From a virus: a stretch of DNA of 64,000 bases. The stretch lies in the IMG/VR virus record IMGVR_UViG_3300009788_000096, positions 1-64,000 of that record, one strand, 5' to 3'. Positions 1-64,000 of this stretch are shown here, one piece after another; the stretch's first letter is position 1; the number at the start of each line of letters is the position of its first letter. The notes under the pieces were generated by a model that saw only the letters and a program-made list of their open reading frames with translations, was not told the origin of the DNA and ran no database searches. The position numbers were made by a program, and so were the translations under genes.

Positions 1-113
1 CCTTTTCGCCAGGCAGTAGCTTCGTATTTCAAGCACTCACTTATAACTGGCCGCGCAAACTTATTTGCACGGCAGTGGATGATATCCAGTATTTCTATAA
101 CTGGTTTACCCAT
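1..113 (-). CDS. 5' part of a gene running off the left edge (MGKPVIEILDIIHC...)
   Basis: ATG at 113 overlaps the end of the upstream ORF; frame is open to the window edge. Confidence 0.5.
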   Translation of the reverse strand, partial: MGKPVIEILDIIHCRANKFARPVISECLKYEATAWRK

Positions 114-460
114 TTTGTGACCTCTTCAATAGCGTGATCGGCGAAGAACTTACTTCGCCAAGCGGCACGAAAATAAATTCGAATCCGACGTTTAGTCATA
201 CGTTTAAATTTGGGAACATACAGAAGCTCGAAGATTTCTTGAGGGCAATCTAAAACTGTTTCAATAATCTCTTTTGCTTCGTTAGATAGCTTGTCGTATG
301 ACTCCTTTTTAAGAAACAATTTTTCAGGATTGGGAATTTTTGAAGCTAATACAATTTCTGTATGAATGGATTCAATAGTATTAATTTGAATCCATTCGCC
401 GAACATAATTTGAAAAGCACGCACGTAGTTTTCTTCCACAATTCTTTTAGGCATAATCAA
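95..460 (-). CDS. hypothetical phage protein
   Basis: ORF in a co-oriented operon, overlapping its neighbours. Confidence 0.6.
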   Translation of the reverse strand: MIMPKRIVEENYVRAFQIMFGEWIQINTIESIHTEIVLASKIPNPEKLFLKKESYDKLSNEAKEIIETVLDCPQEIFELLYVPKFKRMTKRRIRIYFRAAWRSKFFADHAIEEVTKWVNQL

Positions 461-927
461 CGTCTCCTGATTTTCCGTCTCGGTTTTGATCTACGTTTGA
501 TCTTGCGTGGTTTGTCTTTCGTTTCAATTGGTCGTCGTTTGATTTTTCGTTTACTAACTTTCTTGCGCCTTTTAATGACTCTTTTCGGTGGATCAGGATT
601 TGGATTATAAGGATTGACTCTTTTCCGAAGGAACCAATAGGTTTCAATAATTTGGTGTATTTCTTTATCCCATTGACGGCACCTTTTACATTTGGCCCAA
701 CCGTTTAAACCGAGCCTGTTCCGACGCCTTGCTAAGCACTGCATCAGGACAAGATAGCATCCACTTTTTCGACAGAAGATAGGATTTTCGGTTGGTACGA
801 AATACTTACACGCTTTATGCTTCCTCCGGATCCGCTTCCCGATTGCTTCACAGCGACGCCTATCCTGTGTGACCTGTTTGGATATGTGCCATTGCTGACA
901 GTAGTAGCAGATGATCTTTGTTGCCAT
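457..927 (-). CDS. Cys-rich (Zn-binding) protein with basic IKRR-repeat C-terminus
   Basis: GGAGG SD, CxxC motifs, C-terminal KRVIKRR/RKIKRR repeats. Confidence 0.75.
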   Translation of the reverse strand: MATKIICYYCQQWHISKQVTQDRRRCEAIGKRIRRKHKACKYFVPTENPIFCRKSGCYLVLMQCLARRRNRLGLNGWAKCKRCRQWDKEIHQIIETYWFLRKRVNPYNPNPDPPKRVIKRRKKVSKRKIKRRPIETKDKPRKIKRRSKPRRKIRRR

Positions 928-962
928 TTATGTACCCTCCAAAACTGTAAGAAAATAAAACA

Positions 963-971
963 ATTATATCA
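963..971 (-). promoter_or_regulatory. extended -10 sigma70-type promoter (TGATATAAT)
   Basis: Perfect TGnTATAAT about 35 nt upstream of the 927 start codon, in an AT-rich gap. Confidence 0.55.
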
Positions 972-1082
972 TAAACCCCTGTTAATTAAAAGCTTTTTCT
1001 TCAAAAACTATAAACCCTTAATATAATTGTCAAATCTTTATACAGCAAGCTTTGACTCCGGTGAATGTGGAAAACTGTTCCC

Positions 1083-1137
1083 GCTTAAAAACACTACACC
1101 CCAGCTGCCCGAGAGCAGCTGAGGTACAGTTTTTGCG
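1083..1137 (-). terminator. long hairpin followed by a U-tract; probable terminator (or RNase III site) ending the early operon
   Basis: CTGTACCTCAGCTGCTC..GGGCAGCTGGGGTGTAG then TGTTTTT, just after the stop codon at 1146. Confidence 0.55.
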
Positions 1138-1145
1138 AGGGCCAG

Positions 1146-2015
1146 TTAAATGTCCAACTTGCGCTTCAAATATAAATCGTTTATAGGCTTTAACCTTTTC
1201 AAAACTTTATCCATTTCACCGCCAACTTCTTCGCGGAATTCGTCATTGGATTTTAAACGATCGGCCGAGACAGATTTCATTTGCTTCTTCATTCTTGCCA
1301 TGATCATTTTCATTTTCTTATCATCCACATATCCACTCCACAATTCATCCCACTTTCCAAGAAAACGATCTATGGAATTTAGCGTGCCCTTATTAATCTT
1401 GCCGCTTTCGCATTGACTCGCCAGACGTTCGATACGTTTAAACATCCGGTGGGCAACAAGATTTAAAACCATTTCTTCCATTTGTCTTACCATGTCCTGG
1501 AATTTGGCTTGCTCACGCTTGTAGAGTTTTGGATCAAGAATGGATGCCTCTTTATCAGGCATCGTAATCTGAAAGAATTGCCAACTGAATCTGAAACGTC
1601 TTCGCAATTCTGCTTTGGACGGATACTTCTCTTTGCGATAGTAATCCGGATACTTCTTTTTCATTCTCTTTTTGAGGCGTTCATAAGAGTCAAGAAATAC
1701 TTCAACCCTTTTATCGTCTTCCTCTTGAAGCTCGATTAACGAGTTATCAAGCCGGGGCACTTGACTTTTTGGCACGAACCAGACGCCCTCAATAGGAAAA
1801 GGAATACTGTTTCGCATGAGTTCGCCTTTAGCAGTCCGGCGGATTGTGGAAATGTCTTTAAGCAGGGTTCGATCATCAATTAAGTCTTGCATTCCCCGGA
1901 CAATTTCCTTTGGGACATTATCACCAAGTAACTCTTTTGGAAGTTTGGCAGATGCAGTCCAACGATTAAACTTCAGGTTGCAAAGTACACCTTCACGCAA
2001 TTTGTCTTGGTCCAT
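1146..2015 (-). CDS. DUF3150-like phage protein
   Basis: 289 aa; 'SIPFPIEGVWFVP' and 'YPSKAELRRRFRFSW' resemble DUF3150; strong SD AGGAGGATTTAATTATG. Confidence 0.6.
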   Translation of the reverse strand: MDQDKLREGVLCNLKFNRWTASAKLPKELLGDNVPKEIVRGMQDLIDDRTLLKDISTIRRTAKGELMRNSIPFPIEGVWFVPKSQVPRLDNSLIELQEEDDKRVEVFLDSYERLKKRMKKKYPDYYRKEKYPSKAELRRRFRFSWQFFQITMPDKEASILDPKLYKREQAKFQDMVRQMEEMVLNLVAHRMFKRIERLASQCESGKINKGTLNSIDRFLGKWDELWSGYVDDKKMKMIMARMKKQMKSVSADRLKSNDEFREEVGGEMDKVLKRLKPINDLYLKRKLDI

Positions 2016-2053
2016 AATTAAATCCTCCTTGTAATATATTTTTGGTAGTTATA

Positions 2054-2126
2054 GGCTGCCCTCATCGGGCCACAGAGCCAATCCTGTGACGACGACCGCG
2101 GAACCACTATCCACGGTCGTTTCGGC
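2054..2126 (-). ncRNA. type II hammerhead ribozyme HH15 (core variant CCGAUGA)
   Basis: CC-GAAAC-stemIII-GTC^-stemI-CCGATGA-GG; loop I GGCT pairs with tail AGCC; predicted cut 2091/2090. Confidence 0.8.
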
Positions 2127-2129
2127 ATA

Positions 2130-3320
2130 TTAGCGTTTACGACTCGCCATCAATGTTTCATCATGGAAAATTTGGTAGTAATCGCGACTTTCGTTTTCAC
2201 CGGAAAGTATATGCAAGATATCGAAACCTTGTTTTCTCGCAGTTTTCCTCACGACGGCGAGAAGTTTAGCTTTCGCCTTGGATTGTGAAATCTTGAATTT
2301 CTTGGAAATGGATTTCGCAATTTCACCAACAGTTGATCCTTCATTAACCATAGCGAGAATGGCATGTGCAGGACTGCCGGGAAGACGACCGAAGAGTTTT
2401 TGAATTTCATCCAGTTGACGCCTTTTAATAACCCTTTTCGGCTTTTCCGGTTCCTTTGGAGCCCGACGCTTAATAACCCGTTTTGGTTTTTCTTCTGCTT
2501 TTTTCCGCCGCTTGATGGGATCACGAACAGCGACCCACCGATCCCCGTCATACCTGCACGTTGTGCCTTTGATGTTTTTCTTATCACCAACTTTGGGATC
2601 ATCAGGTTTCGGCTCCGGCTTTTTTTTCTTTTTGATCTTTTTCTTCGGTCGTATAAGGTGTTCAGGCACTTCCATTTTCTTCGCCTTATAAACACCAGTC
2701 ACCGCATCCCGGCAATCAGTTATATAATTTTCGGGAAGTGTTTCGCCTTTGAGCCACCGGACCGGCAACGAGTTTAAGGCCTCCAATACGAAAGAAATTA
2801 CTTCAGGTTCGATGTTATCGAAGAAGTCCCTTTCGCTTGGAAGATGATGAACCTTATAACGGCCAGCTTTAAGGTGTGCCACGAAATCGCCAGAAGGTTT
2901 TTTAGCTTTCGCCTTTTTCTTTTTAGGCTCCGGCTTTTCCTTCGCCTTTTTCTTGGCTGCGGTCTGTTTGAAATCTTTAGCCAAATCTTTATCAGCCGCT
3001 TTTTTCATTTCCGCCACTTTCTTCGCCGATGTTTTCTTTTTGGCCTTTTTCTTTTTCGGCGTTGGTGTCGCGGAAGTCAAACCGATGTCTTTGTCAACCG
3101 GTGGCGTCTCGGTTTTCGGCTTGACACCACTCGTTAACACTTTGACTGCGCTATGCGCAAGGCATTTTGAGCAGGTGATCTGCTCGCAGGTTTTATCATC
3201 ATCGATGACCAAATCGCCTGTGCGCTTGTCACAGATAGCAACGTTCCCATCTGTGACCGCATGCAAATGATGCCTCTTAGCAGCCGGATTTTTACCTACT
3301 CCTAAAACTGTTTTTGTCAT
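2130..3320 (-). CDS. Lys-rich protein: N-terminal Zn-finger, IKRR repeats, C-terminal winged-helix-like domain
   Basis: 396 aa; H..C..CxxC N-terminus, low-complexity K/P/A centre, 'STVGEIAKSI' HTH-like end. Confidence 0.7.
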   Translation of the reverse strand: MTKTVLGVGKNPAAKRHHLHAVTDGNVAICDKRTGDLVIDDDKTCEQITCSKCLAHSAVKVLTSGVKPKTETPPVDKDIGLTSATPTPKKKKAKKKTSAKKVAEMKKAADKDLAKDFKQTAAKKKAKEKPEPKKKKAKAKKPSGDFVAHLKAGRYKVHHLPSERDFFDNIEPEVISFVLEALNSLPVRWLKGETLPENYITDCRDAVTGVYKAKKMEVPEHLIRPKKKIKKKKKPEPKPDDPKVGDKKNIKGTTCRYDGDRWVAVRDPIKRRKKAEEKPKRVIKRRAPKEPEKPKRVIKRRQLDEIQKLFGRLPGSPAHAILAMVNEGSTVGEIAKSISKKFKISQSKAKAKLLAVVRKTARKQGFDILHILSGENESRDYYQIFHDETLMASRKR

Positions 3321-3347
3321 AATACTACTCCTCTTCTGGTTATGGGG

Positions 3348-4765
3348 TTAGACGTCAACTCTTCGTTTGGCATCGGTCACTGCAACGGATGCAGGAACGG
3401 CCTCGGCTGGCAGGCATGTATTCTTTGCCCACTCGCGCAAGGCTATGATGTCGCCACTAAGAGTTATAGCTTGCGGTATGATACAATCTTGTGCTTTAAT
3501 AAGATCAATTCCGCGCATATCAGCTATATGAACCATGGCCTCAATTTCAGCACCGGTGAAGTCTTTCATTGTGGGAAGTACTTCAGGATAATCCAAACCA
3601 GCATTGTTCACATAGTGTTTTAAAATACTTTTGCGAACTTTAGCGGTTGGCAAGTCAATGAAAAAAGGACTTGTATCCCATCGGCCGGGACGTAGAAATT
3701 CGCCCGGAATCCCACGGAAACTATTTGCTGTGGCAACGATATAAATTCCTTCAGGGCGATCCTGAAGAAACTCAAGCCAACGACCGTTGCTCTTCGGGTA
3801 GTACCACTGTCTAAGTCCCCGGAACCACCGGCACCAGCGAATTGTTTTTCGAACTCATCTATAAGGACGACGCAGTTTCCAATGGCACAAATTAAGTCAA
3901 TTGTGTCATTTATATTTTGATCAGTTTCGCCTTGGTACTTACTGTAAAGTCTTCCCATATTAACGGAAAGTCCGAACTTCCCAGTTTCACCAACAATAGC
4001 CTTCATTAAGGAAGTCTTCCCGCAGCCAGGAACACCAATGGTCATGAGACCTTTAGCTCGCGGGTCGTAAATGGAATCCATAATGAAGTCCTTGATTTCT
4101 TTATAGCCGATAACATCTTGGAAAGTCAAGTTATTCGGCAAGACATCAAGGAAACCGGATTTAGCAATCGTCATAGCTTTATAGTCATTGATCGTACGGA
4201 GATCGAATTCGCCATGTTCGACGATTGATAATGAAAAAACATTGTCCAGTTCTTGTCGAGTCAAACCCATAGCTGATTTGCAAATCAGATCCATCCGGTC
4301 CTTTTCAGGAATGAATGATTCGTCTGGAACCGCCATGGAAGCGGCATCGAGAATCTCTTCCTTATCAGGAAGTTGCAGATCAAGAAGGATAAAATCCTTT
4401 TTTAACTCGGTGGGAATCTTTTCAATCGGACTTATGACTACTGCCGCCTTGCCTTGATTGGCCCAGCCCAGATTAAGGTTTTGAAGTGTTTGAATAATCT
4501 GAGGCTTGTCCATATACCAATGATAGTTATAAAGGAACATAACCGTATTCTCATCGGCATCATTTAAGGCGTCCAGTGGAGTCATGGGATTATTGTCTTT
4601 GAGGCAATCCCAATCTGTGACTTTAAATTTGCCACCATTTTTGAGTTGAAAGTCTTCGAGTGCTGGGTACACATTTCGGCGAACCCTATTTGGTTCATTT
4701 GTCTTCATCCAGAAAAGTGGAAATCCAGCTCGTAGGTAGTTAATCAACTTCGCTTGTGTTTTCAT
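3348..4765 (-). CDS. Ycf46-like AAA+ ATPase, split by a 1-nt frameshift near 3786
   Basis: Walker A GVPGCGKT, Walker B VLIDEFEK; the alternative frame continues WLEFLQDRPEGIYIVATAN...RPGRWD (sensor 1/Arg finger) into ORF 3348-3653. Confidence 0.85.
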
Positions 4766-4798
4766 AATTAATCCTCCTATAAAAAAGTTATAGTTTAA

Positions 4799-4859
4799 AA
4801 GCTACCTCATCAGTATAGCTTGCTTAAGGCCATAGACCCTCGGTGGCCGAGGGTTTCGG
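4799..4859 (-). ncRNA. type II hammerhead ribozyme HH14
   Basis: CCGAAAC CCTCGG-CCA-CCGAGG GTC^ TATGG..CTATA CTGATGA GG; loop AAGC/tail GCTT; cut 4835/4834. Confidence 0.92.
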
Positions 4860-4860
4860 A

Positions 4861-5070
4861 TTACTTCAACATGCCTTTGTGTTTCATTTCTGCACAAAGT
4901 CCGCGAGCTTCGATAATCAATGCTTTTAGTCTTTCTTCATCTTCGTTTTCAAATTCTTCATCAGAATCAGCTTGTGGAAGGTTTGCTAATTGAATAACTA
5001 ATCGTCCACATTTATTCAGCATTGATTCTTCCATTAGCGCTTGAGCAAATAGCTCGGTTTTTGAACTCAT
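4861..5070 (-). CDS. hypothetical protein
   Basis: AAAGGAG SD before MSSKTELF. Confidence 0.65.
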   Translation of the reverse strand: MSSKTELFAQALMEESMLNKCGRLVIQLANLPQADSDEEFENEDEERLKALIIEARGLCAEMKHKGMLK

Positions 5071-5103
5071 ACTTAAATCATCTCCTTTCGGATTATACAC
5101 TTA

Positions 5104-5286
5104 TCAATTAATGTCAGGTAATTCTTTTCGCCAGATACTGAAATCGCGGACCATTTCATCAAATGACTTCCATGTAAATCGGACATGAAGTTTCTTGCCA
5201 TTTTCATCAGTCAAATGCATGACCATTTTCTTTCCACGCCGAACCTTCAAACCGCGATACTCTTTAATTTCAATTCCTTTCGCCAT
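5104..5286 (-). CDS. hypothetical protein
   Basis: Tightly packed in the operon. Confidence 0.6.
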   Translation of the reverse strand: MAKGIEIKEYRGLKVRRGKKMVMHLTDENGKKLHVRFTWKSFDEMVRDFSIWRKELPDIN

Positions 5287-5288
5287 AG

Positions 5289-5522
5289 TTAATCCCTTTC
5301 CTGCAGTTCATCGATTAAGGAAGCTTCCCGCCACTGTCCACATTTGGTTTTAACAAAGTCTCCCCATGTGATTTGGTCGAAAGGGAGCCAACCTTTATTA
5401 TGGACTAACATCCGGGGCACACCTGAAATCTTACTGATCTTAGGTTTCCTGCCTTCCCGCATTGTCTTCTGTTTCAGAACTAATTTGTCCAAGTGATCAA
5501 TGAAGTCAATTGTTTCTGCCAT
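5289..5522 (-). CDS. hypothetical protein
   Basis: AGGAGGATTAATTATG leader. Confidence 0.7.
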   Translation of the reverse strand: MAETIDFIDHLDKLVLKQKTMREGRKPKISKISGVPRMLVHNKGWLPFDQITWGDFVKTKCGQWREASLIDELQERD

Positions 5523-5543
5523 AATTAATCCTCCTTTAGTTAT

Positions 5544-5607
5544 TAGGTTATCTCATCAGTACGCAAGTTCCTATCTTGCGTAGACTCCCGGAAGCCGGGA
5601 GTTTCGA
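5544..5607 (-). ncRNA. type II hammerhead ribozyme HH13
   Basis: TC-GAAAC TCCCGG..CCGGGA GTC^ TACGCAAG..CTTGCGTA CTGATGA-GA (stem II covaries, GA/TC); loop TAGG/tail CCTA; cut 5583/5582. Confidence 0.92.
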
Positions 5608-5608
5608 A

Positions 5609-5980
5609 TTATGAATACTCCAATACCATTTTCTTGTCGCCGTTTGGAAGTGTTTCCATACTTACATTTGTTACTTCATCGTATGGAATCACGTTTTCAG
5701 TGGCCGCGATGTTGTAATCTTGGACAAGCAAATGCAGCTTGTCCATTGTTCCGGATTGACTTCCCCAGTGATCGTAAATGATATCTCCATCCGCTGTAAC
5801 GGCGATGGGATATTTCCAGCCGGGAAGCTTTATTTCGGCCACTGCATTTTTGACTACATGGCTGCCAAACAGGCGAACTTCAAGATTTGGGCCTGAAACA
5901 ATTTCGCCATGTTTTTGTGCGACAATGCAAAGTGTGGAAAGATCGGAAATCCGTTTACCGTATGTCGTGTTATGACTCAT
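5609..5980 (-). CDS. DUF1257-like protein
   Basis: MSH start, 'IKLPGWKYPI...YDHWG' pattern; usual partner of Ycf46 and DUF2997. Confidence 0.7.
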   Translation of the reverse strand: MSHNTTYGKRISDLSTLCIVAQKHGEIVSGPNLEVRLFGSHVVKNAVAEIKLPGWKYPIAVTADGDIIYDHWGSQSGTMDKLHLLVQDYNIAATENVIPYDEVTNVSMETLPNGDKKMVLEYS

Positions 5981-6338
5981 TTAACTTCTCCTTTCTTAAT
6001 CTACCAGAATCGTATGCATCAGATGAACAGGCGTTATTGCAGTACTTCGTAGCTTCGCTATGATAGTACATGCAATCGTGATACATACATTTTTTTAAAT
6101 TCGACGTAACCAGTTTTTGACTTTTGACTACTCCCTTAGAATTTTCATCATTGAGAAGAGAAACAATATCGGCCTTGCTAAGCGACCATTTGAGATGAAC
6201 TTGATAAACCCGCTTGTCATAAAAATCTGAATAGCGGTTGAAAATTTGTTGCGCTTCCAAACGATCTATAGACCATATTGCGGTTTCAGTGTCAATACTG
6301 GTTATAACCGTTTTCCAAATAAATACACTATGTGGCAT
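5970..6338 (-). CDS. hypothetical protein with C-terminal Cys cluster
   Basis: AAAGGAGAGG SD before MPHSVF; C..C..YCNNAC. Confidence 0.6.
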   Translation of the reverse strand: MPHSVFIWKTVITSIDTETAIWSIDRLEAQQIFNRYSDFYDKRVYQVHLKWSLSKADIVSLLNDENSKGVVKSQKLVTSNLKKCMYHDCMYYHSEATKYCNNACSSDAYDSGRLRKEKLNES

Positions 6339-6349
6339 GGCCTCTCCTT

Positions 6350-6511
6350 TTAGCCGCGAACACGGTCGAAGTGTTCGTAGTGGGTTTGGACAATCCAACC
6401 ATACTTTCCTAATAGCCAAATCAATTGACTAATATTCATAGTATGACATTTGCCGATAAGATTTTGACCCGACATAAAATGCTGGGCTTCAATATGATAT
6501 TCGGTCAACAT
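6350..6511 (-). CDS. small hypothetical protein (53 aa, below the ORF-track cutoff)
   Basis: GGAG SD, MLTEYHIEAQ...; fills the gap exactly. Confidence 0.55.
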   Translation of the reverse strand: MLTEYHIEAQHFMSGQNLIGKCHTMNISQLIWLLGKYGWIVQTHYEHFDRVRG

Positions 6512-6520
6512 AATGATCTC

Positions 6521-6730
6521 CTATCCGCAATGCCCCGAGGGGAGGCCGTCTGCGAGGTTATTCTTTTCGGTTTGGTGATACTCGTCTTTGTACACGCGCT
6601 CTTTTGGCTTACCGAAAAGATCGTCAAGAAATGAAGTCATACTGATGCATCCTTCACCTACGGCGCCGAATACTTCAGTTTTAACACTTCCGTCTTTGCC
6701 AAAAATGATCTCAACTTTTTTCTCGTCCAT
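6521..6730 (-). CDS. DUF2997-like protein
   Basis: 'VEIIFGKDGSVKTEVFGAVGEGCISMTSFLDDLFG' matches the DUF2997 pattern. Confidence 0.8.
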   Translation of the reverse strand: MDEKKVEIIFGKDGSVKTEVFGAVGEGCISMTSFLDDLFGKPKERVYKDEYHQTEKNNLADGLPSGHCG

Positions 6731-6765
6731 AATCTAATCCTCCTGTTAATAGGTTAATGATATTT

Positions 6766-6829
6766 TTCGAATAGCCTATTGATGCATCGAAAGTAAAAAT
6801 GACTCTCGATGCACCTAAGGTTATACGAA
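6766..6829 (-). other. about 25-bp imperfect intergenic hairpin (RNase III-type site?)
   Basis: GGTGCATCGAGAGT/ACTTTCGATGCATC stem plus outer pairs, in the slot where a hammerhead sits at other junctions. Confidence 0.55.
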
Positions 6830-6833
6830 GTCT

Positions 6834-7241
6834 TTAATCATCGGGTTCAAGCTTTTCCCTCAGATCATCGTCTTCCTCTTCATCTTCGTCGCAATCGCAC
6901 TCTTCAAAACTGTCGCCGCATGTATGGCAAATGTCAGTTTTTTGGATGTCCGGAGAAGCAGTATCAAAGTTTTCTTTTCCATCATGCCAATGGACAATAA
7001 CATCTACACCGGAATTGTGTTGGATTTCAGTCCAGTTTAGATTTCCAGTTAGTACTTTCATTTTCGGCTGTTCACTATCCACTTTCCGGTGCGTTTTTCT
7101 CGCTTTCTTTTTCGGTTTCGGTTTGTGGAAGTTAAGGGGAATAGCCTGTTTGCTAATCCGGGTGCAATATTCAGCGATTGCTTCTTTCGCCTCTCGGACA
7201 GTCAAATGGATAGTGGTTGTTCTTTCCTTAACAATGATCAT
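6834..7241 (-). CDS. hypothetical protein with acidic CxxC C-terminus
   Basis: AGGAGGATTAATTATG leader at 7241. Confidence 0.7.
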   Translation of the reverse strand: MIIVKERTTTIHLTVREAKEAIAEYCTRISKQAIPLNFHKPKPKKKARKTHRKVDSEQPKMKVLTGNLNWTEIQHNSGVDVIVHWHDGKENFDTASPDIQKTDICHTCGDSFEECDCDEDEEEDDDLREKLEPDD

Positions 7242-7271
7242 AATTAATCCTCCTATAATAAGGTTAATAAA

Positions 7272-7333
7272 CGGCAGTCTCATCAGTAACGGAATGCCAA
7301 TCCGCTATAGTCCCGGTGGCCGGGACTTTCGAC
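7272..7333 (-). ncRNA. type II hammerhead ribozyme HH12 (CUA cleavage triplet)
   Basis: GTC-GAAA-G..C-TA^ (compensatory pair), CTGATGA-GAC; loop TGGCA/tail TGCCG; cut 7308/7307. Confidence 0.9.
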
Positions 7334-7334
7334 G

Positions 7335-7553
7335 TTATACAACCCAGTCAATTTTGAATTTCAGTTTGAGATAGTTAATGAAGTCAATCGCCATTTCTTT
7401 TTCGGCTTGGAATTTGCGAACATGAGCATTTTCCTCATTCCCGGAATGAACGAAGTGTCCATTAACTGTGACTTGACTTGCGTATTGGCAACCTTCCTCT
7501 TTTACATCTTCGGGTGGAATACGTTGCCAAATCATTTCAACGGAGTGGGTCAT
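7335..7553 (-). CDS. hypothetical protein
   Basis: AAAGGAG SD, operon packing. Confidence 0.65.
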   Translation of the reverse strand: MTHSVEMIWQRIPPEDVKEEGCQYASQVTVNGHFVHSGNEENAHVRKFQAEKEMAIDFINYLKLKFKIDWVV

Positions 7554-7756
7554 TTGACTTCTCCTTTTAAGTGTAGGCGGATGCTGGAAACAATACCGTT
7601 ATTATCCGAACTGTGATGCAAGGGCAGGGAGTTAATAAATGTTTCATGTTCCGCAATTTCATTTGCGATTTGATCTTCCCTTAAGTCATGTCCGTTATCA
7701 TCCCTTACAACAATAATGACTTCCGCCTTGATAAATTTTTTGATAATTGAAGACAT
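7550..7756 (-). CDS. hypothetical protein
   Basis: AAGGAG SD. Confidence 0.65.
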   Translation of the reverse strand: MSSIIKKFIKAEVIIVVRDDNGHDLREDQIANEIAEHETFINSLPLHHSSDNNGIVSSIRLHLKGEVK

Positions 7757-7766
7757 TGTTATCTCC

Positions 7767-8006
7767 TTATCGAATTTTGACTCGCCTTGGTGGCCTCAGG
7801 ATTTTGATCTTTGCTTCTTGTTGTTTTGCAAAGTATTTTTCATGTGAAATAAGACCTTTGCAAGCCGGGCAGGCGACCTCAGTTAATAGATGACCGGCCA
7901 GTGTGAATTTGGTGCGTTTAAATTGACCAGTCCGCTCGCAGAAATAACAAGCTGTTTCATCTGCTTGAGCTTCCATTGCCTCTTTTAAAACATCTCCTAA
8001 AGTCAT
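7767..8006 (-). CDS. Zn-ribbon protein
   Basis: CYFC...CPACKG. Confidence 0.7.
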   Translation of the reverse strand: MTLGDVLKEAMEAQADETACYFCERTGQFKRTKFTLAGHLLTEVACPACKGLISHEKYFAKQQEAKIKILRPPRRVKIR

Positions 8007-8014
8007 CTTAACTC

Positions 8015-8437
8015 CTATTTATAATGGATTCCCATTAAAGCGTCGCATTCTTCCATAATCCAAAAGTCTTTTACTTGCCCTTCCAAAAGAAGTTTTAGAA
8101 ACACTTCATAGAAGTTTTTGGAAGCCGTGCCCCACTCGCCGACACCACCTATTGCTCTTGACCAATAACCACTTTCCTGGCCAGCACTTGTTTCAAATTC
8201 AAACTTGATTCCCCATGTGCAATCGTGCCAGTCGACCAGAACATTTTCAGGTTCCGGATATGGAGCTTGACTTTCGTCAGTGAACATAGTGAAACCATGT
8301 TCGATTCCAATTTCAGCAACACCTTTTTCAAAGTGAGTAGGATCCGCTGGATTATAGGTACCTGAAGTACTGGAACCCATCAACTTTAACTTCTCGATAA
8401 AGAGATTTACAATTTGATCTTGACTCAATTGAATCAT
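8015..8437 (-). CDS. hypothetical protein
   Basis: AGGAGGATTAATTATG leader. Confidence 0.7.
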   Translation of the reverse strand: MIQLSQDQIVNLFIEKLKLMGSSTSGTYNPADPTHFEKGVAEIGIEHGFTMFTDESQAPYPEPENVLVDWHDCTWGIKFEFETSAGQESGYWSRAIGGVGEWGTASKNFYEVFLKLLLEGQVKDFWIMEECDALMGIHYK

Positions 8438-8468
8438 AATTAATCCTCCTATAATAGGTTAATAAATT

Positions 8469-8529
8469 TAGCTACCTCATCAGTATAGCTTGCTAAAGGC
8501 TATAGACTCCCGTTAGACGGGAGTTTCGG
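8469..8529 (-). ncRNA. type II hammerhead ribozyme HH11
   Basis: Full core; loop TAGC/tail GCTA; cut 8505/8504. Confidence 0.92.
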
Positions 8530-8530
8530 A

Positions 8531-8785
8531 TTAAATATAAAAATCTTTTTCCCTCATCACTATAAAGTCATTAGGATCTAAGTTCCATCCGAACAATTCT
8601 TTATAGTAATTCAGAATGTCCGTAATGCCCTCATGATACCTGCCATCTTTTACTTCCCAAATGTCGATAGTATCTTCGTTTTGGACAAGGAAGATATAAC
8701 CTTTATCAGAGAGCTGACTTAATCTGGAAACTGAAGTGATGTTTTCCAATACTACTTTTCTTCCCGGCATTTCGACGGTATGCAT
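8531..8785 (-). CDS. hypothetical protein
   Basis: AAAGGAG SD. Confidence 0.65.
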   Translation of the reverse strand: MHTVEMPGRKVVLENITSVSRLSQLSDKGYIFLVQNEDTIDIWEVKDGRYHEGITDILNYYKELFGWNLDPNDFIVMREKDFYI

Positions 8786-8797
8786 TGGACTTCTCCT

Positions 8798-9097
8798 TTA
8801 TGACTTTTCTCGGTTTTTGGTTCTGCTTCCAATGTAAACCAAGGCAACAGCAACCAGCAGCATAGTAATCGCTGTTCCTGGATCTTGTTTAAACGTTGCG
8901 AGAGCGACGAATGCCAGAATACAGGAACCGAGCTGAAGCAGGAACCCCAACGGTTTAGAGACAAATGCTTTGCGTTCGAACTTTGTGGGCTTAACAAAGT
9001 TTTTAGAATCGCCTTTTCGCGGTTGTCCACAGTTATTGCAAAACTGATCAGTCATTGCCAATTGGTTTCCGCAATCTGGACAAAAGTAATTTGCCAT
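8798..9097 (-). CDS. zinc-ribbon membrane protein
   Basis: CPDCG...FCNNCG followed by two hydrophobic helices. Confidence 0.75.
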   Translation of the reverse strand: MANYFCPDCGNQLAMTDQFCNNCGQPRKGDSKNFVKPTKFERKAFVSKPLGFLLQLGSCILAFVALATFKQDPGTAITMLLVAVALVYIGSRTKNREKS

Positions 9098-9128
9098 GAT
9101 AATATCCTCCATTTAAAAGTTATTGTTT

Positions 9129-9189
9129 TAGCTACCTCATCAGCGTGACTTGCTAAAGGCCACGGACTCCCGGATACCGGGAGTTTCGG
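9129..9189 (-). ncRNA. type II hammerhead ribozyme HH10
   Basis: Full core; stem I CGTGG/TCACG covaries with HH11; loop TAGC/tail GCTA; cut 9165/9164. Confidence 0.92.
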
Positions 9190-9190
9190 A

Positions 9191-16233: not shown

Positions 16234-16800
16234 GTGAGAATAATAACCCGTAGAAATAGAGATAATCATCCAAGGCGTAAAATAAGAAGGCGATCCAGAA
16301 GTAAAGGAGCGCCGACCAAATTTACTCGAAGACGGAAGAATATCATTTATAATGGTTTAAGAGCGAGGTTGCCATTGGAAAGATGTTGCGATTTAGCAGG
16401 GATAAACTATACGACTTTTAGGACTTGGATGAAAAAAGGTCGAGAAAGTGATTCGGGGCTTCATCGCAATTTTCGTTTAAAAGTCAAGTGTATTCAGGCC
16501 GATTTGGAAAAAGAAGCATTAAATGTTATCCGAAAAGCACAATCAGGTGGAGAACGAATAAGAGAGACAAAAATTGAGATAGAATCGGGTTGGAAAGGTG
16601 ACATTAAAAAGGTGACAAAGTCAAGTAGGACCCGTCCAAGTGTTTGGCAAGCTGCGGCTTGGTATCTTGAACGCCGTCATCGTGAGACATATGGCAGGGA
16701 TCCAATTAATCCTGACGAAGAAAAGTCGGCTGAAGAGTTCGCAAAGGAAATTAAAGAGGCTGCGGACGCAATGTTTCAAACTGTTCCAGCGGAGGCTTAA
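16234..16800 (+). CDS. terS: terminase small subunit
   Basis: HTH (CCDLAGINYTTFRTWM) and WQAAAWYLERR motif; abuts terL. Confidence 0.75.
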   Translation: MRIITRRNRDNHPRRKIRRRSRSKGAPTKFTRRRKNIIYNGLRARLPLERCCDLAGINYTTFRTWMKKGRESDSGLHRNFRLKVKCIQADLEKEALNVIRKAQSGGERIRETKIEIESGWKGDIKKVTKSSRTRPSVWQAAAWYLERRHRETYGRDPINPDEEKSAEEFAKEIKEAADAMFQTVPAEA

Positions 16801-18171
16801 TTGAGACAAGCGTTAGAAAAAGTAGAAGTATTATCGGATCGCTGGTATCCATTAGATTACCATCCAACTCAAGCTGAATTATGGAATTCCACATCCCGCT
16901 TTAACGTTGTTCCAGCTGGCCGTCGTTCTGGGAAAACCGAAATATCAGGAAAACGGAAAGTAATTATAAAGGCGTTACAAGGCGATCCGAAATATCCTGA
17001 TTATAACATCTTCGTAGCAGCTCCCACTTTTAATCAAGCAAAACGAATCTATTGGTCTGATCTGAAAAAACTCTCCCCGAAACATCTTATTAAAAGGGTT
17101 CGAGAATCCGGGCTTTCCATCGAATATATTATGGGAAGTACTATCCAAGTTATGGGTATGGACAAGCCCGAAAGAATAGAGGGATCTCCTTGGAATCATG
17201 GTGTCCTGGATGAATATGGAAACATGAAGGAGCAGACATGGCCAGAACACGTTCGCCCTGCCCTTGCTGATCGCAATGGGACATGTGACTTCATTGGTGT
17301 TCCGGAAGGTAGAAATCATTATTATGACTTGTGGAAACGGACCCTTAGTGATGACACTGGGTTGTGGGCTGGCCATCACTGGATAAGCGCAGATATTTTA
17401 CCTGCTGACGAAATAGAACAAGCGAAAAGAGATCTGGATGACTTAACTTACCAACAGGAATTCGAAGGATCATTTGTTCTTTTCGCAGGAATGGCTTATT
17501 ACAACTGGAACGAAAAAAGAAATGCTCAACCGTGGGCTCAGCATTATAATCCGAAAGGAGATCTAATTTTCATGTTGGATTTTAATGTTGAACCAGGAGT
17601 TGCGGCTGTTGCACAGGAAATGAGAAGTTATATTCCGGGTCAACTCGCTATTGTCGGAAAAAGTACTACCGCGATTATCGGAGAAGTTTATATTCCACGG
17701 AACTCTAATACGATAAGGGTTTGTAATAAGCTCGCAGAAGACTGGGGAGAACACAAGGGAAATGTCTTCTGCTATGGGGATTCCACAGGAGGAGCTGGAG
17801 GAAGCGCGAAGATCGCGGGCTCCGATTGGGATTTGGTGAAGAAAGTTCTATTTCCGGTTTTTGGCGAGCGCTTACATTTTAGGGTTCCGGCCGCAAACCC
17901 ACGCGAGAGAGTCAGAGTCAATTCGGTCAATTCTCGGTTGAAAAACGTTCTGGGCGAATCCTATTTAGTTGTTGATCCCGGAAAGGCTCCGCATGTAGTA
18001 AAAGACTTTGAAGGCGTAAGATTAATTGTGGGCGGAACGGGAGATATCGACAAAAAGGCCGATCCTAAGTTAACTCACTTGTCCGACGCGGTTGGTTACT
18101 ATATCCACAGAGAGTATCCTGTCCGTCGTTATGTGGCTTCCACTGAAAAACGTTTTCTCAAGGCAGCATAA
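16801..18171 (+). CDS. terL: terminase large subunit
   Basis: AGRRSGKT Walker A, GVLDE Walker B, YQQEFEGSF, nuclease DFN...HLSDA. Confidence 0.95.
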   Translation: MRQALEKVEVLSDRWYPLDYHPTQAELWNSTSRFNVVPAGRRSGKTEISGKRKVIIKALQGDPKYPDYNIFVAAPTFNQAKRIYWSDLKKLSPKHLIKRVRESGLSIEYIMGSTIQVMGMDKPERIEGSPWNHGVLDEYGNMKEQTWPEHVRPALADRNGTCDFIGVPEGRNHYYDLWKRTLSDDTGLWAGHHWISADILPADEIEQAKRDLDDLTYQQEFEGSFVLFAGMAYYNWNEKRNAQPWAQHYNPKGDLIFMLDFNVEPGVAAVAQEMRSYIPGQLAIVGKSTTAIIGEVYIPRNSNTIRVCNKLAEDWGEHKGNVFCYGDSTGGAGGSAKIAGSDWDLVKKVLFPVFGERLHFRVPAANPRERVRVNSVNSRLKNVLGESYLVVDPGKAPHVVKDFEGVRLIVGGTGDIDKKADPKLTHLSDAVGYYIHREYPVRRYVASTEKRFLKAA

Positions 18172-18182
18172 GGAGAAGTGTT

Positions 18183-18404
18183 ATGGCAGTACGGATGAAA
18201 AGGAAATCACGAATTACATCAAAACAAAAGTCGGCTCGTAGAAAGAATATGGCGCTTGCCAGGAAGTCAAAAAAGGACAATAAAAAGAAGATTAAGAAAT
18301 CGTTGACTGGTAGACCTCAAATTACGACAAGCAGATCTGGCAAAAGAACGAAATGGACAAAGGGAGTTCCACGACCCACTGGACCCAGGAAACGAAGAAA
18401 ATAA
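18183..18404 (+). CDS. small highly basic protein
   Basis: AGGAG SD; KQKSARRKN motif shared with 20104-20325. Confidence 0.7.
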   Translation: MAVRMKRKSRITSKQKSARRKNMALARKSKKDNKKKIKKSLTGRPQITTSRSGKRTKWTKGVPRPTGPRKRRK

Positions 18405-18538
18405 ATCGCAAAGGAGCTGATTACTATTTCTGATTCTGATCGGGTATGGAAGTTTCAAGGCAGTATAGTTATCTTCGTCATAATCGTTTACTCTATTGTT
18501 TTGATCTATAAAGTAGTCAACTGGAAAGCATTGTATAT

Positions 18539-18847
18539 TTGGTTAAAACTTCTAAAATTCTAATGATGATTACGGTCTGTCCAAATTGCGGGTTACAACA
18601 TAAAGTCAAAACGAAAGTATTTAATATTAACGATTCAACGGTAACGGAACCAAATGTTGAAAACAACTTATCTTCATATAACTTTGCTACACACGATTGG
18701 GACTTCTCAAATGGGAGAAATCCAATTTGTGTCAAGTGCAACCAGACCCCACAGGACCTGGGTTTCTGGTCAAATGGAAGTGAGGATATTTTAAATGAGT
18801 GGAAACGAAGACCACAAGGATGGCGAAAGCCTTGCCCAAGAAGATAA
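18539..18847 (+). CDS. hypothetical Zn-finger protein
   Basis: CPNC...CVKC; start uncertain. Confidence 0.45.
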   Translation: MVKTSKILMMITVCPNCGLQHKVKTKVFNINDSTVTEPNVENNLSSYNFATHDWDFSNGRNPICVKCNQTPQDLGFWSNGSEDILNEWKRRPQGWRKPCPRR

Positions 18848-19172
18848 AGTAGTAAATATCTATGAGGGCAGCGATCCAATACTTCAAGAGGATATTGTGT
18901 TCCGTCAGGGAAAAGATGGAGAACAAGTAGTCCATCTTTTTGACGATTTGCAATCTATTGAAACATTGAAGACAATCATTAATAAGATCAAAAACGATGA
19001 ACTGCATAATTTCATCGTAATTGCTCAACATAAAAATAACGAAGAAGAACGAGAAGCGACAGGACAAGAGAACGGAAATACCTTTTACTTCTATGGCAAA
19101 GATACATGTACTACATTGCTCGGCTTGGCTCAGCGGATAACGCAAATTATTGGCAACTTTATGGACACTTAA
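18795..19172 (+). CDS. hypothetical protein
   Basis: GAGG SD. Confidence 0.6.
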   Translation: MSGNEDHKDGESLAQEDKVVNIYEGSDPILQEDIVFRQGKDGEQVVHLFDDLQSIETLKTIINKIKNDELHNFIVIAQHKNNEEEREATGQENGNTFYFYGKDTCTTLLGLAQRITQIIGNFMDT

Positions 19173-19174
19173 TA

Positions 19175-19426
19175 ATGGCAAAAGGAACATACCCTGAAAT
19201 TACCGATGGCGGAAAGTTTAATGTAGATATTGATAATGAATATCTTCGTTTTGCTTGTTGCAGTTGTGGTCATGTCCATATATTTGTTATCGACAGGGAA
19301 GAAAAAGGAAAGTGTAAAGTAACTCTGGATAGTGATCGAAAAGGAACCGCACAATTAAGGAGACACAATTTCGGGAGTCTACAAAAGAAGAATCCCACAA
19401 AATGGGATATAAAGAGGAAGAGATGA
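19175..19426 (+). CDS. hypothetical protein (ACCSCGHVH motif)
   Basis: Recurrent phage CCxCGxxH motif. Confidence 0.65.
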   Translation: MAKGTYPEITDGGKFNVDIDNEYLRFACCSCGHVHIFVIDREEKGKCKVTLDSDRKGTAQLRRHNFGSLQKKNPTKWDIKRKR

Positions 19427-19752
19427 ACCCGTTCGACGAACACAGAAACATCCAACCTGTTGATGATCATAATAAATCACATGCCATCGCAGAAGTACTA
19501 CAAATGGTAAACAGCGATATGGTTTATTGTTGTCCTGATTGCGATTATTCATCTTTTTATCTCATTGCGGGGACTCGCAATCTGGAGTCGTTTGCTGGGT
19601 TCCAGTGTGCCAATGAAGATTGTCAACTGTTTTTTAAGTTCCCTAAAATTATATCAAGAAAAAAAGTACTTATCTACAAACCCGAATTAACGGACGATAA
19701 GAAAGAAGTCAAATTTTATAACACGTATGAAGGAGAAGAAGATGATGATTGA
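19423..19752 (+). CDS. hypothetical Zn-ribbon protein
   Basis: CPDC...CANEDC. Confidence 0.6.
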   Translation: MNPFDEHRNIQPVDDHNKSHAIAEVLQMVNSDMVYCCPDCDYSSFYLIAGTRNLESFAGFQCANEDCQLFFKFPKIISRKKVLIYKPELTDDKKEVKFYNTYEGEEDDD

Positions 19753-20008
19753 TGATGTATACAAACCAAAGTCAGACAAAGAATGGCAAGCAGAAAATGA
19801 TGCCAACACTCTTGCGAGAGCAAACTTAATTACTTCGGATGCAGAGAGATTAAGTGCCGCGCAAGATGCAGCTGCTCAAATGGCTGAGAAAGAAAAAGAA
19901 GAAGCGGCAGCAATGACTAAGGTAGCAAAAGGCCAAAAGACCAGACCGGCCCGAGAAGGAACAGGTCAATCACCTTCAAGAGATTTCAATGTGTTCGAAA
20001 AGATTTAA
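19742..20008 (+). CDS. hypothetical protein (WQAENDANTLARA motif)
   Basis: Operon packing, AAGGAG SD. Confidence 0.65.
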   Translation: MMIDDVYKPKSDKEWQAENDANTLARANLITSDAERLSAAQDAAAQMAEKEKEEAAAMTKVAKGQKTRPAREGTGQSPSRDFNVFEKI

Positions 20009-20014
20009 GTCAAA

Positions 20015-20086
20015 GAGGGAATAGCTCAGTGGTAGAGTGCCGGCTTTCCAGGCTGGATGTCGTAGGTTCAAATCCTGCTTCCCTCT
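20015..20086 (+). tRNA. tRNA-Gly (anticodon TCC), atypical acceptor stem, no encoded CCA
   Basis: GAGGGAA/TTCCCTC acceptor, TAGCTCAGTGGTAGAG D-arm, anticodon 20047-20049, GGTTCAAATCC T-loop, discriminator U. Confidence 0.85.
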
Positions 20087-20103
20087 CTAATAAGGAGGAT
20101 GTT

Positions 20104-20325
20104 ATGGCAAAACGGAAGATGACCGCATCAGAACGGCATTTTATGGGTAAGCCGAAGAAGATCAGTGCGAAACAAAAATCAGCTCGCAGGAAGAATATCA
20201 AAATTGCACGGAAGTCAAAGAAGGGAAGAGGAAAAGGGAAGAAGCGGACAAAGAAACAAGAACGTGATAATATGTTTTCCTCCAGAGAGAAAAGAGTATT
20301 GTCTTGGATCAAAGCGAATAGGTAA
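20104..20325 (+). CDS. small highly basic protein (paralog of 18183-18404)
   Basis: AAGGAGG SD; ISAKQKSARRKNIKIARKSKK. Confidence 0.7.
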   Translation: MAKRKMTASERHFMGKPKKISAKQKSARRKNIKIARKSKKGRGKGKKRTKKQERDNMFSSREKRVLSWIKANR

Positions 20326-20341
20326 TAAGGGAGGTGATCTT

Positions 20342-20488
20342 ATGCCTAAAGGAACAAGGGTCCACAGGTGAGTGCTAAAAAAAACCCGTAGGGGTATGGG
20401 TAAAACGTCAGCGATTAAGCTCTGTCAGAAGTCAACTGGTCAGAGTTATGCGACAGGAAGGAAGTCAAGAAAAGGGAGGAAGTCATAA
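20342..20488 (+). CDS. candidate selenoprotein 1 (48 aa, in-frame TGA at codon 10)
   Basis: GGAGGTG SD; MPKGTRVHR-U-VLKKTRRGMGKTSAIKLCQKSTGQSYATGRKSRKGRKS; hairpin ACCC-GTAG-GGGT after the TGA. Confidence 0.65.
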
Positions 20489-20595
20489 TGCCTAAAAAGA
20501 AAAAAGCGACCCTGAAACAATGAGTGGCTAAACGTCTTCGACGTGGAGGGTCGAAAAAAGCAGCAACAAAACATTGCAAGCAGTCAAGAAAATAA
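20488..20595 (+). CDS. candidate selenoprotein 2 (35 aa, in-frame TGA at codon 12)
   Basis: GGAGG SD, TAATG overlap; MPKKKKATLKQ-U-VAKRLRRGGSKKAATKHCKQSRK; hairpin TTCGAC-GTGGAGG-GTCGAA. Confidence 0.65.
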
Positions 20596-20607
20596 AAAGG
20601 AAGAACA

Positions 20608-22170
20608 ATGCCTGAGCCTAAACAAAAATTAAAGATTGGGGATTTGAAAAAGGTCCATAAGCTATATGCACTGAATAGTGCGGAATGGCGATTCTTGTTA
20701 GCAGCCTATGAGGGAGCTAAAGAATTACTTCGACTCGGCTTTCTGGAAAAACACGAACGGGAAAGTCAAGATAATTACGAACGAAGATTAAAAGAAGCAT
20801 ATGGTTTTAGCTATTCCCGTTCCGTCGTGGACCTTTTCAATTTCTATCTTTTTAAGGAACCTGTTAAACGGGAATACGGAAAGCTCAAAGATGATAAACT
20901 GTTTGAGCTGTTTCTAAAGGACTGCAATCTTTATAAAGATGCATGGGATGACTTCTTGACGAACGTTGACTTGTATGCTTCCGTTTGTGGTTTCATGGGA
21001 TTGCTTATCGACAAGGCTTCTGTTGTCTTCGATAATAAACAGCAGCAATTAGAAGCAGAAGTATATCCCTATATCGCTGCATATTATCCAACCGCAATAC
21101 TGGATTGGGACTTTGATCGAGACGAATATAACAGGCCGTTCCTTGCATACTTAAAGCTTCTTGACGACGACGGCCAGTATAGGCTCTGGTGGCCGGACAA
21201 ATTTGAAATATGGGAAATACCAGAAGATGATCCTGATGAACAGGATGATCAGGGTGAAGACAAACAAACCGAAGTCGACGATGAGAAAAATGCGACCTTT
21301 ATAAAGGGAGGGGTTAATCCATTAGGGGAAATACCTTTTATATGGCTGTACAATCTTAAACACAAAAAGCGTCCATTGGGAATCAGCGATATACATGATG
21401 TTGCAAGAATTGATGTTTCCATACTGCGGAATTTAAGTCAAGGTGAGGAAGTAATTAATTGGGGAGCTTTCCCAATGCTTCGTATGCCTTTGAGAGAAAC
21501 GAAGCCCGGAGTTGATGGTGTGGCCGTTCCGACAAAGGAAGCAGAAGTAGGCGAACAAGCAGTATTGGAGTTTGACCCGGAACACCCGGAATCGAAGCCC
21601 GACTGGCTTGACTCTGCGGTAGCTGAACCGATTAATTCACTTCTTGCCTGGATTGCGAAGAAAGTCGGTGAGATATATCGTGCGGTTAATGCTGGTGGAC
21701 AATCATCGATGGAAACGTCTACAGCGGTAAAATCGGGTGCAACGTTAAAAGCAGAATTCCAATTACTCAATGCTTCACTTGTAAAGAAAGCAATCAATCT
21801 GGAACAGGCAGAAACAGAGACTTTGCGATTATGGTGTAAGTGGGAAGAACGAGAGGAGGATGTAAAGGAGACAAGTGTTGAAAGAGCAAGAAGTTATGAT
21901 GTTGACGATTTGACTTCTGCACTGGAAAACGTATTGACTTCATTAGTGATCGTAACATCGAAGAAGTTTAATGAAGCAATGCAAAAACAGGTTGTCCGTG
22001 ATATGATGCCTGCTGCTGATAATGATGAGTTAAAAGAAATTGATGATGAAATCGAAGAATCTGTAGAAACACCAGTTCAGGGAGCGACGGAACCAACCGA
22101 AGAGGATCTGGAAGAAGAAGATGAACGATTTCAATTTAACGAAGAAGAAGAGGAGGAGGAAGAGGAATAA
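20608..22170 (+). CDS. portal protein
   Basis: 520 aa after terL; 'LEKHERESQDNYERRL', 'NPLGEIPFIW', 'SG..L..EF..LN..L'; acidic tail. Confidence 0.88.
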   Translation: MPEPKQKLKIGDLKKVHKLYALNSAEWRFLLAAYEGAKELLRLGFLEKHERESQDNYERRLKEAYGFSYSRSVVDLFNFYLFKEPVKREYGKLKDDKLFELFLKDCNLYKDAWDDFLTNVDLYASVCGFMGLLIDKASVVFDNKQQQLEAEVYPYIAAYYPTAILDWDFDRDEYNRPFLAYLKLLDDDGQYRLWWPDKFEIWEIPEDDPDEQDDQGEDKQTEVDDEKNATFIKGGVNPLGEIPFIWLYNLKHKKRPLGISDIHDVARIDVSILRNLSQGEEVINWGAFPMLRMPLRETKPGVDGVAVPTKEAEVGEQAVLEFDPEHPESKPDWLDSAVAEPINSLLAWIAKKVGEIYRAVNAGGQSSMETSTAVKSGATLKAEFQLLNASLVKKAINLEQAETETLRLWCKWEEREEDVKETSVERARSYDVDDLTSALENVLTSLVIVTSKKFNEAMQKQVVRDMMPAADNDELKEIDDEIEESVETPVQGATEPTEEDLEEEDERFQFNEEEEEEEEE

Positions 22171-22718
22171 TGTTTAATAAACTTGATCTATATATGAGAC
22201 ATCGGCCTGATATGAAATCTGGGGATCTTGTTGAATTTGGTTCTTCTTCAATGATCGGGAAAGCTATTAAATGGTTCACTAAAAAAGATGTCAATCATTC
22301 TGCTTTCCTATTTCGCATTGACTCTTTCGTTGGCCTTAAGGACAGAGTATTTGTAATCGAAGCATTAAATGAAGGACTTGAGATAAATGCCCTGTCCTCA
22401 AGGATCAAGGAATATGCCGGAATGGTTTATTGGTATCCTTTGAAAAAGAAGTATGAAGCATTCCGTGACCCAATGTCTTCGTTCGCTTTCATGATGGAAG
22501 CAAAGACAGTTGAGAAGCGATATGACTATGTCTCGTTATTCGCAAATATGTTCGGTAAAGTTTCGATAGACGCAAAAAGGTTTTTCTGTTCTGAGTTTTA
22601 TCATGCATCAATGATTTATGCCGGAATGACTATTGCAAAGAAAGCGCTGAGACCGGGAGAGTTTGAAGAATTGGGCTTCCACGATAGCAGATTTACGATT
22701 GGAGAGGATATATCATGA
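22170..22718 (+). CDS. permuted papain-like (YiiX/YebB NlpC/P60) enzyme
   Basis: GDLV..NHSA..VIEA..YDY..FFCSE. Confidence 0.8.
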   Translation: MFNKLDLYMRHRPDMKSGDLVEFGSSSMIGKAIKWFTKKDVNHSAFLFRIDSFVGLKDRVFVIEALNEGLEINALSSRIKEYAGMVYWYPLKKKYEAFRDPMSSFAFMMEAKTVEKRYDYVSLFANMFGKVSIDAKRFFCSEFYHASMIYAGMTIAKKALRPGEFEELGFHDSRFTIGEDIS

Positions 22719-22888
22719 TAAAAACAAAAAAGAAGAGAAGTCATATTGCACAAATGCTTAATCCGAAAACCGGACGTTATGTGAAAGTCAATAAGGATAA
22801 GGGGACTATCCTTCGCTATAAGCAAACTCCGGGACCTTATAAAGGAGTGCCAATAGCGCGTAAACAGAAGAGGAAGAATGCAGTATAG
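22715..22888 (+). CDS. small basic protein (57 aa)
   Basis: GAGG SD; NPKTGRYVKV...PGPYKGV. Confidence 0.6.
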   Translation: MIKTKKKRSHIAQMLNPKTGRYVKVNKDKGTILRYKQTPGPYKGVPIARKQKRKNAV

Positions 22889-23084
22889 GTTAAAGCGGGA
22901 TCTGGTGATCCCGTCTGGAACAGTATTTAAAAAGTCCCCGAACAGGTTGATGCTTGGAGCTGGCTGTCACGAATGCCAATTATTTACTCCTGACAAAATG
23001 TGCATTACTACTTTAGTTTGCAAATTACAAAATAGCGAAATATTCGAAGAGGAATTCGAAGAAGAGGATATCGAAGAAATCTAA
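22878..23084 (+). CDS. hypothetical protein
   Basis: Operon packing. Confidence 0.55.
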   Translation: MQYRLKRDLVIPSGTVFKKSPNRLMLGAGCHECQLFTPDKMCITTLVCKLQNSEIFEEEFEEEDIEEI

Positions 23085-25342
23085 TGGCTGTTAGCCCTAC
23101 ACAACTTGTTTCAATGGTTCGCCGAGAACAGGGAAAAATTAACTCTGTAGAAGCGGAACATATCAAACGGTTATCCAGCACTATAAACGAATTGGAGAAA
23201 AATATACGCAGTTATATGGGACAGCTGCAAACGACCGCTGGCGGCAGGCTGACAGGCGTCAAAGTCAATTTAAAACAGGCTCAAGCGATACACAAGAAAA
23301 TGTTAGTGGAGTTTCAAACAACGTACGGCGTTGCAGTAAGAGATATGGTCGATGATTACGACGAACTCTCCGACTTTATTGAAGGGAGTTTTAAATCGCT
23401 TGATAAGTCAATTAGTTTTTCAGGATACGATCAAACAATGATGGACCTTTTAAAACAACAGAGTTACGATGACTATATGCAATATGGCACCGCAGCTCAA
23501 AACCGAATTGCTACCGGTATGTATAATGCCGTTATAGCAGGGCATTCCAGAGCCCAACTTGAACAACTGATTCGGGGAGTTTTAACAGGCCATAAAGATG
23601 TCCGTGGCCGGCCAATGGAAACTTATGCTAAGCAGCATACGAAAGATGCTGTCATGAATTTCTATAATGAAGTCCATCAGAAGAAAGCCGAAGATGTTGG
23701 TTTGAAGCATTTTATGTACTTCGGTGACATTATAAATACTTCACGGGATTTCTGTCGTATCCGTGTTGGGAAGTACTATACGAAGAAGACAATTAACTCT
23801 TGGAAACATGCATGGACAGGGAAGCGAGGGAACGCATGGGATTATAGAGGTGGTTGGAATTGTCGGCATCATTGGAGAGGCATCGATCCTGATTGGTTAG
23901 AAGAAGATGAATTCGGGCCAATCGAAGAAGATGAAATGGCTGCCTATATGGAAGAAGATAATTTTTCGGAAATAAAGGCAACCATTTCAGAGAAGGAAGG
24001 TTTAAAAAGACAACATGCCGCATCACTTGCAAAGAGTAAAACGCTCCGTGCACAGAGAGAAAAACTAAAAGGGTTACAGGTAACTCCTGCGCGGACTCAG
24101 AAGATAAAGGATCTGCGACAGGAGTTAATTGCGGAGAAGGGAATCCGTGATAATATAAAGGGTGGAGTTGTCAAGGCAAAGACCGATCTTGCGAAACAAG
24201 GGAGGAAAATTAAAAGAGACGTAGCGGAAGGAGTAACACCAAAGGCTCTGACGAAGGCTGAATTAGAACCGGTAACTGTGAAAGCGAGTGCCAGTGCAAA
24301 GGACTTAGGTATTAGCAGCATTCAAGATAGAAGTATGAGCCGAAAGAAATTCAAGGATTTTGATAAACAGGTTGTAACTCCTTTCAAAGAGCAAATGAGT
24401 CATATTGCAAACATGGGTGATGGGAGTATCGGAAAGCAATTAAAAGATATGCCGTTTAACGTTGAAGTATTTAACGAATCCGAAATTCCTCGTGCCCTTG
24501 CTAAGAAGACAATGGAAGCTTCTTATAATTCCGGGAAAAAGAGAATCCGGTATGCTATTAAGGGTGACAGTTTACTTTGGAAGAAAGGAGCACCGAGATC
24601 TGGTTACTGGAGAGTATCCGAACATGGCATTAGCACTTATAGTCATGAGGTTGGCCATCATGTGCAAGATGTAGTTATGGATAAACGTCTTGTTTCCAGA
24701 TGGAATCAGACATTTCATAGTCAGCCGGAAAGTTGGTGGAAGACAAATCTCTCTCAGTACGGTAGTCTTAATGCAGAGGAAGCATTCGCTGAATCGTTTG
24801 CTGCTTTTACTAATACGAAATACAAGAGGGGCATGCTTCCAAAAGACGTGGAAGGATTCTTCGATGACTTGTTCGGTGTCAAGCAAGCGAAGAAGTTGGC
24901 TAAAACGGTTGTTAAAGAAGCGGTAGAAGCAACTGCGGAAGTCAAAAAAGCTTGGTCTCAAACTCTTTATCACGGAGCGAATGAAGCAGGATATGCTAAT
25001 ATTCCAAAGGAAGGTTTTAAGTTTAGTTCACAGTCAATATTTGGGAAAGGCGTTTATTTTACTGATAAAAAAACAGATGCAGCTCAGTGGGCATTTTCAG
25101 ATAAAGCTATATTTAAAGTCAAAGCCAACGTGAAAAATGTTATGACTGTTGACTTCACTGATTTGAGTCCGTCTGGATTAGAGACGATTAAGGAGTGGAG
25201 TGATATCCAAGCTTTGGGTGGAGAAAAGGCGCGACAAGCTTTTTTAAAAGCTGGATATGATGGTTATTCAATAAAATTAGCGTCTGGCGAAACTCATTTT
25301 ATTGTGCTTGATCCAAAGTTAATAGAATTAAAAAAGGTATAA
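23084..25342 (+). CDS. MuF-type minor head protein fused to a zincin peptidase and an ADP-ribosyltransferase-like domain
   Basis: SRDFC...GGWNCRHHW (MuF); SHEVGHH...YG...EEAFAESF; LYHG...FGKGVYFT...AGYDG. Confidence 0.8.
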   Translation: MAVSPTQLVSMVRREQGKINSVEAEHIKRLSSTINELEKNIRSYMGQLQTTAGGRLTGVKVNLKQAQAIHKKMLVEFQTTYGVAVRDMVDDYDELSDFIEGSFKSLDKSISFSGYDQTMMDLLKQQSYDDYMQYGTAAQNRIATGMYNAVIAGHSRAQLEQLIRGVLTGHKDVRGRPMETYAKQHTKDAVMNFYNEVHQKKAEDVGLKHFMYFGDIINTSRDFCRIRVGKYYTKKTINSWKHAWTGKRGNAWDYRGGWNCRHHWRGIDPDWLEEDEFGPIEEDEMAAYMEEDNFSEIKATISEKEGLKRQHAASLAKSKTLRAQREKLKGLQVTPARTQKIKDLRQELIAEKGIRDNIKGGVVKAKTDLAKQGRKIKRDVAEGVTPKALTKAELEPVTVKASASAKDLGISSIQDRSMSRKKFKDFDKQVVTPFKEQMSHIANMGDGSIGKQLKDMPFNVEVFNESEIPRALAKKTMEASYNSGKKRIRYAIKGDSLLWKKGAPRSGYWRVSEHGISTYSHEVGHHVQDVVMDKRLVSRWNQTFHSQPESWWKTNLSQYGSLNAEEAFAESFAAFTNTKYKRGMLPKDVEGFFDDLFGVKQAKKLAKTVVKEAVEATAEVKKAWSQTLYHGANEAGYANIPKEGFKFSSQSIFGKGVYFTDKKTDAAQWAFSDKAIFKVKANVKNVMTVDFTDLSPSGLETIKEWSDIQALGGEKARQAFLKAGYDGYSIKLASGETHFIVLDPKLIELKKV

Positions 25343-25345
25343 ACA

Positions 25346-25555
25346 ATGATTACACCACCTAATTGTTATAAGCGGAATTGCAAACACTTCCTCGGTGTTC
25401 ATAATGATTCTGATCCGTTTGATGAATCTGCGGAAGTAGTTAATTGTCTCGCTTTCCCAGAAGGCATTCCTGATGAGATTGCTTATGGTGTTGATAAACA
25501 TTTAAAGAAAGTCAAAGGACAAGTAGGAAAATTTGTATTTGAAGAAAGGGAATAA
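25346..25555 (+). CDS. small Cys/His protein following the MuF fusion (possible immunity protein)
   Basis: C..CKH..CLAFPEGIPDEI..H. Confidence 0.65.
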   Translation: MITPPNCYKRNCKHFLGVHNDSDPFDESAEVVNCLAFPEGIPDEIAYGVDKHLKKVKGQVGKFVFEERE

Positions 25556-26032
25556 ATGTATAAACCAAAATATTTTATAATAGAGGAATTAGTTTCGAAA
25601 GACGAGTATTCCCAATATCACTCGCAGTACGGTGATAGACTTTTTCTTCTGTTTGACTATAGGATTTTAATTACTGCCGATATGTTGCGCGAACTTTTCG
25701 GACCAATTGTATGCAACACTTGGCATTACGGCGGATCCAATCACTACAGGGGATTCCGACCATGGCACGTTTGGGTTGGCGCAGTAATGAGTCAACACAA
25801 ATTTGGTCGGGCTCTGGACTTAGTTCCGGTAAAATTGTCAGCCGAAGAAGTTCGTCAAGACATAATCGCTCACCCTACAAGGGAAGCATATCAACACATC
25901 AAGGCGATTGAAGACGGAGTCGGTTGGTTGCACATTGATTGCAGGAACGAAAAAGAAGGACGCCCTCTACTTCGGTTTGGGGGAGGTCCAGTTACATCTG
26001 GCAAGGGAGATTCGGATGAATCGAATCGGTAG
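25556..26032 (+). CDS. peptidase M15-type endolysin
   Basis: RGFR...SQHKFGRALD...WLHID. Confidence 0.85.
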   Translation: MYKPKYFIIEELVSKDEYSQYHSQYGDRLFLLFDYRILITADMLRELFGPIVCNTWHYGGSNHYRGFRPWHVWVGAVMSQHKFGRALDLVPVKLSAEEVRQDIIAHPTREAYQHIKAIEDGVGWLHIDCRNEKEGRPLLRFGGGPVTSGKGDSDESNR

Positions 26033-26112
26033 TATTAGTCAATTGCAAAAGTCAATAGCTAATATCTCACTTAAACTTTTAAACGTCCCCGGACGGGGCA
26101 AGGAGGCTTAAC

Positions 26113-26982
26113 ATGCCATGGATATTGAAAGTCGATGAGGAATCGAAAGCACCAGTATTGGAAGACGGGAAACCAGTTTATATCGACCCGGATGGGAAAG
26201 AGTTGGCTCTCGATCCCCCTGCTATGTACCAGAAGATCATTGATCTGGGTGCAGAGAGTAAGGGGCATCGGATCAAGAAGGAAGAGCTGAGTACGCAACT
26301 TGAATTATTTACGGAAGTGGAAGATCTGCCGAAGTGGAAGAAAGATGCAGATGCGGCGCTGGAACAGGTTGCGAATTTCAAAGATAAAGACTGGCTGAAG
26401 GCTGACAAGGTTGAGAAACTGAAATCGGACATGAAGACTGCGCATGAAGAAAACATCGCTGGTATCCAGAAGTCCTTTTCTCTAAAGGAAGCGGACTTCA
26501 CCGAGAAGATCGGTAAAAAGGATATCCAGATTCGCAAGCTCATGATCGATAATAAGTTTGCTACCCATCCTTTGTTCAGCGGGAAAAACCCAAAGTCGAA
26601 TGTTTTACCGGCAATGGCGGTTGACCATTTTGGGAAGCAGTTCAAAATCGAAGAGGCTGAAAAGACTGGGGAATTGACTCTGACGGGATATCACACAAAT
26701 GGTGATATTGTTTACTCGAAAGAGCAACCCGGAGAAGTGGCGGATTTCAATGAAGCAATGCTTCTCATCTTCGATAAGCATCCCAATAGAGAATCAATGC
26801 TGCCAAGTGGGCCTCCCGGTTCTGGTGGTGGTGGTGGAGATGGTGATGATGATACAACTAATCTCACCGAAATCGGCAAACTCGAAAAAGAATATGCTGC
26901 CGCTCGAGAAGCGAAAGATGCGAGAAAGTCGATTGCTTTGAAAAACCAAATATTCGAATTAAAAAAGAAGCAAAAAGGTTAG
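26113..26982 (+). CDS. capsid scaffolding protein
   Basis: Coiled coil, 'DGKPVY', GSG-rich C-terminus, directly before the capsid gene. Confidence 0.8.
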   Translation: MPWILKVDEESKAPVLEDGKPVYIDPDGKELALDPPAMYQKIIDLGAESKGHRIKKEELSTQLELFTEVEDLPKWKKDADAALEQVANFKDKDWLKADKVEKLKSDMKTAHEENIAGIQKSFSLKEADFTEKIGKKDIQIRKLMIDNKFATHPLFSGKNPKSNVLPAMAVDHFGKQFKIEEAEKTGELTLTGYHTNGDIVYSKEQPGEVADFNEAMLLIFDKHPNRESMLPSGPPGSGGGGGDGDDDTTNLTEIGKLEKEYAAAREAKDARKSIALKNQIFELKKKQKG

Positions 26983-27022
26983 AGCGCGGCATAGCAAACC
27001 ATTGAAAAGGAGTTAATTTAAA

Positions 27023-27985
27023 ATGGCAAACGTAAATGCAGCCGCAACAACTTGGAATTGTCCTAACTATACTGGGGAACTCTACCTGATCGGCGCGAAC
27101 CAAACGCCGTTCCTGAATATGATTGGAGGTCTTCAGGCTGGTGCAATCAGAACGGTATCCGATTTTCAGTTTCCGTTGGCTCAACCGTGGTCTCTTGAAG
27201 CACCGAGCCAGCCGGCTATTACGGAAACCGCATCCTTGACTGCTCCCACTCCGTGGACTTATGTGAGAGATCAGGATGTCAATACCGTTCAAATCTTCCA
27301 ACGCCAGGTAAGTGTATCCTACGCGAAGCAATCCGTTGTGGGCCAGGTCACGGCCGATGCCACGACCAAACTGATCGACGTTACCGGTGTGCAGCCCGTG
27401 CAGAACGAACGGGATTTCCAGATTTCCGCGCACATGCGTCAGATCGCAGTCAACGCGGATTACACGTTCCTTAATGGTTCGTATGCGCAGGCGACGTCAG
27501 CTGCTGTGGCAGCTAAAACCAGAGGAGTCATTACGGCCTGTGCAACCAATAGCGTGAATGCTGCCGCTGCTGCGCTGACCAAAGGCCTCATTGATCAACT
27601 GCTGAGAACCATGGCAGGTAACGGAGCGGAGTTCATCAATCCGGTTATCTTCGTGAACGCCTTCCAGAAGCAGAAGATCAGCGACATTTATGGTTATGCG
27701 CCGCAGGACAGGAACGTTGGTGGTTACAACATCAATCAGATCGAGACCGACTTTGCAATCCTCGGTATTGTGTGGGCGCCCAATGTTCCGGCTGCCACCC
27801 TGCTGATCGCCGACCTGTCGGTTTGCTCTCCTGTATTTCTGCCTGTACCGGAAAAGGGAGTTCTGTTTTACGAAGAACTGTCGAAAACCGGTGCGTCTGA
27901 AAAGGGTCAGATTTATGGGCAGCTTGGTGTTGACTATGGTCCCGAGGAGTATCACGGAACCATTACAAGCCTGGCCACTTCGTAA
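27023..27985 (+). CDS. major capsid protein (HK97 fold, DUF5309/SU10-like)
   Basis: QTPFLNMIG, NTVQIFQRQVSVS, KTRG, TDF, LSKTGASEKGQIYG; highly-expressed codon bias. Confidence 0.92.
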   Translation: MANVNAAATTWNCPNYTGELYLIGANQTPFLNMIGGLQAGAIRTVSDFQFPLAQPWSLEAPSQPAITETASLTAPTPWTYVRDQDVNTVQIFQRQVSVSYAKQSVVGQVTADATTKLIDVTGVQPVQNERDFQISAHMRQIAVNADYTFLNGSYAQATSAAVAAKTRGVITACATNSVNAAAAALTKGLIDQLLRTMAGNGAEFINPVIFVNAFQKQKISDIYGYAPQDRNVGGYNINQIETDFAILGIVWAPNVPAATLLIADLSVCSPVFLPVPEKGVLFYEELSKTGASEKGQIYGQLGVDYGPEEYHGTITSLATS

Positions 27986-28063
27986 TCAATCCTTGACTCA
28001 GAAGTAGTTTTATTTTTTTGTTTGACTTTACTTCAATTAACTGTTAAATGAGGAGGTTACGAA

Positions 28064-28216
28064 ATGTCTTATGAAACTGTAAGAAATTGGATGAAAACGA
28101 ACCCTGCGGTTCCGCCCCAAATGCGTAAGTGGGCAGAAGGGATCGACGGTTCTGTTACGTGGATCACAACGACCACGACCACCAGTACTTCTACGACGAC
28201 CACTACGAGTTCTTAA
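28064..28216 (+). CDS. 50-aa protein ending in poly-Thr (possible capsid decoration)
   Basis: AGGAGG SD; MSYETVRNW...WITTTTTTSTSTTTTTSS. Confidence 0.75.
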   Translation: MSYETVRNWMKTNPAVPPQMRKWAEGIDGSVTWITTTTTTSTSTTTTTSS

Positions 28217-28259
28217 TTTTTCCGGTGGTTAGGACACAACGTCGAAAAGGAGTAGAAAA

Positions 28260-28709
28260 ATGACAAGAAGATTTTTCAGGGCAACACTGCCCACCATCGT
28301 ATGGAATCCAAAAGAGGATAGAGCTTTGGCGGAATTTGTCAACGGTCAATTTACTACCGAAGACGAGGAAGTCGCTGAAACCCTTCTTTCTCTCGGCTAT
28401 CCAGAAATTGGTTTGGATGATGAAGCGCCACCCATGATTATCCCCGCACCTGTTAAAGAAATCGGCGATGTGCCGATTATGCCGGGACAAATGACCGAAC
28501 AATCGGCGGCGAAGAAGATCCAAAGGGATGGCATCATGGCCAAGGAGAAAAAACCGGAGGCAACGGACGCTGACACGTCTGAATCAACATCGTCCTCCGG
28601 TGGGACCAGTGAGAAGTCAACTGCTTCCAAGCCGAAAAAGAAATCGGCGAAGAAGAAGAAGGCTCCCGCAAAAAAGAAGTCAAAGCGATCCATTAAAAGG
28701 AGAACGTAA
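28260..28709 (+). CDS. hypothetical head-associated protein, basic tail
   Basis: 'EFVNGQFTTEDEEVAETL...GY'; ends KRSIKRRT. Confidence 0.7.
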   Translation: MTRRFFRATLPTIVWNPKEDRALAEFVNGQFTTEDEEVAETLLSLGYPEIGLDDEAPPMIIPAPVKEIGDVPIMPGQMTEQSAAKKIQRDGIMAKEKKPEATDADTSESTSSSGGTSEKSTASKPKKKSAKKKKAPAKKKSKRSIKRRT

Positions 28710-28712
28710 CCA

Positions 28713-29159
28713 ATGGCTGTCACATTTTATTCTATAGATGATGACATAGTCAAGATCCGGCCAAATATCTTGGGTTTGGGTGTGTCTGATTGGGAAGAGA
28801 AACATCAAAAGGCGTTTGCCATTATTAACCGTACCCTTATAGCTCGATGGTACATGACGGTTGCGGATGATAATGATATTGACTGGCGAACGACTGAATT
28901 CGATCCCGGTAAAATTGATGTTACACAAGTCAATGACTTGTCGTGTTACAAGACTCTTGAGCTTTGTTACATGCATCTCATGAAAGACGCACCTGAGCCG
29001 GATGGTTTTGAACGGCAATCCGATATGTTCCGTAAACGTTATAACGAAGAGTTGCGCGAAATCTTGGCACTTGGATTAAATTATGATTGGGACGAGGATG
29101 ATGAAATCTCGGCCGAAGAAAAATACCAGCCAAGCCAACGTAGATTAGTGCGAGTTTAG
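28713..29159 (+). CDS. head-tail adaptor
   Basis: Position and size; 'YDWDEDDEISAEEK'. Confidence 0.65.
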   Translation: MAVTFYSIDDDIVKIRPNILGLGVSDWEEKHQKAFAIINRTLIARWYMTVADDNDIDWRTTEFDPGKIDVTQVNDLSCYKTLELCYMHLMKDAPEPDGFERQSDMFRKRYNEELREILALGLNYDWDEDDEISAEEKYQPSQRRLVRV

Positions 29160-29161
29160 TT

Positions 29162-29629
29162 ATGCCGGAATCATTGGAGATAAAAAATCTTGACCGCCTT
29201 ATGGGGCGAATCAGTCATGCCGAGCGAAATTGGCTTACTCGGGAACTGATGGCCAAGATCGGTTTGTACATTACTACCCGCATTGCTGCGCGGACTCGTG
29301 TCGGTAAAGATGTTGAGGGGAATATGTTTAAACCGTACTCTGCGAGTTATAAGTTATTCCGAAAGAAAACTGGCCGTACGACGGATATTGTCAACTTAAC
29401 TTTAACAGGCGAGATGATGGCGTCAATGACTTCAGAAGTATTAAGTGATCATGAAGTCAGGGCATTCTTTATGTCCGGTTCAGGTGGTAAAACGGACAAT
29501 CCATCAAAAGCCTTTTTTATCCACACTGCGCAGAATAGGAAATTCTTCGCTCTGAGTGAAGTAGAACAAACTCGGATTTTACAAATGGTTACTGACCATT
29601 TTAACGACATTTTATTTGAGGCAACGTAA
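29162..29629 (+). CDS. virion morphogenesis/tail completion protein (Mu G-like)
   Basis: GKDVEG..FKPYS..Y..VNLTLTGEM..RKFF. Confidence 0.7.
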   Translation: MPESLEIKNLDRLMGRISHAERNWLTRELMAKIGLYITTRIAARTRVGKDVEGNMFKPYSASYKLFRKKTGRTTDIVNLTLTGEMMASMTSEVLSDHEVRAFFMSGSGGKTDNPSKAFFIHTAQNRKFFALSEVEQTRILQMVTDHFNDILFEAT

Positions 29630-30081
29630 TGGCAACAGACAGTGTACGTGAACAGATTCTTGTTTGGGACGAAGCACTTCTTAATAGCATGGGCGTAATT
29701 CAGTCAGTCGCCCGGAAGATGCCAGACATGGCAACGCTTAAGAACTTTGCCATTACACAGTTTCCTATTGTAGCAATCGTTGGACGCCTCCCTGTCCCGG
29801 TGGAGCATGTCAAAGGCCGCAAACCGGGAGGCGTGGACCTAATAAAGTTCCGGATGAAAGTTGACTTGTTTGTATATATTCAGGATGCAAAGACTCCGGA
29901 CACAACGATTTCTAATCTTGCCGATGATATCTGGGCGAAGCTTTATTCTGATCAGACGAAAGGCGGACTTGTAACTGAAGTCAAGGTCGGCCTTGTGGAA
30001 GGCACGGAATACTGGGATCCCTTTGCGGCTTTCCAGATAACTGATAACTCGATTTACTACCGAAACACAGGAGGTATTTAA
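29629..30081 (+). CDS. tail terminator-like protein
   Basis: Position before the tail tube gene; 'SVREQIL','DQTKGG'. Confidence 0.6.
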   Translation: MATDSVREQILVWDEALLNSMGVIQSVARKMPDMATLKNFAITQFPIVAIVGRLPVPVEHVKGRKPGGVDLIKFRMKVDLFVYIQDAKTPDTTISNLADDIWAKLYSDQTKGGLVTEVKVGLVEGTEYWDPFAAFQITDNSIYYRNTGGI

Positions 30082-30082
30082 A

Positions 30083-30643
30083 ATGCCAACACCTGCAAAT
30101 GTCTCAAATCTTGCGATCGGTAAAGGCATCCTCTACATTGGAGAATGGAGCGGAATGACTCCGCCGACCGATCCTGCTGGTTATAGCGATATGGGTAATG
30201 TCACGTCTATCGAGGTAGAACCGATGATTGAAAGGCTGCCGCATTACTCTTCGCGTACCGGCTTTAGAACGAAAGACAAAAACCCGATTATCCAAACCGA
30301 ATATGCTATTCGCTGGGATTGCGATGAGATAGCTGCCGTGAATTTAAAGCTGTTTCTTCTGGGCACCAAAGTTGCCAATGTCATTTCTGCTCTGCAAGCA
30401 ACGGACAAAGAGTATGCCCTCAAGTTTATTTCCGATAATCCCATCGGGCCCAATCAGACGTGGCGTTGTTGGAAGATGACTGTAACTCCCAATGGCCCAT
30501 TGCAGCTGATCGGCGAAGAGTATATGGCAATGAGTTTCGCTGGTGAAGGACTTGCCGATATTGCTAATCACGCAAGCAGTCCTTACATGACCATAACGTA
30601 CGTAACCACAACCACCACAACTACCACAACGACCACTTCTTAA
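30083..30643 (+). CDS. major tail tube protein with C-terminal poly-Thr
   Basis: IGKGILY..MGNV..HYSSR..NPIGP..; ends VTTTTTTTTTTTS. Confidence 0.8.
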   Translation: MPTPANVSNLAIGKGILYIGEWSGMTPPTDPAGYSDMGNVTSIEVEPMIERLPHYSSRTGFRTKDKNPIIQTEYAIRWDCDEIAAVNLKLFLLGTKVANVISALQATDKEYALKFISDNPIGPNQTWRCWKMTVTPNGPLQLIGEEYMAMSFAGEGLADIANHASSPYMTITYVTTTTTTTTTTTS

Positions 30644-30675
30644 TAGTCGGTGGCAAGTTGCAAGCGAGGTAAAAA

Positions 30676-31199
30676 ATGCGAAAGACGAAATCTTTTAAAA
30701 TCAAAGGTTATGATAAACAGTACGAAGTCAAAGAAATGACCGTGCGTGAAATCATTGACCTAATTCAGGACAAAGCACTCGACGGTGATCTTACTCTGGA
30801 TGGGTTTAAGGAGTACTTCTCTGACCAGCTCCCGAAGTTCACCAATATAAAAGACCTCGATGAGATCATTGATATGGCTCCCAGTGAATTGACAGAAATC
30901 TGGGAAAACTTCTCGGAAGCGAATTCAGTTTTTTTCGCAGTGGCCCGCAAGGCGGGACTGGAACAAATCTTAGGGAAGTTGAAAGCGGCGATTATCGCGG
31001 ACTTTTTAAGTTGGCTTGTGCCCTTATCGAAGTCGGGCACCAAGAGTGCTTAGATTATGGATATTCGTTCTTTATAGATGCATGGAACGAGCACCAATAT
31101 TTAAAGTTCGATAATGAGAAGTCAATTGCAATAGCCTTTCGAACTGCTCGTTTCGCTAATGACAAAGAATGGCGAAAGTATCTAAGAAAAAAAGGATAA
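30676..31199 (+). CDS. tail assembly chaperone pair (30676-31053 plus a -1 frameshift extension to 31199)
   Basis: Between tube and tape measure; T TTT TTC slippery heptamer at 30930-30936 with an open -1 frame. Confidence 0.7.
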
Positions 31200-31203
31200 G
31201 TCA

Positions 31204-33909
31204 ATGCCAGAAAGCGAAACTTTAGAAATACTTGTAAAACTTCGCGATCAAGCTAAAAAGCCTCTTAGCGCATTCAATGCCGAGTTGGCGGAAACTGAAG
31301 AACTCGCTGATCGAGCGGGAGACCAGTTAGACCAGACACGAAAAGGTTTGGACAGAACTGGGAAACAGTTGACGAAAACTTCTAAAAGAATGAAGAACTT
31401 CAATGCCGGTTTAAAACAATTGAAAGCTGGGCTCACCGGTATTCGTGGAGGTTTAAACTATGCTGTAAGAGGATTGTTCTCTTTAAAGGCTGCATTGGCT
31501 GGCGCTGGTGTGGGTCTGCTCGCAAGAAGCTTTATTCAAGCTGCAAGTACTGCTGAGCAATACCGCACAAGATTGACTGTTTTACTCGGTTCGGTAAAAG
31601 AAGGTAACCGTTTATTTGCGGAAATGACGGAATTTGCTTCAGGCGTAGCCTTTGAATACGAAGAAATCATGGGCGCTGCAACCGCGTTATCTGGTGTTAT
31701 GAAGGGTGGCGTTGATGAAGTAAAAGAATGGATGCCTTTAATATCCGACCTTGCTGCTGCTTCAGGTTTGGGAATACAGGAATCAACTACACAAGTTATC
31801 CGAATGTATTCCTCTGGAGCTGCGGCAGCCGATATGTTTAGGGAAAGAGGCATATTGGCTATGCTCGGTTTTCAAGCTGGTGTTTCTGTTTCTGCAGAAG
31901 AAACCAGAAAAAGATTAATGGAAGCATTTGAAGATCCAGCTTCACGATTCCGTGGAGCAGCCGAATTGTTGTCCAGAACCTGGGGTGGTATGATGTCCAT
32001 GATGTCAGATGCCTGGTTCCAATTCCGAAATACTGTTATGGAAGCTGGTGTGTTTGACTATATCAAAGCTGCCATCCAAATGATGCTTGACTTCTTTAAA
32101 AGGTTAAAGACCGAAGGCAATATGGAAAAATGGGCAAAGAGTCTTTCTGATAATGTTATCGGTGCATTTGAAGTCATTATCAAAGGAGCTGCCCTTGTTG
32201 GTGATGTATTCCGCGGATGGAAAATGATTTGGCTTAGCTTGAAAGTTGCCTTCGCTGCATTCGCACAATATCTCAATACTGGCCTTGCCTTCATTGCAGA
32301 TATAATTGATTCTATCCGTGCGAAGATAAATGAACTTGGAGCGGACGCAGCAAAGATCGGGAAGATATTAAAATTTACTCCCGGTATGCAGGGCCTCGGT
32401 CTGTTGCTTGAACAATTGGAATCCAATAATGTTGAAATCGGAAAGATGGGTGACCAGTTAAGAGACAACGCAAAATTCTGGGAAGACATTGGCGATGAGT
32501 CCGGTGAAGCATTACTTGCAGTGGCCGGTCAGGAATCTTATTATAGTAAAGTGGATGGTTTGCTATCGAAGATTCGGTTAAAGGCCGAAGACTATCGCAA
32601 AGAAGTAGAGAAGGCAGGGACTGCACGACCAGCAACTGCTCTTGTTCCGGAAGCAAGTCTAAAAGCTTTAAGTGCATCTGCGGTGGCTCGCTTAAAAGCT
32701 ACGACCGCCCTCGCTTTAGCGGAGTTGAATGCCTTTTATAAACAAGGTGAGGTTGGGCTGGCAGAATACTTCAATAAAAGGGAATCACTTCTCACGGATC
32801 AATACGAAAAGGAACTTGCTTTACTTCGGAAAAGAGAGTCATTAGTCTCTGCGGAAAAGCCTGAAGAGAAGTTAAAGATCCAAGATCAAATCTTCGCTCT
32901 TGAGAAGAAGTATAATATAGATCGTATTAAGTTACAAGACGATCGGGTCAGTGCGGAGAAAAAGGCGGCATCCGATATACTCGCGATTGATAGGGCATTA
33001 GCGGATATGCGGAAAAATATACTTATGGGGCCGGCTGCTTCGATGCAGGCAATGTTTGATCTGGAAGCAGAAGAGCTCGATCGCAGGCAACAAGAAGAGA
33101 TTCAAAAACTTACTGACTTAAAAGCGCAAGAAGCAGATATCGAGGAAGCGTACAGATTGCAACAACTCGAGAGGGATAAGGTTCTGGCCAATCAGCGCTT
33201 GCGTGTGCAAGAAGCAACAATGGAAGGAATCAAAACAACTCTCGGTTTTATGGAGAGTGCGTTTGCTGATGCCTACGAAGCTTCTGGAGAATCCATCAAG
33301 GAATTCTTTCTACTTCAAAAAGCTGCAGCAATCGCAACGACTATTATATCTACCTACGAAGCTGCACAAAAAGCATATTCTTCAATGGTTGGAATTCCCT
33401 ATGTTGGCCCTGCCCTTGGTATTGCTGCCGCCGCTGCCGCTGTCGCTGGAGGCATGGCGAGAGTCGGAGTTATTCTGGCTCAGAAAATGGCAAAAGGTGG
33501 TATGGTTGAAGGGCATAGTCCAACTGCCACTTCTGATAATATTCCAATCAGCGCAACCGCCGGAGAGTTTATGCAGCCTGTTAGTGCGGTGAAGTATTAT
33601 AGTAAAAGAGGAATGGAAGCGATTAAAAGTAAAATAATTCCTCGTGAAGTCATTGCTGCCTATGCTTCTAACATCCGTCCGCCTGCCCCGAATTATTCTC
33701 GTGGATTCCAAGCTGGCGGTCCAATTGGAAGCGCAGGTGGTGGCGATCAGGAAGCCGGAAAGACTCCGGGTGAAGCAATCAATGTTATCAATGTCCTTGA
33801 TCCAAACTTGATGGATCAATACGTATCAACGGCTCACGGACAGAAGAATATCGTAAACGTAATCAGTCAAAATGCTTTTGCAGTAAAACAAATAATCGAA
33901 GCGGAGTAA
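31204..33909 (+). CDS. tape measure protein
   Basis: 901 aa, Ala-rich helical; 'SRTWGGMMSMMSDAW', C-terminal 'AKGG..G..DNIP...GEF'. Confidence 0.92.
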   Translation: MPESETLEILVKLRDQAKKPLSAFNAELAETEELADRAGDQLDQTRKGLDRTGKQLTKTSKRMKNFNAGLKQLKAGLTGIRGGLNYAVRGLFSLKAALAGAGVGLLARSFIQAASTAEQYRTRLTVLLGSVKEGNRLFAEMTEFASGVAFEYEEIMGAATALSGVMKGGVDEVKEWMPLISDLAAASGLGIQESTTQVIRMYSSGAAAADMFRERGILAMLGFQAGVSVSAEETRKRLMEAFEDPASRFRGAAELLSRTWGGMMSMMSDAWFQFRNTVMEAGVFDYIKAAIQMMLDFFKRLKTEGNMEKWAKSLSDNVIGAFEVIIKGAALVGDVFRGWKMIWLSLKVAFAAFAQYLNTGLAFIADIIDSIRAKINELGADAAKIGKILKFTPGMQGLGLLLEQLESNNVEIGKMGDQLRDNAKFWEDIGDESGEALLAVAGQESYYSKVDGLLSKIRLKAEDYRKEVEKAGTARPATALVPEASLKALSASAVARLKATTALALAELNAFYKQGEVGLAEYFNKRESLLTDQYEKELALLRKRESLVSAEKPEEKLKIQDQIFALEKKYNIDRIKLQDDRVSAEKKAASDILAIDRALADMRKNILMGPAASMQAMFDLEAEELDRRQQEEIQKLTDLKAQEADIEEAYRLQQLERDKVLANQRLRVQEATMEGIKTTLGFMESAFADAYEASGESIKEFFLLQKAAAIATTIISTYEAAQKAYSSMVGIPYVGPALGIAAAAAAVAGGMARVGVILAQKMAKGGMVEGHSPTATSDNIPISATAGEFMQPVSAVKYYSKRGMEAIKSKIIPREVIAAYASNIRPPAPNYSRGFQAGGPIGSAGGGDQEAGKTPGEAINVINVLDPNLMDQYVSTAHGQKNIVNVISQNAFAVKQIIEAE

Positions 33910-33913
33910 AATC

Positions 33914-35188
33914 ATGCCATACCAAACAGGCGTAGTAACACAATTTTTAGGAGCAAACGGATTACTTCAGAAACTTTTAGATTTTATATCAGGAACGGAA
34001 GTAACTGGAGAAACTTTATCTAGCAGCGGAGTCTCATGGTCTGGGAGTTTAGCGAGCTCTCCTGTTGGACTTGGAAGGCTTGTTATTACCTATGAATTTT
34101 CTTCAGTTGAATATGAGGCTACAGATGATGGTTCCGGAAATATCACTGGAACAAATATTTCTGCCGGTACTATCAACTATACCAATGGAGCTTACAGCAT
34201 TACTTTTACTGGCACACCGGACGCAGCGCCAACTGCCGATTATATCCACGGAGTTCCCGGACAGGATTGGCGTGTAGAATTAAACCGAACCACCAGAGAT
34301 GATGGTGGTGATGGATATACGGAACCATGTCCGGGAGCAAAGGAAGTAGTGCTTTCAAATACAGGTCTATCAGGAGCGGAAGCAGTTATTGTTGGAATCA
34401 GGGAATGCTTCTATGTGACGGAAGACTTTTATAACTGGGACTTAAACGGTTATCTGAATTTTAACGCAGCGGGTGAATGGGATCAAAACGCAATCACTCA
34501 TGGGATGCCTACGTATAGTTCTACATTCGAAAGTTTTTATCGCCATCCCGGGATGGCACTTCGTAATGATACAATGAACTATTGGTTCTATTCGAATCAG
34601 CAGCGTTTTATAGTTATAGTAAAGGTTGCATCTAACTATGAATCATGTTATCTCGGCTTTGGCAGGCGATTTGGTAATCCCGGCGATTATCCTTATCCAT
34701 TGTTTATCGGTGGTTGTATTAGTGGAAACAGAATATCATCTGATACTACATTGTTTCATCAATTTTTTATTCAAATAAATCGTGCAGATAATAACTGCCA
34801 AGTTTGGACTGTGACTCCGGGAACGGATTATATGACTTGGATAGGACAATCAAGCGCAAACGCGGGTCAAAGAATACTGCCTTACGGTACATGGGGAGAT
34901 CTGGGTGCGCTTAACCCAACAAAGAATGGCGAACGAATAATGACTCCCGTTTATATATGCCCATATAGTTCGTTACTCGGTTCGCTATATTATGATCTGG
35001 ATGAAGTATATCATATTGCGGGCATTGGCTTACAAAGTGAAGACTTGGTTAATTATGCTGGCAGTAGGTATCGGGTATTTCAAAATATATTCCGAACAAC
35101 TTATTTTGACTATATGGCAGTAAAGGAAGGTGCCGCAGTTTCAACAACGACAACCACGACAACCACGACAACTACGACTTCAACTTAA
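33914..35188 (+). CDS. virion tail protein with C-terminal poly-Thr
   Basis: MPYQTG..., YPYPLFIGG; ends STTTTTTTTTTTTST. Confidence 0.75.
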   Translation: MPYQTGVVTQFLGANGLLQKLLDFISGTEVTGETLSSSGVSWSGSLASSPVGLGRLVITYEFSSVEYEATDDGSGNITGTNISAGTINYTNGAYSITFTGTPDAAPTADYIHGVPGQDWRVELNRTTRDDGGDGYTEPCPGAKEVVLSNTGLSGAEAVIVGIRECFYVTEDFYNWDLNGYLNFNAAGEWDQNAITHGMPTYSSTFESFYRHPGMALRNDTMNYWFYSNQQRFIVIVKVASNYESCYLGFGRRFGNPGDYPYPLFIGGCISGNRISSDTTLFHQFFIQINRADNNCQVWTVTPGTDYMTWIGQSSANAGQRILPYGTWGDLGALNPTKNGERIMTPVYICPYSSLLGSLYYDLDEVYHIAGIGLQSEDLVNYAGSRYRVFQNIFRTTYFDYMAVKEGAAVSTTTTTTTTTTTTST

Positions 35189-35198
35189 GGAAAAGATT

Positions 35199-36167
35199 AT
35201 GACTCTTTTAAATTATGCGTATTATGCAAATCCAACAAGTCATCACGATGTATTGACTAAGTTGAGGACTTTCGCTTTAGCACAAGGATGGACATCGGAT
35301 TATTATCATAGTGAAAGTGTCGAATGGGCCGCAACCGGTGGTTCTCCAGCTTATGACTTCATTGGTGGGGCCGAGTCTGCGTTGGGTCTTTGGTCTAATG
35401 GTCATGGTTTACAAGATTTAATTGTACGTTTTCGATGTACACAAAGTGGTGTGGATCCACAAAACGAAACGATGTATTGTGCTGGCATTCAGCCGGGAAC
35501 GAGTCGAGTTCCCGATGGAGGTCAGTCTGCACAGCCGCATGCCCAAACAGGTTATTATACTCATTCAAGATATGCTACTCATTCAATGTCTCCCGGAACG
35601 ATGCATGGAGTTTGGTTCTTTGGCAATGCACACTTTATCTATATGGTTCTTGCTCCCGATTCTTCGTTTTGCACATTTCTTTTATTTGGAACCCCAAGCC
35701 TTTTTAAACCAACGGATAAGGGAGTTTATCTCGTTACGGGCGGCACTTACTTTGATTACTATGTCTATTGGTACGATGCATGGGGAGCTCAATCCAAGTA
35801 CGCGCTTGCTCATGAAAGAACTGCAAACACAAGTTACTATAATAGTTGGGATGCGAATTATGATCGAAGGTTACCTACATGGCGTAATAGTACTTATGTT
35901 AATGCCACAACTGTAATTTATAATACTTTATATTATGCCATTCAATTAAATTCATGGACTGGCAAACGAACCATGATTCAACCAATGGTTTATATGATGC
36001 GATATCCTGATTCTGTTTACTATCCTCTTGGAACTTGGCCAGTTTTCTTAATCCCCTTTACTGGCCTTGGAATGGGAGACATATTGACTTATGGAGCAGA
36101 ACAATATATGGTTTTTCCAGATTCTTTTAATGTGAGACAAAACGGCATCGCATTTAGGATTGTATAA
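35199..36167 (+). CDS. virion tail protein
   Basis: 'LRTFALAQGWT', 'GAEQYMVFP'; tail module position. Confidence 0.7.
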   Translation: MTLLNYAYYANPTSHHDVLTKLRTFALAQGWTSDYYHSESVEWAATGGSPAYDFIGGAESALGLWSNGHGLQDLIVRFRCTQSGVDPQNETMYCAGIQPGTSRVPDGGQSAQPHAQTGYYTHSRYATHSMSPGTMHGVWFFGNAHFIYMVLAPDSSFCTFLLFGTPSLFKPTDKGVYLVTGGTYFDYYVYWYDAWGAQSKYALAHERTANTSYYNSWDANYDRRLPTWRNSTYVNATTVIYNTLYYAIQLNSWTGKRTMIQPMVYMMRYPDSVYYPLGTWPVFLIPFTGLGMGDILTYGAEQYMVFPDSFNVRQNGIAFRIV

Positions 36168-37252
36168 TGGGAGTCTCAAACGCATTACTCACACAATTTG
36201 ATCCGCAATTGTATGCAACCGATGCTTACAATAAAACCAAAACTGGAAGTAGAGTTTTAATAACGGATCCTTCAACTGCTTATAAGCAAACTGACTTTGG
36301 TCTGGGGATACGTGTAGGGCAGGGGTATGCGGATATTGCCAGGGTTCATAGTGCAATACTTCCTTTTTCTTTTGGCGATGATGTTATGTTTTGGAGAGTC
36401 TGGTTTGAACCTGTTCTTATAGATGCTGGTTTTATTGTTGAAGATAAAGAATATTATGTGAAAGTTTGGAATGCGCATCTCGATGTGACAGCTTCTATTA
36501 CAGCAGTATCGTCAGTCAGTCCAGTGGGAACAACTATAACTCATGATCCGCTTCCTATAACGATTGGAAAGTTTGGAGATGAATGGATAACTATAAAGGT
36601 TCTTGAAGAAGGGCCTCCGGTACAAAATACTGTTTACGAATTCACAATCAATGCTGTTGACTATGAAACGGAAATAGATGGGATACGTGTTTCGCCATTT
36701 ATGTGGGAACCAAATTGGAATAAAAAAGTCAATGTCGAAATGCACTTTGATACGGCATTGGATAGAAATAAATACTTTGTCGAACAGCGTAGGCCATTGA
36801 GACACAAGCCATATTATAAGTTTTCTTTTAGTGTTAATCCAAGTGGTGTAGATGCACAGAAGTTAAAACAGTTATTAGCTTATGCCCATGATAAGGTTTT
36901 GGGCCTTCCTTTGTTTAATGAGCAAGCACATCCAAGTCAAAGTTTTAATGGTTCGGCCACTATAGTATGTTCGAATGATTTAAGTAAATTTTGGAATCTT
37001 AATAACCAAGCGACCTTTGTTGTAGTTGTAGATCATCAAGCATTGCAAGCGGAAATAAAAGAAATTGAATCCGTTGCTGCTGGCCAAATCGTTTGTACAC
37101 TCCCAGTTTCGGATACTTTTACTTGGCAGTCAAGTGTCGTCTATCCGGTGGTTATGGTCATTGGAGAAAGCTTTGACTTCCGTCCGGAAAGTGATGATGT
37201 AATTAACAGCAACCTAAGTTTCTCAGAATATGAAAGGTCAAGTGCTACATAA
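36167..37252 (+). CDS. tail protein
   Basis: VWNAH, WEPNW, EQR..LR..P motifs. Confidence 0.7.
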   Translation: MGVSNALLTQFDPQLYATDAYNKTKTGSRVLITDPSTAYKQTDFGLGIRVGQGYADIARVHSAILPFSFGDDVMFWRVWFEPVLIDAGFIVEDKEYYVKVWNAHLDVTASITAVSSVSPVGTTITHDPLPITIGKFGDEWITIKVLEEGPPVQNTVYEFTINAVDYETEIDGIRVSPFMWEPNWNKKVNVEMHFDTALDRNKYFVEQRRPLRHKPYYKFSFSVNPSGVDAQKLKQLLAYAHDKVLGLPLFNEQAHPSQSFNGSATIVCSNDLSKFWNLNNQATFVVVVDHQALQAEIKEIESVAAGQIVCTLPVSDTFTWQSSVVYPVVMVIGESFDFRPESDDVINSNLSFSEYERSSAT

Positions 37253-37866
37253 TGGCTGATAGTTTAGAAGACTTAGGAGGTTATAGTATTTTTCCAGTTG
37301 AACCCAATTGGCTTCATAAACCCAGTATGAATCTTGAGCTTGCAAGAATACTGATGAAGTATACTGGTACTGCCGCGAAGTTATCTTCCTTTACGGATCA
37401 TGTGCCAGAAGCATGGAAGTTGGGTTTTACTCCAAGTAAAGAAGATGAACATGACTTAATCGTTTTTTTCATTGCAAGGTATGGAAAGCATGGTGGTTTC
37501 TGGATAAAGATTCCAGCGCGGGAGTTTACACTTTACTCTAATTCCCTTAGTGGTTCAACGGAAATAAGGGTTGAAAATAATGGTGCTGAGCAACAGTATC
37601 AGGGATACGAAAGAATTTGGATAGACATGCACAGCAATGATATTTTAACCCGCAAGGTATTGACTACCACCAAGGAAGATGATTATCTTTCGTTGGGACT
37701 TAGTGTCTCTTTGGATAGGGACGTTACACCATCCACTCATTTTAAAATTTGTCGATTGCTCTTTTGTAGATTTGATGAAGATATGTTGAAGATGAGTTTT
37801 GGTCAGAACCAGTACCCCGACATAACACTTGCGGTACGCGAATTAGTTAGGGAATATCCAGCATGA
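37252..37866 (+). CDS. distal tail-like protein
   Basis: 'EPNW','FFIARYGKHGGFW','RFDED'. Confidence 0.6.
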   Translation: MADSLEDLGGYSIFPVEPNWLHKPSMNLELARILMKYTGTAAKLSSFTDHVPEAWKLGFTPSKEDEHDLIVFFIARYGKHGGFWIKIPAREFTLYSNSLSGSTEIRVENNGAEQQYQGYERIWIDMHSNDILTRKVLTTTKEDDYLSLGLSVSLDRDVTPSTHFKICRLLFCRFDEDMLKMSFGQNQYPDITLAVRELVREYPA

Positions 37867-38654
37867 CTTTAGCAACTGAATATCCTAAAGCAGAAATGGA
37901 GGCCATGCCGGAGATGTATGACTTCGAGTATGGAGGCACTCACGAAAGATTTACTTCTTGGTCACAGGATCTAACTTTCCTTGGATATACTTTCCATAAT
38001 GCACCAATTAAAAGAAGTGGTTTTTCTTTTGATAAAGAATTTACGAATGTTCGAGTAAACATAAACGCACCAGTAACCACTGGTTTCGAGCGATGGATTT
38101 CAAATGCTCCGTTGGAACCAACAGTGGTAACCATTTATCGCGGATTAAAATCTGATCTAACTGAATACACAATACTTTTTTCTGGGTGGATATTAAATGT
38201 TGGCTTTAAAGATCAGGTTGCATCTGCTACATGTGAGAGTAATTCGGGGATTTTAAATCACGTTGCCCCGCGAATCGTTTATCAGAGTTTCTGTAACCAT
38301 GAGTTATTTGATTCATATTGCAAACTTGATGATTCTTTATATGAAGTCCCAGCAGTAGTAACAGTAAGCGGAGCGGTTTTATCAAGTGCTACGTTTGATA
38401 GTTTCGATGATGATTACTTCAAAATGGGAAGATGCAGATTTGGTCAAGATGAAAGATTAATAACAGATCATACGGGAGCGGACATAGCTCTTCATATGCC
38501 ATTTGATGCATCGCTCGTAAACGGCTCAAGTGTTATAGGTCTTCCGGGATGTGATGGAAGTCCTGACGTTTGTAAAGCATTTGATAATTTCGATGATAAC
38601 TTTTTAGGCTTCGCTTATATACCGAGTAAGAATCCAGTAATTTGGGGTGTGTAA
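37863..38654 (+). CDS. BR0599/DUF2163-family baseplate hub protein
   Basis: CNHELFDSYC, PGCDG..VC..FDN..NFLGF.YIP. Confidence 0.85.
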   Translation: MTLATEYPKAEMEAMPEMYDFEYGGTHERFTSWSQDLTFLGYTFHNAPIKRSGFSFDKEFTNVRVNINAPVTTGFERWISNAPLEPTVVTIYRGLKSDLTEYTILFSGWILNVGFKDQVASATCESNSGILNHVAPRIVYQSFCNHELFDSYCKLDDSLYEVPAVVTVSGAVLSSATFDSFDDDYFKMGRCRFGQDERLITDHTGADIALHMPFDASLVNGSSVIGLPGCDGSPDVCKAFDNFDDNFLGFAYIPSKNPVIWGV

Positions 38655-39157
38655 TGATTCCGGTTTTTGAAAATGAAAAACTGTGGGAGCATATGGAAAG
38701 TATTCTTGCTTCGTGGCATAATACTCCTTACAAGCATATGGGGATGACGAAGCAAAGAGGTGCTGATTGCACAATGTTTTTGGCTTGCTGTTATAACGAA
38801 GCTGGAGTAATGGCAAATCTCTATCCGCCAGAATACTACCCGAGAGATTGGAACATTCATACCGGAGAAGAACTGGTGCGAAACAGTTTAATATACCATC
38901 TGCAAACAGGCTTGGCTAAAGGCTTTACTGCAGATATTTTTGAAAAGAAAGAAATTGAAAGAGAAGACTTTATTCGCGGCGATCTGCTTGGGTTCAAAAC
39001 GCCAAGAAGTAAATGCACTAATCATACAGCCATGTGGTTGGGCAGAGATGATTGGATGGTGAATTGTATTCAAGGTGGGGGAGTTTGCGAATTAGAATGG
39101 ACACGTGTTTGGAATAGACTTTTTACTACCGCATTTAGAATAATGGTTAAGGAGTAA
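38654..39157 (+). CDS. NlpC/P60 tail-associated peptidase
   Basis: WHNTPYKH..GADC..GDLL..NHTA. Confidence 0.85.
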   Translation: MIPVFENEKLWEHMESILASWHNTPYKHMGMTKQRGADCTMFLACCYNEAGVMANLYPPEYYPRDWNIHTGEELVRNSLIYHLQTGLAKGFTADIFEKKEIEREDFIRGDLLGFKTPRSKCTNHTAMWLGRDDWMVNCIQGGGVCELEWTRVWNRLFTTAFRIMVKE

Positions 39158-39159
39158 TT

Positions 39160-41454
39160 ATGGGATTAGTACTCGCTGCTGTTGCTGTCGCTGTTATTAT
39201 CGGAGGCGCAGCTCTCGCTTATATGTTCGCAGGCAAGGGCGGAGGGCAGCAACCCGATATGTCTCCTTCAACGATGGATGACATGGATATCACTCAGGCA
39301 GCGGAAGGTTCCGTTGTTCCTGTTGTATACGGTCGTGTCCGTTTGGCTGGAAATATTATATGGTATGAAAATTTAAACACTGTCGCAGAAACACAAGAAG
39401 TCGAAACAGGGAAAGGTGGTAGCGATGAAGAGGATGTGATAACAGGTTATCATTACTACCTTGATGTTTGGCAAGCGGTCTGTCGTGGGAAGATTTCTTG
39501 GATTGCAACCTATGTCCAAGATGAACTTAAGAATGTCAACGCAACTTTGACTTTGAAAAATGATGGAACGCAGAATACTTTTCCTTCTGCTTTACAAATA
39601 AGTTTTGGTGATGATACTCCACCGGGAGAAAACGCAAATAAACTTCCGGGCATTGCTCACGTTTTTTATAGAAAACTATATCTCGGCTTAAATGCAACCA
39701 ATGCGCCAACGATCCATTTTATTGTTGAAAAAGATTTGACTGGCATCGGAGTGACTGATCCCGAGATTGCGAATGGTTCAAATCCACATGCCATTATTTA
39801 TGATATACTTCTTGAAGCTGGAGCTCTTTCTTCCCAAATAGATATAGATTCATTTAATGCAGCTGGTCAATATTGGAAAGATAAAGGTTATGGATTAAAT
39901 CTAAAATTCACGAGGCAAAGTAAAGCGAAAGAGAAGATTGCTTTTATCTTGAAGATGCTTGGTGGTGCATTCGGTGTAAATCATGAAAACAAGTTTATTC
40001 TAAAAGCATTTGATGAAAACGATACTTCTTCTGCGACTATTAATACCGAAGATTGGTTGGAGTTTCAGTTCGCCAGAAGAACTTGGTTTGATACCTTTAA
40101 TGAATTCCGTTGTAACTATGTAGACCAGAATCAACACTATAGTCAAAGGACTTTGATTGCGCGGAACCCTGCTAACACTGCATTGCAGGGAAAGAAGTCT
40201 TCGGTGTCAATTGACTTGTCTGGTTTCCGTTCGAAACTTACTGCTGCTAAACGCCTATGGGAGATAATGAAAAAGGAGAGTTATCCCTATGCGAAGATAA
40301 AGGGTTCAACATCTTTAAAGCTTTATGAAACCAATGTAGGCGACATTGTAACAATAAACAATAGCGAATACAATATTGCCGATGCTGAATTTCGTGTTGT
40401 CGTAAAAGATATTTCTGAAATTGATCAAAATAAAATCGGCTGGGAACTGGAGCAATTTAGCGAAACTCTTTTCGATGACTATTATGGCTCTGGTGGGTTT
40501 CCGGGCGGAGTTCGTCCTGTTACGGTTCCAGAGAAGCTTATCCATCAAGGCGTCTATGAAATTCCTTATAATCCAGCGACGGAATATCATAGAGTTTATT
40601 TACTCTTCGCTGCAAGGGAGAATAACTTCGAGGCAGGGTTTGAAGTGCTCTTTTCTGCGACAGGAGTTGACTATACGAGTAAAGGTATTTTCAATGCATG
40701 GTCGCAGTACGGGACTTTAGATGAAGCATACACAATAAACACTTATACTATCGATGATGAAATAGGAATTTTATATACTCCATATCGGGATGATCCGCAA
40801 TTCGCAACGGGAAGCAGAACCGATTTGTTTGTGATTGATCGATATCTTTTAATTGATGATGAGATTATGAAGTTCCAAACGGTTACGGCAGAAGGGCCAG
40901 GCAGTTATCGCTTGACTGGTGTGATTCGGGGTATGTTTAATACGATTCCCGCTACGCATGGTTCTGGTTCTTCAATTTGGTTATTCAATTTAAGTGCGAG
41001 TAGTATGTTACGCAATATCTCATCATCGGATTTCTATTTGAAATTTTTACCTTATTATAAGAGCAAGAAAGTCGATCCCGGTGATGCGACGGCGATTCAT
41101 GTTACGACCGTTTATAATAGGGCAAAGCAACCTTGGATTCCAACTGCTATAAAGGCGGTCAGGAGTGGGTCTGATGTAACCCTCACTATTTATACTACAA
41201 CACAAACACGCGACGGCGCTGGTAAAGCTGGGGCTGCCTCACAAACTGATTATGTACCGACAAGTGTTGACGATAAGCTGGAAGTGTATGATAGTGACGA
41301 GGGATCCGGTGCCAGTCAACTATTAACAAGTGGCGCGGATTCAAGAAGTAATGCTGGAGCATTTACTTATTACGCAAGGCAAAAGAATGGAACCTTTACT
41401 TCAAGTTGGGTTTCGGTTTATGTTGATACTGCCGATGGAATATATTGGAGCTAA
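39160..41454 (+). CDS. tail tip/central tail fibre protein
   Basis: EGSVVPVVYGRVRLAGNIIW, NPHAIIYDIL, RGMFNT.PATH. Confidence 0.85.
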   Translation: MGLVLAAVAVAVIIGGAALAYMFAGKGGGQQPDMSPSTMDDMDITQAAEGSVVPVVYGRVRLAGNIIWYENLNTVAETQEVETGKGGSDEEDVITGYHYYLDVWQAVCRGKISWIATYVQDELKNVNATLTLKNDGTQNTFPSALQISFGDDTPPGENANKLPGIAHVFYRKLYLGLNATNAPTIHFIVEKDLTGIGVTDPEIANGSNPHAIIYDILLEAGALSSQIDIDSFNAAGQYWKDKGYGLNLKFTRQSKAKEKIAFILKMLGGAFGVNHENKFILKAFDENDTSSATINTEDWLEFQFARRTWFDTFNEFRCNYVDQNQHYSQRTLIARNPANTALQGKKSSVSIDLSGFRSKLTAAKRLWEIMKKESYPYAKIKGSTSLKLYETNVGDIVTINNSEYNIADAEFRVVVKDISEIDQNKIGWELEQFSETLFDDYYGSGGFPGGVRPVTVPEKLIHQGVYEIPYNPATEYHRVYLLFAARENNFEAGFEVLFSATGVDYTSKGIFNAWSQYGTLDEAYTINTYTIDDEIGILYTPYRDDPQFATGSRTDLFVIDRYLLIDDEIMKFQTVTAEGPGSYRLTGVIRGMFNTIPATHGSGSSIWLFNLSASSMLRNISSSDFYLKFLPYYKSKKVDPGDATAIHVTTVYNRAKQPWIPTAIKAVRSGSDVTLTIYTTTQTRDGAGKAGAASQTDYVPTSVDDKLEVYDSDEGSGASQLLTSGADSRSNAGAFTYYARQKNGTFTSSWVSVYVDTADGIYWS

Positions 41455-41458
41455 TTAA

Positions 41459-43729
41459 ATGGCAAAGCTTTCACCGACACAATTACAGAAGTTAAAATAT
41501 GCCACGCAGGGCTGGAATGAAATAATGGAGCGAAATGCTCGACTGCTGGATGAAACACTTCTGAAAGTATCCGGAATGGTCGATGTCAATTTGACTTCAT
41601 TGTCGAATGATGATATGCTTGTATGGGATGTACCGACCCAGAAGTTTATCAACGTTCCTTGGAGTACGATAATTGCACCTACTACTACCACAACCACTTC
41701 GACATCAACGACGACTGCGACTTCAACGACGACTGCGACTTCAGCGTTGCTCCTGCTGATTTATTACAACATGGAATCATTGCTGAATACAACTACAACA
41801 ACGACAACCACTACAACGACTACTGTTACAACGACGAGTTTTACTTGTGCCATCGGATATTCTGGGAACTTGTGTGGGGTTCCTACAAATGCGTTCTGTT
41901 ATCAAAACTACGGCGGTTATACATGCAGTCAGGCATTTACGGATCATACTGATCCATGGGCAAGTGGTCCTGCTGATCAACAATATAGTGGTTACACTTT
42001 TGGGGTTCCTCAAATTGTTAATAAGATTGATATCCAAGCCCATACCTCTCCATACAATCGCCATCCGGTCGCTTTCCAATTCCGTGCTTCTAATGGTTCT
42101 GCACCAACTAATCTATCAGAAGCAGAAGGTGGTACGCAGATATTGCAAGTAAAGATGGCAGGGACGTTTGACTATCCAACCCACCATAGTGTTGGTGATC
42201 TTGGCCATTGGTCTTCTGAAGAAGTCAAAACTTGGACATTTTCAAATATCACCGCATATAAACACTATTGGATATTGATGTGGGATAAGGATGAAGCTAA
42301 TTTTAGTAGAGGTGCTGATTTTCATATTGGCGAAATGAATATGTATAGTTGTGGGGCAAGGCTAAGTACTACCACAACAACGACTTCTACAACAACGACA
42401 ACTATGACTGTTTGTACGACAACAACTGTTACGGTACCATTTTATAAGTGTGCTTTAGATCCAGTCGATCTGGGTGCTAATATTACTTTGCAGCATTATA
42501 ACATGAGGGCAATCCATTCTGCTGCCAGTGCTTGGAATTCCGCTATAAGTAAATATTATACAAGAAAGAATGCTTTCGGACAGAATAAGTTTTACTTTGA
42601 AATTGAATGTCGACCTTCTACTGATGATCAATGGATTCTCGGTCTTGCCAATGAAAGTTTCAATGTTGATGGATATCCTGGCGATAGTACAGCCGGTTGG
42701 GGTTATCGTGGAAATGGGAACAAGTATTACAATGGGAGTGCTGGAGGTTATGGAGATGCATTTGGCGATGGCGACGTTATCGGTGTAGCCTTTAACTTGC
42801 TTACAAATAAAGTTTGGTTCTCCAAGAATGGCGCATGGCAAGCCGGTGGTGATCCTGCTGCGGGTACGGGTGAAGCATATAGTAATTTGACTGGATCACA
42901 ATTCTATGCGGCAATCGGACTTTATCAAGAAACTCATGGTCAATTAAGATTGTCTTCAGATGATTGGGACTCTGTGGCACCTTCAGGATTTGTTGAATTT
43001 GCTTGTGATGAGATTACAACAACGACTTCAACAACGACAACCTCAACGACAACCACAACAAGTTCAGTAAGCACAACAACTGTTACGGTGCCATTATATA
43101 AGTGTGCTTTTGACCCGGCTAATAAAGGTGCTTTTATTACTTTGGAATATTACAATAAACGGGCTCGGTCAACCGGTTCTAATTGGGACTCTGCGGCAAG
43201 TAAATATTATACAAGAAAGAGTGCATTCGGACAAAATAAATTTTACTTTGAATCATATCTACATTCTGGAAATAATATGATTCATGGTATTGGAAATGAA
43301 AACCTTGTCACTACAAATTATCCGGGCAGTGATGCAAATGGTTGGGGTTATAATACTGCCAATGGTAGAAAGTATCACAGTGGCGCTTGGACACTTATTG
43401 GTAGTGCAATGAGTCAAGGCGAAACTGTTGGTATCGCAATTGACTTAACTGATTTGGATATAGGCCAAGGCAAGATTTGGTTTGCCGATCAAGGTTCATG
43501 GATAGAAGGCGATCCTGCAGCTGGCACCGGAGCAAGTTATAGTAATTTGACTGGAGCGCAGATTTATGCGCTGATCGCTGCCTATAGTAATGGTGTAACG
43601 GCCGAACTTAGATTATCTTCTGACGATTGGGTCCAGTCCGCTCCGTCGGGATTTGTTGAATTTGCTTGTGTTGAGATTACCACCACAACGACAACAACGA
43701 CAACCACTACAACGACAACTACAACATAG
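41459..43729 (+). CDS. modular tail fibre/adhesin: anchor, discoidin-like domain and two SPRY (B30.2) domains, joined by poly-Thr linkers
   Basis: FYFE..G..YPG....WGY..NG.KY..GDVIGVA..VWFSKNG x2; five Thr tracts. Confidence 0.8.
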   Translation: MAKLSPTQLQKLKYATQGWNEIMERNARLLDETLLKVSGMVDVNLTSLSNDDMLVWDVPTQKFINVPWSTIIAPTTTTTTSTSTTTATSTTTATSALLLLIYYNMESLLNTTTTTTTTTTTTVTTTSFTCAIGYSGNLCGVPTNAFCYQNYGGYTCSQAFTDHTDPWASGPADQQYSGYTFGVPQIVNKIDIQAHTSPYNRHPVAFQFRASNGSAPTNLSEAEGGTQILQVKMAGTFDYPTHHSVGDLGHWSSEEVKTWTFSNITAYKHYWILMWDKDEANFSRGADFHIGEMNMYSCGARLSTTTTTTSTTTTTMTVCTTTTVTVPFYKCALDPVDLGANITLQHYNMRAIHSAASAWNSAISKYYTRKNAFGQNKFYFEIECRPSTDDQWILGLANESFNVDGYPGDSTAGWGYRGNGNKYYNGSAGGYGDAFGDGDVIGVAFNLLTNKVWFSKNGAWQAGGDPAAGTGEAYSNLTGSQFYAAIGLYQETHGQLRLSSDDWDSVAPSGFVEFACDEITTTTSTTTTSTTTTTSSVSTTTVTVPLYKCAFDPANKGAFITLEYYNKRARSTGSNWDSAASKYYTRKSAFGQNKFYFESYLHSGNNMIHGIGNENLVTTNYPGSDANGWGYNTANGRKYHSGAWTLIGSAMSQGETVGIAIDLTDLDIGQGKIWFADQGSWIEGDPAAGTGASYSNLTGAQIYALIAAYSNGVTAELRLSSDDWVQSAPSGFVEFACVEITTTTTTTTTTTTTTTT

Positions 43730-43737
43730 AGTATATA

Positions 43738-45012
43738 ATGAAAAAGTTTCCTGACATTCAAGCGAATTATCCGGGTCGAGCATTTGGCGTCGTTCAAACG
43801 ACTACCAGACCTCTGCTCGGTACTTATAGCTTTGACTTCGACGGCACGGACTTTATAAGAACTGTAGTCCATCCCGGAACCGATATCAATATTGCGATTT
43901 CATTATGGATTCGTTTTGATACGGTTCCAACGGATGCAGTCAATAGACCTGTTGCTATAATGAGTAATAGTGATGGAACTAATTCTGGTCTTGGATTAGT
44001 CAAAGTCACCGGAGCCGCAAGAGTTCATATGGTTCGTTCTGCAAATGGAGCTGCCGGAGCTTATGAAGTAGACGATCAAGCAACTCCCGGTTCTGGCTTT
44101 GCGGTTTCTCCTAATACTTGGTATCACATGGTTGTGCAGAAGACAACTACGAATTTTGAACTTTGGGTCAATGCTGTTAAGGTTCTTGATCGAGCCGGCT
44201 CCTTTGGCAATGCCGATGCGACCGGATTTGATGGATTACTTCTTGGCTCTAAAACAGATAATTCAAATGGAATCGACGGGAAGATTGATCAAGTCAAAGT
44301 ATTTGATCTTGGTACCAGCGGCGGTTTAGCTCAAAGTCAAATTCGTGAGTTATATTTTGAAGGTGCAACAACGACAACTACTTCAACGACAACCACGACA
44401 ACCACGACAACTACTTCAACAACGATTGATCTTTGTCCTGGTGGATATTCCTCTGAATTATGTACTGATGGGGTAAACAGGGCATTTTGTCGTCAGACCT
44501 ATGGTGGTTATCAATGTTCCTGGGCTTTTGATGGTAACTATAATAACCCGTGGGTGGGTGGTACATTAGATCAGCAATACGTTGGTTACAGTTTCGTCGT
44601 TCCACAAATTGTCAATAAATTTTCTATTCTTGCATATAATGGTTCGACATTTCCGAGGACGCCGGATGCTTTCCAACTCCGTGCTTCTAATACTGCTGCC
44701 CCAACTAATTTAACAGAAGCTGAGGGCGGTACATTAATCCATCAAGTAAAGATGCCGGGAACGTTTGACTACCCAACCCATCATACTGTTGGTAACCTCG
44801 GGCATTGGAGTCAAGGCGAACTTAAATCTTGGGAATTCGATAATGGCATTGCATATAAACATTATTGGATGCTGTTCTGGGACAAAGATGAAAACGACTT
44901 TGGTCGGAGTGGGGATTATAATTTTGGTGACCTCAGTATGTATAGCTGCGGCCCACGTTTAACAACGACAACCACGACAACCACGACTTCAACGACAACT
45001 ACTTCATCATAA
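43738..45012 (+). CDS. LamG-like plus discoidin-like domain protein with poly-Thr
   Basis: FDGTD..ISLWI..NTWYHMVV..LWVN..GKIDQVKVF; second domain paralogous to that of 41459-43729. Confidence 0.8.
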   Translation: MKKFPDIQANYPGRAFGVVQTTTRPLLGTYSFDFDGTDFIRTVVHPGTDINIAISLWIRFDTVPTDAVNRPVAIMSNSDGTNSGLGLVKVTGAARVHMVRSANGAAGAYEVDDQATPGSGFAVSPNTWYHMVVQKTTTNFELWVNAVKVLDRAGSFGNADATGFDGLLLGSKTDNSNGIDGKIDQVKVFDLGTSGGLAQSQIRELYFEGATTTTTSTTTTTTTTTTSTTIDLCPGGYSSELCTDGVNRAFCRQTYGGYQCSWAFDGNYNNPWVGGTLDQQYVGYSFVVPQIVNKFSILAYNGSTFPRTPDAFQLRASNTAAPTNLTEAEGGTLIHQVKMPGTFDYPTHHTVGNLGHWSQGELKSWEFDNGIAYKHYWMLFWDKDENDFGRSGDYNFGDLSMYSCGPRLTTTTTTTTTSTTTTSS

Positions 45013-45020
45013 GGTGACTA

Positions 45021-45230
45021 ATGACTATACTATCACCCAGCGGTTTGGAAACGGACGATTATAGCCAAGCAAATTGGTGGGCAATCTATAACAGAAATGT
45101 GGAACTGTTGAATGCTGTTTTGATAAAGTTGCAGGGATTGGGAGACGTAAAGGTAGACAAGTTAAAAGATGACAGTTTTCTTTTCTGGGATGATGCTAAT
45201 TCGAAATGGAAAGTGGGGATTTATCCATAA
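45021..45230 (+). CDS. small protein paralogous to the fibre N-terminal anchor
   Basis: LSP.GL...Y...W....RN..LL...L.K..G..DV....L.DD..L.WD. Confidence 0.7.
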   Translation: MTILSPSGLETDDYSQANWWAIYNRNVELLNAVLIKLQGLGDVKVDKLKDDSFLFWDDANSKWKVGIYP

Positions 45231-45511
45231 TGGCAACCTATTATACATTGACTAACACTGGTTTGCGTTATTCTGATATTGGTTATTCTGCATGGAATGT
45301 CAATGTCAATAACTATAACTGGAGCGCGCTCAATAATACTCTCTTGAAGTATTCGGCTTTGTTAGACGTTGATCCCACTGGCTTAGTTCAAGGCGACGTT
45401 TTAATATATAACTCATCTTCTGAAAAATGGGAAAGGAAAGCTTTAAACCCTGGCTATCACGTGATCAGTACAACGACAACTACGACTTCTACTACTACGA
45501 CTTCGACATAA
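45230..45511 (+). CDS. small anchor-domain paralog with C-terminal poly-Thr
   Basis: LNNTLLKYSALLDVD...GDVLIYN...STTTTTTSTTTTST. Confidence 0.7.
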   Translation: MATYYTLTNTGLRYSDIGYSAWNVNVNNYNWSALNNTLLKYSALLDVDPTGLVQGDVLIYNSSSEKWERKALNPGYHVISTTTTTTSTTTTST

Positions 45512-45519
45512 GGAGCGGC

Positions 45520-46053
45520 ATGGATATTAAATTCTTCGTAAAAGACTACTGGTCAATTGTTTTAAGTTGCATTGCATTAGTTACTTCCGTCATAATTGTT
45601 TGGAGATATAAGATTCCAGATATTGAGAAGCGACTGACAAAGGTTGAATTAACTTCACATTCGCAAGAAGTAACCCGACTTGACTTAACCGATCGAGTTT
45701 CAAAACATGAAATTTATCGTAAGGATGGAAGCTATATATATCAACAATCTGAGGGTTGCAAGAAGATGCAGGACACATGCCAGACAAAGATCTGCATGAA
45801 AATTGATGGAGTAACTAAAATTATGAATAAACGAATGGTTTCAATCGAAGACAAGATGGAAGAAATGGATCTTTCAAGAGAAAGCACCAGAAGCGAATTT
45901 AAAGAAGTATTAGAAAAATTGCACAAGCAACAAGTTGAGATGGTAAGGGTCGCTACGCAAGTGAAGACATTGCTGGCAAATGGTCAAGCGCAGCAGACCG
46001 CAATTATAGTTAGAGAAGTACTCAAAGAGATCAAACAGAACCGCTTGGTTTAG
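45520..46053 (+). CDS. membrane-anchored coiled-coil protein (lysis region)
   Basis: AGGAG SD; N-terminal TM helix. Confidence 0.65.
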   Translation: MDIKFFVKDYWSIVLSCIALVTSVIIVWRYKIPDIEKRLTKVELTSHSQEVTRLDLTDRVSKHEIYRKDGSYIYQQSEGCKKMQDTCQTKICMKIDGVTKIMNKRMVSIEDKMEEMDLSRESTRSEFKEVLEKLHKQQVEMVRVATQVKTLLANGQAQQTAIIVREVLKEIKQNRLV

Positions 46054-46070
46054 GCAAGGAGGTGTTATAT

Positions 46071-46349
46071 ATGGAAGAAGTTAGTTTTGGGGCTTATGCG
46101 GCTCCGGTGTTGCTAACAGTCATTTTAGGTATTGTCTACAAGTTCGTCGATGCCACTGGTAAATGGAAAGTGTTAATAGCAGTACTCTGCGGAATCGGTC
46201 TGGGAGTGCTTGCTATCGCTTACCAAGGGAAGGAATGGTCCATCGTGAACATTGTGGACTTCGCGATCTACGGATTGATGCTTGGTGCCAGTGCCATTGG
46301 TTTGCATCAAATGCAGAAGCAGGCAAGAAAGCCGAAGAAAAAAGTTTAA
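46071..46349 (+). CDS. holin
   Basis: Three TM helices, GASAIGLHQ, basic C-terminus. Confidence 0.75.
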   Translation: MEEVSFGAYAAPVLLTVILGIVYKFVDATGKWKVLIAVLCGIGLGVLAIAYQGKEWSIVNIVDFAIYGLMLGASAIGLHQMQKQARKPKKKV

Positions 46350-46381
46350 TAAAAAATTCAATAAGAAGGAGGTGAAGTTAA

Positions 46382-46789
46382 ATGAGGAAAATGCGTAATT
46401 CTTTAATCTGCTTGGTTATCTTTTTTGCAATGGTAACGATGGCATGTCAAAGCGGTATCGGTGGGATGAGCGTAAAGCAGCAAGCGGCATGGACGAACAA
46501 TGTCTATGCGAGGCAGTATGACTTGTATCTCGACCAGATTTTACTACCGTCGATTTCAGGAAGTGAACGTCAGACCTTGAAGGATAATCCAAGGCTAATC
46601 ACGCAAGACATGCTGCGTACAAACTTTAGCAAGAATGAAGCCGAAGTCCTTAAGGCGAAGAAGCAAGTCTTTACGGAGCTGCATCCGCTGCTGGTAACGT
46701 ATAACGAATATATCACCGGCGGCATGGCGGTACCGGCGAACCTTGAGTACCAGATTGTCTCGCTAATCAACCGGCTTCTGGCTGATTAG
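46382..46789 (+). CDS. lipoprotein (spanin-like?)
   Basis: Signal peptide with TMAC lipobox. Confidence 0.65.
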   Translation: MRKMRNSLICLVIFFAMVTMACQSGIGGMSVKQQAAWTNNVYARQYDLYLDQILLPSISGSERQTLKDNPRLITQDMLRTNFSKNEAEVLKAKKQVFTELHPLLVTYNEYITGGMAVPANLEYQIVSLINRLLAD

Positions 46790-46830
46790 CCTCAACCGAA
46801 ATTTAATTTCTGAAAAAGGAGCAATTTAAA

Positions 46831-47025
46831 ATGAGTCAAGAAGCAACTGTTAATATGGTTGCCGGTCTGGTCAGCTTGGCTGTGGAGTTCGCTGCGGCTT
46901 CCAATATCGCAAAGGAAGACGTTGATCGCATTTATGCGGAGTCCTATGAAAAAGTCAAAGCGAAAGATCCGGCGACTCATGCCCATCCAGATTTTGATGA
47001 GGCAACGGAAGGCGGTGGCGAATGA
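46831..47025 (+). CDS. hypothetical protein
   Basis: AAAGGAG SD. Confidence 0.6.
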   Translation: MSQEATVNMVAGLVSLAVEFAAASNIAKEDVDRIYAESYEKVKAKDPATHAHPDFDEATEGGGE

Positions 47026-47465
47026 GAAAGTTCAAATTTTTAATCTTCATTATGTTTATGGTGTTCGCCTTTTCATTTCCAGCTCTGGCCGATATTAATA
47101 AGGAATTTACTTTCGCTTGGGAACAGAATGTGGATGATCTTCCCCAAATGAAAGAGTGGAGAATGTATTGGTCGGATGCGGCAGGCGGTCCGTACACTGC
47201 GGTTCTTGATACGGACGGGAATCCAATTATTATTCCTTATGATCCTTTGGATCCCGACGGAATTTATGATTCGACACAAATAATGATAGTGCCCGGAACA
47301 CCCGGAACAACTGTAACGAAGTACTTCGTCTTGACTGCGGTCGATCAGTCGGATAATGAATCCGATTATAGCGCCGAAGCAATTGACGATAGCACTGGAA
47401 ACGGTTGGGTTGAAATTAGAATTCCCTTGGGTAGACCTTTTAGCTTGCATATCATTATGCAATAA
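47022..47465 (+). CDS. secreted FN3-like protein
   Basis: Signal peptide, TFAW..WRMY..GGPY..YFVLTAVD..NESDYS. Confidence 0.75.
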   Translation: MRKFKFLIFIMFMVFAFSFPALADINKEFTFAWEQNVDDLPQMKEWRMYWSDAAGGPYTAVLDTDGNPIIIPYDPLDPDGIYDSTQIMIVPGTPGTTVTKYFVLTAVDQSDNESDYSAEAIDDSTGNGWVEIRIPLGRPFSLHIIMQ

Positions 47466-47607
47466 CTAAAAGGGTAAGGTAAAACTTTGGCTCCCGTCCT
47501 TAGGTTCCTCCCTTTGCCGTTGAAGCATTTACTTGCCAATACGGGGACGGGAAGCCATTTAACTCCGCATTTGGGCTGATGAAGAATTGGGCTGGAAGGA
47601 ATTTGAA

Positions 47608-48000
47608 ATGGCACTGTCATGGAAGCGGAATGGAGACTGCGTTCGCTGCGGCTGGTGTTGTGAGAGAACACTTTATTATGACTATGAAGTAGAGGTTGGT
47701 AATAATGAAGCGATTATACTCTCACTTAAAAAATGCAATACAAACGACTCTTTTATTAAGAAGGTTAATACATGGATCGAAGCGCATGAAATGGTTTATG
47801 AAGATCGAAGAGTAGTCAAGATAGAGGTTGGTTGTGAATTTTTTAAGTGGAAGTATAATGACGGAATGAGGAAGGGATTCTGTACCGTTTATAAAGACAA
47901 AGAGAAAGGATGTCAATACGATAAAAGAAAATCTTTTCCAGAATCAGTCAATGATTTATCCGTAGAAAATACCTGCGGGTATACATTCGAAAAGAAGTAA
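47608..48000 (+). CDS. YkgJ-like CxxCxxCC (Fe-S/Zn) protein
   Basis: CVRCGWCC...CEFF...CTVY...FP...CGY. Confidence 0.7.
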   Translation: MALSWKRNGDCVRCGWCCERTLYYDYEVEVGNNEAIILSLKKCNTNDSFIKKVNTWIEAHEMVYEDRRVVKIEVGCEFFKWKYNDGMRKGFCTVYKDKEKGCQYDKRKSFPESVNDLSVENTCGYTFEKK

Positions 48001-48018
48001 TTCGAAAGGAATTGAGAA

Positions 48019-50769
48019 ATGACAATCCAAGAATTAGATATGGAAAATGGCGATTATGATTTGACTTCATTAATTACCGTGTTAACTCATATTCCCGATG
48101 CCGATAATGCTATGGAATGTCGAGCTCTCGTATTTTTTGGTGATGGCACTAAGAATCTTGATGGCACAGGTGGAAACTTCAATGTTGTCATAACTATTGG
48201 GAGTCAAACATTACAGCCCAGTCCGAAGGTTTATACCTTTGGAACGGAAGTACGATCTGCTCTCCGCACTGATCCATTTACTGTCCCCGCAAACGAACAA
48301 GTTATAGTCAAAGTTCTATCTCCAAATGGTGCTGATACAGATGTTGATGTCACAGCATATCTTCATAGTGACAATGTTGCAAACGACGTTTGGGATGAAT
48401 TACTTACAGGCGGAACTCATAATATTGCGACAAGCGCAGGACGCCGGCTCCGGACTTTACAAGATTTCGGTCTTTATGAAGGCGGAGCGGTATGGGTTGA
48501 TACGGTGAATGGTGTCGCCGGAACAGTCAATTTTGAAAACGGGGTAGTAAACAATCCTGTGGATAGCATTGCAGATGCGAAGACAATAGCAGACAGCATC
48601 GGGCTCAAAACAATCCATTTCCTTGCGGGATCGTCTGTAACTCTTGCAGAAGCATTTGACAGCTTTGTTTTTGAAGGAATGGCATATACGGTTGATTTAA
48701 ACGGACAGTCTGTTAATGGGACATGGTTTCAAAGAGCGACTATTGTTGGAAATGACGATGGTTCAAATACGATTCCGACACGTTATCTTCGTTGCATAAT
48801 GGGAAACAATACTCTCGGGTTATCATACCTTGGAGATTGTGCGTTTGAAGGGGATTTGGTGTTGGCGCAAGAGGGCACCTATATTACAGATCGTTGTTTG
48901 TCAGCAGTTGCCGGAACAGAAACTCCGTCCATTGATTTTCAAAACGAGAACGAAAATAAATATTTGAACATGCGCCATTATTCTGGAGGGATTGAAATTA
49001 AAAACTTTGGTCATGGGACAGCAGATCACCATATGTCACTTGAGGGTGATGGTCAGCTTGTCTTTAATTCGAATTGTTCAAATGCCAATGCCGGTGATGA
49101 ACTCGCTATTCGTGGAAATTTTACTATCACTGATAATGTAGGTGGTGGATGGGCTGGCACATTATCTGATGATGCCAGATTTGACTCTGTGGAATTAGTG
49201 GATAACGTTTGGGATGAATTACTTACGGGTGGAGCGCATAATATTCCGACTTCTGCGGGAAGAAGATTGCGCGAAATTGCAGGCACTGTTATTGCTTCTG
49301 ATATTGCGCAAGGTCCGGGCACTGGAAACAATCAAATTCAATTGGCTGCCGCCGCTTCCGCAGTTGACGGCGCTTATGATCCAGCGATGGTTGTAATAAT
49401 GTTAGGGACAGGAGCAGGACAAAGCCGATTAATTTATGAGTATGACGGCGCAACCAAAATTGCAACTGTAGATCGAAATTGGAAAGTAAATCCAAGTACC
49501 GATAGTGAATATGTTCTCTTCGGCCATCCAGGAAGAGAACACGTTAACGAAGGACTTGCTCAAGCCGGATCAACGAGCAGCACGATTAAGTTAAATTCAC
49601 TGGCAAGTGATCAAGATAATATTTACAATGGGCAGATGGTTTTTATCCGGTCAGGTACTGGAGAAGATCAGGTTGGGCTTGTGAAGTCATACGTTGGAGG
49701 TACTAAAGTTGCAACGATGTGGGATAACTGGGGCGTAACACCTGACGGTACAAGCGGTTACGTAATGATGCCGATGGATATGCGACCAGAAACCATAGCA
49801 AGAGGAGTTTGGGATAGATTAGTTGCGAGTCATTTAACTTCTGGAAGCGCAGGTTTGGCTCTGATGCATACCACTTATGGTAGTGTAGTTCATATTGATA
49901 CGGTTGGCGGCAGTGCAGGTACAACGTATCCAAAAGGCACAGTTGAAGATCCAGTGGATAATTATGCCGATGCAAAGATAATAGCGACAACGTATGGTTT
50001 AGAAGAGTTTCACTTGCTCAGCAATTTGACTCTTGGAGCTTCTGATAATGCAGATAATTTTAAATTTTCCGCTCCGACTGGTATTAATATTATATTAACA
50101 GTAACTTCAGGTTGCAGTACAATCAATACAACTTTTGAACGATTGGTTCTAACAGGCACATTAGATGGTGGTGTTTGGATAGAACGATGTAGTATTGCGG
50201 GACTGAATGACATTCAAGGATTTGTACTTGAATGTATATTTTTGGCAAATAGTTCTCTTACTGGTCCTTCTTCTACAGTAATGTATAATTGTGGCACCGC
50301 AGTAGTAGCCCCACCGATTACATTGGGTTTAAACAGTTCACCACTAACTATGGCAGGTTGGAAAGGCGGACTAAAAATAGGAAGCAAAATTGGTTCTCAA
50401 AATATTATAATAGATTTATTGTCCGGCACTTTGGAAATTGCTTCAACTTGCACTGCTGGAAAAATAATTGTCAAAGGCATTGGGCATATAACAGCAGATA
50501 ACTCAGGTGCTAACTGCATTATAGACACCACCGATTTAATAAAGGCAAGTCATATTGACTTCATGAAAAATATAGAAGGCGGACGTTGGAGAATTAATCA
50601 TATAACTCATCAAATGTTATTCTACAAAGAAGATAATGTTACGGAAGTTGCGCGGTTTAATTTATTTGATCATGCTGGAATCCCAGCGTCTGAAAACGTA
50701 TACGAAAGAGTTCGAGTGACAACCACAACAACTACAACAACCACTACTACTACCACAACATCAAGTTAG
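48019..50769 (+). CDS. large repetitive virion protein with C-terminal poly-Thr
   Basis: VWDELLTGGxHNIxTSAGRRLR x2, duplicated VxxDTVxGxAGT..GxVxxPVD blocks; ends TTTTTTTTTTTTTTSS. Confidence 0.75.
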   Translation: MTIQELDMENGDYDLTSLITVLTHIPDADNAMECRALVFFGDGTKNLDGTGGNFNVVITIGSQTLQPSPKVYTFGTEVRSALRTDPFTVPANEQVIVKVLSPNGADTDVDVTAYLHSDNVANDVWDELLTGGTHNIATSAGRRLRTLQDFGLYEGGAVWVDTVNGVAGTVNFENGVVNNPVDSIADAKTIADSIGLKTIHFLAGSSVTLAEAFDSFVFEGMAYTVDLNGQSVNGTWFQRATIVGNDDGSNTIPTRYLRCIMGNNTLGLSYLGDCAFEGDLVLAQEGTYITDRCLSAVAGTETPSIDFQNENENKYLNMRHYSGGIEIKNFGHGTADHHMSLEGDGQLVFNSNCSNANAGDELAIRGNFTITDNVGGGWAGTLSDDARFDSVELVDNVWDELLTGGAHNIPTSAGRRLREIAGTVIASDIAQGPGTGNNQIQLAAAASAVDGAYDPAMVVIMLGTGAGQSRLIYEYDGATKIATVDRNWKVNPSTDSEYVLFGHPGREHVNEGLAQAGSTSSTIKLNSLASDQDNIYNGQMVFIRSGTGEDQVGLVKSYVGGTKVATMWDNWGVTPDGTSGYVMMPMDMRPETIARGVWDRLVASHLTSGSAGLALMHTTYGSVVHIDTVGGSAGTTYPKGTVEDPVDNYADAKIIATTYGLEEFHLLSNLTLGASDNADNFKFSAPTGINIILTVTSGCSTINTTFERLVLTGTLDGGVWIERCSIAGLNDIQGFVLECIFLANSSLTGPSSTVMYNCGTAVVAPPITLGLNSSPLTMAGWKGGLKIGSKIGSQNIIIDLLSGTLEIASTCTAGKIIVKGIGHITADNSGANCIIDTTDLIKASHIDFMKNIEGGRWRINHITHQMLFYKEDNVTEVARFNLFDHAGIPASENVYERVRVTTTTTTTTTTTTTTSS

Positions 50770-50774
50770 GAGAT

Positions 50775-51404
50775 ATGATGGCAGTTAAAAGACAAAGTTT
50801 AAAAGGAATTGGAAAGAAGAAGAAAGCTCGCAAAGCGGCAGCTGCACAAGGGCAAATGACGCGATGGTTGAAGCCGACTGGGAATTGGAGCATGGCATGG
50901 GATGTATCAATTACTACAGGCACAGATATTACTCCCAGCGAAAGATTAAAGGAAAAATACACTTGGTGGGATGATAAGTATAGCATCGTTGCGCAGGAAG
51001 TCGCTGCTCCTCCGGGATTCGGGATTTCCTTTAAGTTTAAACCTGTTCCCAAAACACATGACTTTTATGTTGACTTCGTTGGTCATTATACTGGTACGCA
51101 TTCCGGCCCACATTTCCCGCGTGTTGAAATTTGGGATTATAATACGACTGCATGGGTTGATACAGGTATAGAACTGGATCTCACCATGAGCGAAGATCAA
51201 AGTCTTACTTCTAACCTTATAGATAAAACCGGAGATTGGTGGGAAGCAGTAACCGATAATGTCTGGTTACAACTTGCGCATCCTAATGTTGCTGGTAATG
51301 CAGCTCATGAGATTCATGTAACCAAAATGGGCTTGAGGCAAAAAATAGTAATAACAACCACAACCACTACAACGACTACGACAACCACAACGACATCGAG
51401 TTAA
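50775..51404 (+). CDS. protein with basic N-terminus and C-terminal poly-Thr
   Basis: AGGAG SD; ends ITTTTTTTTTTTTTTSS. Confidence 0.7.
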   Translation: MMAVKRQSLKGIGKKKKARKAAAAQGQMTRWLKPTGNWSMAWDVSITTGTDITPSERLKEKYTWWDDKYSIVAQEVAAPPGFGISFKFKPVPKTHDFYVDFVGHYTGTHSGPHFPRVEIWDYNTTAWVDTGIELDLTMSEDQSLTSNLIDKTGDWWEAVTDNVWLQLAHPNVAGNAAHEIHVTKMGLRQKIVITTTTTTTTTTTTTTSS

Positions 51405-51413
51405 GGAGCCATT

Positions 51414-52088
51414 ATGAAAAAGAGAAAAATATTTGTCGCTGCAATGGGCGGGCATGGGACAACCTATATTCAAAAGCATATAGGCCGTTGTGCTAAACGA
51501 CCGGATGTATGTTGGGGTGAAGGGTTGAATATTAAAAAATATCCAGAAGTAATGAAGGATATGCCGGTCGTCGTGAAAGCGAATATCTGGAGGCGACGGA
51601 CAAGAGGCCACGAGTTAAATCCAGAATACACAATAGAAGAAAACTTTGTCAGGATGATTGATTGGACAAAAGAAGATTGGATCTTATTTTCCGGTTGGTG
51701 TTCGATGAAGTCAATGTTTTTAACGGATAATGATATCGCTGCGTTCTGTCTGGTTCGCCATCCTCTTCACGCCTATGTTTCTTACTTCGGCCATCAACAC
51801 CCCAACCATTGTAGAACGCTTGGCGGCTTCAATACTGCCGCTGCGGTTCGCAAGTGGACGGGTCAATGGAATTCCATTATCTCAGATTTCTTGGCCTCGC
51901 CTGGCAAGATAGTCAGATATGAATACTTCTATAAAGACCTTCGTTATTACAAATATATTCGCGATCGGCTTTATCGTTTTGATACAACCAAAAGAAATTA
52001 CAGGGAGTTAAAGAAACCATTAGTCAAGGAACTTAAAGAGCAGGTGTCTGATAACTTCTTCCAAATATATAAGGAGTGGAAGATATGA
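51414..52088 (+). CDS. sulfotransferase-like P-loop protein
   Basis: GGHGTT (5'-PSB-like), LVRHPLHAYVSY (3'-PB-like), IVRYE. Confidence 0.65.
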   Translation: MKKRKIFVAAMGGHGTTYIQKHIGRCAKRPDVCWGEGLNIKKYPEVMKDMPVVVKANIWRRRTRGHELNPEYTIEENFVRMIDWTKEDWILFSGWCSMKSMFLTDNDIAAFCLVRHPLHAYVSYFGHQHPNHCRTLGGFNTAAAVRKWTGQWNSIISDFLASPGKIVRYEYFYKDLRYYKYIRDRLYRFDTTKRNYRELKKPLVKELKEQVSDNFFQIYKEWKI

Positions 52089-52234
52089 GTAAAGTTTTAA
52101 TTATTACAAAAGGTTTCGGAAAGGAACAGACCCTTGTTGTAAAAGGGTTCGGCGAGATGGGCATTATTTATGCCCGCAAGGCGATCCACATTTTCAGAAA
52201 AATCATACGGAAGGGGATAAGACATGGCAATTGA
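52085..52234 (+). CDS. small hypothetical protein (KGFG x2)
   Basis: AGGAG SD, ATGA overlap. Confidence 0.5.
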   Translation: MSKVLIITKGFGKEQTLVVKGFGEMGIIYARKAIHIFRKIIRKGIRHGN

Positions 52235-52562
52235 AAGTTTTAGAAAGCAGTCATGGGAAGAGTGGGTTATTGCCGGCTCTATCGAAGATGTTGTAGATGC
52301 GGGAGAAACGATTGATTTGGCAAATAGCACCATCAAAGCATGGCAATGGGATGATCTTGTAACGGAGGTTACAACAACTGTAGTTGAAATCCTTACAAAA
52401 GCGAAAGATGATGTTAAGCATTATCTTAAAGTCCGAGTCAAAGGAGGCAGCGCTATCGCAGGCACAGCTAATCCGGGTGTTTATAAGATTACGTTTTATA
52501 TTATTACGAGTCTTTTAAACAAATATGAAATTGACGTTAAAATGAAAATATGGGAAACTTAA
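52224..52562 (+). CDS. virion protein (Ig-like/fibre adaptor type)
   Basis: FRKQSWEE..GETI..VRVKGG..YKITF. Confidence 0.65.
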   Translation: MAIESFRKQSWEEWVIAGSIEDVVDAGETIDLANSTIKAWQWDDLVTEVTTTVVEILTKAKDDVKHYLKVRVKGGSAIAGTANPGVYKITFYIITSLLNKYEIDVKMKIWET

Positions 52563-52563
52563 A

Positions 52564-52698
52564 ATGGCAACTACTACCACTACAACAACAACGACCACTT
52601 CTACGACGACGACAACAATAATTCCGTCTGGCGATCCTAAATTGATTTTTATACATGATGAAGTCAAAAAAGTTTTCAAATATCAAAAGAAAGAATAA
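52564..52698 (+). CDS. 44-aa protein with N-terminal poly-Thr
   Basis: MATTTTTTTTTTSTTTTTIIPSGDPKL...; coupled to the upstream stop codon. Confidence 0.6.
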   Translation: MATTTTTTTTTTSTTTTTIIPSGDPKLIFIHDEVKKVFKYQKKE

Positions 52699-52813
52699 GT
52701 TTTTAAATTTAAAACGAAACAGTTATAAAATGAGTTATAATATATTATAGAAATGTCTTCAATAATGAAGACAAACCGCCACTCATAACCGTGACCCCAT
52801 AGGGGAATCACAA

Positions 52814-54157
52814 ATGAAAAGGAGAAGTCAAATGTTTAAACCTCAGAACGTAGCCATCCTCACCAACTTCCAAGATTTCAATCCCGGCTATTCCCTGTCA
52901 GGAATCGTAGCGGACCAATGTATAATGCTTGATCGCTACGGCCACAAAGTTCATCTTTATACTTGTGATAGTTATAATGATGAATTCGATGATGTTGACC
53001 TGCCATGTGAAGTACACCGAAAAATTCCGTTTTGTCACCTTACCGATTACAAAGAGGAAAAGGATTTTTCCAAGGAACACGAGATGTATGGCAAAACGTT
53101 GAAGAATGTTTTGGTGGAAGAATTCAAGACGAAGAAAATCGAGATTGCTTTTACTCATGATTGGATTTTCACCGGATGGAATCTTCCGTTTTCTTATGGT
53201 ATCCGCCTTGCCAACCCACATCTGGGTGGAGTCAATTGGATGCATTGGGTTCATAGCGTTCCTTCTGATCTTGAATATCCGCAAGGTAGGGATTGGTGGG
53301 ATATTAGGAGATATGGCCCGAATCATAAAATTATTTTCCCCAATGCCATCGAAAGAACCCGGGTGGCCGAACAGTTTAAAGGACAAATTGATGATGTCCG
53401 TATAATCCCGCATATCAAGGATCTGCGAACATGGTATGACTTTGATGAGGAAACATGGGAATTCATAGATGACTTCCCCGGCGTAATGCAAGCGGACATT
53501 GTGCAAATCTATCCGGCTTCCACTGATCGTCTTCGTGCGAAACAGATCGACATGGTTGCAAATCTTTTTGCTCGCTTTAAAGAAAAAGGTTTTACTGTTT
53601 GTCTTGTCGTTGCAAACCAATGGGCAACCGAAAAAGAGCAGGAAAAAGATATCCAAAACTTTTTGGATCTTGCACCTAAACTGGGATTGAAGCCAAATGA
53701 AGAATTGATCTTTACTTCGGCATGGAAAGATGGCAAGTATAATACCGGTCTACCGAAGAAGATATTGAGGGAGCTGCAATTATGTTCCAATATTTTCGTC
53801 TTCCCAACGGTAGAGGAATCATTTGGTCTGGTTGGACCGGAGGCTGCGCTTGGTGGTAACTTCATGGTTCTAAACAAAAGTCTTTATATGATGTTCGAGA
53901 TATTTGGGAACTCTGGACTTTACTGTGATTTCGGTTCCTACCATAACATCTTCGATCCTAAAAATATTGGAATTACTATGGATCAATATCTGGCAGGGGT
54001 TTGTAATCTGATTCTGGGGAGGTTTTCACAGAATGAAGTATTTCAAACCCGGACTTGGTGTCGAAGAGTTTATAATATGGATAACCTATATAATCAAGTC
54101 TACCAACCGTTGATGGCAGAGTCCCGTCTGTGGGGCTTCCCCACCAAAGCATTATAA
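52814..54157 (+). CDS. GT-B (GT4-like) glycosyltransferase
   Basis: NIFVFPTVEESFGLVGPEA (ExxGxxxxEA). Confidence 0.85.
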   Translation: MKRRSQMFKPQNVAILTNFQDFNPGYSLSGIVADQCIMLDRYGHKVHLYTCDSYNDEFDDVDLPCEVHRKIPFCHLTDYKEEKDFSKEHEMYGKTLKNVLVEEFKTKKIEIAFTHDWIFTGWNLPFSYGIRLANPHLGGVNWMHWVHSVPSDLEYPQGRDWWDIRRYGPNHKIIFPNAIERTRVAEQFKGQIDDVRIIPHIKDLRTWYDFDEETWEFIDDFPGVMQADIVQIYPASTDRLRAKQIDMVANLFARFKEKGFTVCLVVANQWATEKEQEKDIQNFLDLAPKLGLKPNEELIFTSAWKDGKYNTGLPKKILRELQLCSNIFVFPTVEESFGLVGPEAALGGNFMVLNKSLYMMFEIFGNSGLYCDFGSYHNIFDPKNIGITMDQYLAGVCNLILGRFSQNEVFQTRTWCRRVYNMDNLYNQVYQPLMAESRLWGFPTKAL

Positions 54158-54167
54158 GGAGGCAAAG

Positions 54168-55388
54168 ATGGAGATAACCATTAAGTCATTTAACGGCATT
54201 GGTGATTTACTTTTTGTAACTCCAACGCTGAAAGTAATTAAGGAGGCCTATCCTGATTGTCATATAACAGTCAATACTAATTATCCGGACTTGTTGGAGG
54301 ACAATCCAAACGTTGACGTGATTGGATCTGAGAACGTAGGAACGTTTCTGGGGTACGATGATCCAATTCACCAGAAATGGCCGACAGCGCATCATATATT
54401 AAAGGACTGGCATATAATCTGTGAAGAATATGGCCTGCATACTGATAAGCCAGCGCTGCAACCAGAACTTTATCTTAATTTTATGACGGCACTGGATGTG
54501 CTTGAAAAACATCGATCCCCAATAGGAGTGCAAATTATACACAAGGGGCATTGGCATGCAAAAAAGATTTGGCCTAAATTTGATTATCTTTCGCGGCTCC
54601 CTAAGTTTGTGCCAATTCCAAAGGTGCCTTCGATTAAGGATTTGATTTACTTCATTGCTTGTTGCAAGGCGGTAGTATGCGCTGAAGGTGGAATCTCACA
54701 TATCGCAAAGGCAGTAGGAACACCAGCGATAGTCATTTACGGAGGCTTTGCCAAACCGGAATGGAATGGTTATGAAGATCAAATAAATGTTTGCAATGAA
54801 AAATGGTGTTCCTATTGTTACAACCCGAAACCATGCGAAAATGAAATTGAAAGAATTTGCATGAAAGAAATTTCAATCGAACACGTTTGCCGGCTGGCTG
54901 AAGGTTTGGAAAAGATTCCAGAGCTTGAACAACACAATGCAATGAAGTTTATAAAAGAAGATGCTTTATGTTGGTCAAGAACCTGCTCTTCCCATAGACC
55001 CGACATGTTAGATATCGGTGCTGGCAATAATCCCTTGCGTGGCGCGAGAGGGATAGATACAGGTAAAGATGAAGATGCTTATAACATCTACACAGCGGAT
55101 CGTTCGCAAGATTTTATCTTCTCTTCCCATTGCATCGAGCATTTGGATTATCCTTCTAAAGCTTTGAGAGAATGGAGCAGAGTGCTTCGTACCGGCGGTC
55201 TGCTTTATCTTTATTTCCCGTCGCCGGATTATATACCTTGGAGACAGAAGTCAATGCCGAAATGGCATAAGCATGATTTTCGCATTGAAAGTATTTTGGC
55301 AATGCTCCCCGACGATTTATACCCAATTGAAATCGCCCATACAGATTGGTTCTTCGGTCAAAAAATTATAGCGAGAAAGGAAAAGTAA
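54168..55388 (+). CDS. GT9-like glycosyltransferase fused to a SAM methyltransferase
   Basis: GIGDLLFVTP..EGGISHIAKAVGTP; LDIGAG..FSSHCIEH..RVLRTGG. Confidence 0.85.
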   Translation: MEITIKSFNGIGDLLFVTPTLKVIKEAYPDCHITVNTNYPDLLEDNPNVDVIGSENVGTFLGYDDPIHQKWPTAHHILKDWHIICEEYGLHTDKPALQPELYLNFMTALDVLEKHRSPIGVQIIHKGHWHAKKIWPKFDYLSRLPKFVPIPKVPSIKDLIYFIACCKAVVCAEGGISHIAKAVGTPAIVIYGGFAKPEWNGYEDQINVCNEKWCSYCYNPKPCENEIERICMKEISIEHVCRLAEGLEKIPELEQHNAMKFIKEDALCWSRTCSSHRPDMLDIGAGNNPLRGARGIDTGKDEDAYNIYTADRSQDFIFSSHCIEHLDYPSKALREWSRVLRTGGLLYLYFPSPDYIPWRQKSMPKWHKHDFRIESILAMLPDDLYPIEIAHTDWFFGQKIIARKEK

Positions 55389-55389
55389 A

Positions 55390-56172
55390 ATGGCTAAAAA
55401 AATGATCAAGAAGCAAAAACTTAAATGCACGGCGGAGGGTTACAAAGAAGCATTGAACCGGGTGAGGGCTGCGGAAGATCCTGTTGATGCGCTTTGCAAA
55501 TTTTATAATGAAACAGTCGGGATGAAAAAAGGCCGGACGGTTTTCGATACGCAATTTGTTCCGTTCATCGAGAAGTATGGATGTGACAGGGAAATAAGTT
55601 TGGAGATTGGCTATGGCCCCGGTTCTCTTGTGGCCGAAGCAGGGAAGCATTTCCGTGAGACATGGGGGATAGATGCTCATGAGGCACGGAATCTGGTTGG
55701 CCATTTGTTGGAAGCAAATGAATGCTATAACTATAAACTCCTTATCAGTCCTGATGGAAGAAGTATTCCCACGAAGAAAAATAACATTGACTTCATTTAT
55801 TCATGGACTGTTTTTATGCACTTCGGGAAAATCGGTATCGCCAGTGATTATCTTCGTGATGCCTATGCGGTTTTGAAACCGGGAGGTCTGGCGCTCATTT
55901 ACTTCTCCAGAATGTATCGAAGTCGAAAGCATGAAACAAAAGAGGAATGGCTGGCTGCAATTGAGCACGAAGAGGAAATGGAACGGTATCGAGAGATTAG
56001 TGGCAGTACAATCCAAAAGATTAATCTTCAAATCTCCATGCAGCAAATGGTTGATATGTGCGAATGTGTCGGTTTTGAAGTCTTGGAACGAACGGCATCG
56101 ACCAGAAGAATCGACGGAATACTTTGCCACCACGGTCAACATGGGGTAGTACTTCGAAAAGAAAAGGAGTAA
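55390..56172 (+). CDS. class I SAM-dependent methyltransferase
   Basis: LEIGYGPG, IDFIYSWTVFMH, VLKPGG. Confidence 0.85.
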   Translation: MAKKMIKKQKLKCTAEGYKEALNRVRAAEDPVDALCKFYNETVGMKKGRTVFDTQFVPFIEKYGCDREISLEIGYGPGSLVAEAGKHFRETWGIDAHEARNLVGHLLEANECYNYKLLISPDGRSIPTKKNNIDFIYSWTVFMHFGKIGIASDYLRDAYAVLKPGGLALIYFSRMYRSRKHETKEEWLAAIEHEEEMERYREISGSTIQKINLQISMQQMVDMCECVGFEVLERTASTRRIDGILCHHGQHGVVLRKEKE

Positions 56173-56175
56173 AAC

Positions 56176-56898
56176 ATGAGAGAAAAAGAAGTTGCAGTTG
56201 TGGCAATGCCAAGGACAGGCTCCACATATCTTTTTAGATGCTTGGCTGGTCTCAAGCATGCAGGTGGAAGTCCGAAAGGCGCCAACCTTGCAAAGCTTCC
56301 AATAATGAAGTGCCACAGTTTAGCTCCACCCGAAACTTTCGGTGATCCGTGGTCAAGCCAAATAAGTGAGCATTGTCTTAAAGGAAGAAAAGTCATTTGG
56401 CTTTTCGGTGATCCAATAGCTTCTGTCGTTTCCACAATGAAGAAAAGGTTTGACCATGTTCATGCGAAGAATTGTGGCTGCTTTAAACCGCTGGGGATGG
56501 TGGATCTGATAGATAGAGATGACTTTAACTATGAGTGGATGTTTGACTCATGGACATCTATCCGACATGACTTTCCCGTTTTATGTGTAAGGTATGAAAC
56601 CTTATGGAAAAACCGTTTTGTGATCGAATGGTTTCTGGGAAGAAAAGTCAAATGGAATGAGTGGAGTCCTCGGTCTAACAGGTGGACCACAGAAGAACTT
56701 CCAAACTTTCTTTCGAAAGCCTTAAATAAAACCTATTCAAGTTTGGTTGAAAAAGTTCAAATGCATCCGGATGTAACTTTAAATGGTGGAGATACATTGA
56801 GAATATCCGGGGATTTGGTAAGGATAGAAAAAGGCGTTGGATTTGGCAAAAACTATTTTTATGACTTAGTAAAAAAAGGAGAAACGGAAAATGGCTGA
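56176..56898 (+). CDS. sulfotransferase-like protein
   Basis: MPRTGSTYL, KCH, DPIASVVS, VRYETL. Confidence 0.75.
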   Translation: MREKEVAVVAMPRTGSTYLFRCLAGLKHAGGSPKGANLAKLPIMKCHSLAPPETFGDPWSSQISEHCLKGRKVIWLFGDPIASVVSTMKKRFDHVHAKNCGCFKPLGMVDLIDRDDFNYEWMFDSWTSIRHDFPVLCVRYETLWKNRFVIEWFLGRKVKWNEWSPRSNRWTTEELPNFLSKALNKTYSSLVEKVQMHPDVTLNGGDTLRISGDLVRIEKGVGFGKNYFYDLVKKGETENG

Positions 56899-57943
56899 GC
56901 TGTCAATTATTGTACCGTATGTGAACGAGTATCCACAAATCCTTTTTACACTTCAAAGTATTGCGCAAGACCTACGAGGTCGCGTTGACTTTGAAGTCAT
57001 TGCTGTAAACAACTATTGCGATGAAGTCATTGCTCAAGATCGCGATAGCACAAGACGAATCATTCGAAGATTAAAAGCATTTTACAATATCGAGGCTTCA
57101 GATGAAGAAATTGTTGAAACATTGGTCGGTGAAGAAATTGGACTCATTGGGCCAGAAGATAAAGGTGGCAAGGCAGTAGAAGCATGTGCTAAAGGGAACG
57201 ACTGGCTTACGGCGATTTCATACACGGACAAGTTAAGTCATTGGAATGCGAAGCGTTTCGGCATTGAAAATAGCAGTGGTGATTATTTTCAATTCATTGA
57301 TTCCCATTGCATCGTCGGCCGGAATTTGCTGTATGATATGTTTGACTTTTATAAAGATAACGCTTGGAGCATGGATGGCACGCTCCATCCGCCCTTGACA
57401 TATCTCATTTTGGAATGGCGAAGATTAATATATGGATTAAGATTTGTCCATACCGAAAAACAAGCGCAACTTGACTATAAGTTTTCGAGTTACCAACATC
57501 CCGAGAGTGGCTTGCCATACGAGGTTCCGTGTATGTCGACTTGTGGTATGCTAATGACTCGGGAGCTATACGAAGAAACTGGTGGCTGGCCTAAAGAACT
57601 GGGAATTTATAGTGGAGGCGAGCACTTCATGAATTTCACCCTTGCTGTTCTTGGAAAGAAGAAGTATATCTTTCCAACTAAATTTGCGTTGTATCATCAT
57701 GCCGAAAAAAGAGGATATGCTTTTAACTCCGGTGATACTCTTCGCAATCGCTTAATAGCAGCATATCTATACGGTGGCCTTGATTGGTTTTATGAAAATA
57801 TAAAGAAGTGTAAAGGTCGGCCAAATGTGATTAAGAAGTTTCAAGCGGAGATTCCATTATTGTGCAAAGATCAGCGGCAATGGATTAAAGATCGACAAGA
57901 GATGACTATATTCGAATGGCTGGAAAAGTGGGGAAAGATATGA
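56891..57943 (+). CDS. GT-A glycosyltransferase resembling polypeptide GalNAc-transferases (GT2/GT27-like)
   Basis: SIIVPYVNE, FIDSHC (DxH), PCMSTCGMLMTRELYEETGGW..IYSGGE, YHH. Confidence 0.8.
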   Translation: MAELSIIVPYVNEYPQILFTLQSIAQDLRGRVDFEVIAVNNYCDEVIAQDRDSTRRIIRRLKAFYNIEASDEEIVETLVGEEIGLIGPEDKGGKAVEACAKGNDWLTAISYTDKLSHWNAKRFGIENSSGDYFQFIDSHCIVGRNLLYDMFDFYKDNAWSMDGTLHPPLTYLILEWRRLIYGLRFVHTEKQAQLDYKFSSYQHPESGLPYEVPCMSTCGMLMTRELYEETGGWPKELGIYSGGEHFMNFTLAVLGKKKYIFPTKFALYHHAEKRGYAFNSGDTLRNRLIAAYLYGGLDWFYENIKKCKGRPNVIKKFQAEIPLLCKDQRQWIKDRQEMTIFEWLEKWGKI

Positions 57944-58344
57944 AAAAAGAAACGGATTATAAAAGCTACCTTGACTCTCTTGAAGAAAAAGTAATTATCC
58001 CTGGAATCGTTTCTGGTGAACTGTGCAAGAAAAGAAAAGTTCCCGCAAGAAAAGGCAAGCTGTATAAAAGCGATTTCGGAAAATTTGTAGGCGAGTCATT
58101 CGATTGTAAGGATGCAGCTGCCATAGATTATTACGGGTACTTTAAAAAATCGAGTGGCTTCAAGCCTCTAATTACTTCGTACGAAGACATTGAAGTCAAG
58201 TCAATAAAGATAAAGGTTTGCCATTTCGCTTCTATCAAAATCGAATACGTATCAAAGATGGCACCGGAGTTGATGGAGGAGTTCTTTAACTTCAAAGGCT
58301 ATTTACTTCTCTTGAGGGGATTTAAGAGCGGGAACTTTGACTAA
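57940..58344 (+). CDS. hypothetical protein
   Basis: Last gene of the rightward operon. Confidence 0.55.
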   Translation: MKKETDYKSYLDSLEEKVIIPGIVSGELCKKRKVPARKGKLYKSDFGKFVGESFDCKDAAAIDYYGYFKKSSGFKPLITSYEDIEVKSIKIKVCHFASIKIEYVSKMAPELMEEFFNFKGYLLLLRGFKSGNFD

Positions 58345-58366
58345 GTGGATCCAAGAGTAGCGGTGG

Positions 58367-58549
58367 TTAAGCCTCCGCTGCTCTTTGAAATACTTCTTCA
58401 AGCTTGTCATACTGTTTTTCTGTTAAGTAATTATTATCTTCATAAAACGTTTCCACATTGGCCACGAAGTTAGTCTCCCAATCGTCCAATGGATCATGTT
58501 CCATGAACTGGAAGATATGTTCGATTCGGCTATGTTTTCTTATCTTCAT
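58367..58549 (-). CDS. small conserved phage protein
   Basis: LDDWETNFV...LTEKQ..KLEE. Confidence 0.7.
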   Translation of the reverse strand: MKIRKHSRIEHIFQFMEHDPLDDWETNFVANVETFYEDNNYLTEKQYDKLEEVFQRAAEA

Positions 58550-58905
58550 TTGCTTCTCCTTTTAATGACTCGCTTTTTCTTTCTCCTTTTAATAATTCGT
58601 TTTCCTTGTTGAAATTTAAACGCAACTGACAGTTCGTTAATTCTGGATTGTATCCCTCGTATTCTTGATTTTAAACTTCTGATATATTCATAATACTGGT
58701 CTTCGTTTTTGATATAGAAGTATCCGCTGCCACGACTTCCTATTGGATGCCTCCTTGAGATAAGTTCACGGATAATCTTCCGGACTCCCGGCTGAGACAA
58801 GTCCCATTTGTCTTTAGTATTTAATATACGTCCGATTTGTTGGGCTGTTATTGGATTAGTCCAGCTTGCATTTTTAATTAATTCAAGAATTTCGCGAGCG
58901 TTCAT
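58546..58905 (-). CDS. winged-helix DNA-binding protein with IKRR tail
   Basis: PITAQQIG..VRKIIREL..PIGS..GYF. Confidence 0.75.
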   Translation of the reverse strand: MNAREILELIKNASWTNPITAQQIGRILNTKDKWDLSQPGVRKIIRELISRRHPIGSRGSGYFYIKNEDQYYEYIRSLKSRIRGIQSRINELSVAFKFQQGKRIIKRRKKKRVIKRRSK

Positions 58906-59126
58906 CTTCTTTTTCTCCTCTTGATAATCCGTTTTTGCTTCACGATTTTTAACCTGTTTAACTTCTTGAAGTGGCGTGGACATAAGGCCAGCCTTAATCC
59001 GCGTGGATCTCCAGCCTCACGATTGCCGATAACAACTCCAATAATATCATCACGCCATTTACAGTCGGGGTCTAAGTCAAAGCACTCCCAACAGACACGA
59101 CTTCCCTGTAATCTAACAAGTCTCAT
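58902..59126 (-). CDS. small Zn-finger protein with IKRR tail
   Basis: CWEC...LCPRH. Confidence 0.65.
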   Translation of the reverse strand: MRLVRLQGSRVCWECFDLDPDCKWRDDIIGVVIGNREAGDPRGLRLALCPRHFKKLNRLKIVKQKRIIKRRKRR

Positions 59127-59344
59127 CTTATCACGATCCTCGCCGTTTTGGGATTAACAAATACTTCAGGTTTGACATTCTCAGGCTGATCATTGAGTTG
59201 AGTCAAGGGATCAGCAGTAGGTATGTGAAGCATAGTGTCAAAGTCAACCTCAATAGTTATGCTGGCGCCAGTTTTGAATACATGATCAAAAAGATGTTGA
59301 AGTGTTTCCGCTGTATTTTGACTTATCTCAACTTTTAGTTTCAT
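59123..59344 (-). CDS. hypothetical protein
   Basis: Operon packing. Confidence 0.6.
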   Translation of the reverse strand: MKLKVEISQNTAETLQHLFDHVFKTGASITIEVDFDTMLHIPTADPLTQLNDQPENVKPEVFVNPKTARIVIR

Positions 59345-59670
59345 TATACTCTCCTTCGTAGATTCTTTGCTGTCGTTGATTTCCCATAGAAGATATTAAC
59401 AAGTAAAGAATTTTCACCATATAATATCCTCGCCTCCTTGTAAAGCCTATATCCAAAGCATTCCTTATATTGAATAACCACATCGGTTCTAACGACCTCT
59501 CCCCATTTCCCAAAAAGATAAGTCAATGGCAAACGAAGTAAATCAATACGAGATTTGATTCTCCAAGGTTTCATCCAGATGTGAGGGTACATTGTTGAAG
59601 TGGTTGTTGCTTGGAATCTTATTAACGTAGTGGTTGTCGTGTTATTTCCAAATTGCGCCGGCTCAAGCAT
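59344..59670 (-). CDS. hypothetical protein
   Basis: GGAGG SD. Confidence 0.6.
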   Translation of the reverse strand: MLEPAQFGNNTTTTTLIRFQATTTSTMYPHIWMKPWRIKSRIDLLRLPLTYLFGKWGEVVRTDVVIQYKECFGYRLYKEARILYGENSLLVNIFYGKSTTAKNLRRRV

Positions 59671-59766
59671 TTTTACCTCCAAGTTAAAATGGGGTGCCCC
59701 GATTGATTTCTATTCACAAGCACATTCCCCAACATGCTTGACCCTTTGATCGGGCACCCCAAATTG

Positions 59767-60015
59767 TTAAGCTAAAAAACCAGTTTTGTGTGCTGGATCT
59801 ATTTGACTAATATATGTAATCCCAGCTTTACTTATGGTTGCTGGAAACTCAACGGACAACAAGCTCGGGTGCCTTATTCGAATTTTAACATTGTATGCTT
59901 CTTTGGCATCCCATGTCCAGCTTTCAAATTCTTTTGCTGTTCCAGCAAACATTTCCACTCCGTCAAAGCAAGAGTAAACTCCAATAACACATTGATCTGG
60001 TAGTAAAACTCGCAT
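59767..60015 (-). CDS. hypothetical protein
   Basis: AAGGGGG SD. Confidence 0.55.
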   Translation of the reverse strand: MRVLLPDQCVIGVYSCFDGVEMFAGTAKEFESWTWDAKEAYNVKIRIRHPSLLSVEFPATISKAGITYISQIDPAHKTGFLA

Positions 60016-60085
60016 AATATAATTTCCCCCTTATAAGTTATAAACGCCTTATAGACGCCGGCTGGCGCGTCACAGTGAGTCAATT

Positions 60086-60832
60086 TTACTTAAGTTTCAA
60101 ACCAAAATTAATATCCAGAGAACCGCTGACAACTATGTTTATTGTTTCGGCGTCACTGGGTTTTAATTCCAAATCATGAAGACATTCATAAAGGTGGCTT
60201 ATTTGTTTTCTGAATTCTTCAAGCTCGTCTTTTAATATTTTCTTAACGATTTTAGCCCAGTCAGGAACGCCTTGCGCTTCAGGGTCGGAAGGTTGTTGAT
60301 ACGATGGAAGATCCCGTGAGTATTTTATTGCCTGATTCAGTTTGAGTTTGGTGCCTTCTTCGGTGCACCGATATTGATGCAGACTGCTGCCATCGGCAAC
60401 GACTTTCTGTGTTTCGATGAAAGCTCCAAACGCAGTCTTCACCATTTTGGCCATGCAGTTTTGGATTTGTTTTTTATCGTGGTGTCTCCTTAATTGGGGC
60501 AATATATCATTCACGGTAAATACTTTCCCACCGATCAGATGGCAAATGATTGCCCCTTTTAATGAATCGGTATTGTCAATGTGTTTTTCCAAATATTCTC
60601 TGTTTATTTGCGCTTGATCCAGAATAGTCATTTTTCCTGCCCTCCTTTCAGGCGTGCTACTCGTATATTTCGGTTTTTTGTAAATCAATTTCTTTTTTTG
60701 TTTTTGTTTTTTGAATTCCTCTTCGGTTGCGGTTGCTGCTTCTTGTTCATATTCCTGCTTGAAGTAATCTTCGAGAGATTTCCCGTCAACCATTATCCCT
60801 TCCCAGTTTTTTTTATCCTCGGCCGGTGCCAT
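60086..60832 (-). CDS. hypothetical protein with a central winged-helix-like region
   Basis: 248 aa; GAGG SD. Confidence 0.65.
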   Translation of the reverse strand: MAPAEDKKNWEGIMVDGKSLEDYFKQEYEQEAATATEEEFKKQKQKKKLIYKKPKYTSSTPERRAGKMTILDQAQINREYLEKHIDNTDSLKGAIICHLIGGKVFTVNDILPQLRRHHDKKQIQNCMAKMVKTAFGAFIETQKVVADGSSLHQYRCTEEGTKLKLNQAIKYSRDLPSYQQPSDPEAQGVPDWAKIVKKILKDELEEFRKQISHLYECLHDLELKPSDAETINIVVSGSLDINFGLKLK

Positions 60833-61199
60833 GACTACCTCTCATTGTTAAGATGTCCGTTTGGAGCAATCTTAATTCGTCGGCGAAAGACTGCCGTACT
60901 TTCAATCCGAATGTTGTCTGCCACCATTCCTCAGGATACTTGTCTGTTGTAACATTCTGCAACGAAGTATTCGCTTGAGTTATGATACTTAATATGTTGG
61001 TGACAGTGAATTCAGTCTGAAACTCAACCGACGTTTTTATGAGTTTGACTAATTCGGAAAAATTAAAAGTAATCATTCTTCCAAAGTCTTCGTTCCACCA
61101 ATCAGCACCATGTTTATCATCTGTAATCGTTGGACGATTCACTTGGTCTATGCGCGTTAGAACAGTGCCTTTAGTAAAAGTTAAACCGCGTACCGCCAT
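60813..61199 (-). CDS. hypothetical protein
   Basis: GGAGGTG SD. Confidence 0.65.
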   Translation of the reverse strand: MAVRGLTFTKGTVLTRIDQVNRPTITDDKHGADWWNEDFGRMITFNFSELVKLIKTSVEFQTEFTVTNILSIITQANTSLQNVTTDKYPEEWWQTTFGLKVRQSFADELRLLQTDILTMRGSHGTGRG

Positions 61200-61516
61200 T
61201 AGACTTCACCTCCTTTCTTTTTAGAGATTGCTTCGCACAATGATAATGCAGTTTGAATAATATGCATCCACCTATTGTCGAAGTCATGTGCGTCCCAGTT
61301 TTCAGTATAAGTTAAACCGCGAAGGAAATTTCGGACATGCATTCCTTCACGAAAATGGACAGAATGAGGAATACCGTCTTCGGTCCAAATGGATTGAACT
61401 AAACTACCATATTCGTCAACGCACATTTGGAAGAAAGCAATTCCGTCGTAGCCAAGCCAAACTAATATTCTGGCAAACATATCTTTTTCAATCTCGCTGA
61501 TTTCATTCGGTTTCAT
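61199..61516 (-). CDS. conserved phage protein (HSVHFREGMHVRNFLR motif)
   Basis: AGGAGG SD. Confidence 0.7.
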   Translation of the reverse strand: MKPNEISEIEKDMFARILVWLGYDGIAFFQMCVDEYGSLVQSIWTEDGIPHSVHFREGMHVRNFLRGLTYTENWDAHDFDNRWMHIIQTALSLCEAISKKKGGEV

Positions 61517-62151
61517 ATCTTCCTCCTTTTGATAATTCGCTTTTTCTTTCTTCTCTTGATAAATCGTTGACCACCAAAGGTCCGCTGCGGGTGACACCAC
61601 TTTAGAAAGTCATCAAGACGAAGAATAACGATGTTATAGTTATTTACAAAAACATGAAACCGCGACTTACCACCAAGCGGTCCGTTTTGTCTTTCTATAA
61701 ATTTGAAAGTATAATCATCCATTACGATGCATTTATCTTTACGATCACGTTTGAAGATAAGGAAAGAATATCTTCGTGCATGCTCGGCTTTTTCTTTTGA
61801 AAGTTTCCTCCACCACTTTAATAATAAGGCATCATGTTTCGCAGTCAAAGGATTATCGAGGATAGACAATGGATCGACAGAAGAACTTGGCGCCCTCTTC
61901 TTTTTCTTTCCACCTCCGCCATATCCTCTTTTAAATTCCCAAATTGCGAGTGTAGTATATGGTTTACTATATATTGCAGTTGACATCATGTCGCCGGCTG
62001 CATCCATAGTTTCCCTCATTTGTTTCATGCGAGTCGTAGCGCGAGCACCAGATCCGGGAGTCCGCCAGAAGACATCGTCTCGCATTTGACTTGTAACCCA
62101 CAGCGATAACTCTTTGCACATTTCCCTTTCGAACCCGCTTCCTTTAGCCAT
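61513..62151 (-). CDS. Holliday junction resolvase (Hjc-like PD-(D/E)xK nuclease)
   Basis: KGSGFEREMCKELS, RTPGSGA, GD, EFKRGY. Confidence 0.85.
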   Translation of the reverse strand: MAKGSGFEREMCKELSLWVTSQMRDDVFWRTPGSGARATTRMKQMRETMDAAGDMMSTAIYSKPYTTLAIWEFKRGYGGGGKKKKRAPSSSVDPLSILDNPLTAKHDALLLKWWRKLSKEKAEHARRYSFLIFKRDRKDKCIVMDDYTFKFIERQNGPLGGKSRFHVFVNNYNIVILRLDDFLKWCHPQRTFGGQRFIKRRKKKRIIKRRKI

Positions 62152-62369
62152 TAGTTTACCCTTATTAACTTTATGTTCATGATAGTCGGCTTGCCAAAAA
62201 TTTCAGATGGAATGCTTAAGTTTTCTTCATCTTCGAAAAAATTAAATCTTAGATGTTTATGCTCTTCACAGACATGAATACCTATACGCATGTTTAGATT
62301 ATTGTTTGAACACCAAACAGTTTCCACCCATAGTTCATTGCAATTTTCTACAGCACAATCCATAGCCAT
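62151..62369 (-). CDS. small Zn-finger protein (paralog of 62985-63200)
   Basis: CxxxxC...CEEHK..F.FF. Confidence 0.65.
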   Translation of the reverse strand: MAMDCAVENCNELWVETVWCSNNNLNMRIGIHVCEEHKHLRFNFFEDEENLSIPSEIFGKPTIMNIKLIRVN

Positions 62370-62374
62370 TTTAT

Positions 62375-62656
62375 TTATCCTCCTCGGCCAACCATATCGG
62401 CTAATGATGTTTCACATATTTCCATCGCAGTTTTGCTTACTTCAGCTTTACTTTTGGAAGTAACGTAAACAGCTTTCGTAAACATTTCCTCACTGCAAGA
62501 GGTGCAGTACTTATGGCTTATCCCCCAGCCGGGAGCCAAGGTTCTACAAGTTGTTAAACACCAAGGGCATTTGACGCTGATGATAAGGCGTTCTTGGATT
62601 CTCTTGGGAAGCATTTTGTATATTATATTATACATTATTATTTTTAGTTTAGCCAT
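62375..62656 (-). CDS. small Zn-binding protein
   Basis: CPWC...SHKYCTSC. Confidence 0.65.
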   Translation of the reverse strand: MAKLKIIMYNIIYKMLPKRIQERLIISVKCPWCLTTCRTLAPGWGISHKYCTSCSEEMFTKAVYVTSKSKAEVSKTAMEICETSLADMVGRGG

Positions 62657-62766
62657 TTTACTTTTCCTTTTTCCTCACTTTTTTCATTGCTTCAAATAAA
62701 GTAGTCTTGCCATACATCCGTGCATATAGCATCATGAACTTTTTGTCTTTTTTCTTCAGCAGACTT

Positions 62767-62985
62767 TCAACTAACTTTATTTGAGTTTCCATTATCTTCG
62801 TCGTCATTTTCAATCTTATGTTCCTTTTCAATATCGTCAACTAAATTTGCAATCAATCCCATGATATGTTTGCACTCTCCTGTTTGGCGCGGATAGTTTA
62901 GCTCTCTTGGATAAGCGATATCGTAAAGTATTAACGACAGTGCCCGCAAGACAAGAAGTGCAAATCTGATTCTAAACTTTTTCAT
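62767..62985 (-). CDS. hypothetical protein
   Basis: Operon packing. Confidence 0.5.
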   Translation of the reverse strand: MKKFRIRFALLVLRALSLILYDIAYPRELNYPRQTGECKHIMGLIANLVDDIEKEHKIENDDEDNGNSNKVS

Positions 62986-63200
62986 TAGTATATCCTTATT
63001 GCTTTAAGAATTATTTTTACTGGACCGGTTACATCCGGCGCCGATATTTGATCTTCAAGTTCCTTAAAAAAAGTAAACTCGTAATTCTTATGCTCTTCGC
63101 AAAGTGCAAAGCTTACATGGATTGTATTCTTTTTATTTGTCTCAACCCTAAGAAGTGTTGACAAATTTGGGCAATGTTCTATAACGCAAGTGCCACACAT
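62985..63200 (-). CDS. small Zn-finger protein (paralog of 62151-62369)
   Basis: CVIEHC...LCEEHK..FTFF. Confidence 0.65.
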   Translation of the reverse strand: MCGTCVIEHCPNLSTLLRVETNKKNTIHVSFALCEEHKNYEFTFFKELEDQISAPDVTGPVKIILKAIRIY

Positions 63201-63556
63201 GACTACATCCTTTTTAACTTGTTTTTAGGAACCTTCCCTTCTATTTTACGCCAGTTGTTATCACTATCTTTGAAATATAAGGTTACGAATATTTGATGTT
63301 TCGTTTCCCTCCTTATCTTGACTCTTGTCGCTCCGTCCTTGTTCAACATGAAAAAGGGTTTTTCTGACATATCCTCTTGGATTTTTTTTGACATCTTTTT
63401 GCCTCCGGGTTCTTCCATTATGTCTATAGATTCTGAAGTATCTGCAACATTTCGAATTGCAATAACCAAGTGTGAATCCGGACTCCGCCAGCATTGATTC
63501 CGTCGACCAGTCAAGAGTATAGTCATCGCCGCAATTTGGACAGTGTTCTGGGAATA

Positions 63557-63835
63557 TCATGGTGGTGTCCTCTGTCCTCCGAGAATTGAGTTTTGGGTAT
63601 TCATCGTTTCAATAATAAGTTGCAGGCAGCCGAGTAGCATTGGAAGCGTCTTGTGGCCAAGTAGTAAAAGGCCAACGAAGATTTCACCGCCGCAATGAAT
63701 ACATTTATCGCCCATGATCTTCGTGATGTCCTCTTTAAACGGATCAAGATCGATAAGCATTTCCTGTTTGCAATGCATACAAACAATGCGAGGCCTGAGT
63801 TCTTCCTTTTGAATTTTAATTAATTCACCAGTCAT
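63557..63835 (-). CDS. Zn-ribbon protein
   Basis: CMHC...CIHC; AAAGGAG SD. Confidence 0.65.
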   Translation of the reverse strand: MTGELIKIQKEELRPRIVCMHCKQEMLIDLDPFKEDITKIMGDKCIHCGGEIFVGLLLLGHKTLPMLLGCLQLIIETMNTQNSILGGQRTPP

Positions 63836-63838
63836 TGT

Positions 63839-64000
63839 TTATTCTCCTTTATCTTCTTTTGCTTCTTCTTTTAGTCGGCGTTCCTTCCTATCGAACATAT
63901 CATGAGGAAGCGAATACCAACCGTCGCGTTTGTTGACTGCCAGTTCAAATGCTTCTAAACATCCCATCAAAAATTCTGCCAGAAGATAATCCGGGGTATC
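63839..64000 (-). CDS. 3' part of a conserved phage protein (DTPDYLLAEFL motif)
   Basis: Open frame from the right edge. Confidence 0.55.
   Translation of the reverse strand, partial: DTPDYLLAEFLMGCLEAFELAVNKRDGWYSLPHDMFDRKERRLKEEAKEDKGE

What the first reader, a model, noticed from the sequence alone, without database searches (positions are those of the whole stretch)
20342..20595. Two tandem paralogous mini-proteins with in-frame UGA and bSECIS-like hairpins: candidate phage selenoproteins
Seen: two SD-led, translationally coupled ORFs, both absent as such from the ORF track, are each interrupted by TGA (20369, 20521). They align across it: R-U-VLKKTRRGMGKTSAIKL-C-QKS versus Q-U-VAKRLRRGGSKKAATKH-C-KQS, an identical U-x17-C spacing. 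Read through, they tile the gap up to the portal gene exactly. Each TGA is followed by a hairpin whose loop starts with GU, 16 nt (ACCC-GTAG-GGGT) and 19 nt (TTCGAC-GTGGAGG-GTCGAA) downstream. Established: the bacterial SECIS lies just 3' of UGA with a G at the start of the apical loop, and Sec replaces Cys. Inference: basic DNA-binding or virion peptides with a Se-S redox switch, made only in a SelAB/tRNA-Sec host (e.g. a sulfate reducer) and possibly sensing selenium. Phage selenoproteins are, to my knowledge, barely described.
Basis: partly seen in the sequence, partly recalled or inferred. Interest (0 to 1): 0.88.

Follow-up and report, generated by a model that had tools for sequence, protein, structure and literature searches.

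The report
Two phage mini-genes encoding selenocysteine
Two tiny genes beside the portal gene of an uncultured 95-kb phage each carry a UGA "stop" where related phage proteins have an invariant cysteine, followed by the kind of RNA hairpin bacteria use to insert selenocysteine, so they most likely encode selenium-containing phage proteins, which no paper I could search describes.

Summary
ORF1 (20342-20488) and ORF2 (20488-20595) both have a Shine-Dalgarno (SD) site. They are coupled through a TAATG overlap and fill the gap up to the portal gene. Each has one in-frame TGA, followed 17 residues later by a Cys.

The TGA aligns with an invariant Cys in a family of small basic phage proteins of about 360 clusters (motif MPKGT-V--C ... 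CQ-STGQSY). Pattern scans found nine further TGA forms in other phage contigs.
- Codons on both sides of the TGA show coding constraint.
- The codon after the TGA is often not a start codon.
- All 11 TGA forms have a covarying 4-7 bp hairpin starting 12-16 nt after the UGA, with G in the first two loop positions. This fits the published bacterial selenocysteine insertion sequence (bSECIS) consensus. Only 10 of 63 Cys forms have a hairpin there.

TGA is an ordinary stop elsewhere in this phage. The phage has no tRNA-Sec, SelA, SelB or SelD, so decoding must rely on an unidentified host.

An AlphaFold model (pLDDT 88) is a helical hairpin that should place Sec10 opposite Cys28. The protein's function is unknown. 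ORF2 is a truncated paralogue seen only in this phage.

I found no paper describing a phage selenoprotein. Earlier notes of this scan report the same signature in other phage gene families, but not in this one.

The parts
20329..20334 (+). Shine-Dalgarno GGGAGG of ORF1
   Evidence: Read directly from the sequence. All ten other TGA-form genes also have an SD-like site before their ATG.
20342..20488 (+). ORF1, a 48-residue basic protein when the TGA is read as Sec (P0002). It is a full-length member of the MPKGT-V--C...CQ-STGQSY family.
   Evidence: Coding constraint on both sides of the TGA is shown.
20369..20371 (+). In-frame TGA at codon 10 of ORF1, aligned to the family's invariant Cys10
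20384..20401 (+). bSECIS-like hairpin of ORF1: ACCCGUA / GGGG / UAUGGGU. It starts 12 nt after the UGA, with 19 nt between the UGA and the loop.
20423..20425 (+). TGT, the invariant Cys28 of ORF1 and proposed partner of Sec10
   Evidence: The position opposite Sec10 is inferred from the helix boundaries of the model.
20474..20479 (+). Shine-Dalgarno GGGAGG of ORF2, lying inside the end of ORF1
20488..20595 (+). ORF2, a 35-residue truncated paralogue (P0003). It keeps the MPK start, U-x17-C spacing and basic character but lacks the STGQSY-TG tail. Its ATG overlaps ORF1's TAA as TAATG.
   Evidence: No second example was found.
20521..20523 (+). In-frame TGA at codon 12 of ORF2
20537..20555 (+). 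bSECIS-like hairpin of ORF2: UUCGAC / GUGGAGG / GUCGAA. It starts 13 nt after the UGA.
   Evidence: It is the centroid structure; the minimum-energy fold is a competitor.
20575..20577 (+). TGC, Cys30 of ORF2, 17 residues after the Sec codon
20608..22170 (+). Portal protein gene, the constant neighbour of the small gene in the phage lineage that carries TGA forms
   Evidence: phrog_145, E 4e-55. Synteny is shown.

Best explanation
ORF1, and probably ORF2, are selenoprotein genes of a phage.

Proposed sequence of events:
1. Both ORFs are transcribed with the terminase-portal head module.
2. The ribosome starts at the SD-led AUG and translates 9 codons (ORF1) or 11 codons (ORF2).
3. At the UGA, the host's SelB carrying Sec-tRNA(Sec) is held on the mRNA hairpin that begins 12-13 nt downstream. 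It inserts selenocysteine instead of allowing termination.
4. ORF1's stop overlaps ORF2's start (UAAUG), which couples their translation.

The products are very basic peptides of 48 and 35 residues that fold as a helix-turn-helix hairpin. In that fold Sec10 (Sec12 in ORF2) should lie opposite the invariant Cys28 (Cys30), so an intramolecular selenylsulfide staple is the likely role of the pair.

What is shown: the TGA is conserved and sits inside a constrained reading frame, it is equivalent to Cys in relatives, and the hairpin is conserved and covaries. What is inferred: SelB and Sec as the decoding agents, the Se-S bond, and any role in the head or in binding DNA.

Expression would require a host with SelA, SelB, SelC and SelD plus a selenium supply, because the phage encodes none of these.
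For: 1. Sec/Cys pairing. In 20 database proteins and 79 of 80 phage loci the aligned codon is Cys (TGT or TGC). Cys10 and Cys28 are invariant in 70 aligned sequences.

2. The TGA is shared. Nine further distinct TGA forms occur in other phage and metagenome contigs: L092, L094, L098, L099, L102, L106, L107, L110 and L112.

3. The frame is read through.
- Among eight of the TGA forms compared pairwise (ORF2, L102 and L112 left out), codon positions 1+2 are 89% identical upstream of the TGA and 67% downstream. Position 3 is 44% and 40% identical, and dS is saturated.
- No other stop occurs in the frame.
- The family motifs after the TGA are kept.

4. There is no restart. The codon after the TGA is GTC, GTA or GTT in six forms, and the SD precedes the upstream ATG.

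5. The hairpin.
- All 11 TGA forms have a 4-7 bp stem starting 12-16 nt after the UGA, with a 3-7 nt loop that has G in its first two positions and 18-20 nt between UGA and loop. This meets every structural criterion of the bSECIS model quoted in PMC13188914.
- Only 10 of 63 Cys forms have any such hairpin (Fisher test 8e-8).
- Close Cys relatives with the same peptide motif (L010, L017, L031, L053), and the Cys form L023 from the same portal lineage, lack it.
- The eight distinct stems have different sequences. Each pairs 4 of 4 with its own partner arm but averages 1.7 of 4 with the others' arms.
- The native sequences fold more stably than synonymous-codon shuffles (combined p 1e-5).

6. 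TGA is otherwise a stop in this phage. This includes ATGA overlaps, and the extensions past TGA stops are short. The only tRNAs are Gly(UCC) and Ile(UAU).

7. The AlphaFold2 model has mean pLDDT 88.5, with helices at 6-16 and 21-32. In an antiparallel hairpin with this turn, residues 10 and 28 face each other.
Against: - There is no direct evidence of selenium incorporation.
- The host is unknown, so whether it has SelA, SelB, SelC and SelD could not be checked. The phage encodes none of them.
- The hairpins are short. Individually they are not significant against shuffles (z -1.8 and -0.25).
- Rfam reports nothing at the site.
- The GG in the loop comes from a conserved Gly codon that Cys forms also have.
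- The 11 TGA forms are not independent: there are about 6 sequence groups and 8 distinct stems. My pattern scans also required the conserved N-terminus, and the metagenome scan additionally required GT after the TGA.
- ORF2 has no known orthologue and lacks the conserved C-terminal motif.
- No other selenoprotein candidate was seen in this genome by a crude screen.
Confidence: 0.72

Rival explanations
1. The UGA is decoded, but not through SelB. Near-cognate read-through by tRNA-Cys or tRNA-Trp, helped by a downstream hairpin, would give a Cys or Trp protein at low yield, as in the leaky UGA of phage Q-beta.
For: UGA is the leakiest stop codon in bacteria, and Q-beta uses it in this way (my own knowledge). 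The hairpins are small and individually unremarkable. No Sec machinery could be tied to the phage.
Against: - The position is an invariant Cys. Trp, the usual bacterial insertion at UGA, would replace an essential residue.
- Leaky read-through would make a 9-residue peptide the main product.
- A conserved, covarying hairpin at SECIS distance is present in TGA forms and mostly absent from Cys forms. Selenocysteine decoding predicts this pattern. Plain leakiness does not require it.
Confidence: 0.12
2. ORF1 is a working selenoprotein gene, but ORF2 is a decaying partial duplicate that is not made, or has no function.
For: - ORF2 is truncated just after the second Cys and lacks the nearly invariant Q-S-T-Q-S-T-G positions.
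- No second example was found.
- Its hairpin is not the minimum-energy fold.
Against: ORF2 keeps every element needed for expression as a selenopeptide:
- an SD site
- an ATG coupled to ORF1's stop
- the TGA
- the exact 17-residue spacing to Cys
- an open frame
- a hairpin in the correct register whose sequence differs from ORF1's, so it has been kept or rebuilt rather than merely copied
Confidence: 0.25
3. The TGAs are true stops. The genes would then be pseudogenes, or short leader peptides followed by separately initiated downstream peptides, or assembly errors.
For: In the window both TGAs are followed by GTG, a possible start codon. Table 11 gene callers would split the genes in this way.
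Against: - Six homologues have GTC, GTA or GTT after the TGA, with no start codon.
- The TGA recurs in 11 sequences from independent assemblies even though synonymous sites are saturated, while both flanks stay under coding constraint in one frame.
- The peptide before the TGA is the conserved N-terminus of the uninterrupted Cys forms.
Confidence: 0.04
4. The phage or its host reads TGA as a sense codon throughout the genome (genetic code 4 or 25).
For: Recoded phages are known (my own knowledge).
Against: - TGA ends many well-supported genes here, including ATGA overlaps at 22715-22718 and 37863-37866, and the extensions past these stops are short.
- The phage has no suppressor tRNA.
- Trp or Gly would not fit an invariant Cys position.
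Confidence: 0.02

Closest known systems
Bacterial selenoprotein genes with an in-ORF SECIS read by SelB (prototype E. coli fdhF; bSECIS consensus as summarised in PMC13188914)
   Same: - An in-frame UGA sits at a position that is Cys in homologues.
- A stem-loop lies inside the coding sequence directly after the UGA.
- The loop is 3-7 nt with G in its first two positions, the stem is 4-7 bp, and 18-20 nt separate the UGA from the loop.
- The stem begins 12-16 nt after the UGA. From memory, the minimal fdhF element begins 11 nt after it.
   Different: - The gene belongs to a phage that has no Sec machinery of its own.
- The protein is a roughly 48-residue basic helical hairpin with no recognisable redox-enzyme fold or UxxC/CxxU motif.
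- Two such genes lie in tandem.
- SelB binding has not been shown.
Poxvirus glutathione peroxidase selenoproteins (molluscum contagiosum, fowlpox), the viral selenoproteins listed in the recoding review PMC8310308
   Same: A virus-encoded selenoprotein that depends on the host's Sec machinery. In fowlpox the SECIS lies in the coding region.
   Different: Those are eukaryotic viruses carrying captured cellular GPx enzymes with eukaryotic SECIS elements. Here the virus is a bacteriophage, the family is phage-specific, and the hairpin is of the bacterial type.
tRNA-Sec genes predicted in huge phages (PMC10747093)
   Same: That paper suggests phages may use selenocysteine.
   Different: It reports only tRNA predictions and describes no selenoprotein gene. 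This phage is the reverse case: candidate selenoprotein genes and no tRNA-Sec.
Cys forms of the same phage family (MPKGT-V--C...CQ-STGQSY; about 360 clusters), with a weak link to Pfam DUF7218
   Same: ORF1 is a full-length member at 50-68% identity with the same two invariant positions. The genes lie in head and packaging modules next to the large terminase subunit (TerL), the portal or the head protease.
   Different: The first Cys is written as TGA and followed by a hairpin. Many Cys forms are the N-terminal module of 100-600-residue proteins rich in Lys, Ala and Glu, whereas the window's copies are stand-alone genes.

Membership tests
Bacterial-type selenoprotein gene (Sec-UGA + bSECIS) | In-frame UGA inside a reading frame that is conserved on both sides | tested here: met
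   Codon positions 1+2 are 89% identical upstream and 67% downstream of the TGA, against 44% and 40% at position 3. There is no other stop in the frame.
Bacterial-type selenoprotein gene (Sec-UGA + bSECIS) | Cys-containing homologues align Cys with the UGA (Sec/Cys pair) | tested here: met
   Cys10 is invariant in A1 and A3. 79 of 80 loci have TGT or TGC at this codon.
Bacterial-type selenoprotein gene (Sec-UGA + bSECIS) | TGA-containing homologues occur in other genomes | tested here: met
   Nine further distinct TGA forms were found. They are spread over a portal lineage of 45-63% identity, and one lies in a different gene context.
Bacterial-type selenoprotein gene (Sec-UGA + bSECIS) | bSECIS consensus: 3-9 nt apical loop, 4-16 bp upper stem, G in the first two loop positions, 16-37 nt between UGA and loop | tested here: met
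   All 11 TGA forms qualify: loops 3-7 nt, stems 4-7 bp, spacing 18-20 nt (criteria from PMC13188914). By reading the loops, 5 of 63 Cys forms meet all the criteria. The bSECISearch program itself was not available.
Bacterial-type selenoprotein gene (Sec-UGA + bSECIS) | The decoding organism has SelA, SelB, SelD and tRNA-Sec | not testable with these tools
   The host is unknown. The phage itself has none of them, and two related phage records have no tRNA-Sec.
Bacterial-type selenoprotein gene (Sec-UGA + bSECIS) | Selenium is actually incorporated at the UGA | not testable with these tools
   This needs 75Se labelling or mass spectrometry.
Pfam DUF7218 (PF23855) | Match to the family profile above the curated threshold | tested here: not met
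   The window protein has no Pfam hit. Only 2 of 22 relatives match, with a best E of 1.2e-6. I treat this as a possible distant link only.
Stop-codon-recoded phage (TGA read as sense genome-wide) | TGA is absent as a stop, in-frame TGAs occur in many genes, and a suppressor tRNA is present | tested here: not met
   TGA terminates many well-supported genes. The only tRNAs are Gly(UCC) and Ile(UAU).

The most novel reading that the evidence does not exclude
Selenocysteine serves here as a structural staple rather than a catalytic residue. A Sec10-Cys28 selenylsulfide would lock a tiny, very basic helical hairpin belonging to the phage head or packaging module. The bond would hold under reducing, sulfidic conditions that open an ordinary disulfide. 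That would explain why TGA forms turn up in subsurface and sediment-type phages. It would also tie production of a late phage protein to the host's Sec machinery and selenium supply.
Probability: 0.25. Interest if true: 0.85.

Novelty: new variant of a known kind. Interest (0 to 1): 0.76.

Why it matters
Selenoproteins are catalogued for cells and for a few poxviruses. The 2026 review of prokaryotic selenoproteomes that I searched does not mention phages or viruses, and a 2021 review of viral recoding lists only poxvirus GPx.

A phage-specific selenoprotein family would show four things:
- Phages exploit the host's SelB/SECIS system.
- Standard gene callers systematically split such genes.
- A new, very small selenoprotein family exists whose fold suggests a structural Se-S bond rather than an enzyme active site.
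- Sec-UGA genes could serve as a host-range marker, since the host must be Sec-competent.

The case is easy to test: the protein has 48 residues, a single UGA and an 18-nt hairpin.

Tried and rejected
- **Rfam.** A scan of 19900-20700 at E up to 10 found only the tRNA. Bacterial SECIS elements are too varied for this to count against the reading.
- **Covariance model.** A model built on the ungapped alignment with one fixed register (R1) recovered the 11 sites. It aligned them without gaps, so it could not represent the different loop sizes. I did not use it for pair counts and used per-sequence hairpins instead.
- **Other TGA genes in the genome.** An unsupervised list of TGA-joined frames was mostly noise. 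A gene-map screen of TGA-terminated genes gave no convincing second candidate.
- **MuF.** MuF in this phage and its relatives has Cys, not TGA, at its conserved Cys positions.
- **TGA at the second Cys.** No such form is present in viral contigs.
- **ORF2-like sequences elsewhere.** The scan gave two false positives only.
- **Genome contigs pattern scan.** One false positive and no prophage copy.
- **Host inference.**
  - The nearest isolated phages have only 34% TerL identity and mixed proteobacterial hosts.
  - No isolate phage carries the family.
  - The record labelled 'provirus' (G001) holds only phage genes.
- **Sequencing runs.** One DNA holder, probably the source sample, and no RNA holder listed.
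- **Fold and family searches.** Foldseek against the PDB gave nothing below E 2.8. A PDB sequence-profile search gave nothing. The ESM Atlas gave only unnamed viral clusters and a weak DUF6496 lead at 0.80. Ten fused long forms gave no significant Pfam or PHROG family; only one of them had weak hits.
- I queried the related database protein P0006 instead.

Full report
**Setting**

The window is the first 64 kb of a 95,402-bp IMG/VR phage record that CheckV rates as complete. Its one listed sequencing-run holder is labelled 'subsurface metagenome'. The finding lies in the head and packaging module:
- large terminase subunit (TerL), 16801-18171 (Terminase_6N)
- several small genes
- tRNA-Gly(UCC), 20015-20087
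- a 73-residue basic protein, 20104-20325
- the two small ORFs
- portal, 20608-22170 (phrog_145, E 4e-55)
- MuF-type protein, 23084-25342

**The observation**

- ORF1 (20342-20488) has GGGAGG 7 nt before its ATG, TGA as codon 10, TGT as codon 28 and a TAA stop.
- ORF2 starts at 20488 inside TAATG, has its own GGGAGG, TGA as codon 12, TGC as codon 30, and ends at 20595, 12 nt before the portal ATG.
- Both have 17 residues between the TGA and the Cys.
- The two read-through products share 42% identity.

**Is TGA a sense codon in this phage generally?**

No. TGA ends many well-supported genes, including ATGA overlaps, and reading on past those TGAs gives only short extensions. The whole genome carries only tRNA-Gly(UCC) and tRNA-Ile(UAU). 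It has no match above threshold to tRNA-Sec, SelB, SelA or SelD.

**The family**

With Cys placed at the TGA, ORF1 finds 20 small database proteins (44-70 residues, 48-68% identity) with a shared motif (MPKGT-V--C ... CQ-STGQSY-TG). The residue aligned to the TGA is an invariant Cys, as is Cys28.
- A tblastn-confirmed scan of IMG/VR gave 80 loci. Seventy-nine have TGT or TGC at this codon and one (L016) has TGA.
- A profile search of 1.84 billion representative proteins found 360 clusters at E <= 1e-3. Many of them carry the module at the N-terminus of 100-600-residue proteins rich in Lys, Ala and Glu that have no Pfam or PHROG family.
- The window protein has no Pfam hit, and two relatives touch DUF7218 weakly.
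- No isolated phage in INPHARED has the family.
- In sampled Cys-form loci the gene lies next to TerL, next to the portal, or after the head protease.

**More TGA forms**

Pattern scans that required the conserved N-terminus plus TGA found nine further distinct forms:
- L092 (= L108)
- L094 (= L016 = L103)
- L098 (= L004; L100 = L009)
- L099 (= L109)
- L102, L106, L107, L110 and L112

All have an SD site before the ATG, TGA at codon 10, an open frame afterwards and the family's downstream motifs. In six of them the codon after the TGA is GTC, GTA or GTT. This rules out restarting at the GTG that follows both TGAs in the window.

Among eight of the TGA forms compared pairwise (ORF2, L102 and L112 left out), synonymous sites are saturated. 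Third codon positions are about 40-44% identical, while positions 1+2 are 89% identical before the TGA and 67% after it. Both sides are therefore translated in one frame.

**Phage lineage**

The gene lies directly before the portal in the window, L092, L098 and L112, and directly after it in L094/L103 and L106. On a portal tree the TGA-bearing phages are spread across a lineage with 45-63% portal identity. One Cys form (L023) sits beside the window/L092/L112 group. L099 lies in a different, unannotated gene context. The TGA state is therefore old, recurrent, or both, and it has been maintained.

**The hairpin**

Every TGA form has a contiguous 4-7 bp stem beginning 12-16 nt after the UGA. The loop is 3-7 nt, covers the conserved Gly codon and has G in its first or second position. 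There are 18-20 nt between the UGA and the loop, and energies run from -3.9 to -8.9 kcal/mol. These values satisfy the bSECIS consensus as quoted in the 2026 review PMC13188914: loop 3-9 nt, stem 4-16 bp, G in the first two loop positions, spacing 16-37 nt.

- **Control against Cys forms.** Only 10 of 63 distinct Cys forms have any hairpin in this register (Fisher test 8e-8; Mann-Whitney test 2e-8). By reading their loops, five meet all the criteria.
- **Close Cys relatives.** Those with nearly the same peptide (L010, L017, L031, L053), and L023 from the same phage lineage, lack the hairpin.
- **Covariation.** The eight distinct stems differ in sequence, and each pair position shows 2-5 different pair types. 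Each 5' arm pairs 4 of 4 with its own 3' arm but averages 1.7 of 4 with the arms of other sequences.
- **Amino-acid constraint.** With the protein sequence held fixed, the native codons fold more stably than synonymous shuffles (combined p 1e-5; the Cys forms have a median p of 0.38).
- **Caveats.**
  - The 11 sequences fall into about six related groups.
  - The scans were biased towards the conserved N-terminus.
  - The window's two hairpins are not significant on their own (z -1.8 and -0.25). For ORF2 the hairpin is the centroid structure, not the minimum-energy one.
  - Rfam finds nothing at the site.

**Structure and likely role**

AlphaFold2 run on the 70-sequence alignment gives mean pLDDT 88.5, with helix 6-16, a turn, helix 21-32 and then a short beta bridge. 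In an antiparallel hairpin with this turn, residues 10 and 28 face each other. Their invariance therefore fits an intramolecular S-S bond, or an Se-S bond in the TGA forms.

Fold and profile searches against solved structures were uninformative. Four observations suggest a head-associated or nucleic-acid-binding structural protein:
- the strong positive charge
- the position beside portal, terminase or protease genes
- the fusion to long charged tails in other phages
- the absence of any enzyme-like motif

This is inference only, and I give it roughly one chance in three.

From memory, selenylsulfide bonds are considerably harder to reduce than disulfides. That would make a Sec staple useful in reducing habitats. 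I did not test this.

**ORF2**

ORF2 is a shortened paralogue that ends five residues after the second Cys. It has no known orthologue. It still keeps the SD site, the coupled start, the TGA, the exact spacing and a hairpin in the correct register with a different sequence from ORF1's. I rate it as probably expressed but clearly less secure than ORF1.

**Literature and earlier scan notes**

Four full-text searches found no description of a bacteriophage selenoprotein.
- The recoding review PMC8310308 lists only poxvirus GPx as viral selenoproteins.
- PMC13188914 does not mention phages or viruses.
- PMC10747093 reports predicted tRNA-Sec genes in huge phages and speculates about selenoproteins, but names no gene.

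Earlier notes of this scan report the same Sec/Cys-plus-hairpin signature in other phage gene families on other genomes. A sequence look-up found no note on this family, and there are no notes on relatives of this stretch. I did not re-test those notes. The exception is the MuF note, for which I checked MuF here and in relatives and found Cys codons.

**Verdict**

By every comparative criterion used to call bacterial selenoproteins, ORF1 is a selenoprotein gene carried by a phage, and ORF2 probably is too. Three things remain open: proof of selenium incorporation, the identity and Sec competence of the host, and the protein's function.

Noticed in passing
window 18183-18404 and 20104-20325: Two 73-residue, extremely basic proteins in the terminase-portal interval share a short motif (S/T-KQKSARRKN; 11 of 17 identical, E 2e-5). 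Neither has a Pfam hit. The same interval therefore holds four small basic genes, as two paralogous pairs.
   Followed up: partly
window 20015-20087: A tRNA-Gly(UCC) gene lies inside the head module, 255 nt upstream of ORF1. The phage's only other tRNA is Ile(UAU), at genome position 64177-64251, just beyond the window. Neither can read UGA.
   Followed up: yes
window 22715-22888: A 57-residue basic protein overlaps the stop of the preceding gene as ATGA. It has a 49%-identical counterpart in the related phage record behind L098, so it is another conserved mini-gene of this module.
   Followed up: partly
window 23084-25342: The 752-residue MuF-like head protein (weak Phage_min_cap2 match) has weak matches to a zincin-like region (ATLF, residues 518-585) and to a C-terminal PARP/ART-PolyVal-like ADP-ribosyltransferase domain (residues 624-745).
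   Followed up: partly
window 22170-22718: The 182-residue gene directly after the portal gives a weak PHROG match to 'enoyl-CoA hydratase/carnithine racemase-like' (E 3e-7). In this position it could be a ClpP/crotonase-fold head protease or scaffold-processing enzyme.
   Followed up: no
P0031, P0033, P0035, P0062, P0083 (database proteins); L037, L053, L062: In many phages the same two-Cys module is the N-terminus of 100-600-residue proteins rich in Lys, Ala and Glu. These carry recurring short motifs (such as YK-hydrophobic-G---L-E) and have no Pfam or PHROG family. In L053 the fused form follows the head maturation protease, the usual place of a scaffold protein.
   Followed up: partly
L116/L117 (record G001, the relative behind L098): The related phage encodes a DegT-type aminotransferase, a queuine-tRNA-ribosyltransferase-like (DpdA-type) protein, and a family A DNA polymerase with an N-terminal uracil-DNA-glycosylase-like domain. 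These hint at modified DNA. IMG/VR labels the record 'provirus', but only phage genes were seen.
   Followed up: partly
L011, L044, L057, L082 (Cys forms): A few Cys-form genes have a hairpin in the same register as the TGA forms. These could be chance, or remnants of past Sec-to-Cys conversions.
   Followed up: no

Follow-up and report, generated by a model that had tools for sequence, protein, structure and literature searches.

Thr/Ser runs in the late proteins

The window analysed here comprises 64,000 bases of DNA (positions 1 to 64,000 of IMG/VR record IMGVR_UViG_3300009788_000096) from the 95,402-base genome of an uncultured subsurface phage. Its late region encodes the following proteins with long runs of Thr and Ser.

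28064-28216, plus strand: mini-protein of 50 residues just 3' of the major capsid gene; conserved head of ~34 residues, then a 16-residue Thr/Ser tail
30083-30643, plus strand: tail tube (major tail) protein (phrog_807, E 1.4e-25); 12-residue C-terminal Thr tail
33914-35188, plus strand: structural protein of 424 residues, after the tape-measure gene (phrog_687, E 3e-32); 15-residue C-terminal tail
41459-43729, plus strand: fibre-like protein of 756 residues with SPRY domains in two stretches (Pfam E 3.7e-22); Thr runs at four internal sites, and a Thr tail of 16 residues at the C-terminus
43738-45012, plus strand: ConA-like lectin protein of 424 residues (Laminin_G_3, PF13385, E 1.6e-11); one internal run of 19 residues and a 16-residue C-terminal tail
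45230-45511, plus strand: small fibre-like protein, paralogue of 45021-45230; 14-residue C-terminal tail
48019-50769, plus strand: late protein of 916 residues; 16-residue C-terminal tail
50775-51404, plus strand: late protein of 209 residues, no family assigned (Pfam, PHROG); 16-residue C-terminal tail
52564-52698, plus strand: doubtful ORF of 44 residues; N-terminal 16-residue Thr run

Scanning all six frames, both in the window and across the full genome, for at least 12 consecutive Thr/Ser residues, mostly Thr, yielded 14 runs, all lying in real ORFs on the plus strand and all confined to positions 28,166 to 52,617. The pure Thr/Ser runs measure 12 to 19 residues, not 11 to more than 20 as given in the initial annotation. 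Ser-only runs elsewhere in the genome are found on the strand opposite genes encoding acidic runs.

In the first eight ORFs listed, a run is C-terminal and abuts the stop codon. The single N-terminal run belongs to the ORF at 52564, which lacks a clear ribosome-binding site and for which tblastn gave no homologue among the relatives; of the nine tagged proteins originally counted, eight stand and the ninth is doubtful. Codon usage in the runs is mixed, as had been noted (ACA 66, ACT 43, ACG 41, and ACC 32, plus Ser codons), and ~2e-7 runs of 12 residues would be expected by chance from the composition of the tagged proteins. Judged from the sequence, the tags are far beyond chance and are selected at the peptide level, because their codons are mixed and they are limited to late plus-strand ORFs. 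A linker role had been considered impossible for the C-terminal runs, which holds for the eight tails ending at a stop codon; the internal runs, however, sit between globular domains (SPRY and ConA-like) in two fibre-like proteins and therefore may double as linkers.

The mini-protein gene at 28064 has a strong ribosome-binding site (GAGGAGG), and dozens of relatives keep a member of its family behind the capsid gene, with Thr-rich or Ser-rich tails of 12 to 83 residues. The mini-protein is a candidate capsid-decoration carrier of a glyco-tag; the capsid subunit itself carries no tag. The PHROG match bears out the earlier assignment of 30083 as tail tube, and its tail recurs at the same position in relatives, as does that of the 33914-type protein, ~7 kb past the capsid gene. 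The ORF at 45230 proved real by translation and start-codon analysis, which also places the start of the neighbouring holin-like gene at 45520 rather than 45427; homologues of the 45230 protein were found in three relatives (G002, G003, and G005). No Pfam or PHROG family matched the 916-residue protein at 48019, and its Atlas neighbours, which are structural-like clusters from viruses with scores under 0.9 throughout, give a weak lead to a fibre or spike.

A glycan cassette at the end of the late operon

The late structural operon closes, without a change of strand, with a glycan cassette, listed here with the P-loop-like gene at 51414 and the last gene of the operon.

51414-52088, plus strand: protein of 224 residues with an N-terminal P-loop-like motif in common with the 56176 gene
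52814-54157, plus strand: GT-B fold glycosyltransferase of distant GT4/group 1 type (Pfam GT4 below threshold; AF2 pLDDT 91.7)
54168-55388, plus strand: GT9-like (heptosyltransferase-type) and class I methyltransferase fusion (PF01075, E 2.9e-11; PF08241, E 6.5e-10)
55390-56172, plus strand: class I SAM methyltransferase (Pfam Methyltransf_11/23/25, E ~5e-8)
56176-56898, plus strand: sulfotransferase-like protein (sub-threshold Pfam matches to Sulfotransfer_1, E 2.8e-4, and to Sulfotransfer_3, E 5.6e-3)
56891-57943, plus strand: soluble GT-A glycosyltransferase resembling the catalytic domain of GT27 polypeptide GalNAc-transferases
57916-58344, plus strand: protein of 142 residues, last of the late operon, kept in poly-Thr and poly-Ser relatives

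The GT-A enzyme at 56891, whose initial assignment to this fold agrees with Pfam, is GT27-like by three methods. First, the best PDB matches of its profile are GalNAc-T10, TgGalNAc-T3, T7, and T4 (E 9e-9 to 2e-7), in alignments that take in the DxH and Gal/GalNAc-T motifs as well as the third His. Second, among the top matches listed by Foldseek for its AF2 model (pLDDT 92.6), all are ppGalNAc-Ts (E ~1e-15, ~365 columns). Third, an exhaustive VIA-align comparison of the same model gave Z 26.3 to GalNAc-T1 and Z 24.9 to TgGalNAc-T3 (284 and 282 residues aligned), whereas other GT-A folds score 19.9 or less. By profile and fold, GT27 is thus the best match over the whole 350 residues, despite a sequence identity of 13-17%. 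The D137-x-H139, GGEHF, and H269/H270 motifs are conserved across 33 homologues and correspond to the DxH, the Gal/GalNAc-T-type GGEN, and the distal His of eukaryotic GT27 enzymes (GalNAc-T1, T2, T4, T10, T12, and Toxoplasma GalNAc-T3), with which the phage enzyme would also share mucin-like Thr runs as presumed acceptors. Unlike those enzymes, which reside in the Golgi lumen and have a ricin-type lectin domain, a signal anchor, and a stem region, the phage-encoded protein is predicted to be cytoplasmic: no lectin domain, signal peptide, or membrane anchor was seen, and in the AF2 model the first strand begins at residue 4. The missing signal peptide and anchor, and the place of the cassette in the late operon, fit modification in the cytoplasm during assembly. 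To our knowledge, all characterised GT27 enzymes act on Ser/Thr residues of polypeptides, with Thr preferred. The enzyme at 56891 is therefore, as far as its sequence and model go, a candidate initiating peptide O-glycosyltransferase.

The other genes of the cassette are less uniform. The gene at 52814, first called GT4, has a GT-B fold in its model, albeit with a Pfam GT4 match below threshold; its best folds are BshA, PimB', WaaB, TarM, and MshA (Z 15-17), and its family counts at least 567 proteins. Pfam confirms both halves of the GT9-methyltransferase fusion, which matches PDB entries 3tov and 1psw weakly, and also the separate methyltransferase. By tblastn neither gene is conserved among the relatives; both are variable accessory genes, and other methyltransferases are present in the relatives' cassettes. 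Two sulfotransferase-like genes had been proposed. For the one at 56176, a PDB sequence search gave no match, and the proposal rests on the sub-threshold Pfam hits and on its likeness to sulfotransferase clusters in the Atlas (feature score 0.95-0.97, structure TM 0.65). The second, probably 51414-52088, is without a Pfam match and shares with the 56176 protein only the N-terminal P-loop-like motif (pairwise BLASTP E 0.007, residues 1-48), so that it may be sulfotransferase-like. The 142-residue protein has no Pfam family, and tblastn matched it in five relatives (G001-G003, G007, and G008).

Tails and cassette in relatives and in other viruses

Most capsid-gene relatives, spanning GC contents of 0.34 to 0.62, carry tails at orthologous positions, ~180, 2600, and 7000 bases downstream of that gene. 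All eight relatives with Ser/Thr tails that reach the cassette region have a glycan cassette there; G007 and G008 are near-identical, so that the eight represent seven independent cases. The 52814-type GT-B is present in six of the eight, namely in all six poly-Thr relatives (G001-G005 and G009), and is the cassette gene that most consistently accompanies poly-Thr tails; further homologues occur in G017, G035, G042, and G047. The GT27-like enzyme is present in four (G001, G002, G003, and G005). It was not detected in G004 and G009, which have tails, and is therefore not indispensable; the cassette of G004 instead contains a GT-A with a Glyco_transf_7C-type motif, a sulfotransferase-like gene, and an NAD-dependent epimerase/dehydratase, and that of G009 a methyltransferase and an NAD-dependent epimerase/dehydratase. 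In G007 and G008, the poly-Ser relatives, another type of glycan cassette occupies this place, and both encode a 594-residue protein with ~236 Ser and a 785-residue protein with a GT1/GT-B domain. In the complete, tail-less relative G011 no glycosyltransferase was found, whereas G006 lacks tails yet has a GT2-like gene. The comparison comprises about eight tagged relatives (seven independent) against two untagged ones; all of these are akin, so that their shared pattern does not amount to separate, independent events. By sequence comparison tags and cassette are linked across the relatives, where they are present, absent, or switched together.

Beyond these relatives, Thr/Ser-rich ORFs lie within 10 kb of a GT-A homologue at eight of nine unrelated viral loci. 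Some of these are contigs of jumbo size in which runs exceeding 100 residues follow immediately downstream, and at five loci (L004-L008) the GT27-like gene is directly upstream of Thr-rich genes. In the reverse direction, a GT27-like or GT-B enzyme was sought in 37 viral records that contain 12 or more consecutive ACN codons: 5 of 10 records with C-terminal tails have one, against 2 of 27 whose runs are all internal (Fisher p = 0.009). An 18-kb fragment carrying three tails breaks off exactly where a GT-B gene begins. Most of these contigs have neither enzyme, although they are mostly fragments with internal runs; the enzymes are enriched in those with C-terminal tails. No close homologue was found in cultured phages, and in 50,697 phage records tblastn gave no mycobacteriophage match for the GT27-like enzyme or for the GT-B enzyme. 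A distant GT27-like gene occurs in the Tunturiibacter phage Tunturi_4, whose first 22 kb encode no Ser/Thr tails.

A putative system for O-glycosylation of the virion

The particle of this phage is probably sugar-coated, considering its eight tailed particle proteins and a cassette whose key enzyme is predicted to be shaped like the animal enzymes that initiate mucin glycosylation. We put at about 0.7 the probability that the phage encodes a cytoplasmic, mucin-type-like O-glycosylation of its virion, with the poly-Thr tails as acceptors and the GT27-like enzyme initiating. The core of the initial annotation, with the poly-Thr tails as acceptors for phage-encoded O-glycosylation of the virion, is supported by the GT27 likeness, the relatives, the GT-A loci, and the reverse test. 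In the proposed scheme, eight proteins made late in infection (the capsid-adjacent mini-protein, tail tube, post-tape-measure protein, two lectin-domain fibre proteins, small fibre-like protein, and two late proteins) would expose disordered tails of 12-16 Thr ending in Ser. The GT27-like enzyme, in which D137, H139, and H269 are predicted to make up a Mn2+ site, would most likely place the first sugar, probably HexNAc from a UDP-sugar, on Thr hydroxyls. The GT-B enzyme and the variable accessory genes (the GT9-like/methyltransferase fusion, the methyltransferase, and the sulfotransferase-like gene or genes) would then extend and decorate the glycan, giving a brush over head, tail, and fibres. 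From sequence, fold, and co-occurrence we infer sugar attachment, the initiating enzyme, the identity of the sugar, its methylation and sulfation, and a role in shielding, adhesion, or stability. Methylation and sulfation are only suggested, since the genes differ from relative to relative and the sulfotransferase assignments are weak, and the methyltransferases could act on non-sugar targets.

The same system might operate in reversed order, with the GT-B enzyme initiating on the peptide and the GT27-like enzyme extending or densifying the glycan, which we regard as a minor but real possibility. GT4-family GtfA is the initiating peptide O-glycosyltransferase for serine-rich repeat proteins of Gram-positive bacteria, and that GtfA/GtfB system resembles the predicted one in cytoplasmic O-glycosylation of long Ser/Thr-rich low-complexity tracts by a GT-B (GT4-type) enzyme plus variable extending enzymes; the Ser-rich 594-residue protein and the GT1/GT-B protein of G007 and G008 add to the likeness. 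The constant company of GT-B and poly-Thr tails, including in G004 and G009, would fit this order, and the fold neighbours of the GT-B model include the protein O-GlcNAc transferases GtfA (4pqg, Z 12.9) and SdgB (7ec1, Z 12.5). However, GtfA ranks only 20th among its fold matches, showing no specific similarity; BshA, PimB', WaaB, and MshA score higher, in a generic GT4/GT-B pattern where no family stands out. The specific peptide-transferase signature belongs instead to the GT27-like enzyme, which also adjoins the Thr-rich genes at L004-L008. Unlike the GtfA/GtfB system, the one predicted here would act on virion proteins rather than secreted adhesins, with no accessory Sec system involved.

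It is unlikely that the tails are unglycosylated, serving as hydrophilic flexible hairs or linkers (for instance as spacers, as solubility aids, or to adhere weakly to surfaces of polysaccharide or mineral), while the cassette modifies another target such as host envelope polysaccharide or lipid. Envelope modification would serve superinfection exclusion or receptor masking. The linker-fashion internal runs at 41459 and 43738, the many viral contigs with poly-Thr runs and none of these enzymes, the GT9-type domain typical of LPS-core heptosyltransferases, and the distant GT27-like gene of a cultured phage without Ser/Thr tails in its first 22 kb (Tunturi_4) all agree with such a reading. A linker role, however, explains neither the tails at stop codons nor a 50-residue protein that is one-third tail, with tails of up to 83 residues in relatives. 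It also leaves unexplained why tails and cassette appear, switch from Thr to Ser, and vanish together, and why the soluble enzyme is of the peptide-specific GT27 type.

We know of no DNA glycosyltransferase that is GT27-like. Modification of phage DNA (base hypermodification), with the site beside structural genes incidental, is most improbable even though DNA glycosylation is common among phage glycosyltransferases (review PMC12619734) and an additional weak GT2 match lies at ~78.0 kb on the other strand, because the cassette in the late operon follows the presence and type of protein tails rather than replication genes, and the GT-B model aligns to the phage alpha-glucosyltransferase (1y6f) with a Z of just 11.4, well below generic GT4 enzymes.

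Our literature search found no paper on a poly-Thr tail and cassette system such as the virion O-glycosylation proposed here. Experimental evidence for a sugar coat on virions comes, as far as we know, from mycobacteriophages only. Three of these, Che8, Corndog, and Myrna, encode glycosyltransferases that attach O-linked sugars to their capsid and tail tube subunits at the C-terminus (Freeman et al. 2023, Cell Host Microbe 31:1216, as described in PMC12619734 and PMC12363180). The mycobacteriophages and, by prediction, the present phage have in common phage-encoded glycosyltransferases and O-linked modification of C-termini on abundant surface proteins, the tail tube subunit among them, and in both systems the modification must take place in the cytoplasm while particles assemble. 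The mycobacteriophage acceptors are short Ser/Thr-containing C-termini of two proteins, whereas here near-homopolymeric Thr tails occur on eight. In further contrast, the present phage comes from a subsurface sample, its capsid subunit is untagged with the tail on a separate mini-protein, and its cassette adds methyltransferase and sulfotransferase-like genes. A distant relation is seen in the capsid gene, which has 34-39% identity to those of several mycobacteriophages.

Homopolymer tails on the late proteins

The 95,402-base viral record, of which the window is the first 64 kb, is graded complete by CheckV and derives from the assembly of a subsurface metagenome; the phage is uncultured. No RNA data set was listed as containing the stretch, and the one DNA data set that was listed is probably the source sample. 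No close relative is among 50,697 deposited phage genomes, in which megablast with 20 kb of the region as query found no match. The late block is a single + strand stretch from ~20.6 kb to 58.3 kb, with the following gene classes.

Late block of the window phage
First listed, + strand: portal
23084-25342, + strand: minor-capsid-like fusion protein, 752 aa
27023-27985, + strand: major capsid protein (phrog_1328, E 1.5e-49)
After the major capsid gene, + strand: head-tail genes
30083-30643, + strand: tail tube (phrog_807)
31204-33909, + strand: tape measure
Up to 41454, + strand: tail-tip and baseplate-like genes
41459-43729 and 43738-45012, + strand: two fibre-like proteins with lectin domains (SPRY-domain and ConA-like, respectively)
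45520-46053 and 46062-46349, + strand: holin-like genes
Between the holin-like genes and the sugar-enzyme block, + strand: several unknown genes
Last part of the late block, + strand: sugar-handling enzyme block

The likeliest start of the first holin-like gene is 45520, which has a ribosome-binding site (AAGGAG), rather than 45427. Just upstream lie two small fibre-like paralogues, 45021-45230 and 45230-45511, whose stop and start codons overlap as TAATG. A promoter and terminator scan of 44.5-59.5 kb found none that was clear between the structural genes and the glycan-gene cassette, with counts so close to shuffled-sequence levels that the scan says little. A tRNA-Gly(UCC) gene is located at 20015-20087, between the early block and the late one. 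The 752-aa protein has an N-terminus like phage minor capsid protein 2 together with ADP-ribosyltransferase (PARP/ART-PolyVal) and ATLF-like metalloprotease-type domains, and may be an injected polyvalent protein.

A six-frame scan found 14 Thr-dominated Thr/Ser runs, each in the reading frame of a plausible + strand gene and none outside 28.1-52.6 kb of the 95-kb genome; the initial annotation had likewise placed such runs in late proteins. Eight of them abut the stop codon, in the ORFs starting at 28064, 30083, 33914, 41459, 43738, 45230, 48019 and 50775, which bears out the description of most runs as lying at the extreme C-terminus. Five are internal to the SPRY-domain and ConA-like proteins, and one opens the N-terminus of a doubtful 44-aa ORF at 52564. 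The runs are indeed long, although their measured length is 12-19 residues rather than 11 to more than 20. All four ACN codons are used throughout, as had been noted from the sequence, and given the composition of the carrier proteins the chance expectation of such runs is ~2e-7. The residue before each tail is hydrophobic and the tail usually ends in S, ST or SS. Some pairs of tags share 25-31 identical bases (e.g. 35141-35185 and 44368-44424), the longest match slightly exceeding the maximum of 29 in a synonymous-codon null (300 trials), and this hint at the nucleotide level suggests that tags may have been copied between genes. The capsid subunit itself ends in ...TSLATS, with no run, and the tail at this position is borne by a separate 50-aa mini-protein (28064-28216) encoded 3' of the capsid gene.

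Two glycosyltransferases at the end of the late block

The sugar-handling block comprises six genes or candidate genes of interest.

Cassette enzymes of the window phage
52814-54157, + strand: GT-B enzyme
Enzyme block, + strand: GT9-like/methyltransferase fusion
Enzyme block, + strand: methyltransferase
56176-56898, + strand: sulfotransferase-like protein (sub-threshold Pfam matches, Atlas support)
56891-57943, + strand: GT-A enzyme
Enzyme block, + strand: conserved 142-aa protein

The two glycosyltransferases, the GT9-like/methyltransferase fusion and the methyltransferase agree with the cluster first described there, but of its two sulfotransferase-like genes one has sub-threshold Pfam matches and Atlas support and the candidate for the other, 51414-52088, has only an N-terminal P-loop-like motif in common with the 56176-56898 product. 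The latter had no match among PDB sequences and no pairwise similarity to a sulfotransferase-like gene in the relative G004, which indicates that the sulfotransferase-like genes of different cassettes are not orthologues.

At least 689 proteins, mostly metagenomic, make up the family of the GT-A enzyme. Searched as a single sequence, the enzyme had one PDB match, GalNAc-T10 (E 0.06), and a 33-member family profile had its best PDB matches in GalNAc-T10, Toxoplasma GalNAc-T3 (TgGalNAc-T3), T7 and T4 (E 9e-9 to 2e-7), that is, in the polypeptide GalNAc-transferases (ppGalNAc-Ts) of family GT27. These profile alignments span the DxH motif, the Gal/GalNAc-T motif and the distal His. In the 33-member alignment D137 is invariant and H139 nearly so, within an F-x-D-x-H-C motif that aligns with FLDSHC of GalNAc-T10 and provides the D-x-H Mn2+-binding motif of GT27. 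The second half of the catalytic domain holds a Gal/GalNAc-T motif (WGGEN...SF type; GGGEN-type in the alignment), and ELGIYSGGEHFMNFTLAVLG of the GT-A enzyme aligned with a 20-residue stretch of T10 and the matching stretch of TgGalNAc-T3. The nearly invariant H269/H270 align with the GHV His of TgGalNAc-T3, the distal metal ligand.

The AlphaFold (AF2) model has a GT-A fold (pLDDT 92.6). Among the Foldseek matches listed, all the top ones were ppGalNAc-Ts (E 1e-15 to 3e-12, ~365 columns). An exhaustive VIA-align comparison with 48,161 representative chains ranked GalNAc-T1 (Z 26.3, 284 residues, rmsd 3.0) and TgGalNAc-T3 (Z 24.9) first, by a margin of 5-6 Z units over all other GT-A enzymes, the next family scoring at most 19.9, and both methods thus place GT27 closer to the enzyme than any other glycosyltransferase family. 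Unlike canonical GT27 enzymes, it lacks a lectin domain and a membrane anchor: Pfam found no C-terminal ricin-type (CBM13) domain in the 350-aa protein, which the catalytic domain fills, and the first beta-strand begins at residue 4, leaving no room for the anchor of a type II membrane protein. Judged from sequence and model, the GT-A enzyme, of the polypeptide GalNAc-transferase type, consists of a soluble catalytic domain and is no canonical GT27 member. Its genomic association with poly-Thr genes suggests that it may transfer GalNAc from UDP-GalNAc to Ser/Thr of polypeptides.

The GT-B enzyme has at least 567 homologues (~50% identity), many of which match Pfam GT4/GT1, for which the window protein is below cut-off. 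Its sequence alone had no match among PDB sequences, and its profile gave only weak, generic GT4 matches. The AF2 model (pLDDT 91.7) shows the two Rossmann domains of a GT-B fold, with Z of 15-17 to BshA, PimB', WaaB, PimA, TarM and MshA, and E329 and E337, invariant in 32 homologues, fit the conserved C-terminal Glu-containing nucleotide-sugar site of such enzymes. The fold is thus GT4-type but generic, and no single family is closest to it.

Taken together with the tails, these enzymes can be arranged into a virion glycosylation pathway. The acceptors would be the tails, disordered and exposed on the surface of head, tail and fibres; the soluble GT27-like enzyme would initiate O-glycosylation at Thr residues while particles are being assembled in the cytoplasm; and the GT-B and accessory enzymes would extend and decorate the glycan, possibly with methyl and sulfate groups.

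Association of tails with enzymes in relatives and other viruses

More than 128 relatives of the capsid protein were found in IMG/VR, most with S/T tails at the same three places 3' of the capsid gene (mini-protein, tail tube and post-tape-measure protein), over a GC range of 0.34-0.62. The mini-protein family, just 3' of the capsid gene (28064-28216 here, L010-L079 in other viral records), has a ~35-aa head with an NPGxxPxxR-type motif and a pure S/T tail of 12-83 residues. Its gene is often duplicated, with one short and one very long tail, and in five loci (L011, L015, L019, L052 and L060) poly-Ser takes the place of poly-Thr in the tail. The late proteins of the window were all mapped on the full comparison set of 12 longer relatives, and runs were counted.

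Tails and late-block ends in longer relatives of the window phage (G-numbers)
G001, G002, G003, G005: poly-Thr tails; GT-B homologue and GT27-like enzyme
G004, G009: poly-Thr tails; GT-B homologue and NAD-dependent epimerase/dehydratase
G007, G008 (near-identical): Ser-rich tails at the same positions; different cassette
G011 (complete): no tails; no glycosyltransferase
G006: no tails; an exception in having one GT2-like gene close to the head genes

Poly-Thr tails and enzymes, whose co-occurrence had been put forward as a check, are thus linked in G001-G005 and G009. G004 also has a different GT-A enzyme with a Glyco_transf_7C-type motif, a sulfotransferase-like gene and a further GT2-like gene, and G009 a methyltransferase; a 286-aa ORF of G009 did not match the GT27-like profile. 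Among relatives the GT-B enzyme is therefore the more constant partner of the tails, and this makes initiation by GT-B, rather than by the GT27-like enzyme, the main alternative within the glycosylation model. The accessory genes of the window (GT9/methyltransferase fusion, methyltransferase and sulfotransferase-like gene) are not conserved in the relatives, which fits a variable tailoring set.

G007 and G008 cannot serve as poly-Thr-negative controls, since they have poly-Ser tails and a glycan cassette of their own. The latter encodes a 785-aa protein (GT1 domain at the C-terminus), a radical SAM/SPASM enzyme, a hexapeptide acyltransferase and a GT2-like protein, immediately 5' of the conserved 142-aa gene (L099:2308-8541, minus strand, in G007; also L248). 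As relatives of the 785-aa glycosyltransferase had Ser-rich ORFs nearby in two of four independent loci, the pairing of Ser tag and cassette is only a lead. The poly-Ser-tailed relatives (G007; L248) also encode a 594-aa protein with ~236 serines.

Outside this lineage, eight of nine viral loci found via the GT-A protein had Thr/Ser-rich ORFs within 10 kb, and on the large contigs runs of 50-120 residues lie directly 3' of the GT-A homologue. In the reverse direction, the sample was of viral contigs in which 12 or more ACN codons follow one another, and 37 of their records were searched with both enzyme profiles. One or both enzymes were present in 5/10 records with C-terminal tails vs 2/27 with internal runs only (Fisher p = 0.009; p = 0.02 with a weak match counted), and because most records are fragments the absences weigh little; one 18-kb fragment with three tails stops within a GT-B gene, at its first 47 residues. 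Clearly, some phages that have neither the GT27-like nor the GT-B enzyme still possess poly-Thr linkers.

The tails might be read as non-glycosylated 'hair or linker', yet this leaves unexplained the tails that abut stop codons, a protein that is mostly tail, and the joint change of tag and cassette, and we consider it less probable than glycosylation. Modification of DNA by the cassette is improbable, fitting poorly with the GT27-type fold, the late-operon position and the linkage with protein tails. With conserved tags, a GT27-type enzyme and genomic linkage in its favour, virion O-glycosylation, the initial interpretation of the locus, is the reading we prefer, at a probability of roughly 0.7 for the window phage; our confidence is lower for the GT27-like enzyme as initiator and for methylation and sulfation of the glycan.

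Comparison with known systems

To our knowledge, glycosylation of phage particles has been proven experimentally only for mycobacteriophages. In these, it blunts antibody recognition. The nearest described system is the virion glycosylation of mycobacteriophages (Freeman et al. 2023, as presented in PMC12619734 and PMC12363180). The window phage would have the logic and the tail-tube target in common with Che8, Corndog and Myrna: its tail tube has a C-terminal tail and glycosyltransferases are present. In contrast to mycobacteriophages, its tag is a homopolymer on eight proteins, and the capsid subunit itself is untagged, the mini-protein being tailed instead. Nor are its enzymes homologous to those of Che8 and Corndog as far as tblastn can tell: among 50,697 phage records, GT-B had no match, the mycobacteriophages included, and the GT27-like enzyme had one weak match, in Tunturiibacter phage Tunturi_4 (L254, PP885687.1). 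This gene, the only cultured-phage relative of the GT27-like enzyme in those records, lies at 1567-2565 between the terminase and portal genes, and its product is 24.5% identical with a FLDNHC motif; no Ser/Thr tails were seen on virion proteins in the first 22 kb of Tunturi_4. On the glycosylation reading, the window system is a variant form of phage virion glycosylation, and a new one. Our literature search found no paper on poly-threonine or mucin-like phage tags or on phage GT27-like enzymes, and as far as it reached the pairing of the two is unpublished.

It is tempting to speculate, at slightly less than even odds, that, in uncultured environmental bacteria, tailed phages have a 'mucin' system of their own that is self-contained and works in the cytoplasm. 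In this scenario, a portable Ser/Thr homopolymer tag would pass by copying from one virion gene to another and also to a dedicated mini-protein of the capsid, a soluble relative of animal GalNAc-transferases would start dense O-glycosylation, and exchangeable tailoring cassettes would match the tag type (GT27-like and GT-B for Thr, another set for Ser). If so, mucin-type initiation enzymes would not be a eukaryotic invention, and variable glycan coats would be common on phage particles in nature. The locus and the metagenomic homologues of its two core enzymes, which number in the hundreds, suggest a second, unrelated and far more extensive system in environmental phages, whose easily recognised tag would make glycosylated virion proteins predictable from sequence alone. 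Small, soluble, lectin-free GT27 relatives with a homopolymeric acceptor could help to test the mechanism and origin of mucin-type initiation, and could find use in the bacterial production of mucin-like glycopeptides. A glycan coat that varies would bear on phage ecology and therapy through its effects on adsorption, stability, recognition and adhesion to biofilms or particles.

Very long tracts were seen on three contigs of 142-277 kb (L004, L006 and L008), where the GT27-like gene is followed directly by genes for several proteins with Thr/Ser runs of 50 to >120 residues, broken by PP or by motifs with cysteine. Near another GT-A homologue, a 365-aa ORF (L005:1082-2180) consists largely of C-S-T triplet repeats and may be a genuine protein or else an out-of-frame reading of some other repeat.

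Follow-up and report, generated by a model that had tools for sequence, protein, structure and literature searches.

To our knowledge, glycosylation of virion proteins by phage-encoded enzymes has been shown experimentally for mycobacteriophages only, in which it affects recognition by antibodies. [quoted passage not shown] Passages in two papers (PMC12363180, citing Freeman et al. 2023, Cell Host Microbe 31:1216, and PMC12582341) describe O-glycosylation of the virion for the mycobacteriophages Che8, Corndog and Myrna, the former adding that mycobacteriophages employ soluble glycosyltransferases of their own, together with a glycosyltransferase–methyltransferase fusion, to modify their own capsid and tail tube proteins. 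Literature queries pairing poly-threonine with phage, and GT27 or mucin-type with bacteriophage, returned no report of the system set out below within the full text searched. The evidence assembled here points to a system that is different from that of the mycobacteriophages and much more widespread, combining a recognisable enzyme with a simple, portable tag.

The locus belongs to an uncultured tailed phage of 95 kb, with the enzyme of interest lying in a window of 64,000 nt, the whole stretch of DNA analysed. Nine plus-strand ORFs of the structural module bear near-pure Thr tracts of 12-19 residues, which in eight of the nine are situated at the extreme C-terminus:

28064..28216, plus strand: 50-aa protein directly 3′ of the major capsid gene, with the C-terminal tag TTTTTTSTSTTTTTSS (nt 28166-28213).
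30083..30643, plus strand: major tail (tube) protein, 186 aa (phrog_807, E 1.4e-25, matching the N-terminal part of the profile only), with the C-terminal tag T11-S (nt 30605-30640).
33914..35188, plus strand: structural (distal-tail-like) protein, 424 aa (phrog_687, E 3e-32), with C-terminal S-T12-S-T (nt 35141-35185).
41459..43729, plus strand: SPRY fibre protein, 756 aa (PF00622, E 3.7e-22), with C-terminal T16 (nt 43679-43726) and four Thr linkers internally.
43738..45012, plus strand: LamG-like fibre protein, 424 aa (PF13385, E 1.6e-11), with a C-terminal tag (nt 44962-45009) and a single internal Thr linker.
45206..45511, plus strand: ORF of 101 aa, no family match, with the C-terminal tag STTTTTTSTTTTST (nt 45467-45508).
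48019..50769, plus strand: fibre-like protein, 916 aa, with C-terminal T14-SS (nt 50719-50766).
50775..51404, plus strand: 209-aa protein, with C-terminal T14-SS (nt 51354-51401).
52564..52716, plus strand: putative 50-aa micro-ORF just 5′ of the glycosyltransferase genes, with the N-terminal tag MA-T10-S-T5 (nt 52570-52617).

Each tract draws on a mixture of the four ACN codons, indicating selection on the amino acid, and an origin of the tags by DNA slippage was rejected on this ground. Also rejected was the idea that the 50-aa ORF at 28064..28216 extends the capsid protein by read-through or frameshifting, as it lies in the same frame but is separated by two intervening stops and has its own AGGAGG, 7 nt 5′ of the ATG.

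Downstream of most of these genes follows a cluster of predicted glycosylation functions, ending in the enzyme that is the main subject here:

51414..52088, plus strand: first ORF of the cluster, 224 aa, family unknown (searches of Pfam, PHROGs and NCBIfam gave no match).
52814..54157, plus strand: GT4-like (GT-B) glycosyltransferase 'A', 447 aa (PF13439, weak, E 1.7e-3; phrog_2170, glycosyltransferase).
54168..55388, plus strand: 406-aa protein in which a GT9 (heptosyltransferase-like) domain is fused to a SAM methyltransferase (PF01075, E 2.9e-11, 155-219; PF08241, E 6.5e-10, 300-348; weak matches to TIGR02195 and TIGR02193).
55390..56172, plus strand: SAM-dependent methyltransferase, 260 aa (PF13489, PF08241 and PF13649, E 5e-8 to 3e-7).
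56176..56898, plus strand: sulfotransferase-like protein, weakly assigned, 240 aa (PF00685, E 2.8e-4, 20.8 bits against a cut-off of 22; PF13469, E 5.6e-3; no match in NCBIfam).
56891..57943, plus strand: soluble GT27-like GT-A glycosyltransferase of 350 aa that has no lectin domain; candidate initiating peptide O-glycosyltransferase.

As in the mycobacteriophages, the glycosyltransferase and methyltransferase genes lie together at an end of the genome or operon, and no sugar-synthesis genes accompany them. The gene content is analogous, and tail tube and head proteins bear the tags, which would make them candidate substrates. Che8 gp108-110 are a GT2–methyltransferase, a GT2 and a GT25-like protein, all unrelated to the GT27-like family (hhalign of the 40-sequence family alignment, A1, against Che8 gp110 returned a probability of 0.06%). 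Furthermore, the Che8 capsid protein ends in ...NKTGS and its tail tube protein in ...YSDGS, neither being a poly-Thr tag, and, unlike in Che8, tags in the present phage also occur on fibres and small proteins.

The GT27-like gene is a single ATG-to-stop ORF that overlaps the preceding ORF by 8 nt and is the last of the plus-strand structural operon, with a strand switch following near 58.3 kb. An earlier note, made from the letters alone, had picked out the strings SIIVPYVNE..ILFTLQSI, FIDSHC, PCMSTCGMLMTRELYEETGGW..LGIYSGGE and YHH..KR as parallels of four GT27 motifs; every one of these is present in the ORF, and the four parallels are borne out by alignments of a 40-homolog profile to ppGalNAc-Ts. 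In these, SIIVPYVNE corresponds to SIIIPFHNE and FIDSHC to FLDSHC, P.MS..G....R......GGW...LGIY.GGE to P.MA.G....R......GGY...LEIWGGE, and HH.EKRGY lies opposite GHIFRKRSPY of PGANT9. PF00535 (Glycos_transf_2) is matched at 34.8 bits (cut-off 23.3), over residues 119-158 only, and is the precomputed label of nearly all of the 120 listed homologs. PF02709 gave no match at either E ≤ 0.01 or E ≤ 1, the ricin-type lectin profile PF00652 likewise gave none, and searches of PHROGs and NCBIfam assigned no family.

Compared with 177,635 PDB sequences by phmmer, the single protein matched GalNAc-T10 (2d7i) and nothing else, at E 0.06. With the 40-homolog profile this entry becomes the best match (E 9.4e-6), and the six matches at E ≤ 6.5e-4 are all ppGalNAc-Ts, ranking ahead of any bacterial GT2. 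Within the PDB, alignment across both catalytic halves (positions 3-250 of 308) occurs with GT27 chains only, whilst bacterial GT2s align to the N-terminal half of the profile and nothing beyond. The roles of the DXH, conserved His and WGGE residues in GT27, and the definition of subdomains A and B (GT1 motif and Gal/GalNAc-T motif), are given in PMC6994419. Invariant across the 40 aligned sequences are D137, H139, H269, H270, G242, G243, E244, R274 and Y276. D137-S-H139 corresponds to the DSH of GalNAc-T10 and H269 to the His of the GH in PGANT9, such that D137-x-H139 and H269 align with the Mn2+ triad of GT27, and GGE244 aligns with the Gal/GalNAc-T motif. Y196, also invariant, stands opposite the Trp of the FDW stretch in GalNAc-T10. 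The family motif Y-[GS]-G-G-E-[NH] is one residue longer than W-G-G-E and carries an invariant Tyr at the position of its Trp.

The AlphaFold2 model of the enzyme (pLDDT 93.7) shows a GT-A catalytic domain with subdomains A and B, as found by VIA-align, Foldseek and the profile. In Foldseek, ppGalNAc-Ts account for all matches listed, to rank 49 (E 4e-16 to 1e-12). By VIA-align the closest structure is GalNAc-T1 (Z 26.4, 282 residues aligned, rmsd 2.9), with phage residues 2-350 placed on residues 116-426, followed by TgGalNAc-T3 at Z 25.0; outside GT27 the scores fall to 19.6 for WrtF, around 19 for heparosan and chondroitin synthases, and 17-18.5 for SpsA, TarS and TarP. A structure closer to polysaccharide GT2s, which the earlier note had named as evidence against its reading, is thus not what was obtained; GalNAc-T1 stands well above every glycosyltransferase from outside GT27, and the outcome favours the note's reading.

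The model can be superposed on the GT27 structures compared (mouse GalNAc-T1, 8v9q; human T2, 2ffu; T10, 2d7i; Toxoplasma GalNAc-T3, 8uhv) throughout the catalytic domain, down to the C-terminal Gal/GalNAc-T subdomain and the trailing helices. Shared features comprise the DxH and distal His triad, the GGE, a pair of basic residues that follows the His and an aromatic side chain where GT27 has its peptide-contacting Trp, and the presumed phage substrates, as with GT27 on mucins, would be dense Thr/Ser tracts. Differences are equally apparent. The phage enzyme is predicted to reside in the cytoplasm, not in the Golgi lumen. Its model opens with β-strand 1 at residue 4, with no N-terminal anchor or stem, and lacks a ricin-type lectin domain, as residue 350, the last, falls within the trailing helices of the catalytic domain. 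In addition, the phage subgroup has a helical insert after strand 2 (residues ~44-100), and Tyr plus an extra residue replace the Trp of WGGE. With no anchor, no lectin domain, 13-17% identity to GT27 and no PF02709 match, this is a phage enzyme with a GT27-like fold that lies outside GT27 itself.

The likeness to eukaryotic enzymes claimed from the motifs needs qualification: the parallels are real, but uncharacterised bacterial GT2/Glyco_transf_7C proteins, which may act on acceptors other than peptides, are about as similar. In the ESM Atlas, clusters of these from Bacillota and Actinomycetota reach TM 0.74-0.76 by query (0.85-0.89 by target), against 0.72-0.74 for chordate GALNT clusters. 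At ~290-310 aa (PF00535, PF02709 and PF10111) they are of similar size and also without a lectin domain, differing from the phage enzyme in being cellular rather than viral and in matching PF02709. Since such clusters are equally similar, the GT27-like fold alone is no proof of a peptide acceptor.

Within the records searched, the GT27-like family is restricted to viruses, numbering more than 689 protein clusters (90% identity) in metagenomes. A tblastn search of 50,697 deposited phage genomes, Che8 included, gave no match at E ≤ 1e-5, and there is consequently no cultured carrier to name. Tracts of (ACN)7 are present in 40 of 49 carrier records, always in a single-strand orientation (17 of 18 when at least 90% complete), and in none of 46 randomly sampled viral records, picked via an arbitrary 14-mer (Fisher p 2e-18; p 1e-9 when the random set is limited to records of 30 kb or more). 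The pattern is blind to (Ser-Thr)n tags, and 40 of 49 is hence an underestimate; G040, for example, scores zero by pattern and has four tagged ORFs. Relatives identified in IMG/VR by major capsid protein are mostly short fragments, and the long ones carry the glycosyltransferase, leaving no sister group devoid of it.

Amongst complete carrier genomes, [ST] tracts occur on virion or large ORFs in all ten, and the tagged ORFs belong to head, tail or virion structural families in seven of the nine checked against PHROGs. These phages vary in GC from 38 to 59%, and most pairs have fewer than ten gene families in common; for G041, the GT27-like gene alone is shared with nearly all other carriers. 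In G014, the GT27-like enzyme is the only recognisable glycosyltransferase, and three virion proteins, including the major head protein, are tagged. This genome is 93% complete, and one of its families, unknown and 250 aa in size, might be a transferase that escaped recognition. The tie between enzyme and poly-Thr tags that had been proposed from the window thus gains support from their co-occurrence in largely unrelated phages and from the random control.

Seven matches were found across 185,579 species genomes, all on contigs of metagenome-assembled genomes (MAGs), two of these contigs being phage-sized and at least four bearing poly-Thr tracts. In one MAG (G125, 3.7 Mb), all listed (ACN)7 matches, 35 counted, fall on the single contig that bears the glycosyltransferase.

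Three other readings of these data deserve consideration. That the enzyme resembles GT27 by convergence, or through an old GT-A/7C scaffold common to both, and is an ordinary host-derived glycosyltransferase of bacterial GT2 type unconnected with mucin-type initiation, would be in keeping with its sole Pfam label (PF00535), its 13-17% identity to GT27, the equally near bacterial clusters of the Atlas and the frequency of PF02709-type subdomains in bacteria (matched in nine of 14 control genomes). Set against this are the scarcity of matches in species genomes and their confinement to MAG contigs; the 300 genomes from the phylum of one such MAG, which give only generic N-terminal GT2 matches at E ≥ 1e-7, compared with 3e-159 for the phage contig; and the DxH...H triad and C-terminal half alignment, which are common to the phage family and GT27 and not to the bacterial GT2s of the PDB. 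On balance this reading appears very improbable. Scarcely more probable is that the poly-Thr tracts carry no sugar and act simply as flexible linkers or tails, with the cassette serving a host envelope glycan (superinfection exclusion) or the phage DNA. Tags do occur without the enzyme, as the GT27-like family is missing from 28 of 32 viral records selected for poly-Thr. Conversely, tags accompany the enzyme in phages that are for the most part unrelated, and the random controls are free of them. The enzyme itself lacks a membrane segment, none of the cluster ORFs encodes a flippase, polymerase or lipid carrier, the gene comes last in the structural operon, and the nearest solved relatives are peptide-directed enzymes.

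The strongest competitor, although still unlikely, holds that the GT27-like enzyme adds the second or a later sugar, Thr being initiated by the GT4-like GT-B enzyme at 52814-54157 or by a host enzyme. GtfA and SdgB, which are initiators, are themselves GT4 enzymes and appear in the match list of the GT4-like model at Z 12-13, the GT4-like family is present in eight of ten carrier genomes, and the bacterial GT2/7C clusters resemble the phage enzyme as closely as GT27 does. That said, the match list of this model (AlphaFold2, pLDDT 85) is flat at Z 15-17, describes a generic GT-B/GT4 fold and is headed by small-molecule and lipid transferases, so that the fold search is uninformative on the acceptor and reveals no special likeness to the protein-directed GtfA and SdgB. 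The GT27-like model, for its part, is 6-7 Z units nearer to enzymes acting on peptides than to any GT-A of the PDB that acts on sugars. Moreover, G014 and G041 have tags and the GT27-like gene without a GT4-like member, whilst the reverse was never found, the GT4-like family occurring only together with the GT27-like gene amongst the 32 poly-Thr-selected records. Because of these absences, the generic GT4 fold and the status of the GT27-like enzyme as sole recognisable glycosyltransferase in G014, a role as initiator is preferred to one as extender, in line with what the earlier note had proposed, and the GT4-like enzyme probably extends the glycan.

The GT27-like enzyme is therefore regarded, with moderate confidence, as the enzyme that initiates peptide O-glycosylation within a cassette for glycosylating the virion. 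From nine particle proteins with Thr-only tags and an enzyme resembling a mucin initiator, we infer that the head, tail and fibres of this phage are very probably sugar-coated by its own enzymes; the GT27-like enzyme, rather than another, would act on peptide, Thr of the tags would be the acceptor, and transfer would be retaining. By analogy, the donor is likely a UDP-hexose or UDP-HexNAc. As a cytoplasmic, Mn2+-dependent GT-A, the enzyme would draw on a nucleotide sugar of the host late in infection and attach the first sugar to the hydroxyls of Thr (and Ser) in the poly-Thr tags and linkers of freshly synthesised virion proteins, namely the small head-associated protein, the tail tube, the distal tail protein and the fibres. 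Extension and tailoring might then be performed by the GT4-like GT-B, the GT9–methyltransferase fusion, the methyltransferase and one or two sulfotransferase-like proteins, the putative end product being a mucin-like glycan brush on the particle. Such a scheme would resemble GtfA/GtfB of Ser-rich repeat proteins (SRRP) and SdgA/SdgB of staphylococcal SD repeats, where soluble cytoplasmic glycosyltransferases load low-complexity Ser/Thr tracts with HexNAc ahead of the protein's arrival at its destination and others extend; it would differ in that those systems use a GT-B (GT4) initiator on cell-wall adhesins, in contrast to a GT-A acting on virion proteins.

A broader proposal can be put forward only tentatively: that tailed phages of uncultured bacteria possess a mucin-type O-glycosylation of their own, in which a relative of the animal ppGalNAc-Ts without a lectin domain reads encoded poly-Thr as a portable signal and starts a methylated and possibly sulfated brush on capsid, tail tube and fibres, the GT-A/7C enzymes of phages and bacteria having an origin in common with eukaryotic GT27. 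If the system operates as described, a small, soluble, lectin-free enzyme and a 12-16-residue Thr tag would offer a tool for site-directed O-glycosylation in bacteria. Phage particles in sediment and water would bear mucin-like coats, with consequences for adsorption, stability, and sticking to matrices or hosts. The origin of the GT27 family would also become a testable question and, were the origin indeed common, the initiation step of mucin glycosylation would either predate eukaryotes or have been exchanged with them.

The intact 350-codon frame examined here is the penultimate gene of a siphovirus-type late operon and shares 8 nt with the gene preceding it; all four motif strings that the earlier note had likened to those of eukaryotic polypeptide GalNAc-transferases (ppGalNAc-Ts, family GT27) are found within it. 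The IMG/VR record spans 95,402 bp, with a completeness rating of 100 %, the window being its first 64 kb, and at ~58.3 kb strand and GC skew both switch. The features concerned are as follows.

~16 to 58.3 kb, + strand: late operon (large terminase, portal, SU10-type major capsid protein, major tail protein, tape measure, tail proteins, fibres)
20015-20087, + strand: tRNA-Gly(UCC)
23084-25342, + strand: 752-aa head-module protein
27023-27985, + strand: SU10-type major capsid protein
30083-30643, + strand: major tail protein
51414-52088 and 56176-56898, + strand: two ORFs flanking the glycosyltransferase genes
56891-57943, + strand: GT27-like gene
58546-58983, 58902-59126 and 61513-62151, - strand: early-region ORFs with basic tails

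The closest deposited relatives of the capsid protein are from actinobacteriophages (Mycobacterium, Propionibacterium, Bifidobacterium, Eggerthella; ≤39 % identity), and the phages carrying them lack the GT27-like gene. The tRNA-Gly gene is the only tRNA gene in the 64-kb window, which contains none for tRNA-Thr although the late genes use Thr codons heavily. In the 752-aa protein an ADP-ribosyltransferase domain is recognised (PF00644, E 5e-7; ART-PolyVal, PF18760), and PF07737, the N/C-terminal domain family of anthrax lethal factor, matches weakly, under the cut-off (E 6e-5); the protein resembles phage 'polyvalent' proteins and is possibly packaged and ejected. The C-termini of the three early-region ORFs are strongly basic and nearly identical (..KKKRVIKRRSK, ..KRIIKRRKRR and ..KKKRIIKRRKI) and, from their sequences, look like a second type of tag on the strand opposite to the Thr tags.

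Pfam matches the enzyme only with PF00535 (residues 119-158, 34.8 bits), PHROGs and NCBIfam hold no family for it, and a single-sequence search of PDB sequences returns one match, GalNAc-T10 (E 0.06). At E ≤ 1e-3, no fewer than 689 relatives turn up amongst 5.8 billion clustered proteins, many on contigs of 60-95 kb, and 40 of these relatives were used to build a family profile (A1). Against the PDB, A1 gives six matches at E ≤ 6.5e-4, all of which are ppGalNAc-Ts (T10, Toxoplasma T3, T7, PGANT9A/B and T4), with TarP and other bacterial GT2s ranking below all six. The GT27 chains align over positions 3-250 of 308, the bacterial GT2s over the nucleotide-binding half only. In these alignments D137-S-H139 pairs with the DSH of FLDSHC, H269 with the metal-binding His, K273-R274 with the basic pair after it, G242-G243-E244 with the GGE of the Gal/GalNAc-T motif, and the invariant Y196 with the Trp in the FDW stretch of GalNAc-T10; for ppGalNAc-Ts, PMC6994419 describes what the DXH, conserved His and WGGE residues do. 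These alignments bear out the motif parallels, and the resemblance to ppGalNAc-Ts is real.

An AlphaFold2 model computed from A1 (mean pLDDT 93.7, pTM 0.91) was compared with solved structures in two ways. By Foldseek, the PDB matches listed, which reach rank 49, are ppGalNAc-Ts throughout (TM by query 0.59-0.69, E 4e-16 to 1e-12). By VIA-align, run independently over 48,161 representative chains, GalNAc-T1 (Z 26.4, 282 aligned, rmsd 2.9) and TgGalNAc-T3 (Z 25.0) lead, and GT27 is followed by WrtF (19.6), heparosan synthase (19.3), chondroitin polymerase (19.1), SpsA (18.5) and TarS/TarP (~17). As both methods place ppGalNAc-Ts first, the modelled fold is, amongst solved structures, nearer to these than to the polysaccharide GT2s; a structure closer to the GT2s is what the earlier note had named as speaking against its reading.

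Strictly speaking, the enzyme does not belong to GT27. It shares 13-17 % identity with that family, PF02709 is unmatched even at E ≤ 1, and where the WGGE of GT27 has Trp this family has an invariant Tyr, in a motif longer by one residue. Strand 1 starts at residue 4 of the model, which leaves no membrane anchor or stem, and the chain stops inside the catalytic domain and thus is without a ricin-type lectin domain. Nor is the link exclusive to eukaryotes, since bacterial clusters in the ESM Atlas (Bacillota, Actinomycetota; 293-311 aa, with PF00535, PF02709 and PF10111) match as chordate GALNT clusters do (TM by query to predicted structures 0.74-0.76 and 0.72-0.74, respectively), and PF02709 is present in 9 of 14 control prokaryote genomes. 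It is safe to state that GT27 is the closest solved family, inside a broader GT-A/7C group with uncharacterised bacterial members.

The proposed substrates are near-pure Thr tracts of 12-19 residues on nine + strand ORFs of the structural module, located at the extreme C-terminus in eight.

50-aa protein directly after the capsid gene, with its own AGGAGG site
Major tail protein
Distal-tail-like structural protein
Two fibre proteins (SPRY; LamG), in which Thr tracts also serve as inter-domain linkers
101-aa ORF
916-aa fibre-like protein
209-aa protein
50-aa micro-ORF, tag N-terminal

On the opposite strand of the window the sole Thr run is of five residues. Each tract mixes all four ACN codons, a pattern that speaks for selection of the encoded residue rather than for DNA slippage. 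Of phrog_807, 'major tail protein with Ig-like domain', the major tail protein covers just the N-terminal third, and its tag, like that of its homologue in carrier genome G038, lies at the end where relatives have an Ig-like decoration domain.

At least one run of seven or more Thr codons, (ACN)7, occurs in 40 of 49 IMG/VR records carrying the enzyme family (17/18 of those ≥90 % complete), confined to one strand within each record, whilst a reversed control pattern is found nearly nowhere in them. Of 51 viral records drawn by an arbitrary 14-mer, 46 were scanned (1.67 Mb total) and none contains such a run (Fisher p 2e-18; 0/17 and p 1e-9 for random records ≥30 kb only). Conversely, 4 of 32 records chosen solely for a tract of ~12 ACN codons hold a clear family member (E ≤ 5e-38); a motif scan of 2.9 million contigs confirmed 79 family stretches, and even at a 100-fold higher true rate than this the chance of 4/32 is 2e-6. 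The remaining 28 are without the family, and therefore tags occur also with other enzymes or none. Ten carrier genomes, each ≥93 % complete, were pieced together from retrieved stretches; all ten have Ser/Thr tracts on virion or large ORFs, including G040, whose (Ser-Thr)n tags escape the DNA pattern. Of nine tagged proteins from four other carrier genomes, seven match PHROGs head, tail or virion structural families (major head, head decoration, two major tail, head, scaffold-like head and virion structural). Shared ancestry could pair enzyme and tags as an artefact, and the closest two of the ten share 33 gene families; it is unlikely, as most pairs share fewer than 10, GC ranges from 38 to 59 %, and capsid genes differ in PHROG family (phrog_1328 in the window phage, phrog_29 in G014). 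G041 has only the GT27-like gene in common with nearly all other carriers. The pairing looks functional.

Only five gene families occur in at least seven of the ten genomes, most of them near the GT27-like gene: GT27-like itself (10/10, by selection), a GT4-like GT-B (8), a second GT1/GT4 family (7), a methyltransferase (7) and a 250-aa family (7). The window cassette has the GT4-like member and, instead of the other three, a GT9-methyltransferase fusion, a methyltransferase and one or two sulfotransferase-like proteins; if the latter assignments hold, the glycan might be sulfated. ORF 56176-56898 has weak sulfotransferase matches (PF00685, E 2.8e-4, under the cut-off), ORF 51414-52088 matches no family, and the scan of window ORFs revealed no gene for PAPS synthesis. 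The 250-aa family, which has no Pfam match, lies near the GT27-like gene in G008, G014, G017, G022, G028, G038 and G044 (e.g. L308:17714-18472, from G044), is the only other shared cassette gene of G014, and is missing from the window phage.

The GT4-like enzyme could instead be the one acting on the peptide. We favour the GT27-like enzyme in this role: an HMM search of all six frames finds no GT4-like family in G014 or G041; in G014 the GT27-like gene is the sole PF00535 or PF00534 match; within the 32 poly-Thr-selected records the GT4-like family occurs solely alongside the GT27-like gene; and the GT4-like model (pLDDT 85) retrieves a flat list of generic GT4 enzymes (Z 15-17), with the protein-directed GtfA and SdgB at Z 12-13.

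Within the databases searched the family is viral. In IMG/VR 77 loci were found, whilst 50,697 deposited phage genome records yield no match to the window enzyme. Scanning one genome per species across 185,579 prokaryote species gave seven members, all on MAG contigs of 3.8-83 kb, two of them phage-sized. These two, L366 (DIKO01000052.1, 71.6 kb) and L369 (JASFHE010000001.1, 83.3 kb), are binned into Desulfobacteraceae MAGs, contain both the GT27-like gene and poly-Thr tracts, and are either prophages or mis-binned phage genomes; as a host hint for relatives of the window phage, Desulfobacteraceae is possible but weak. In MAG G125 (3.7 Mb) 35 (ACN)7 tracts were counted, and all among the matches listed fall on the single GT-carrying contig; this phage-like contig scores 3e-159, versus generic N-terminal GT2 matches (E ≥ 1e-7) at best in 300 other genomes of the MAG's phylum. 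One 52-kb phage (G028:C1:45424-47474, loci L287) has two tandem GT27-like copies, which share 35 % and 41 % identity with the window enzyme, an arrangement that, by analogy, recalls the isoform specialisation of animal GALNTs.

Glycosylated virion proteins are reported for mycobacteriophages Che8, Corndog and Myrna, with capsid glycosylation requiring Che8 gp110 and Corndog gp38 (Freeman et al. 2023, as cited in PMC12363180). Che8 gp108-110 are GT2+methyltransferase, GT2 and GT25-like proteins. Like that system, the present one, as predicted from genes alone, has phage genes decorating their own particle and a GT-methyltransferase fusion, without sugar-synthesis genes. It differs in its predicted initiating enzyme, with Che8 gp110 unrelated to A1 (hhalign probability 0.06 %), and in its dedicated homopolymeric tag, there being no poly-Thr at the C-terminal end of the Che8 capsid and tail tube proteins. 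Within a limited full-text collection, no publication on a phage GT27-like enzyme and tag system was found.

The proposal that this enzyme adds the first sugar to Thr in the tags is supported by independent in silico tests. Late in infection, the soluble enzyme would bind a host nucleotide sugar via Mn2+ held by D137, H139 and H269, and, in the cytoplasm, attach the sugar to the Thr hydroxyls in the disordered tags of virion subunits that are being, or are about to be, assembled. GT-B and GT9-type enzymes would then lengthen the glycan, and methyltransferases, perhaps also the sulfotransferase-like proteins, would cap it. Donor sugar, anomeric outcome and biological role are what we infer: transfer would be retaining, if GT27-like, and the glycan may serve in shielding, in matrix adhesion, or as a stand-in for the Ig-like domains that decorate tail tube proteins.
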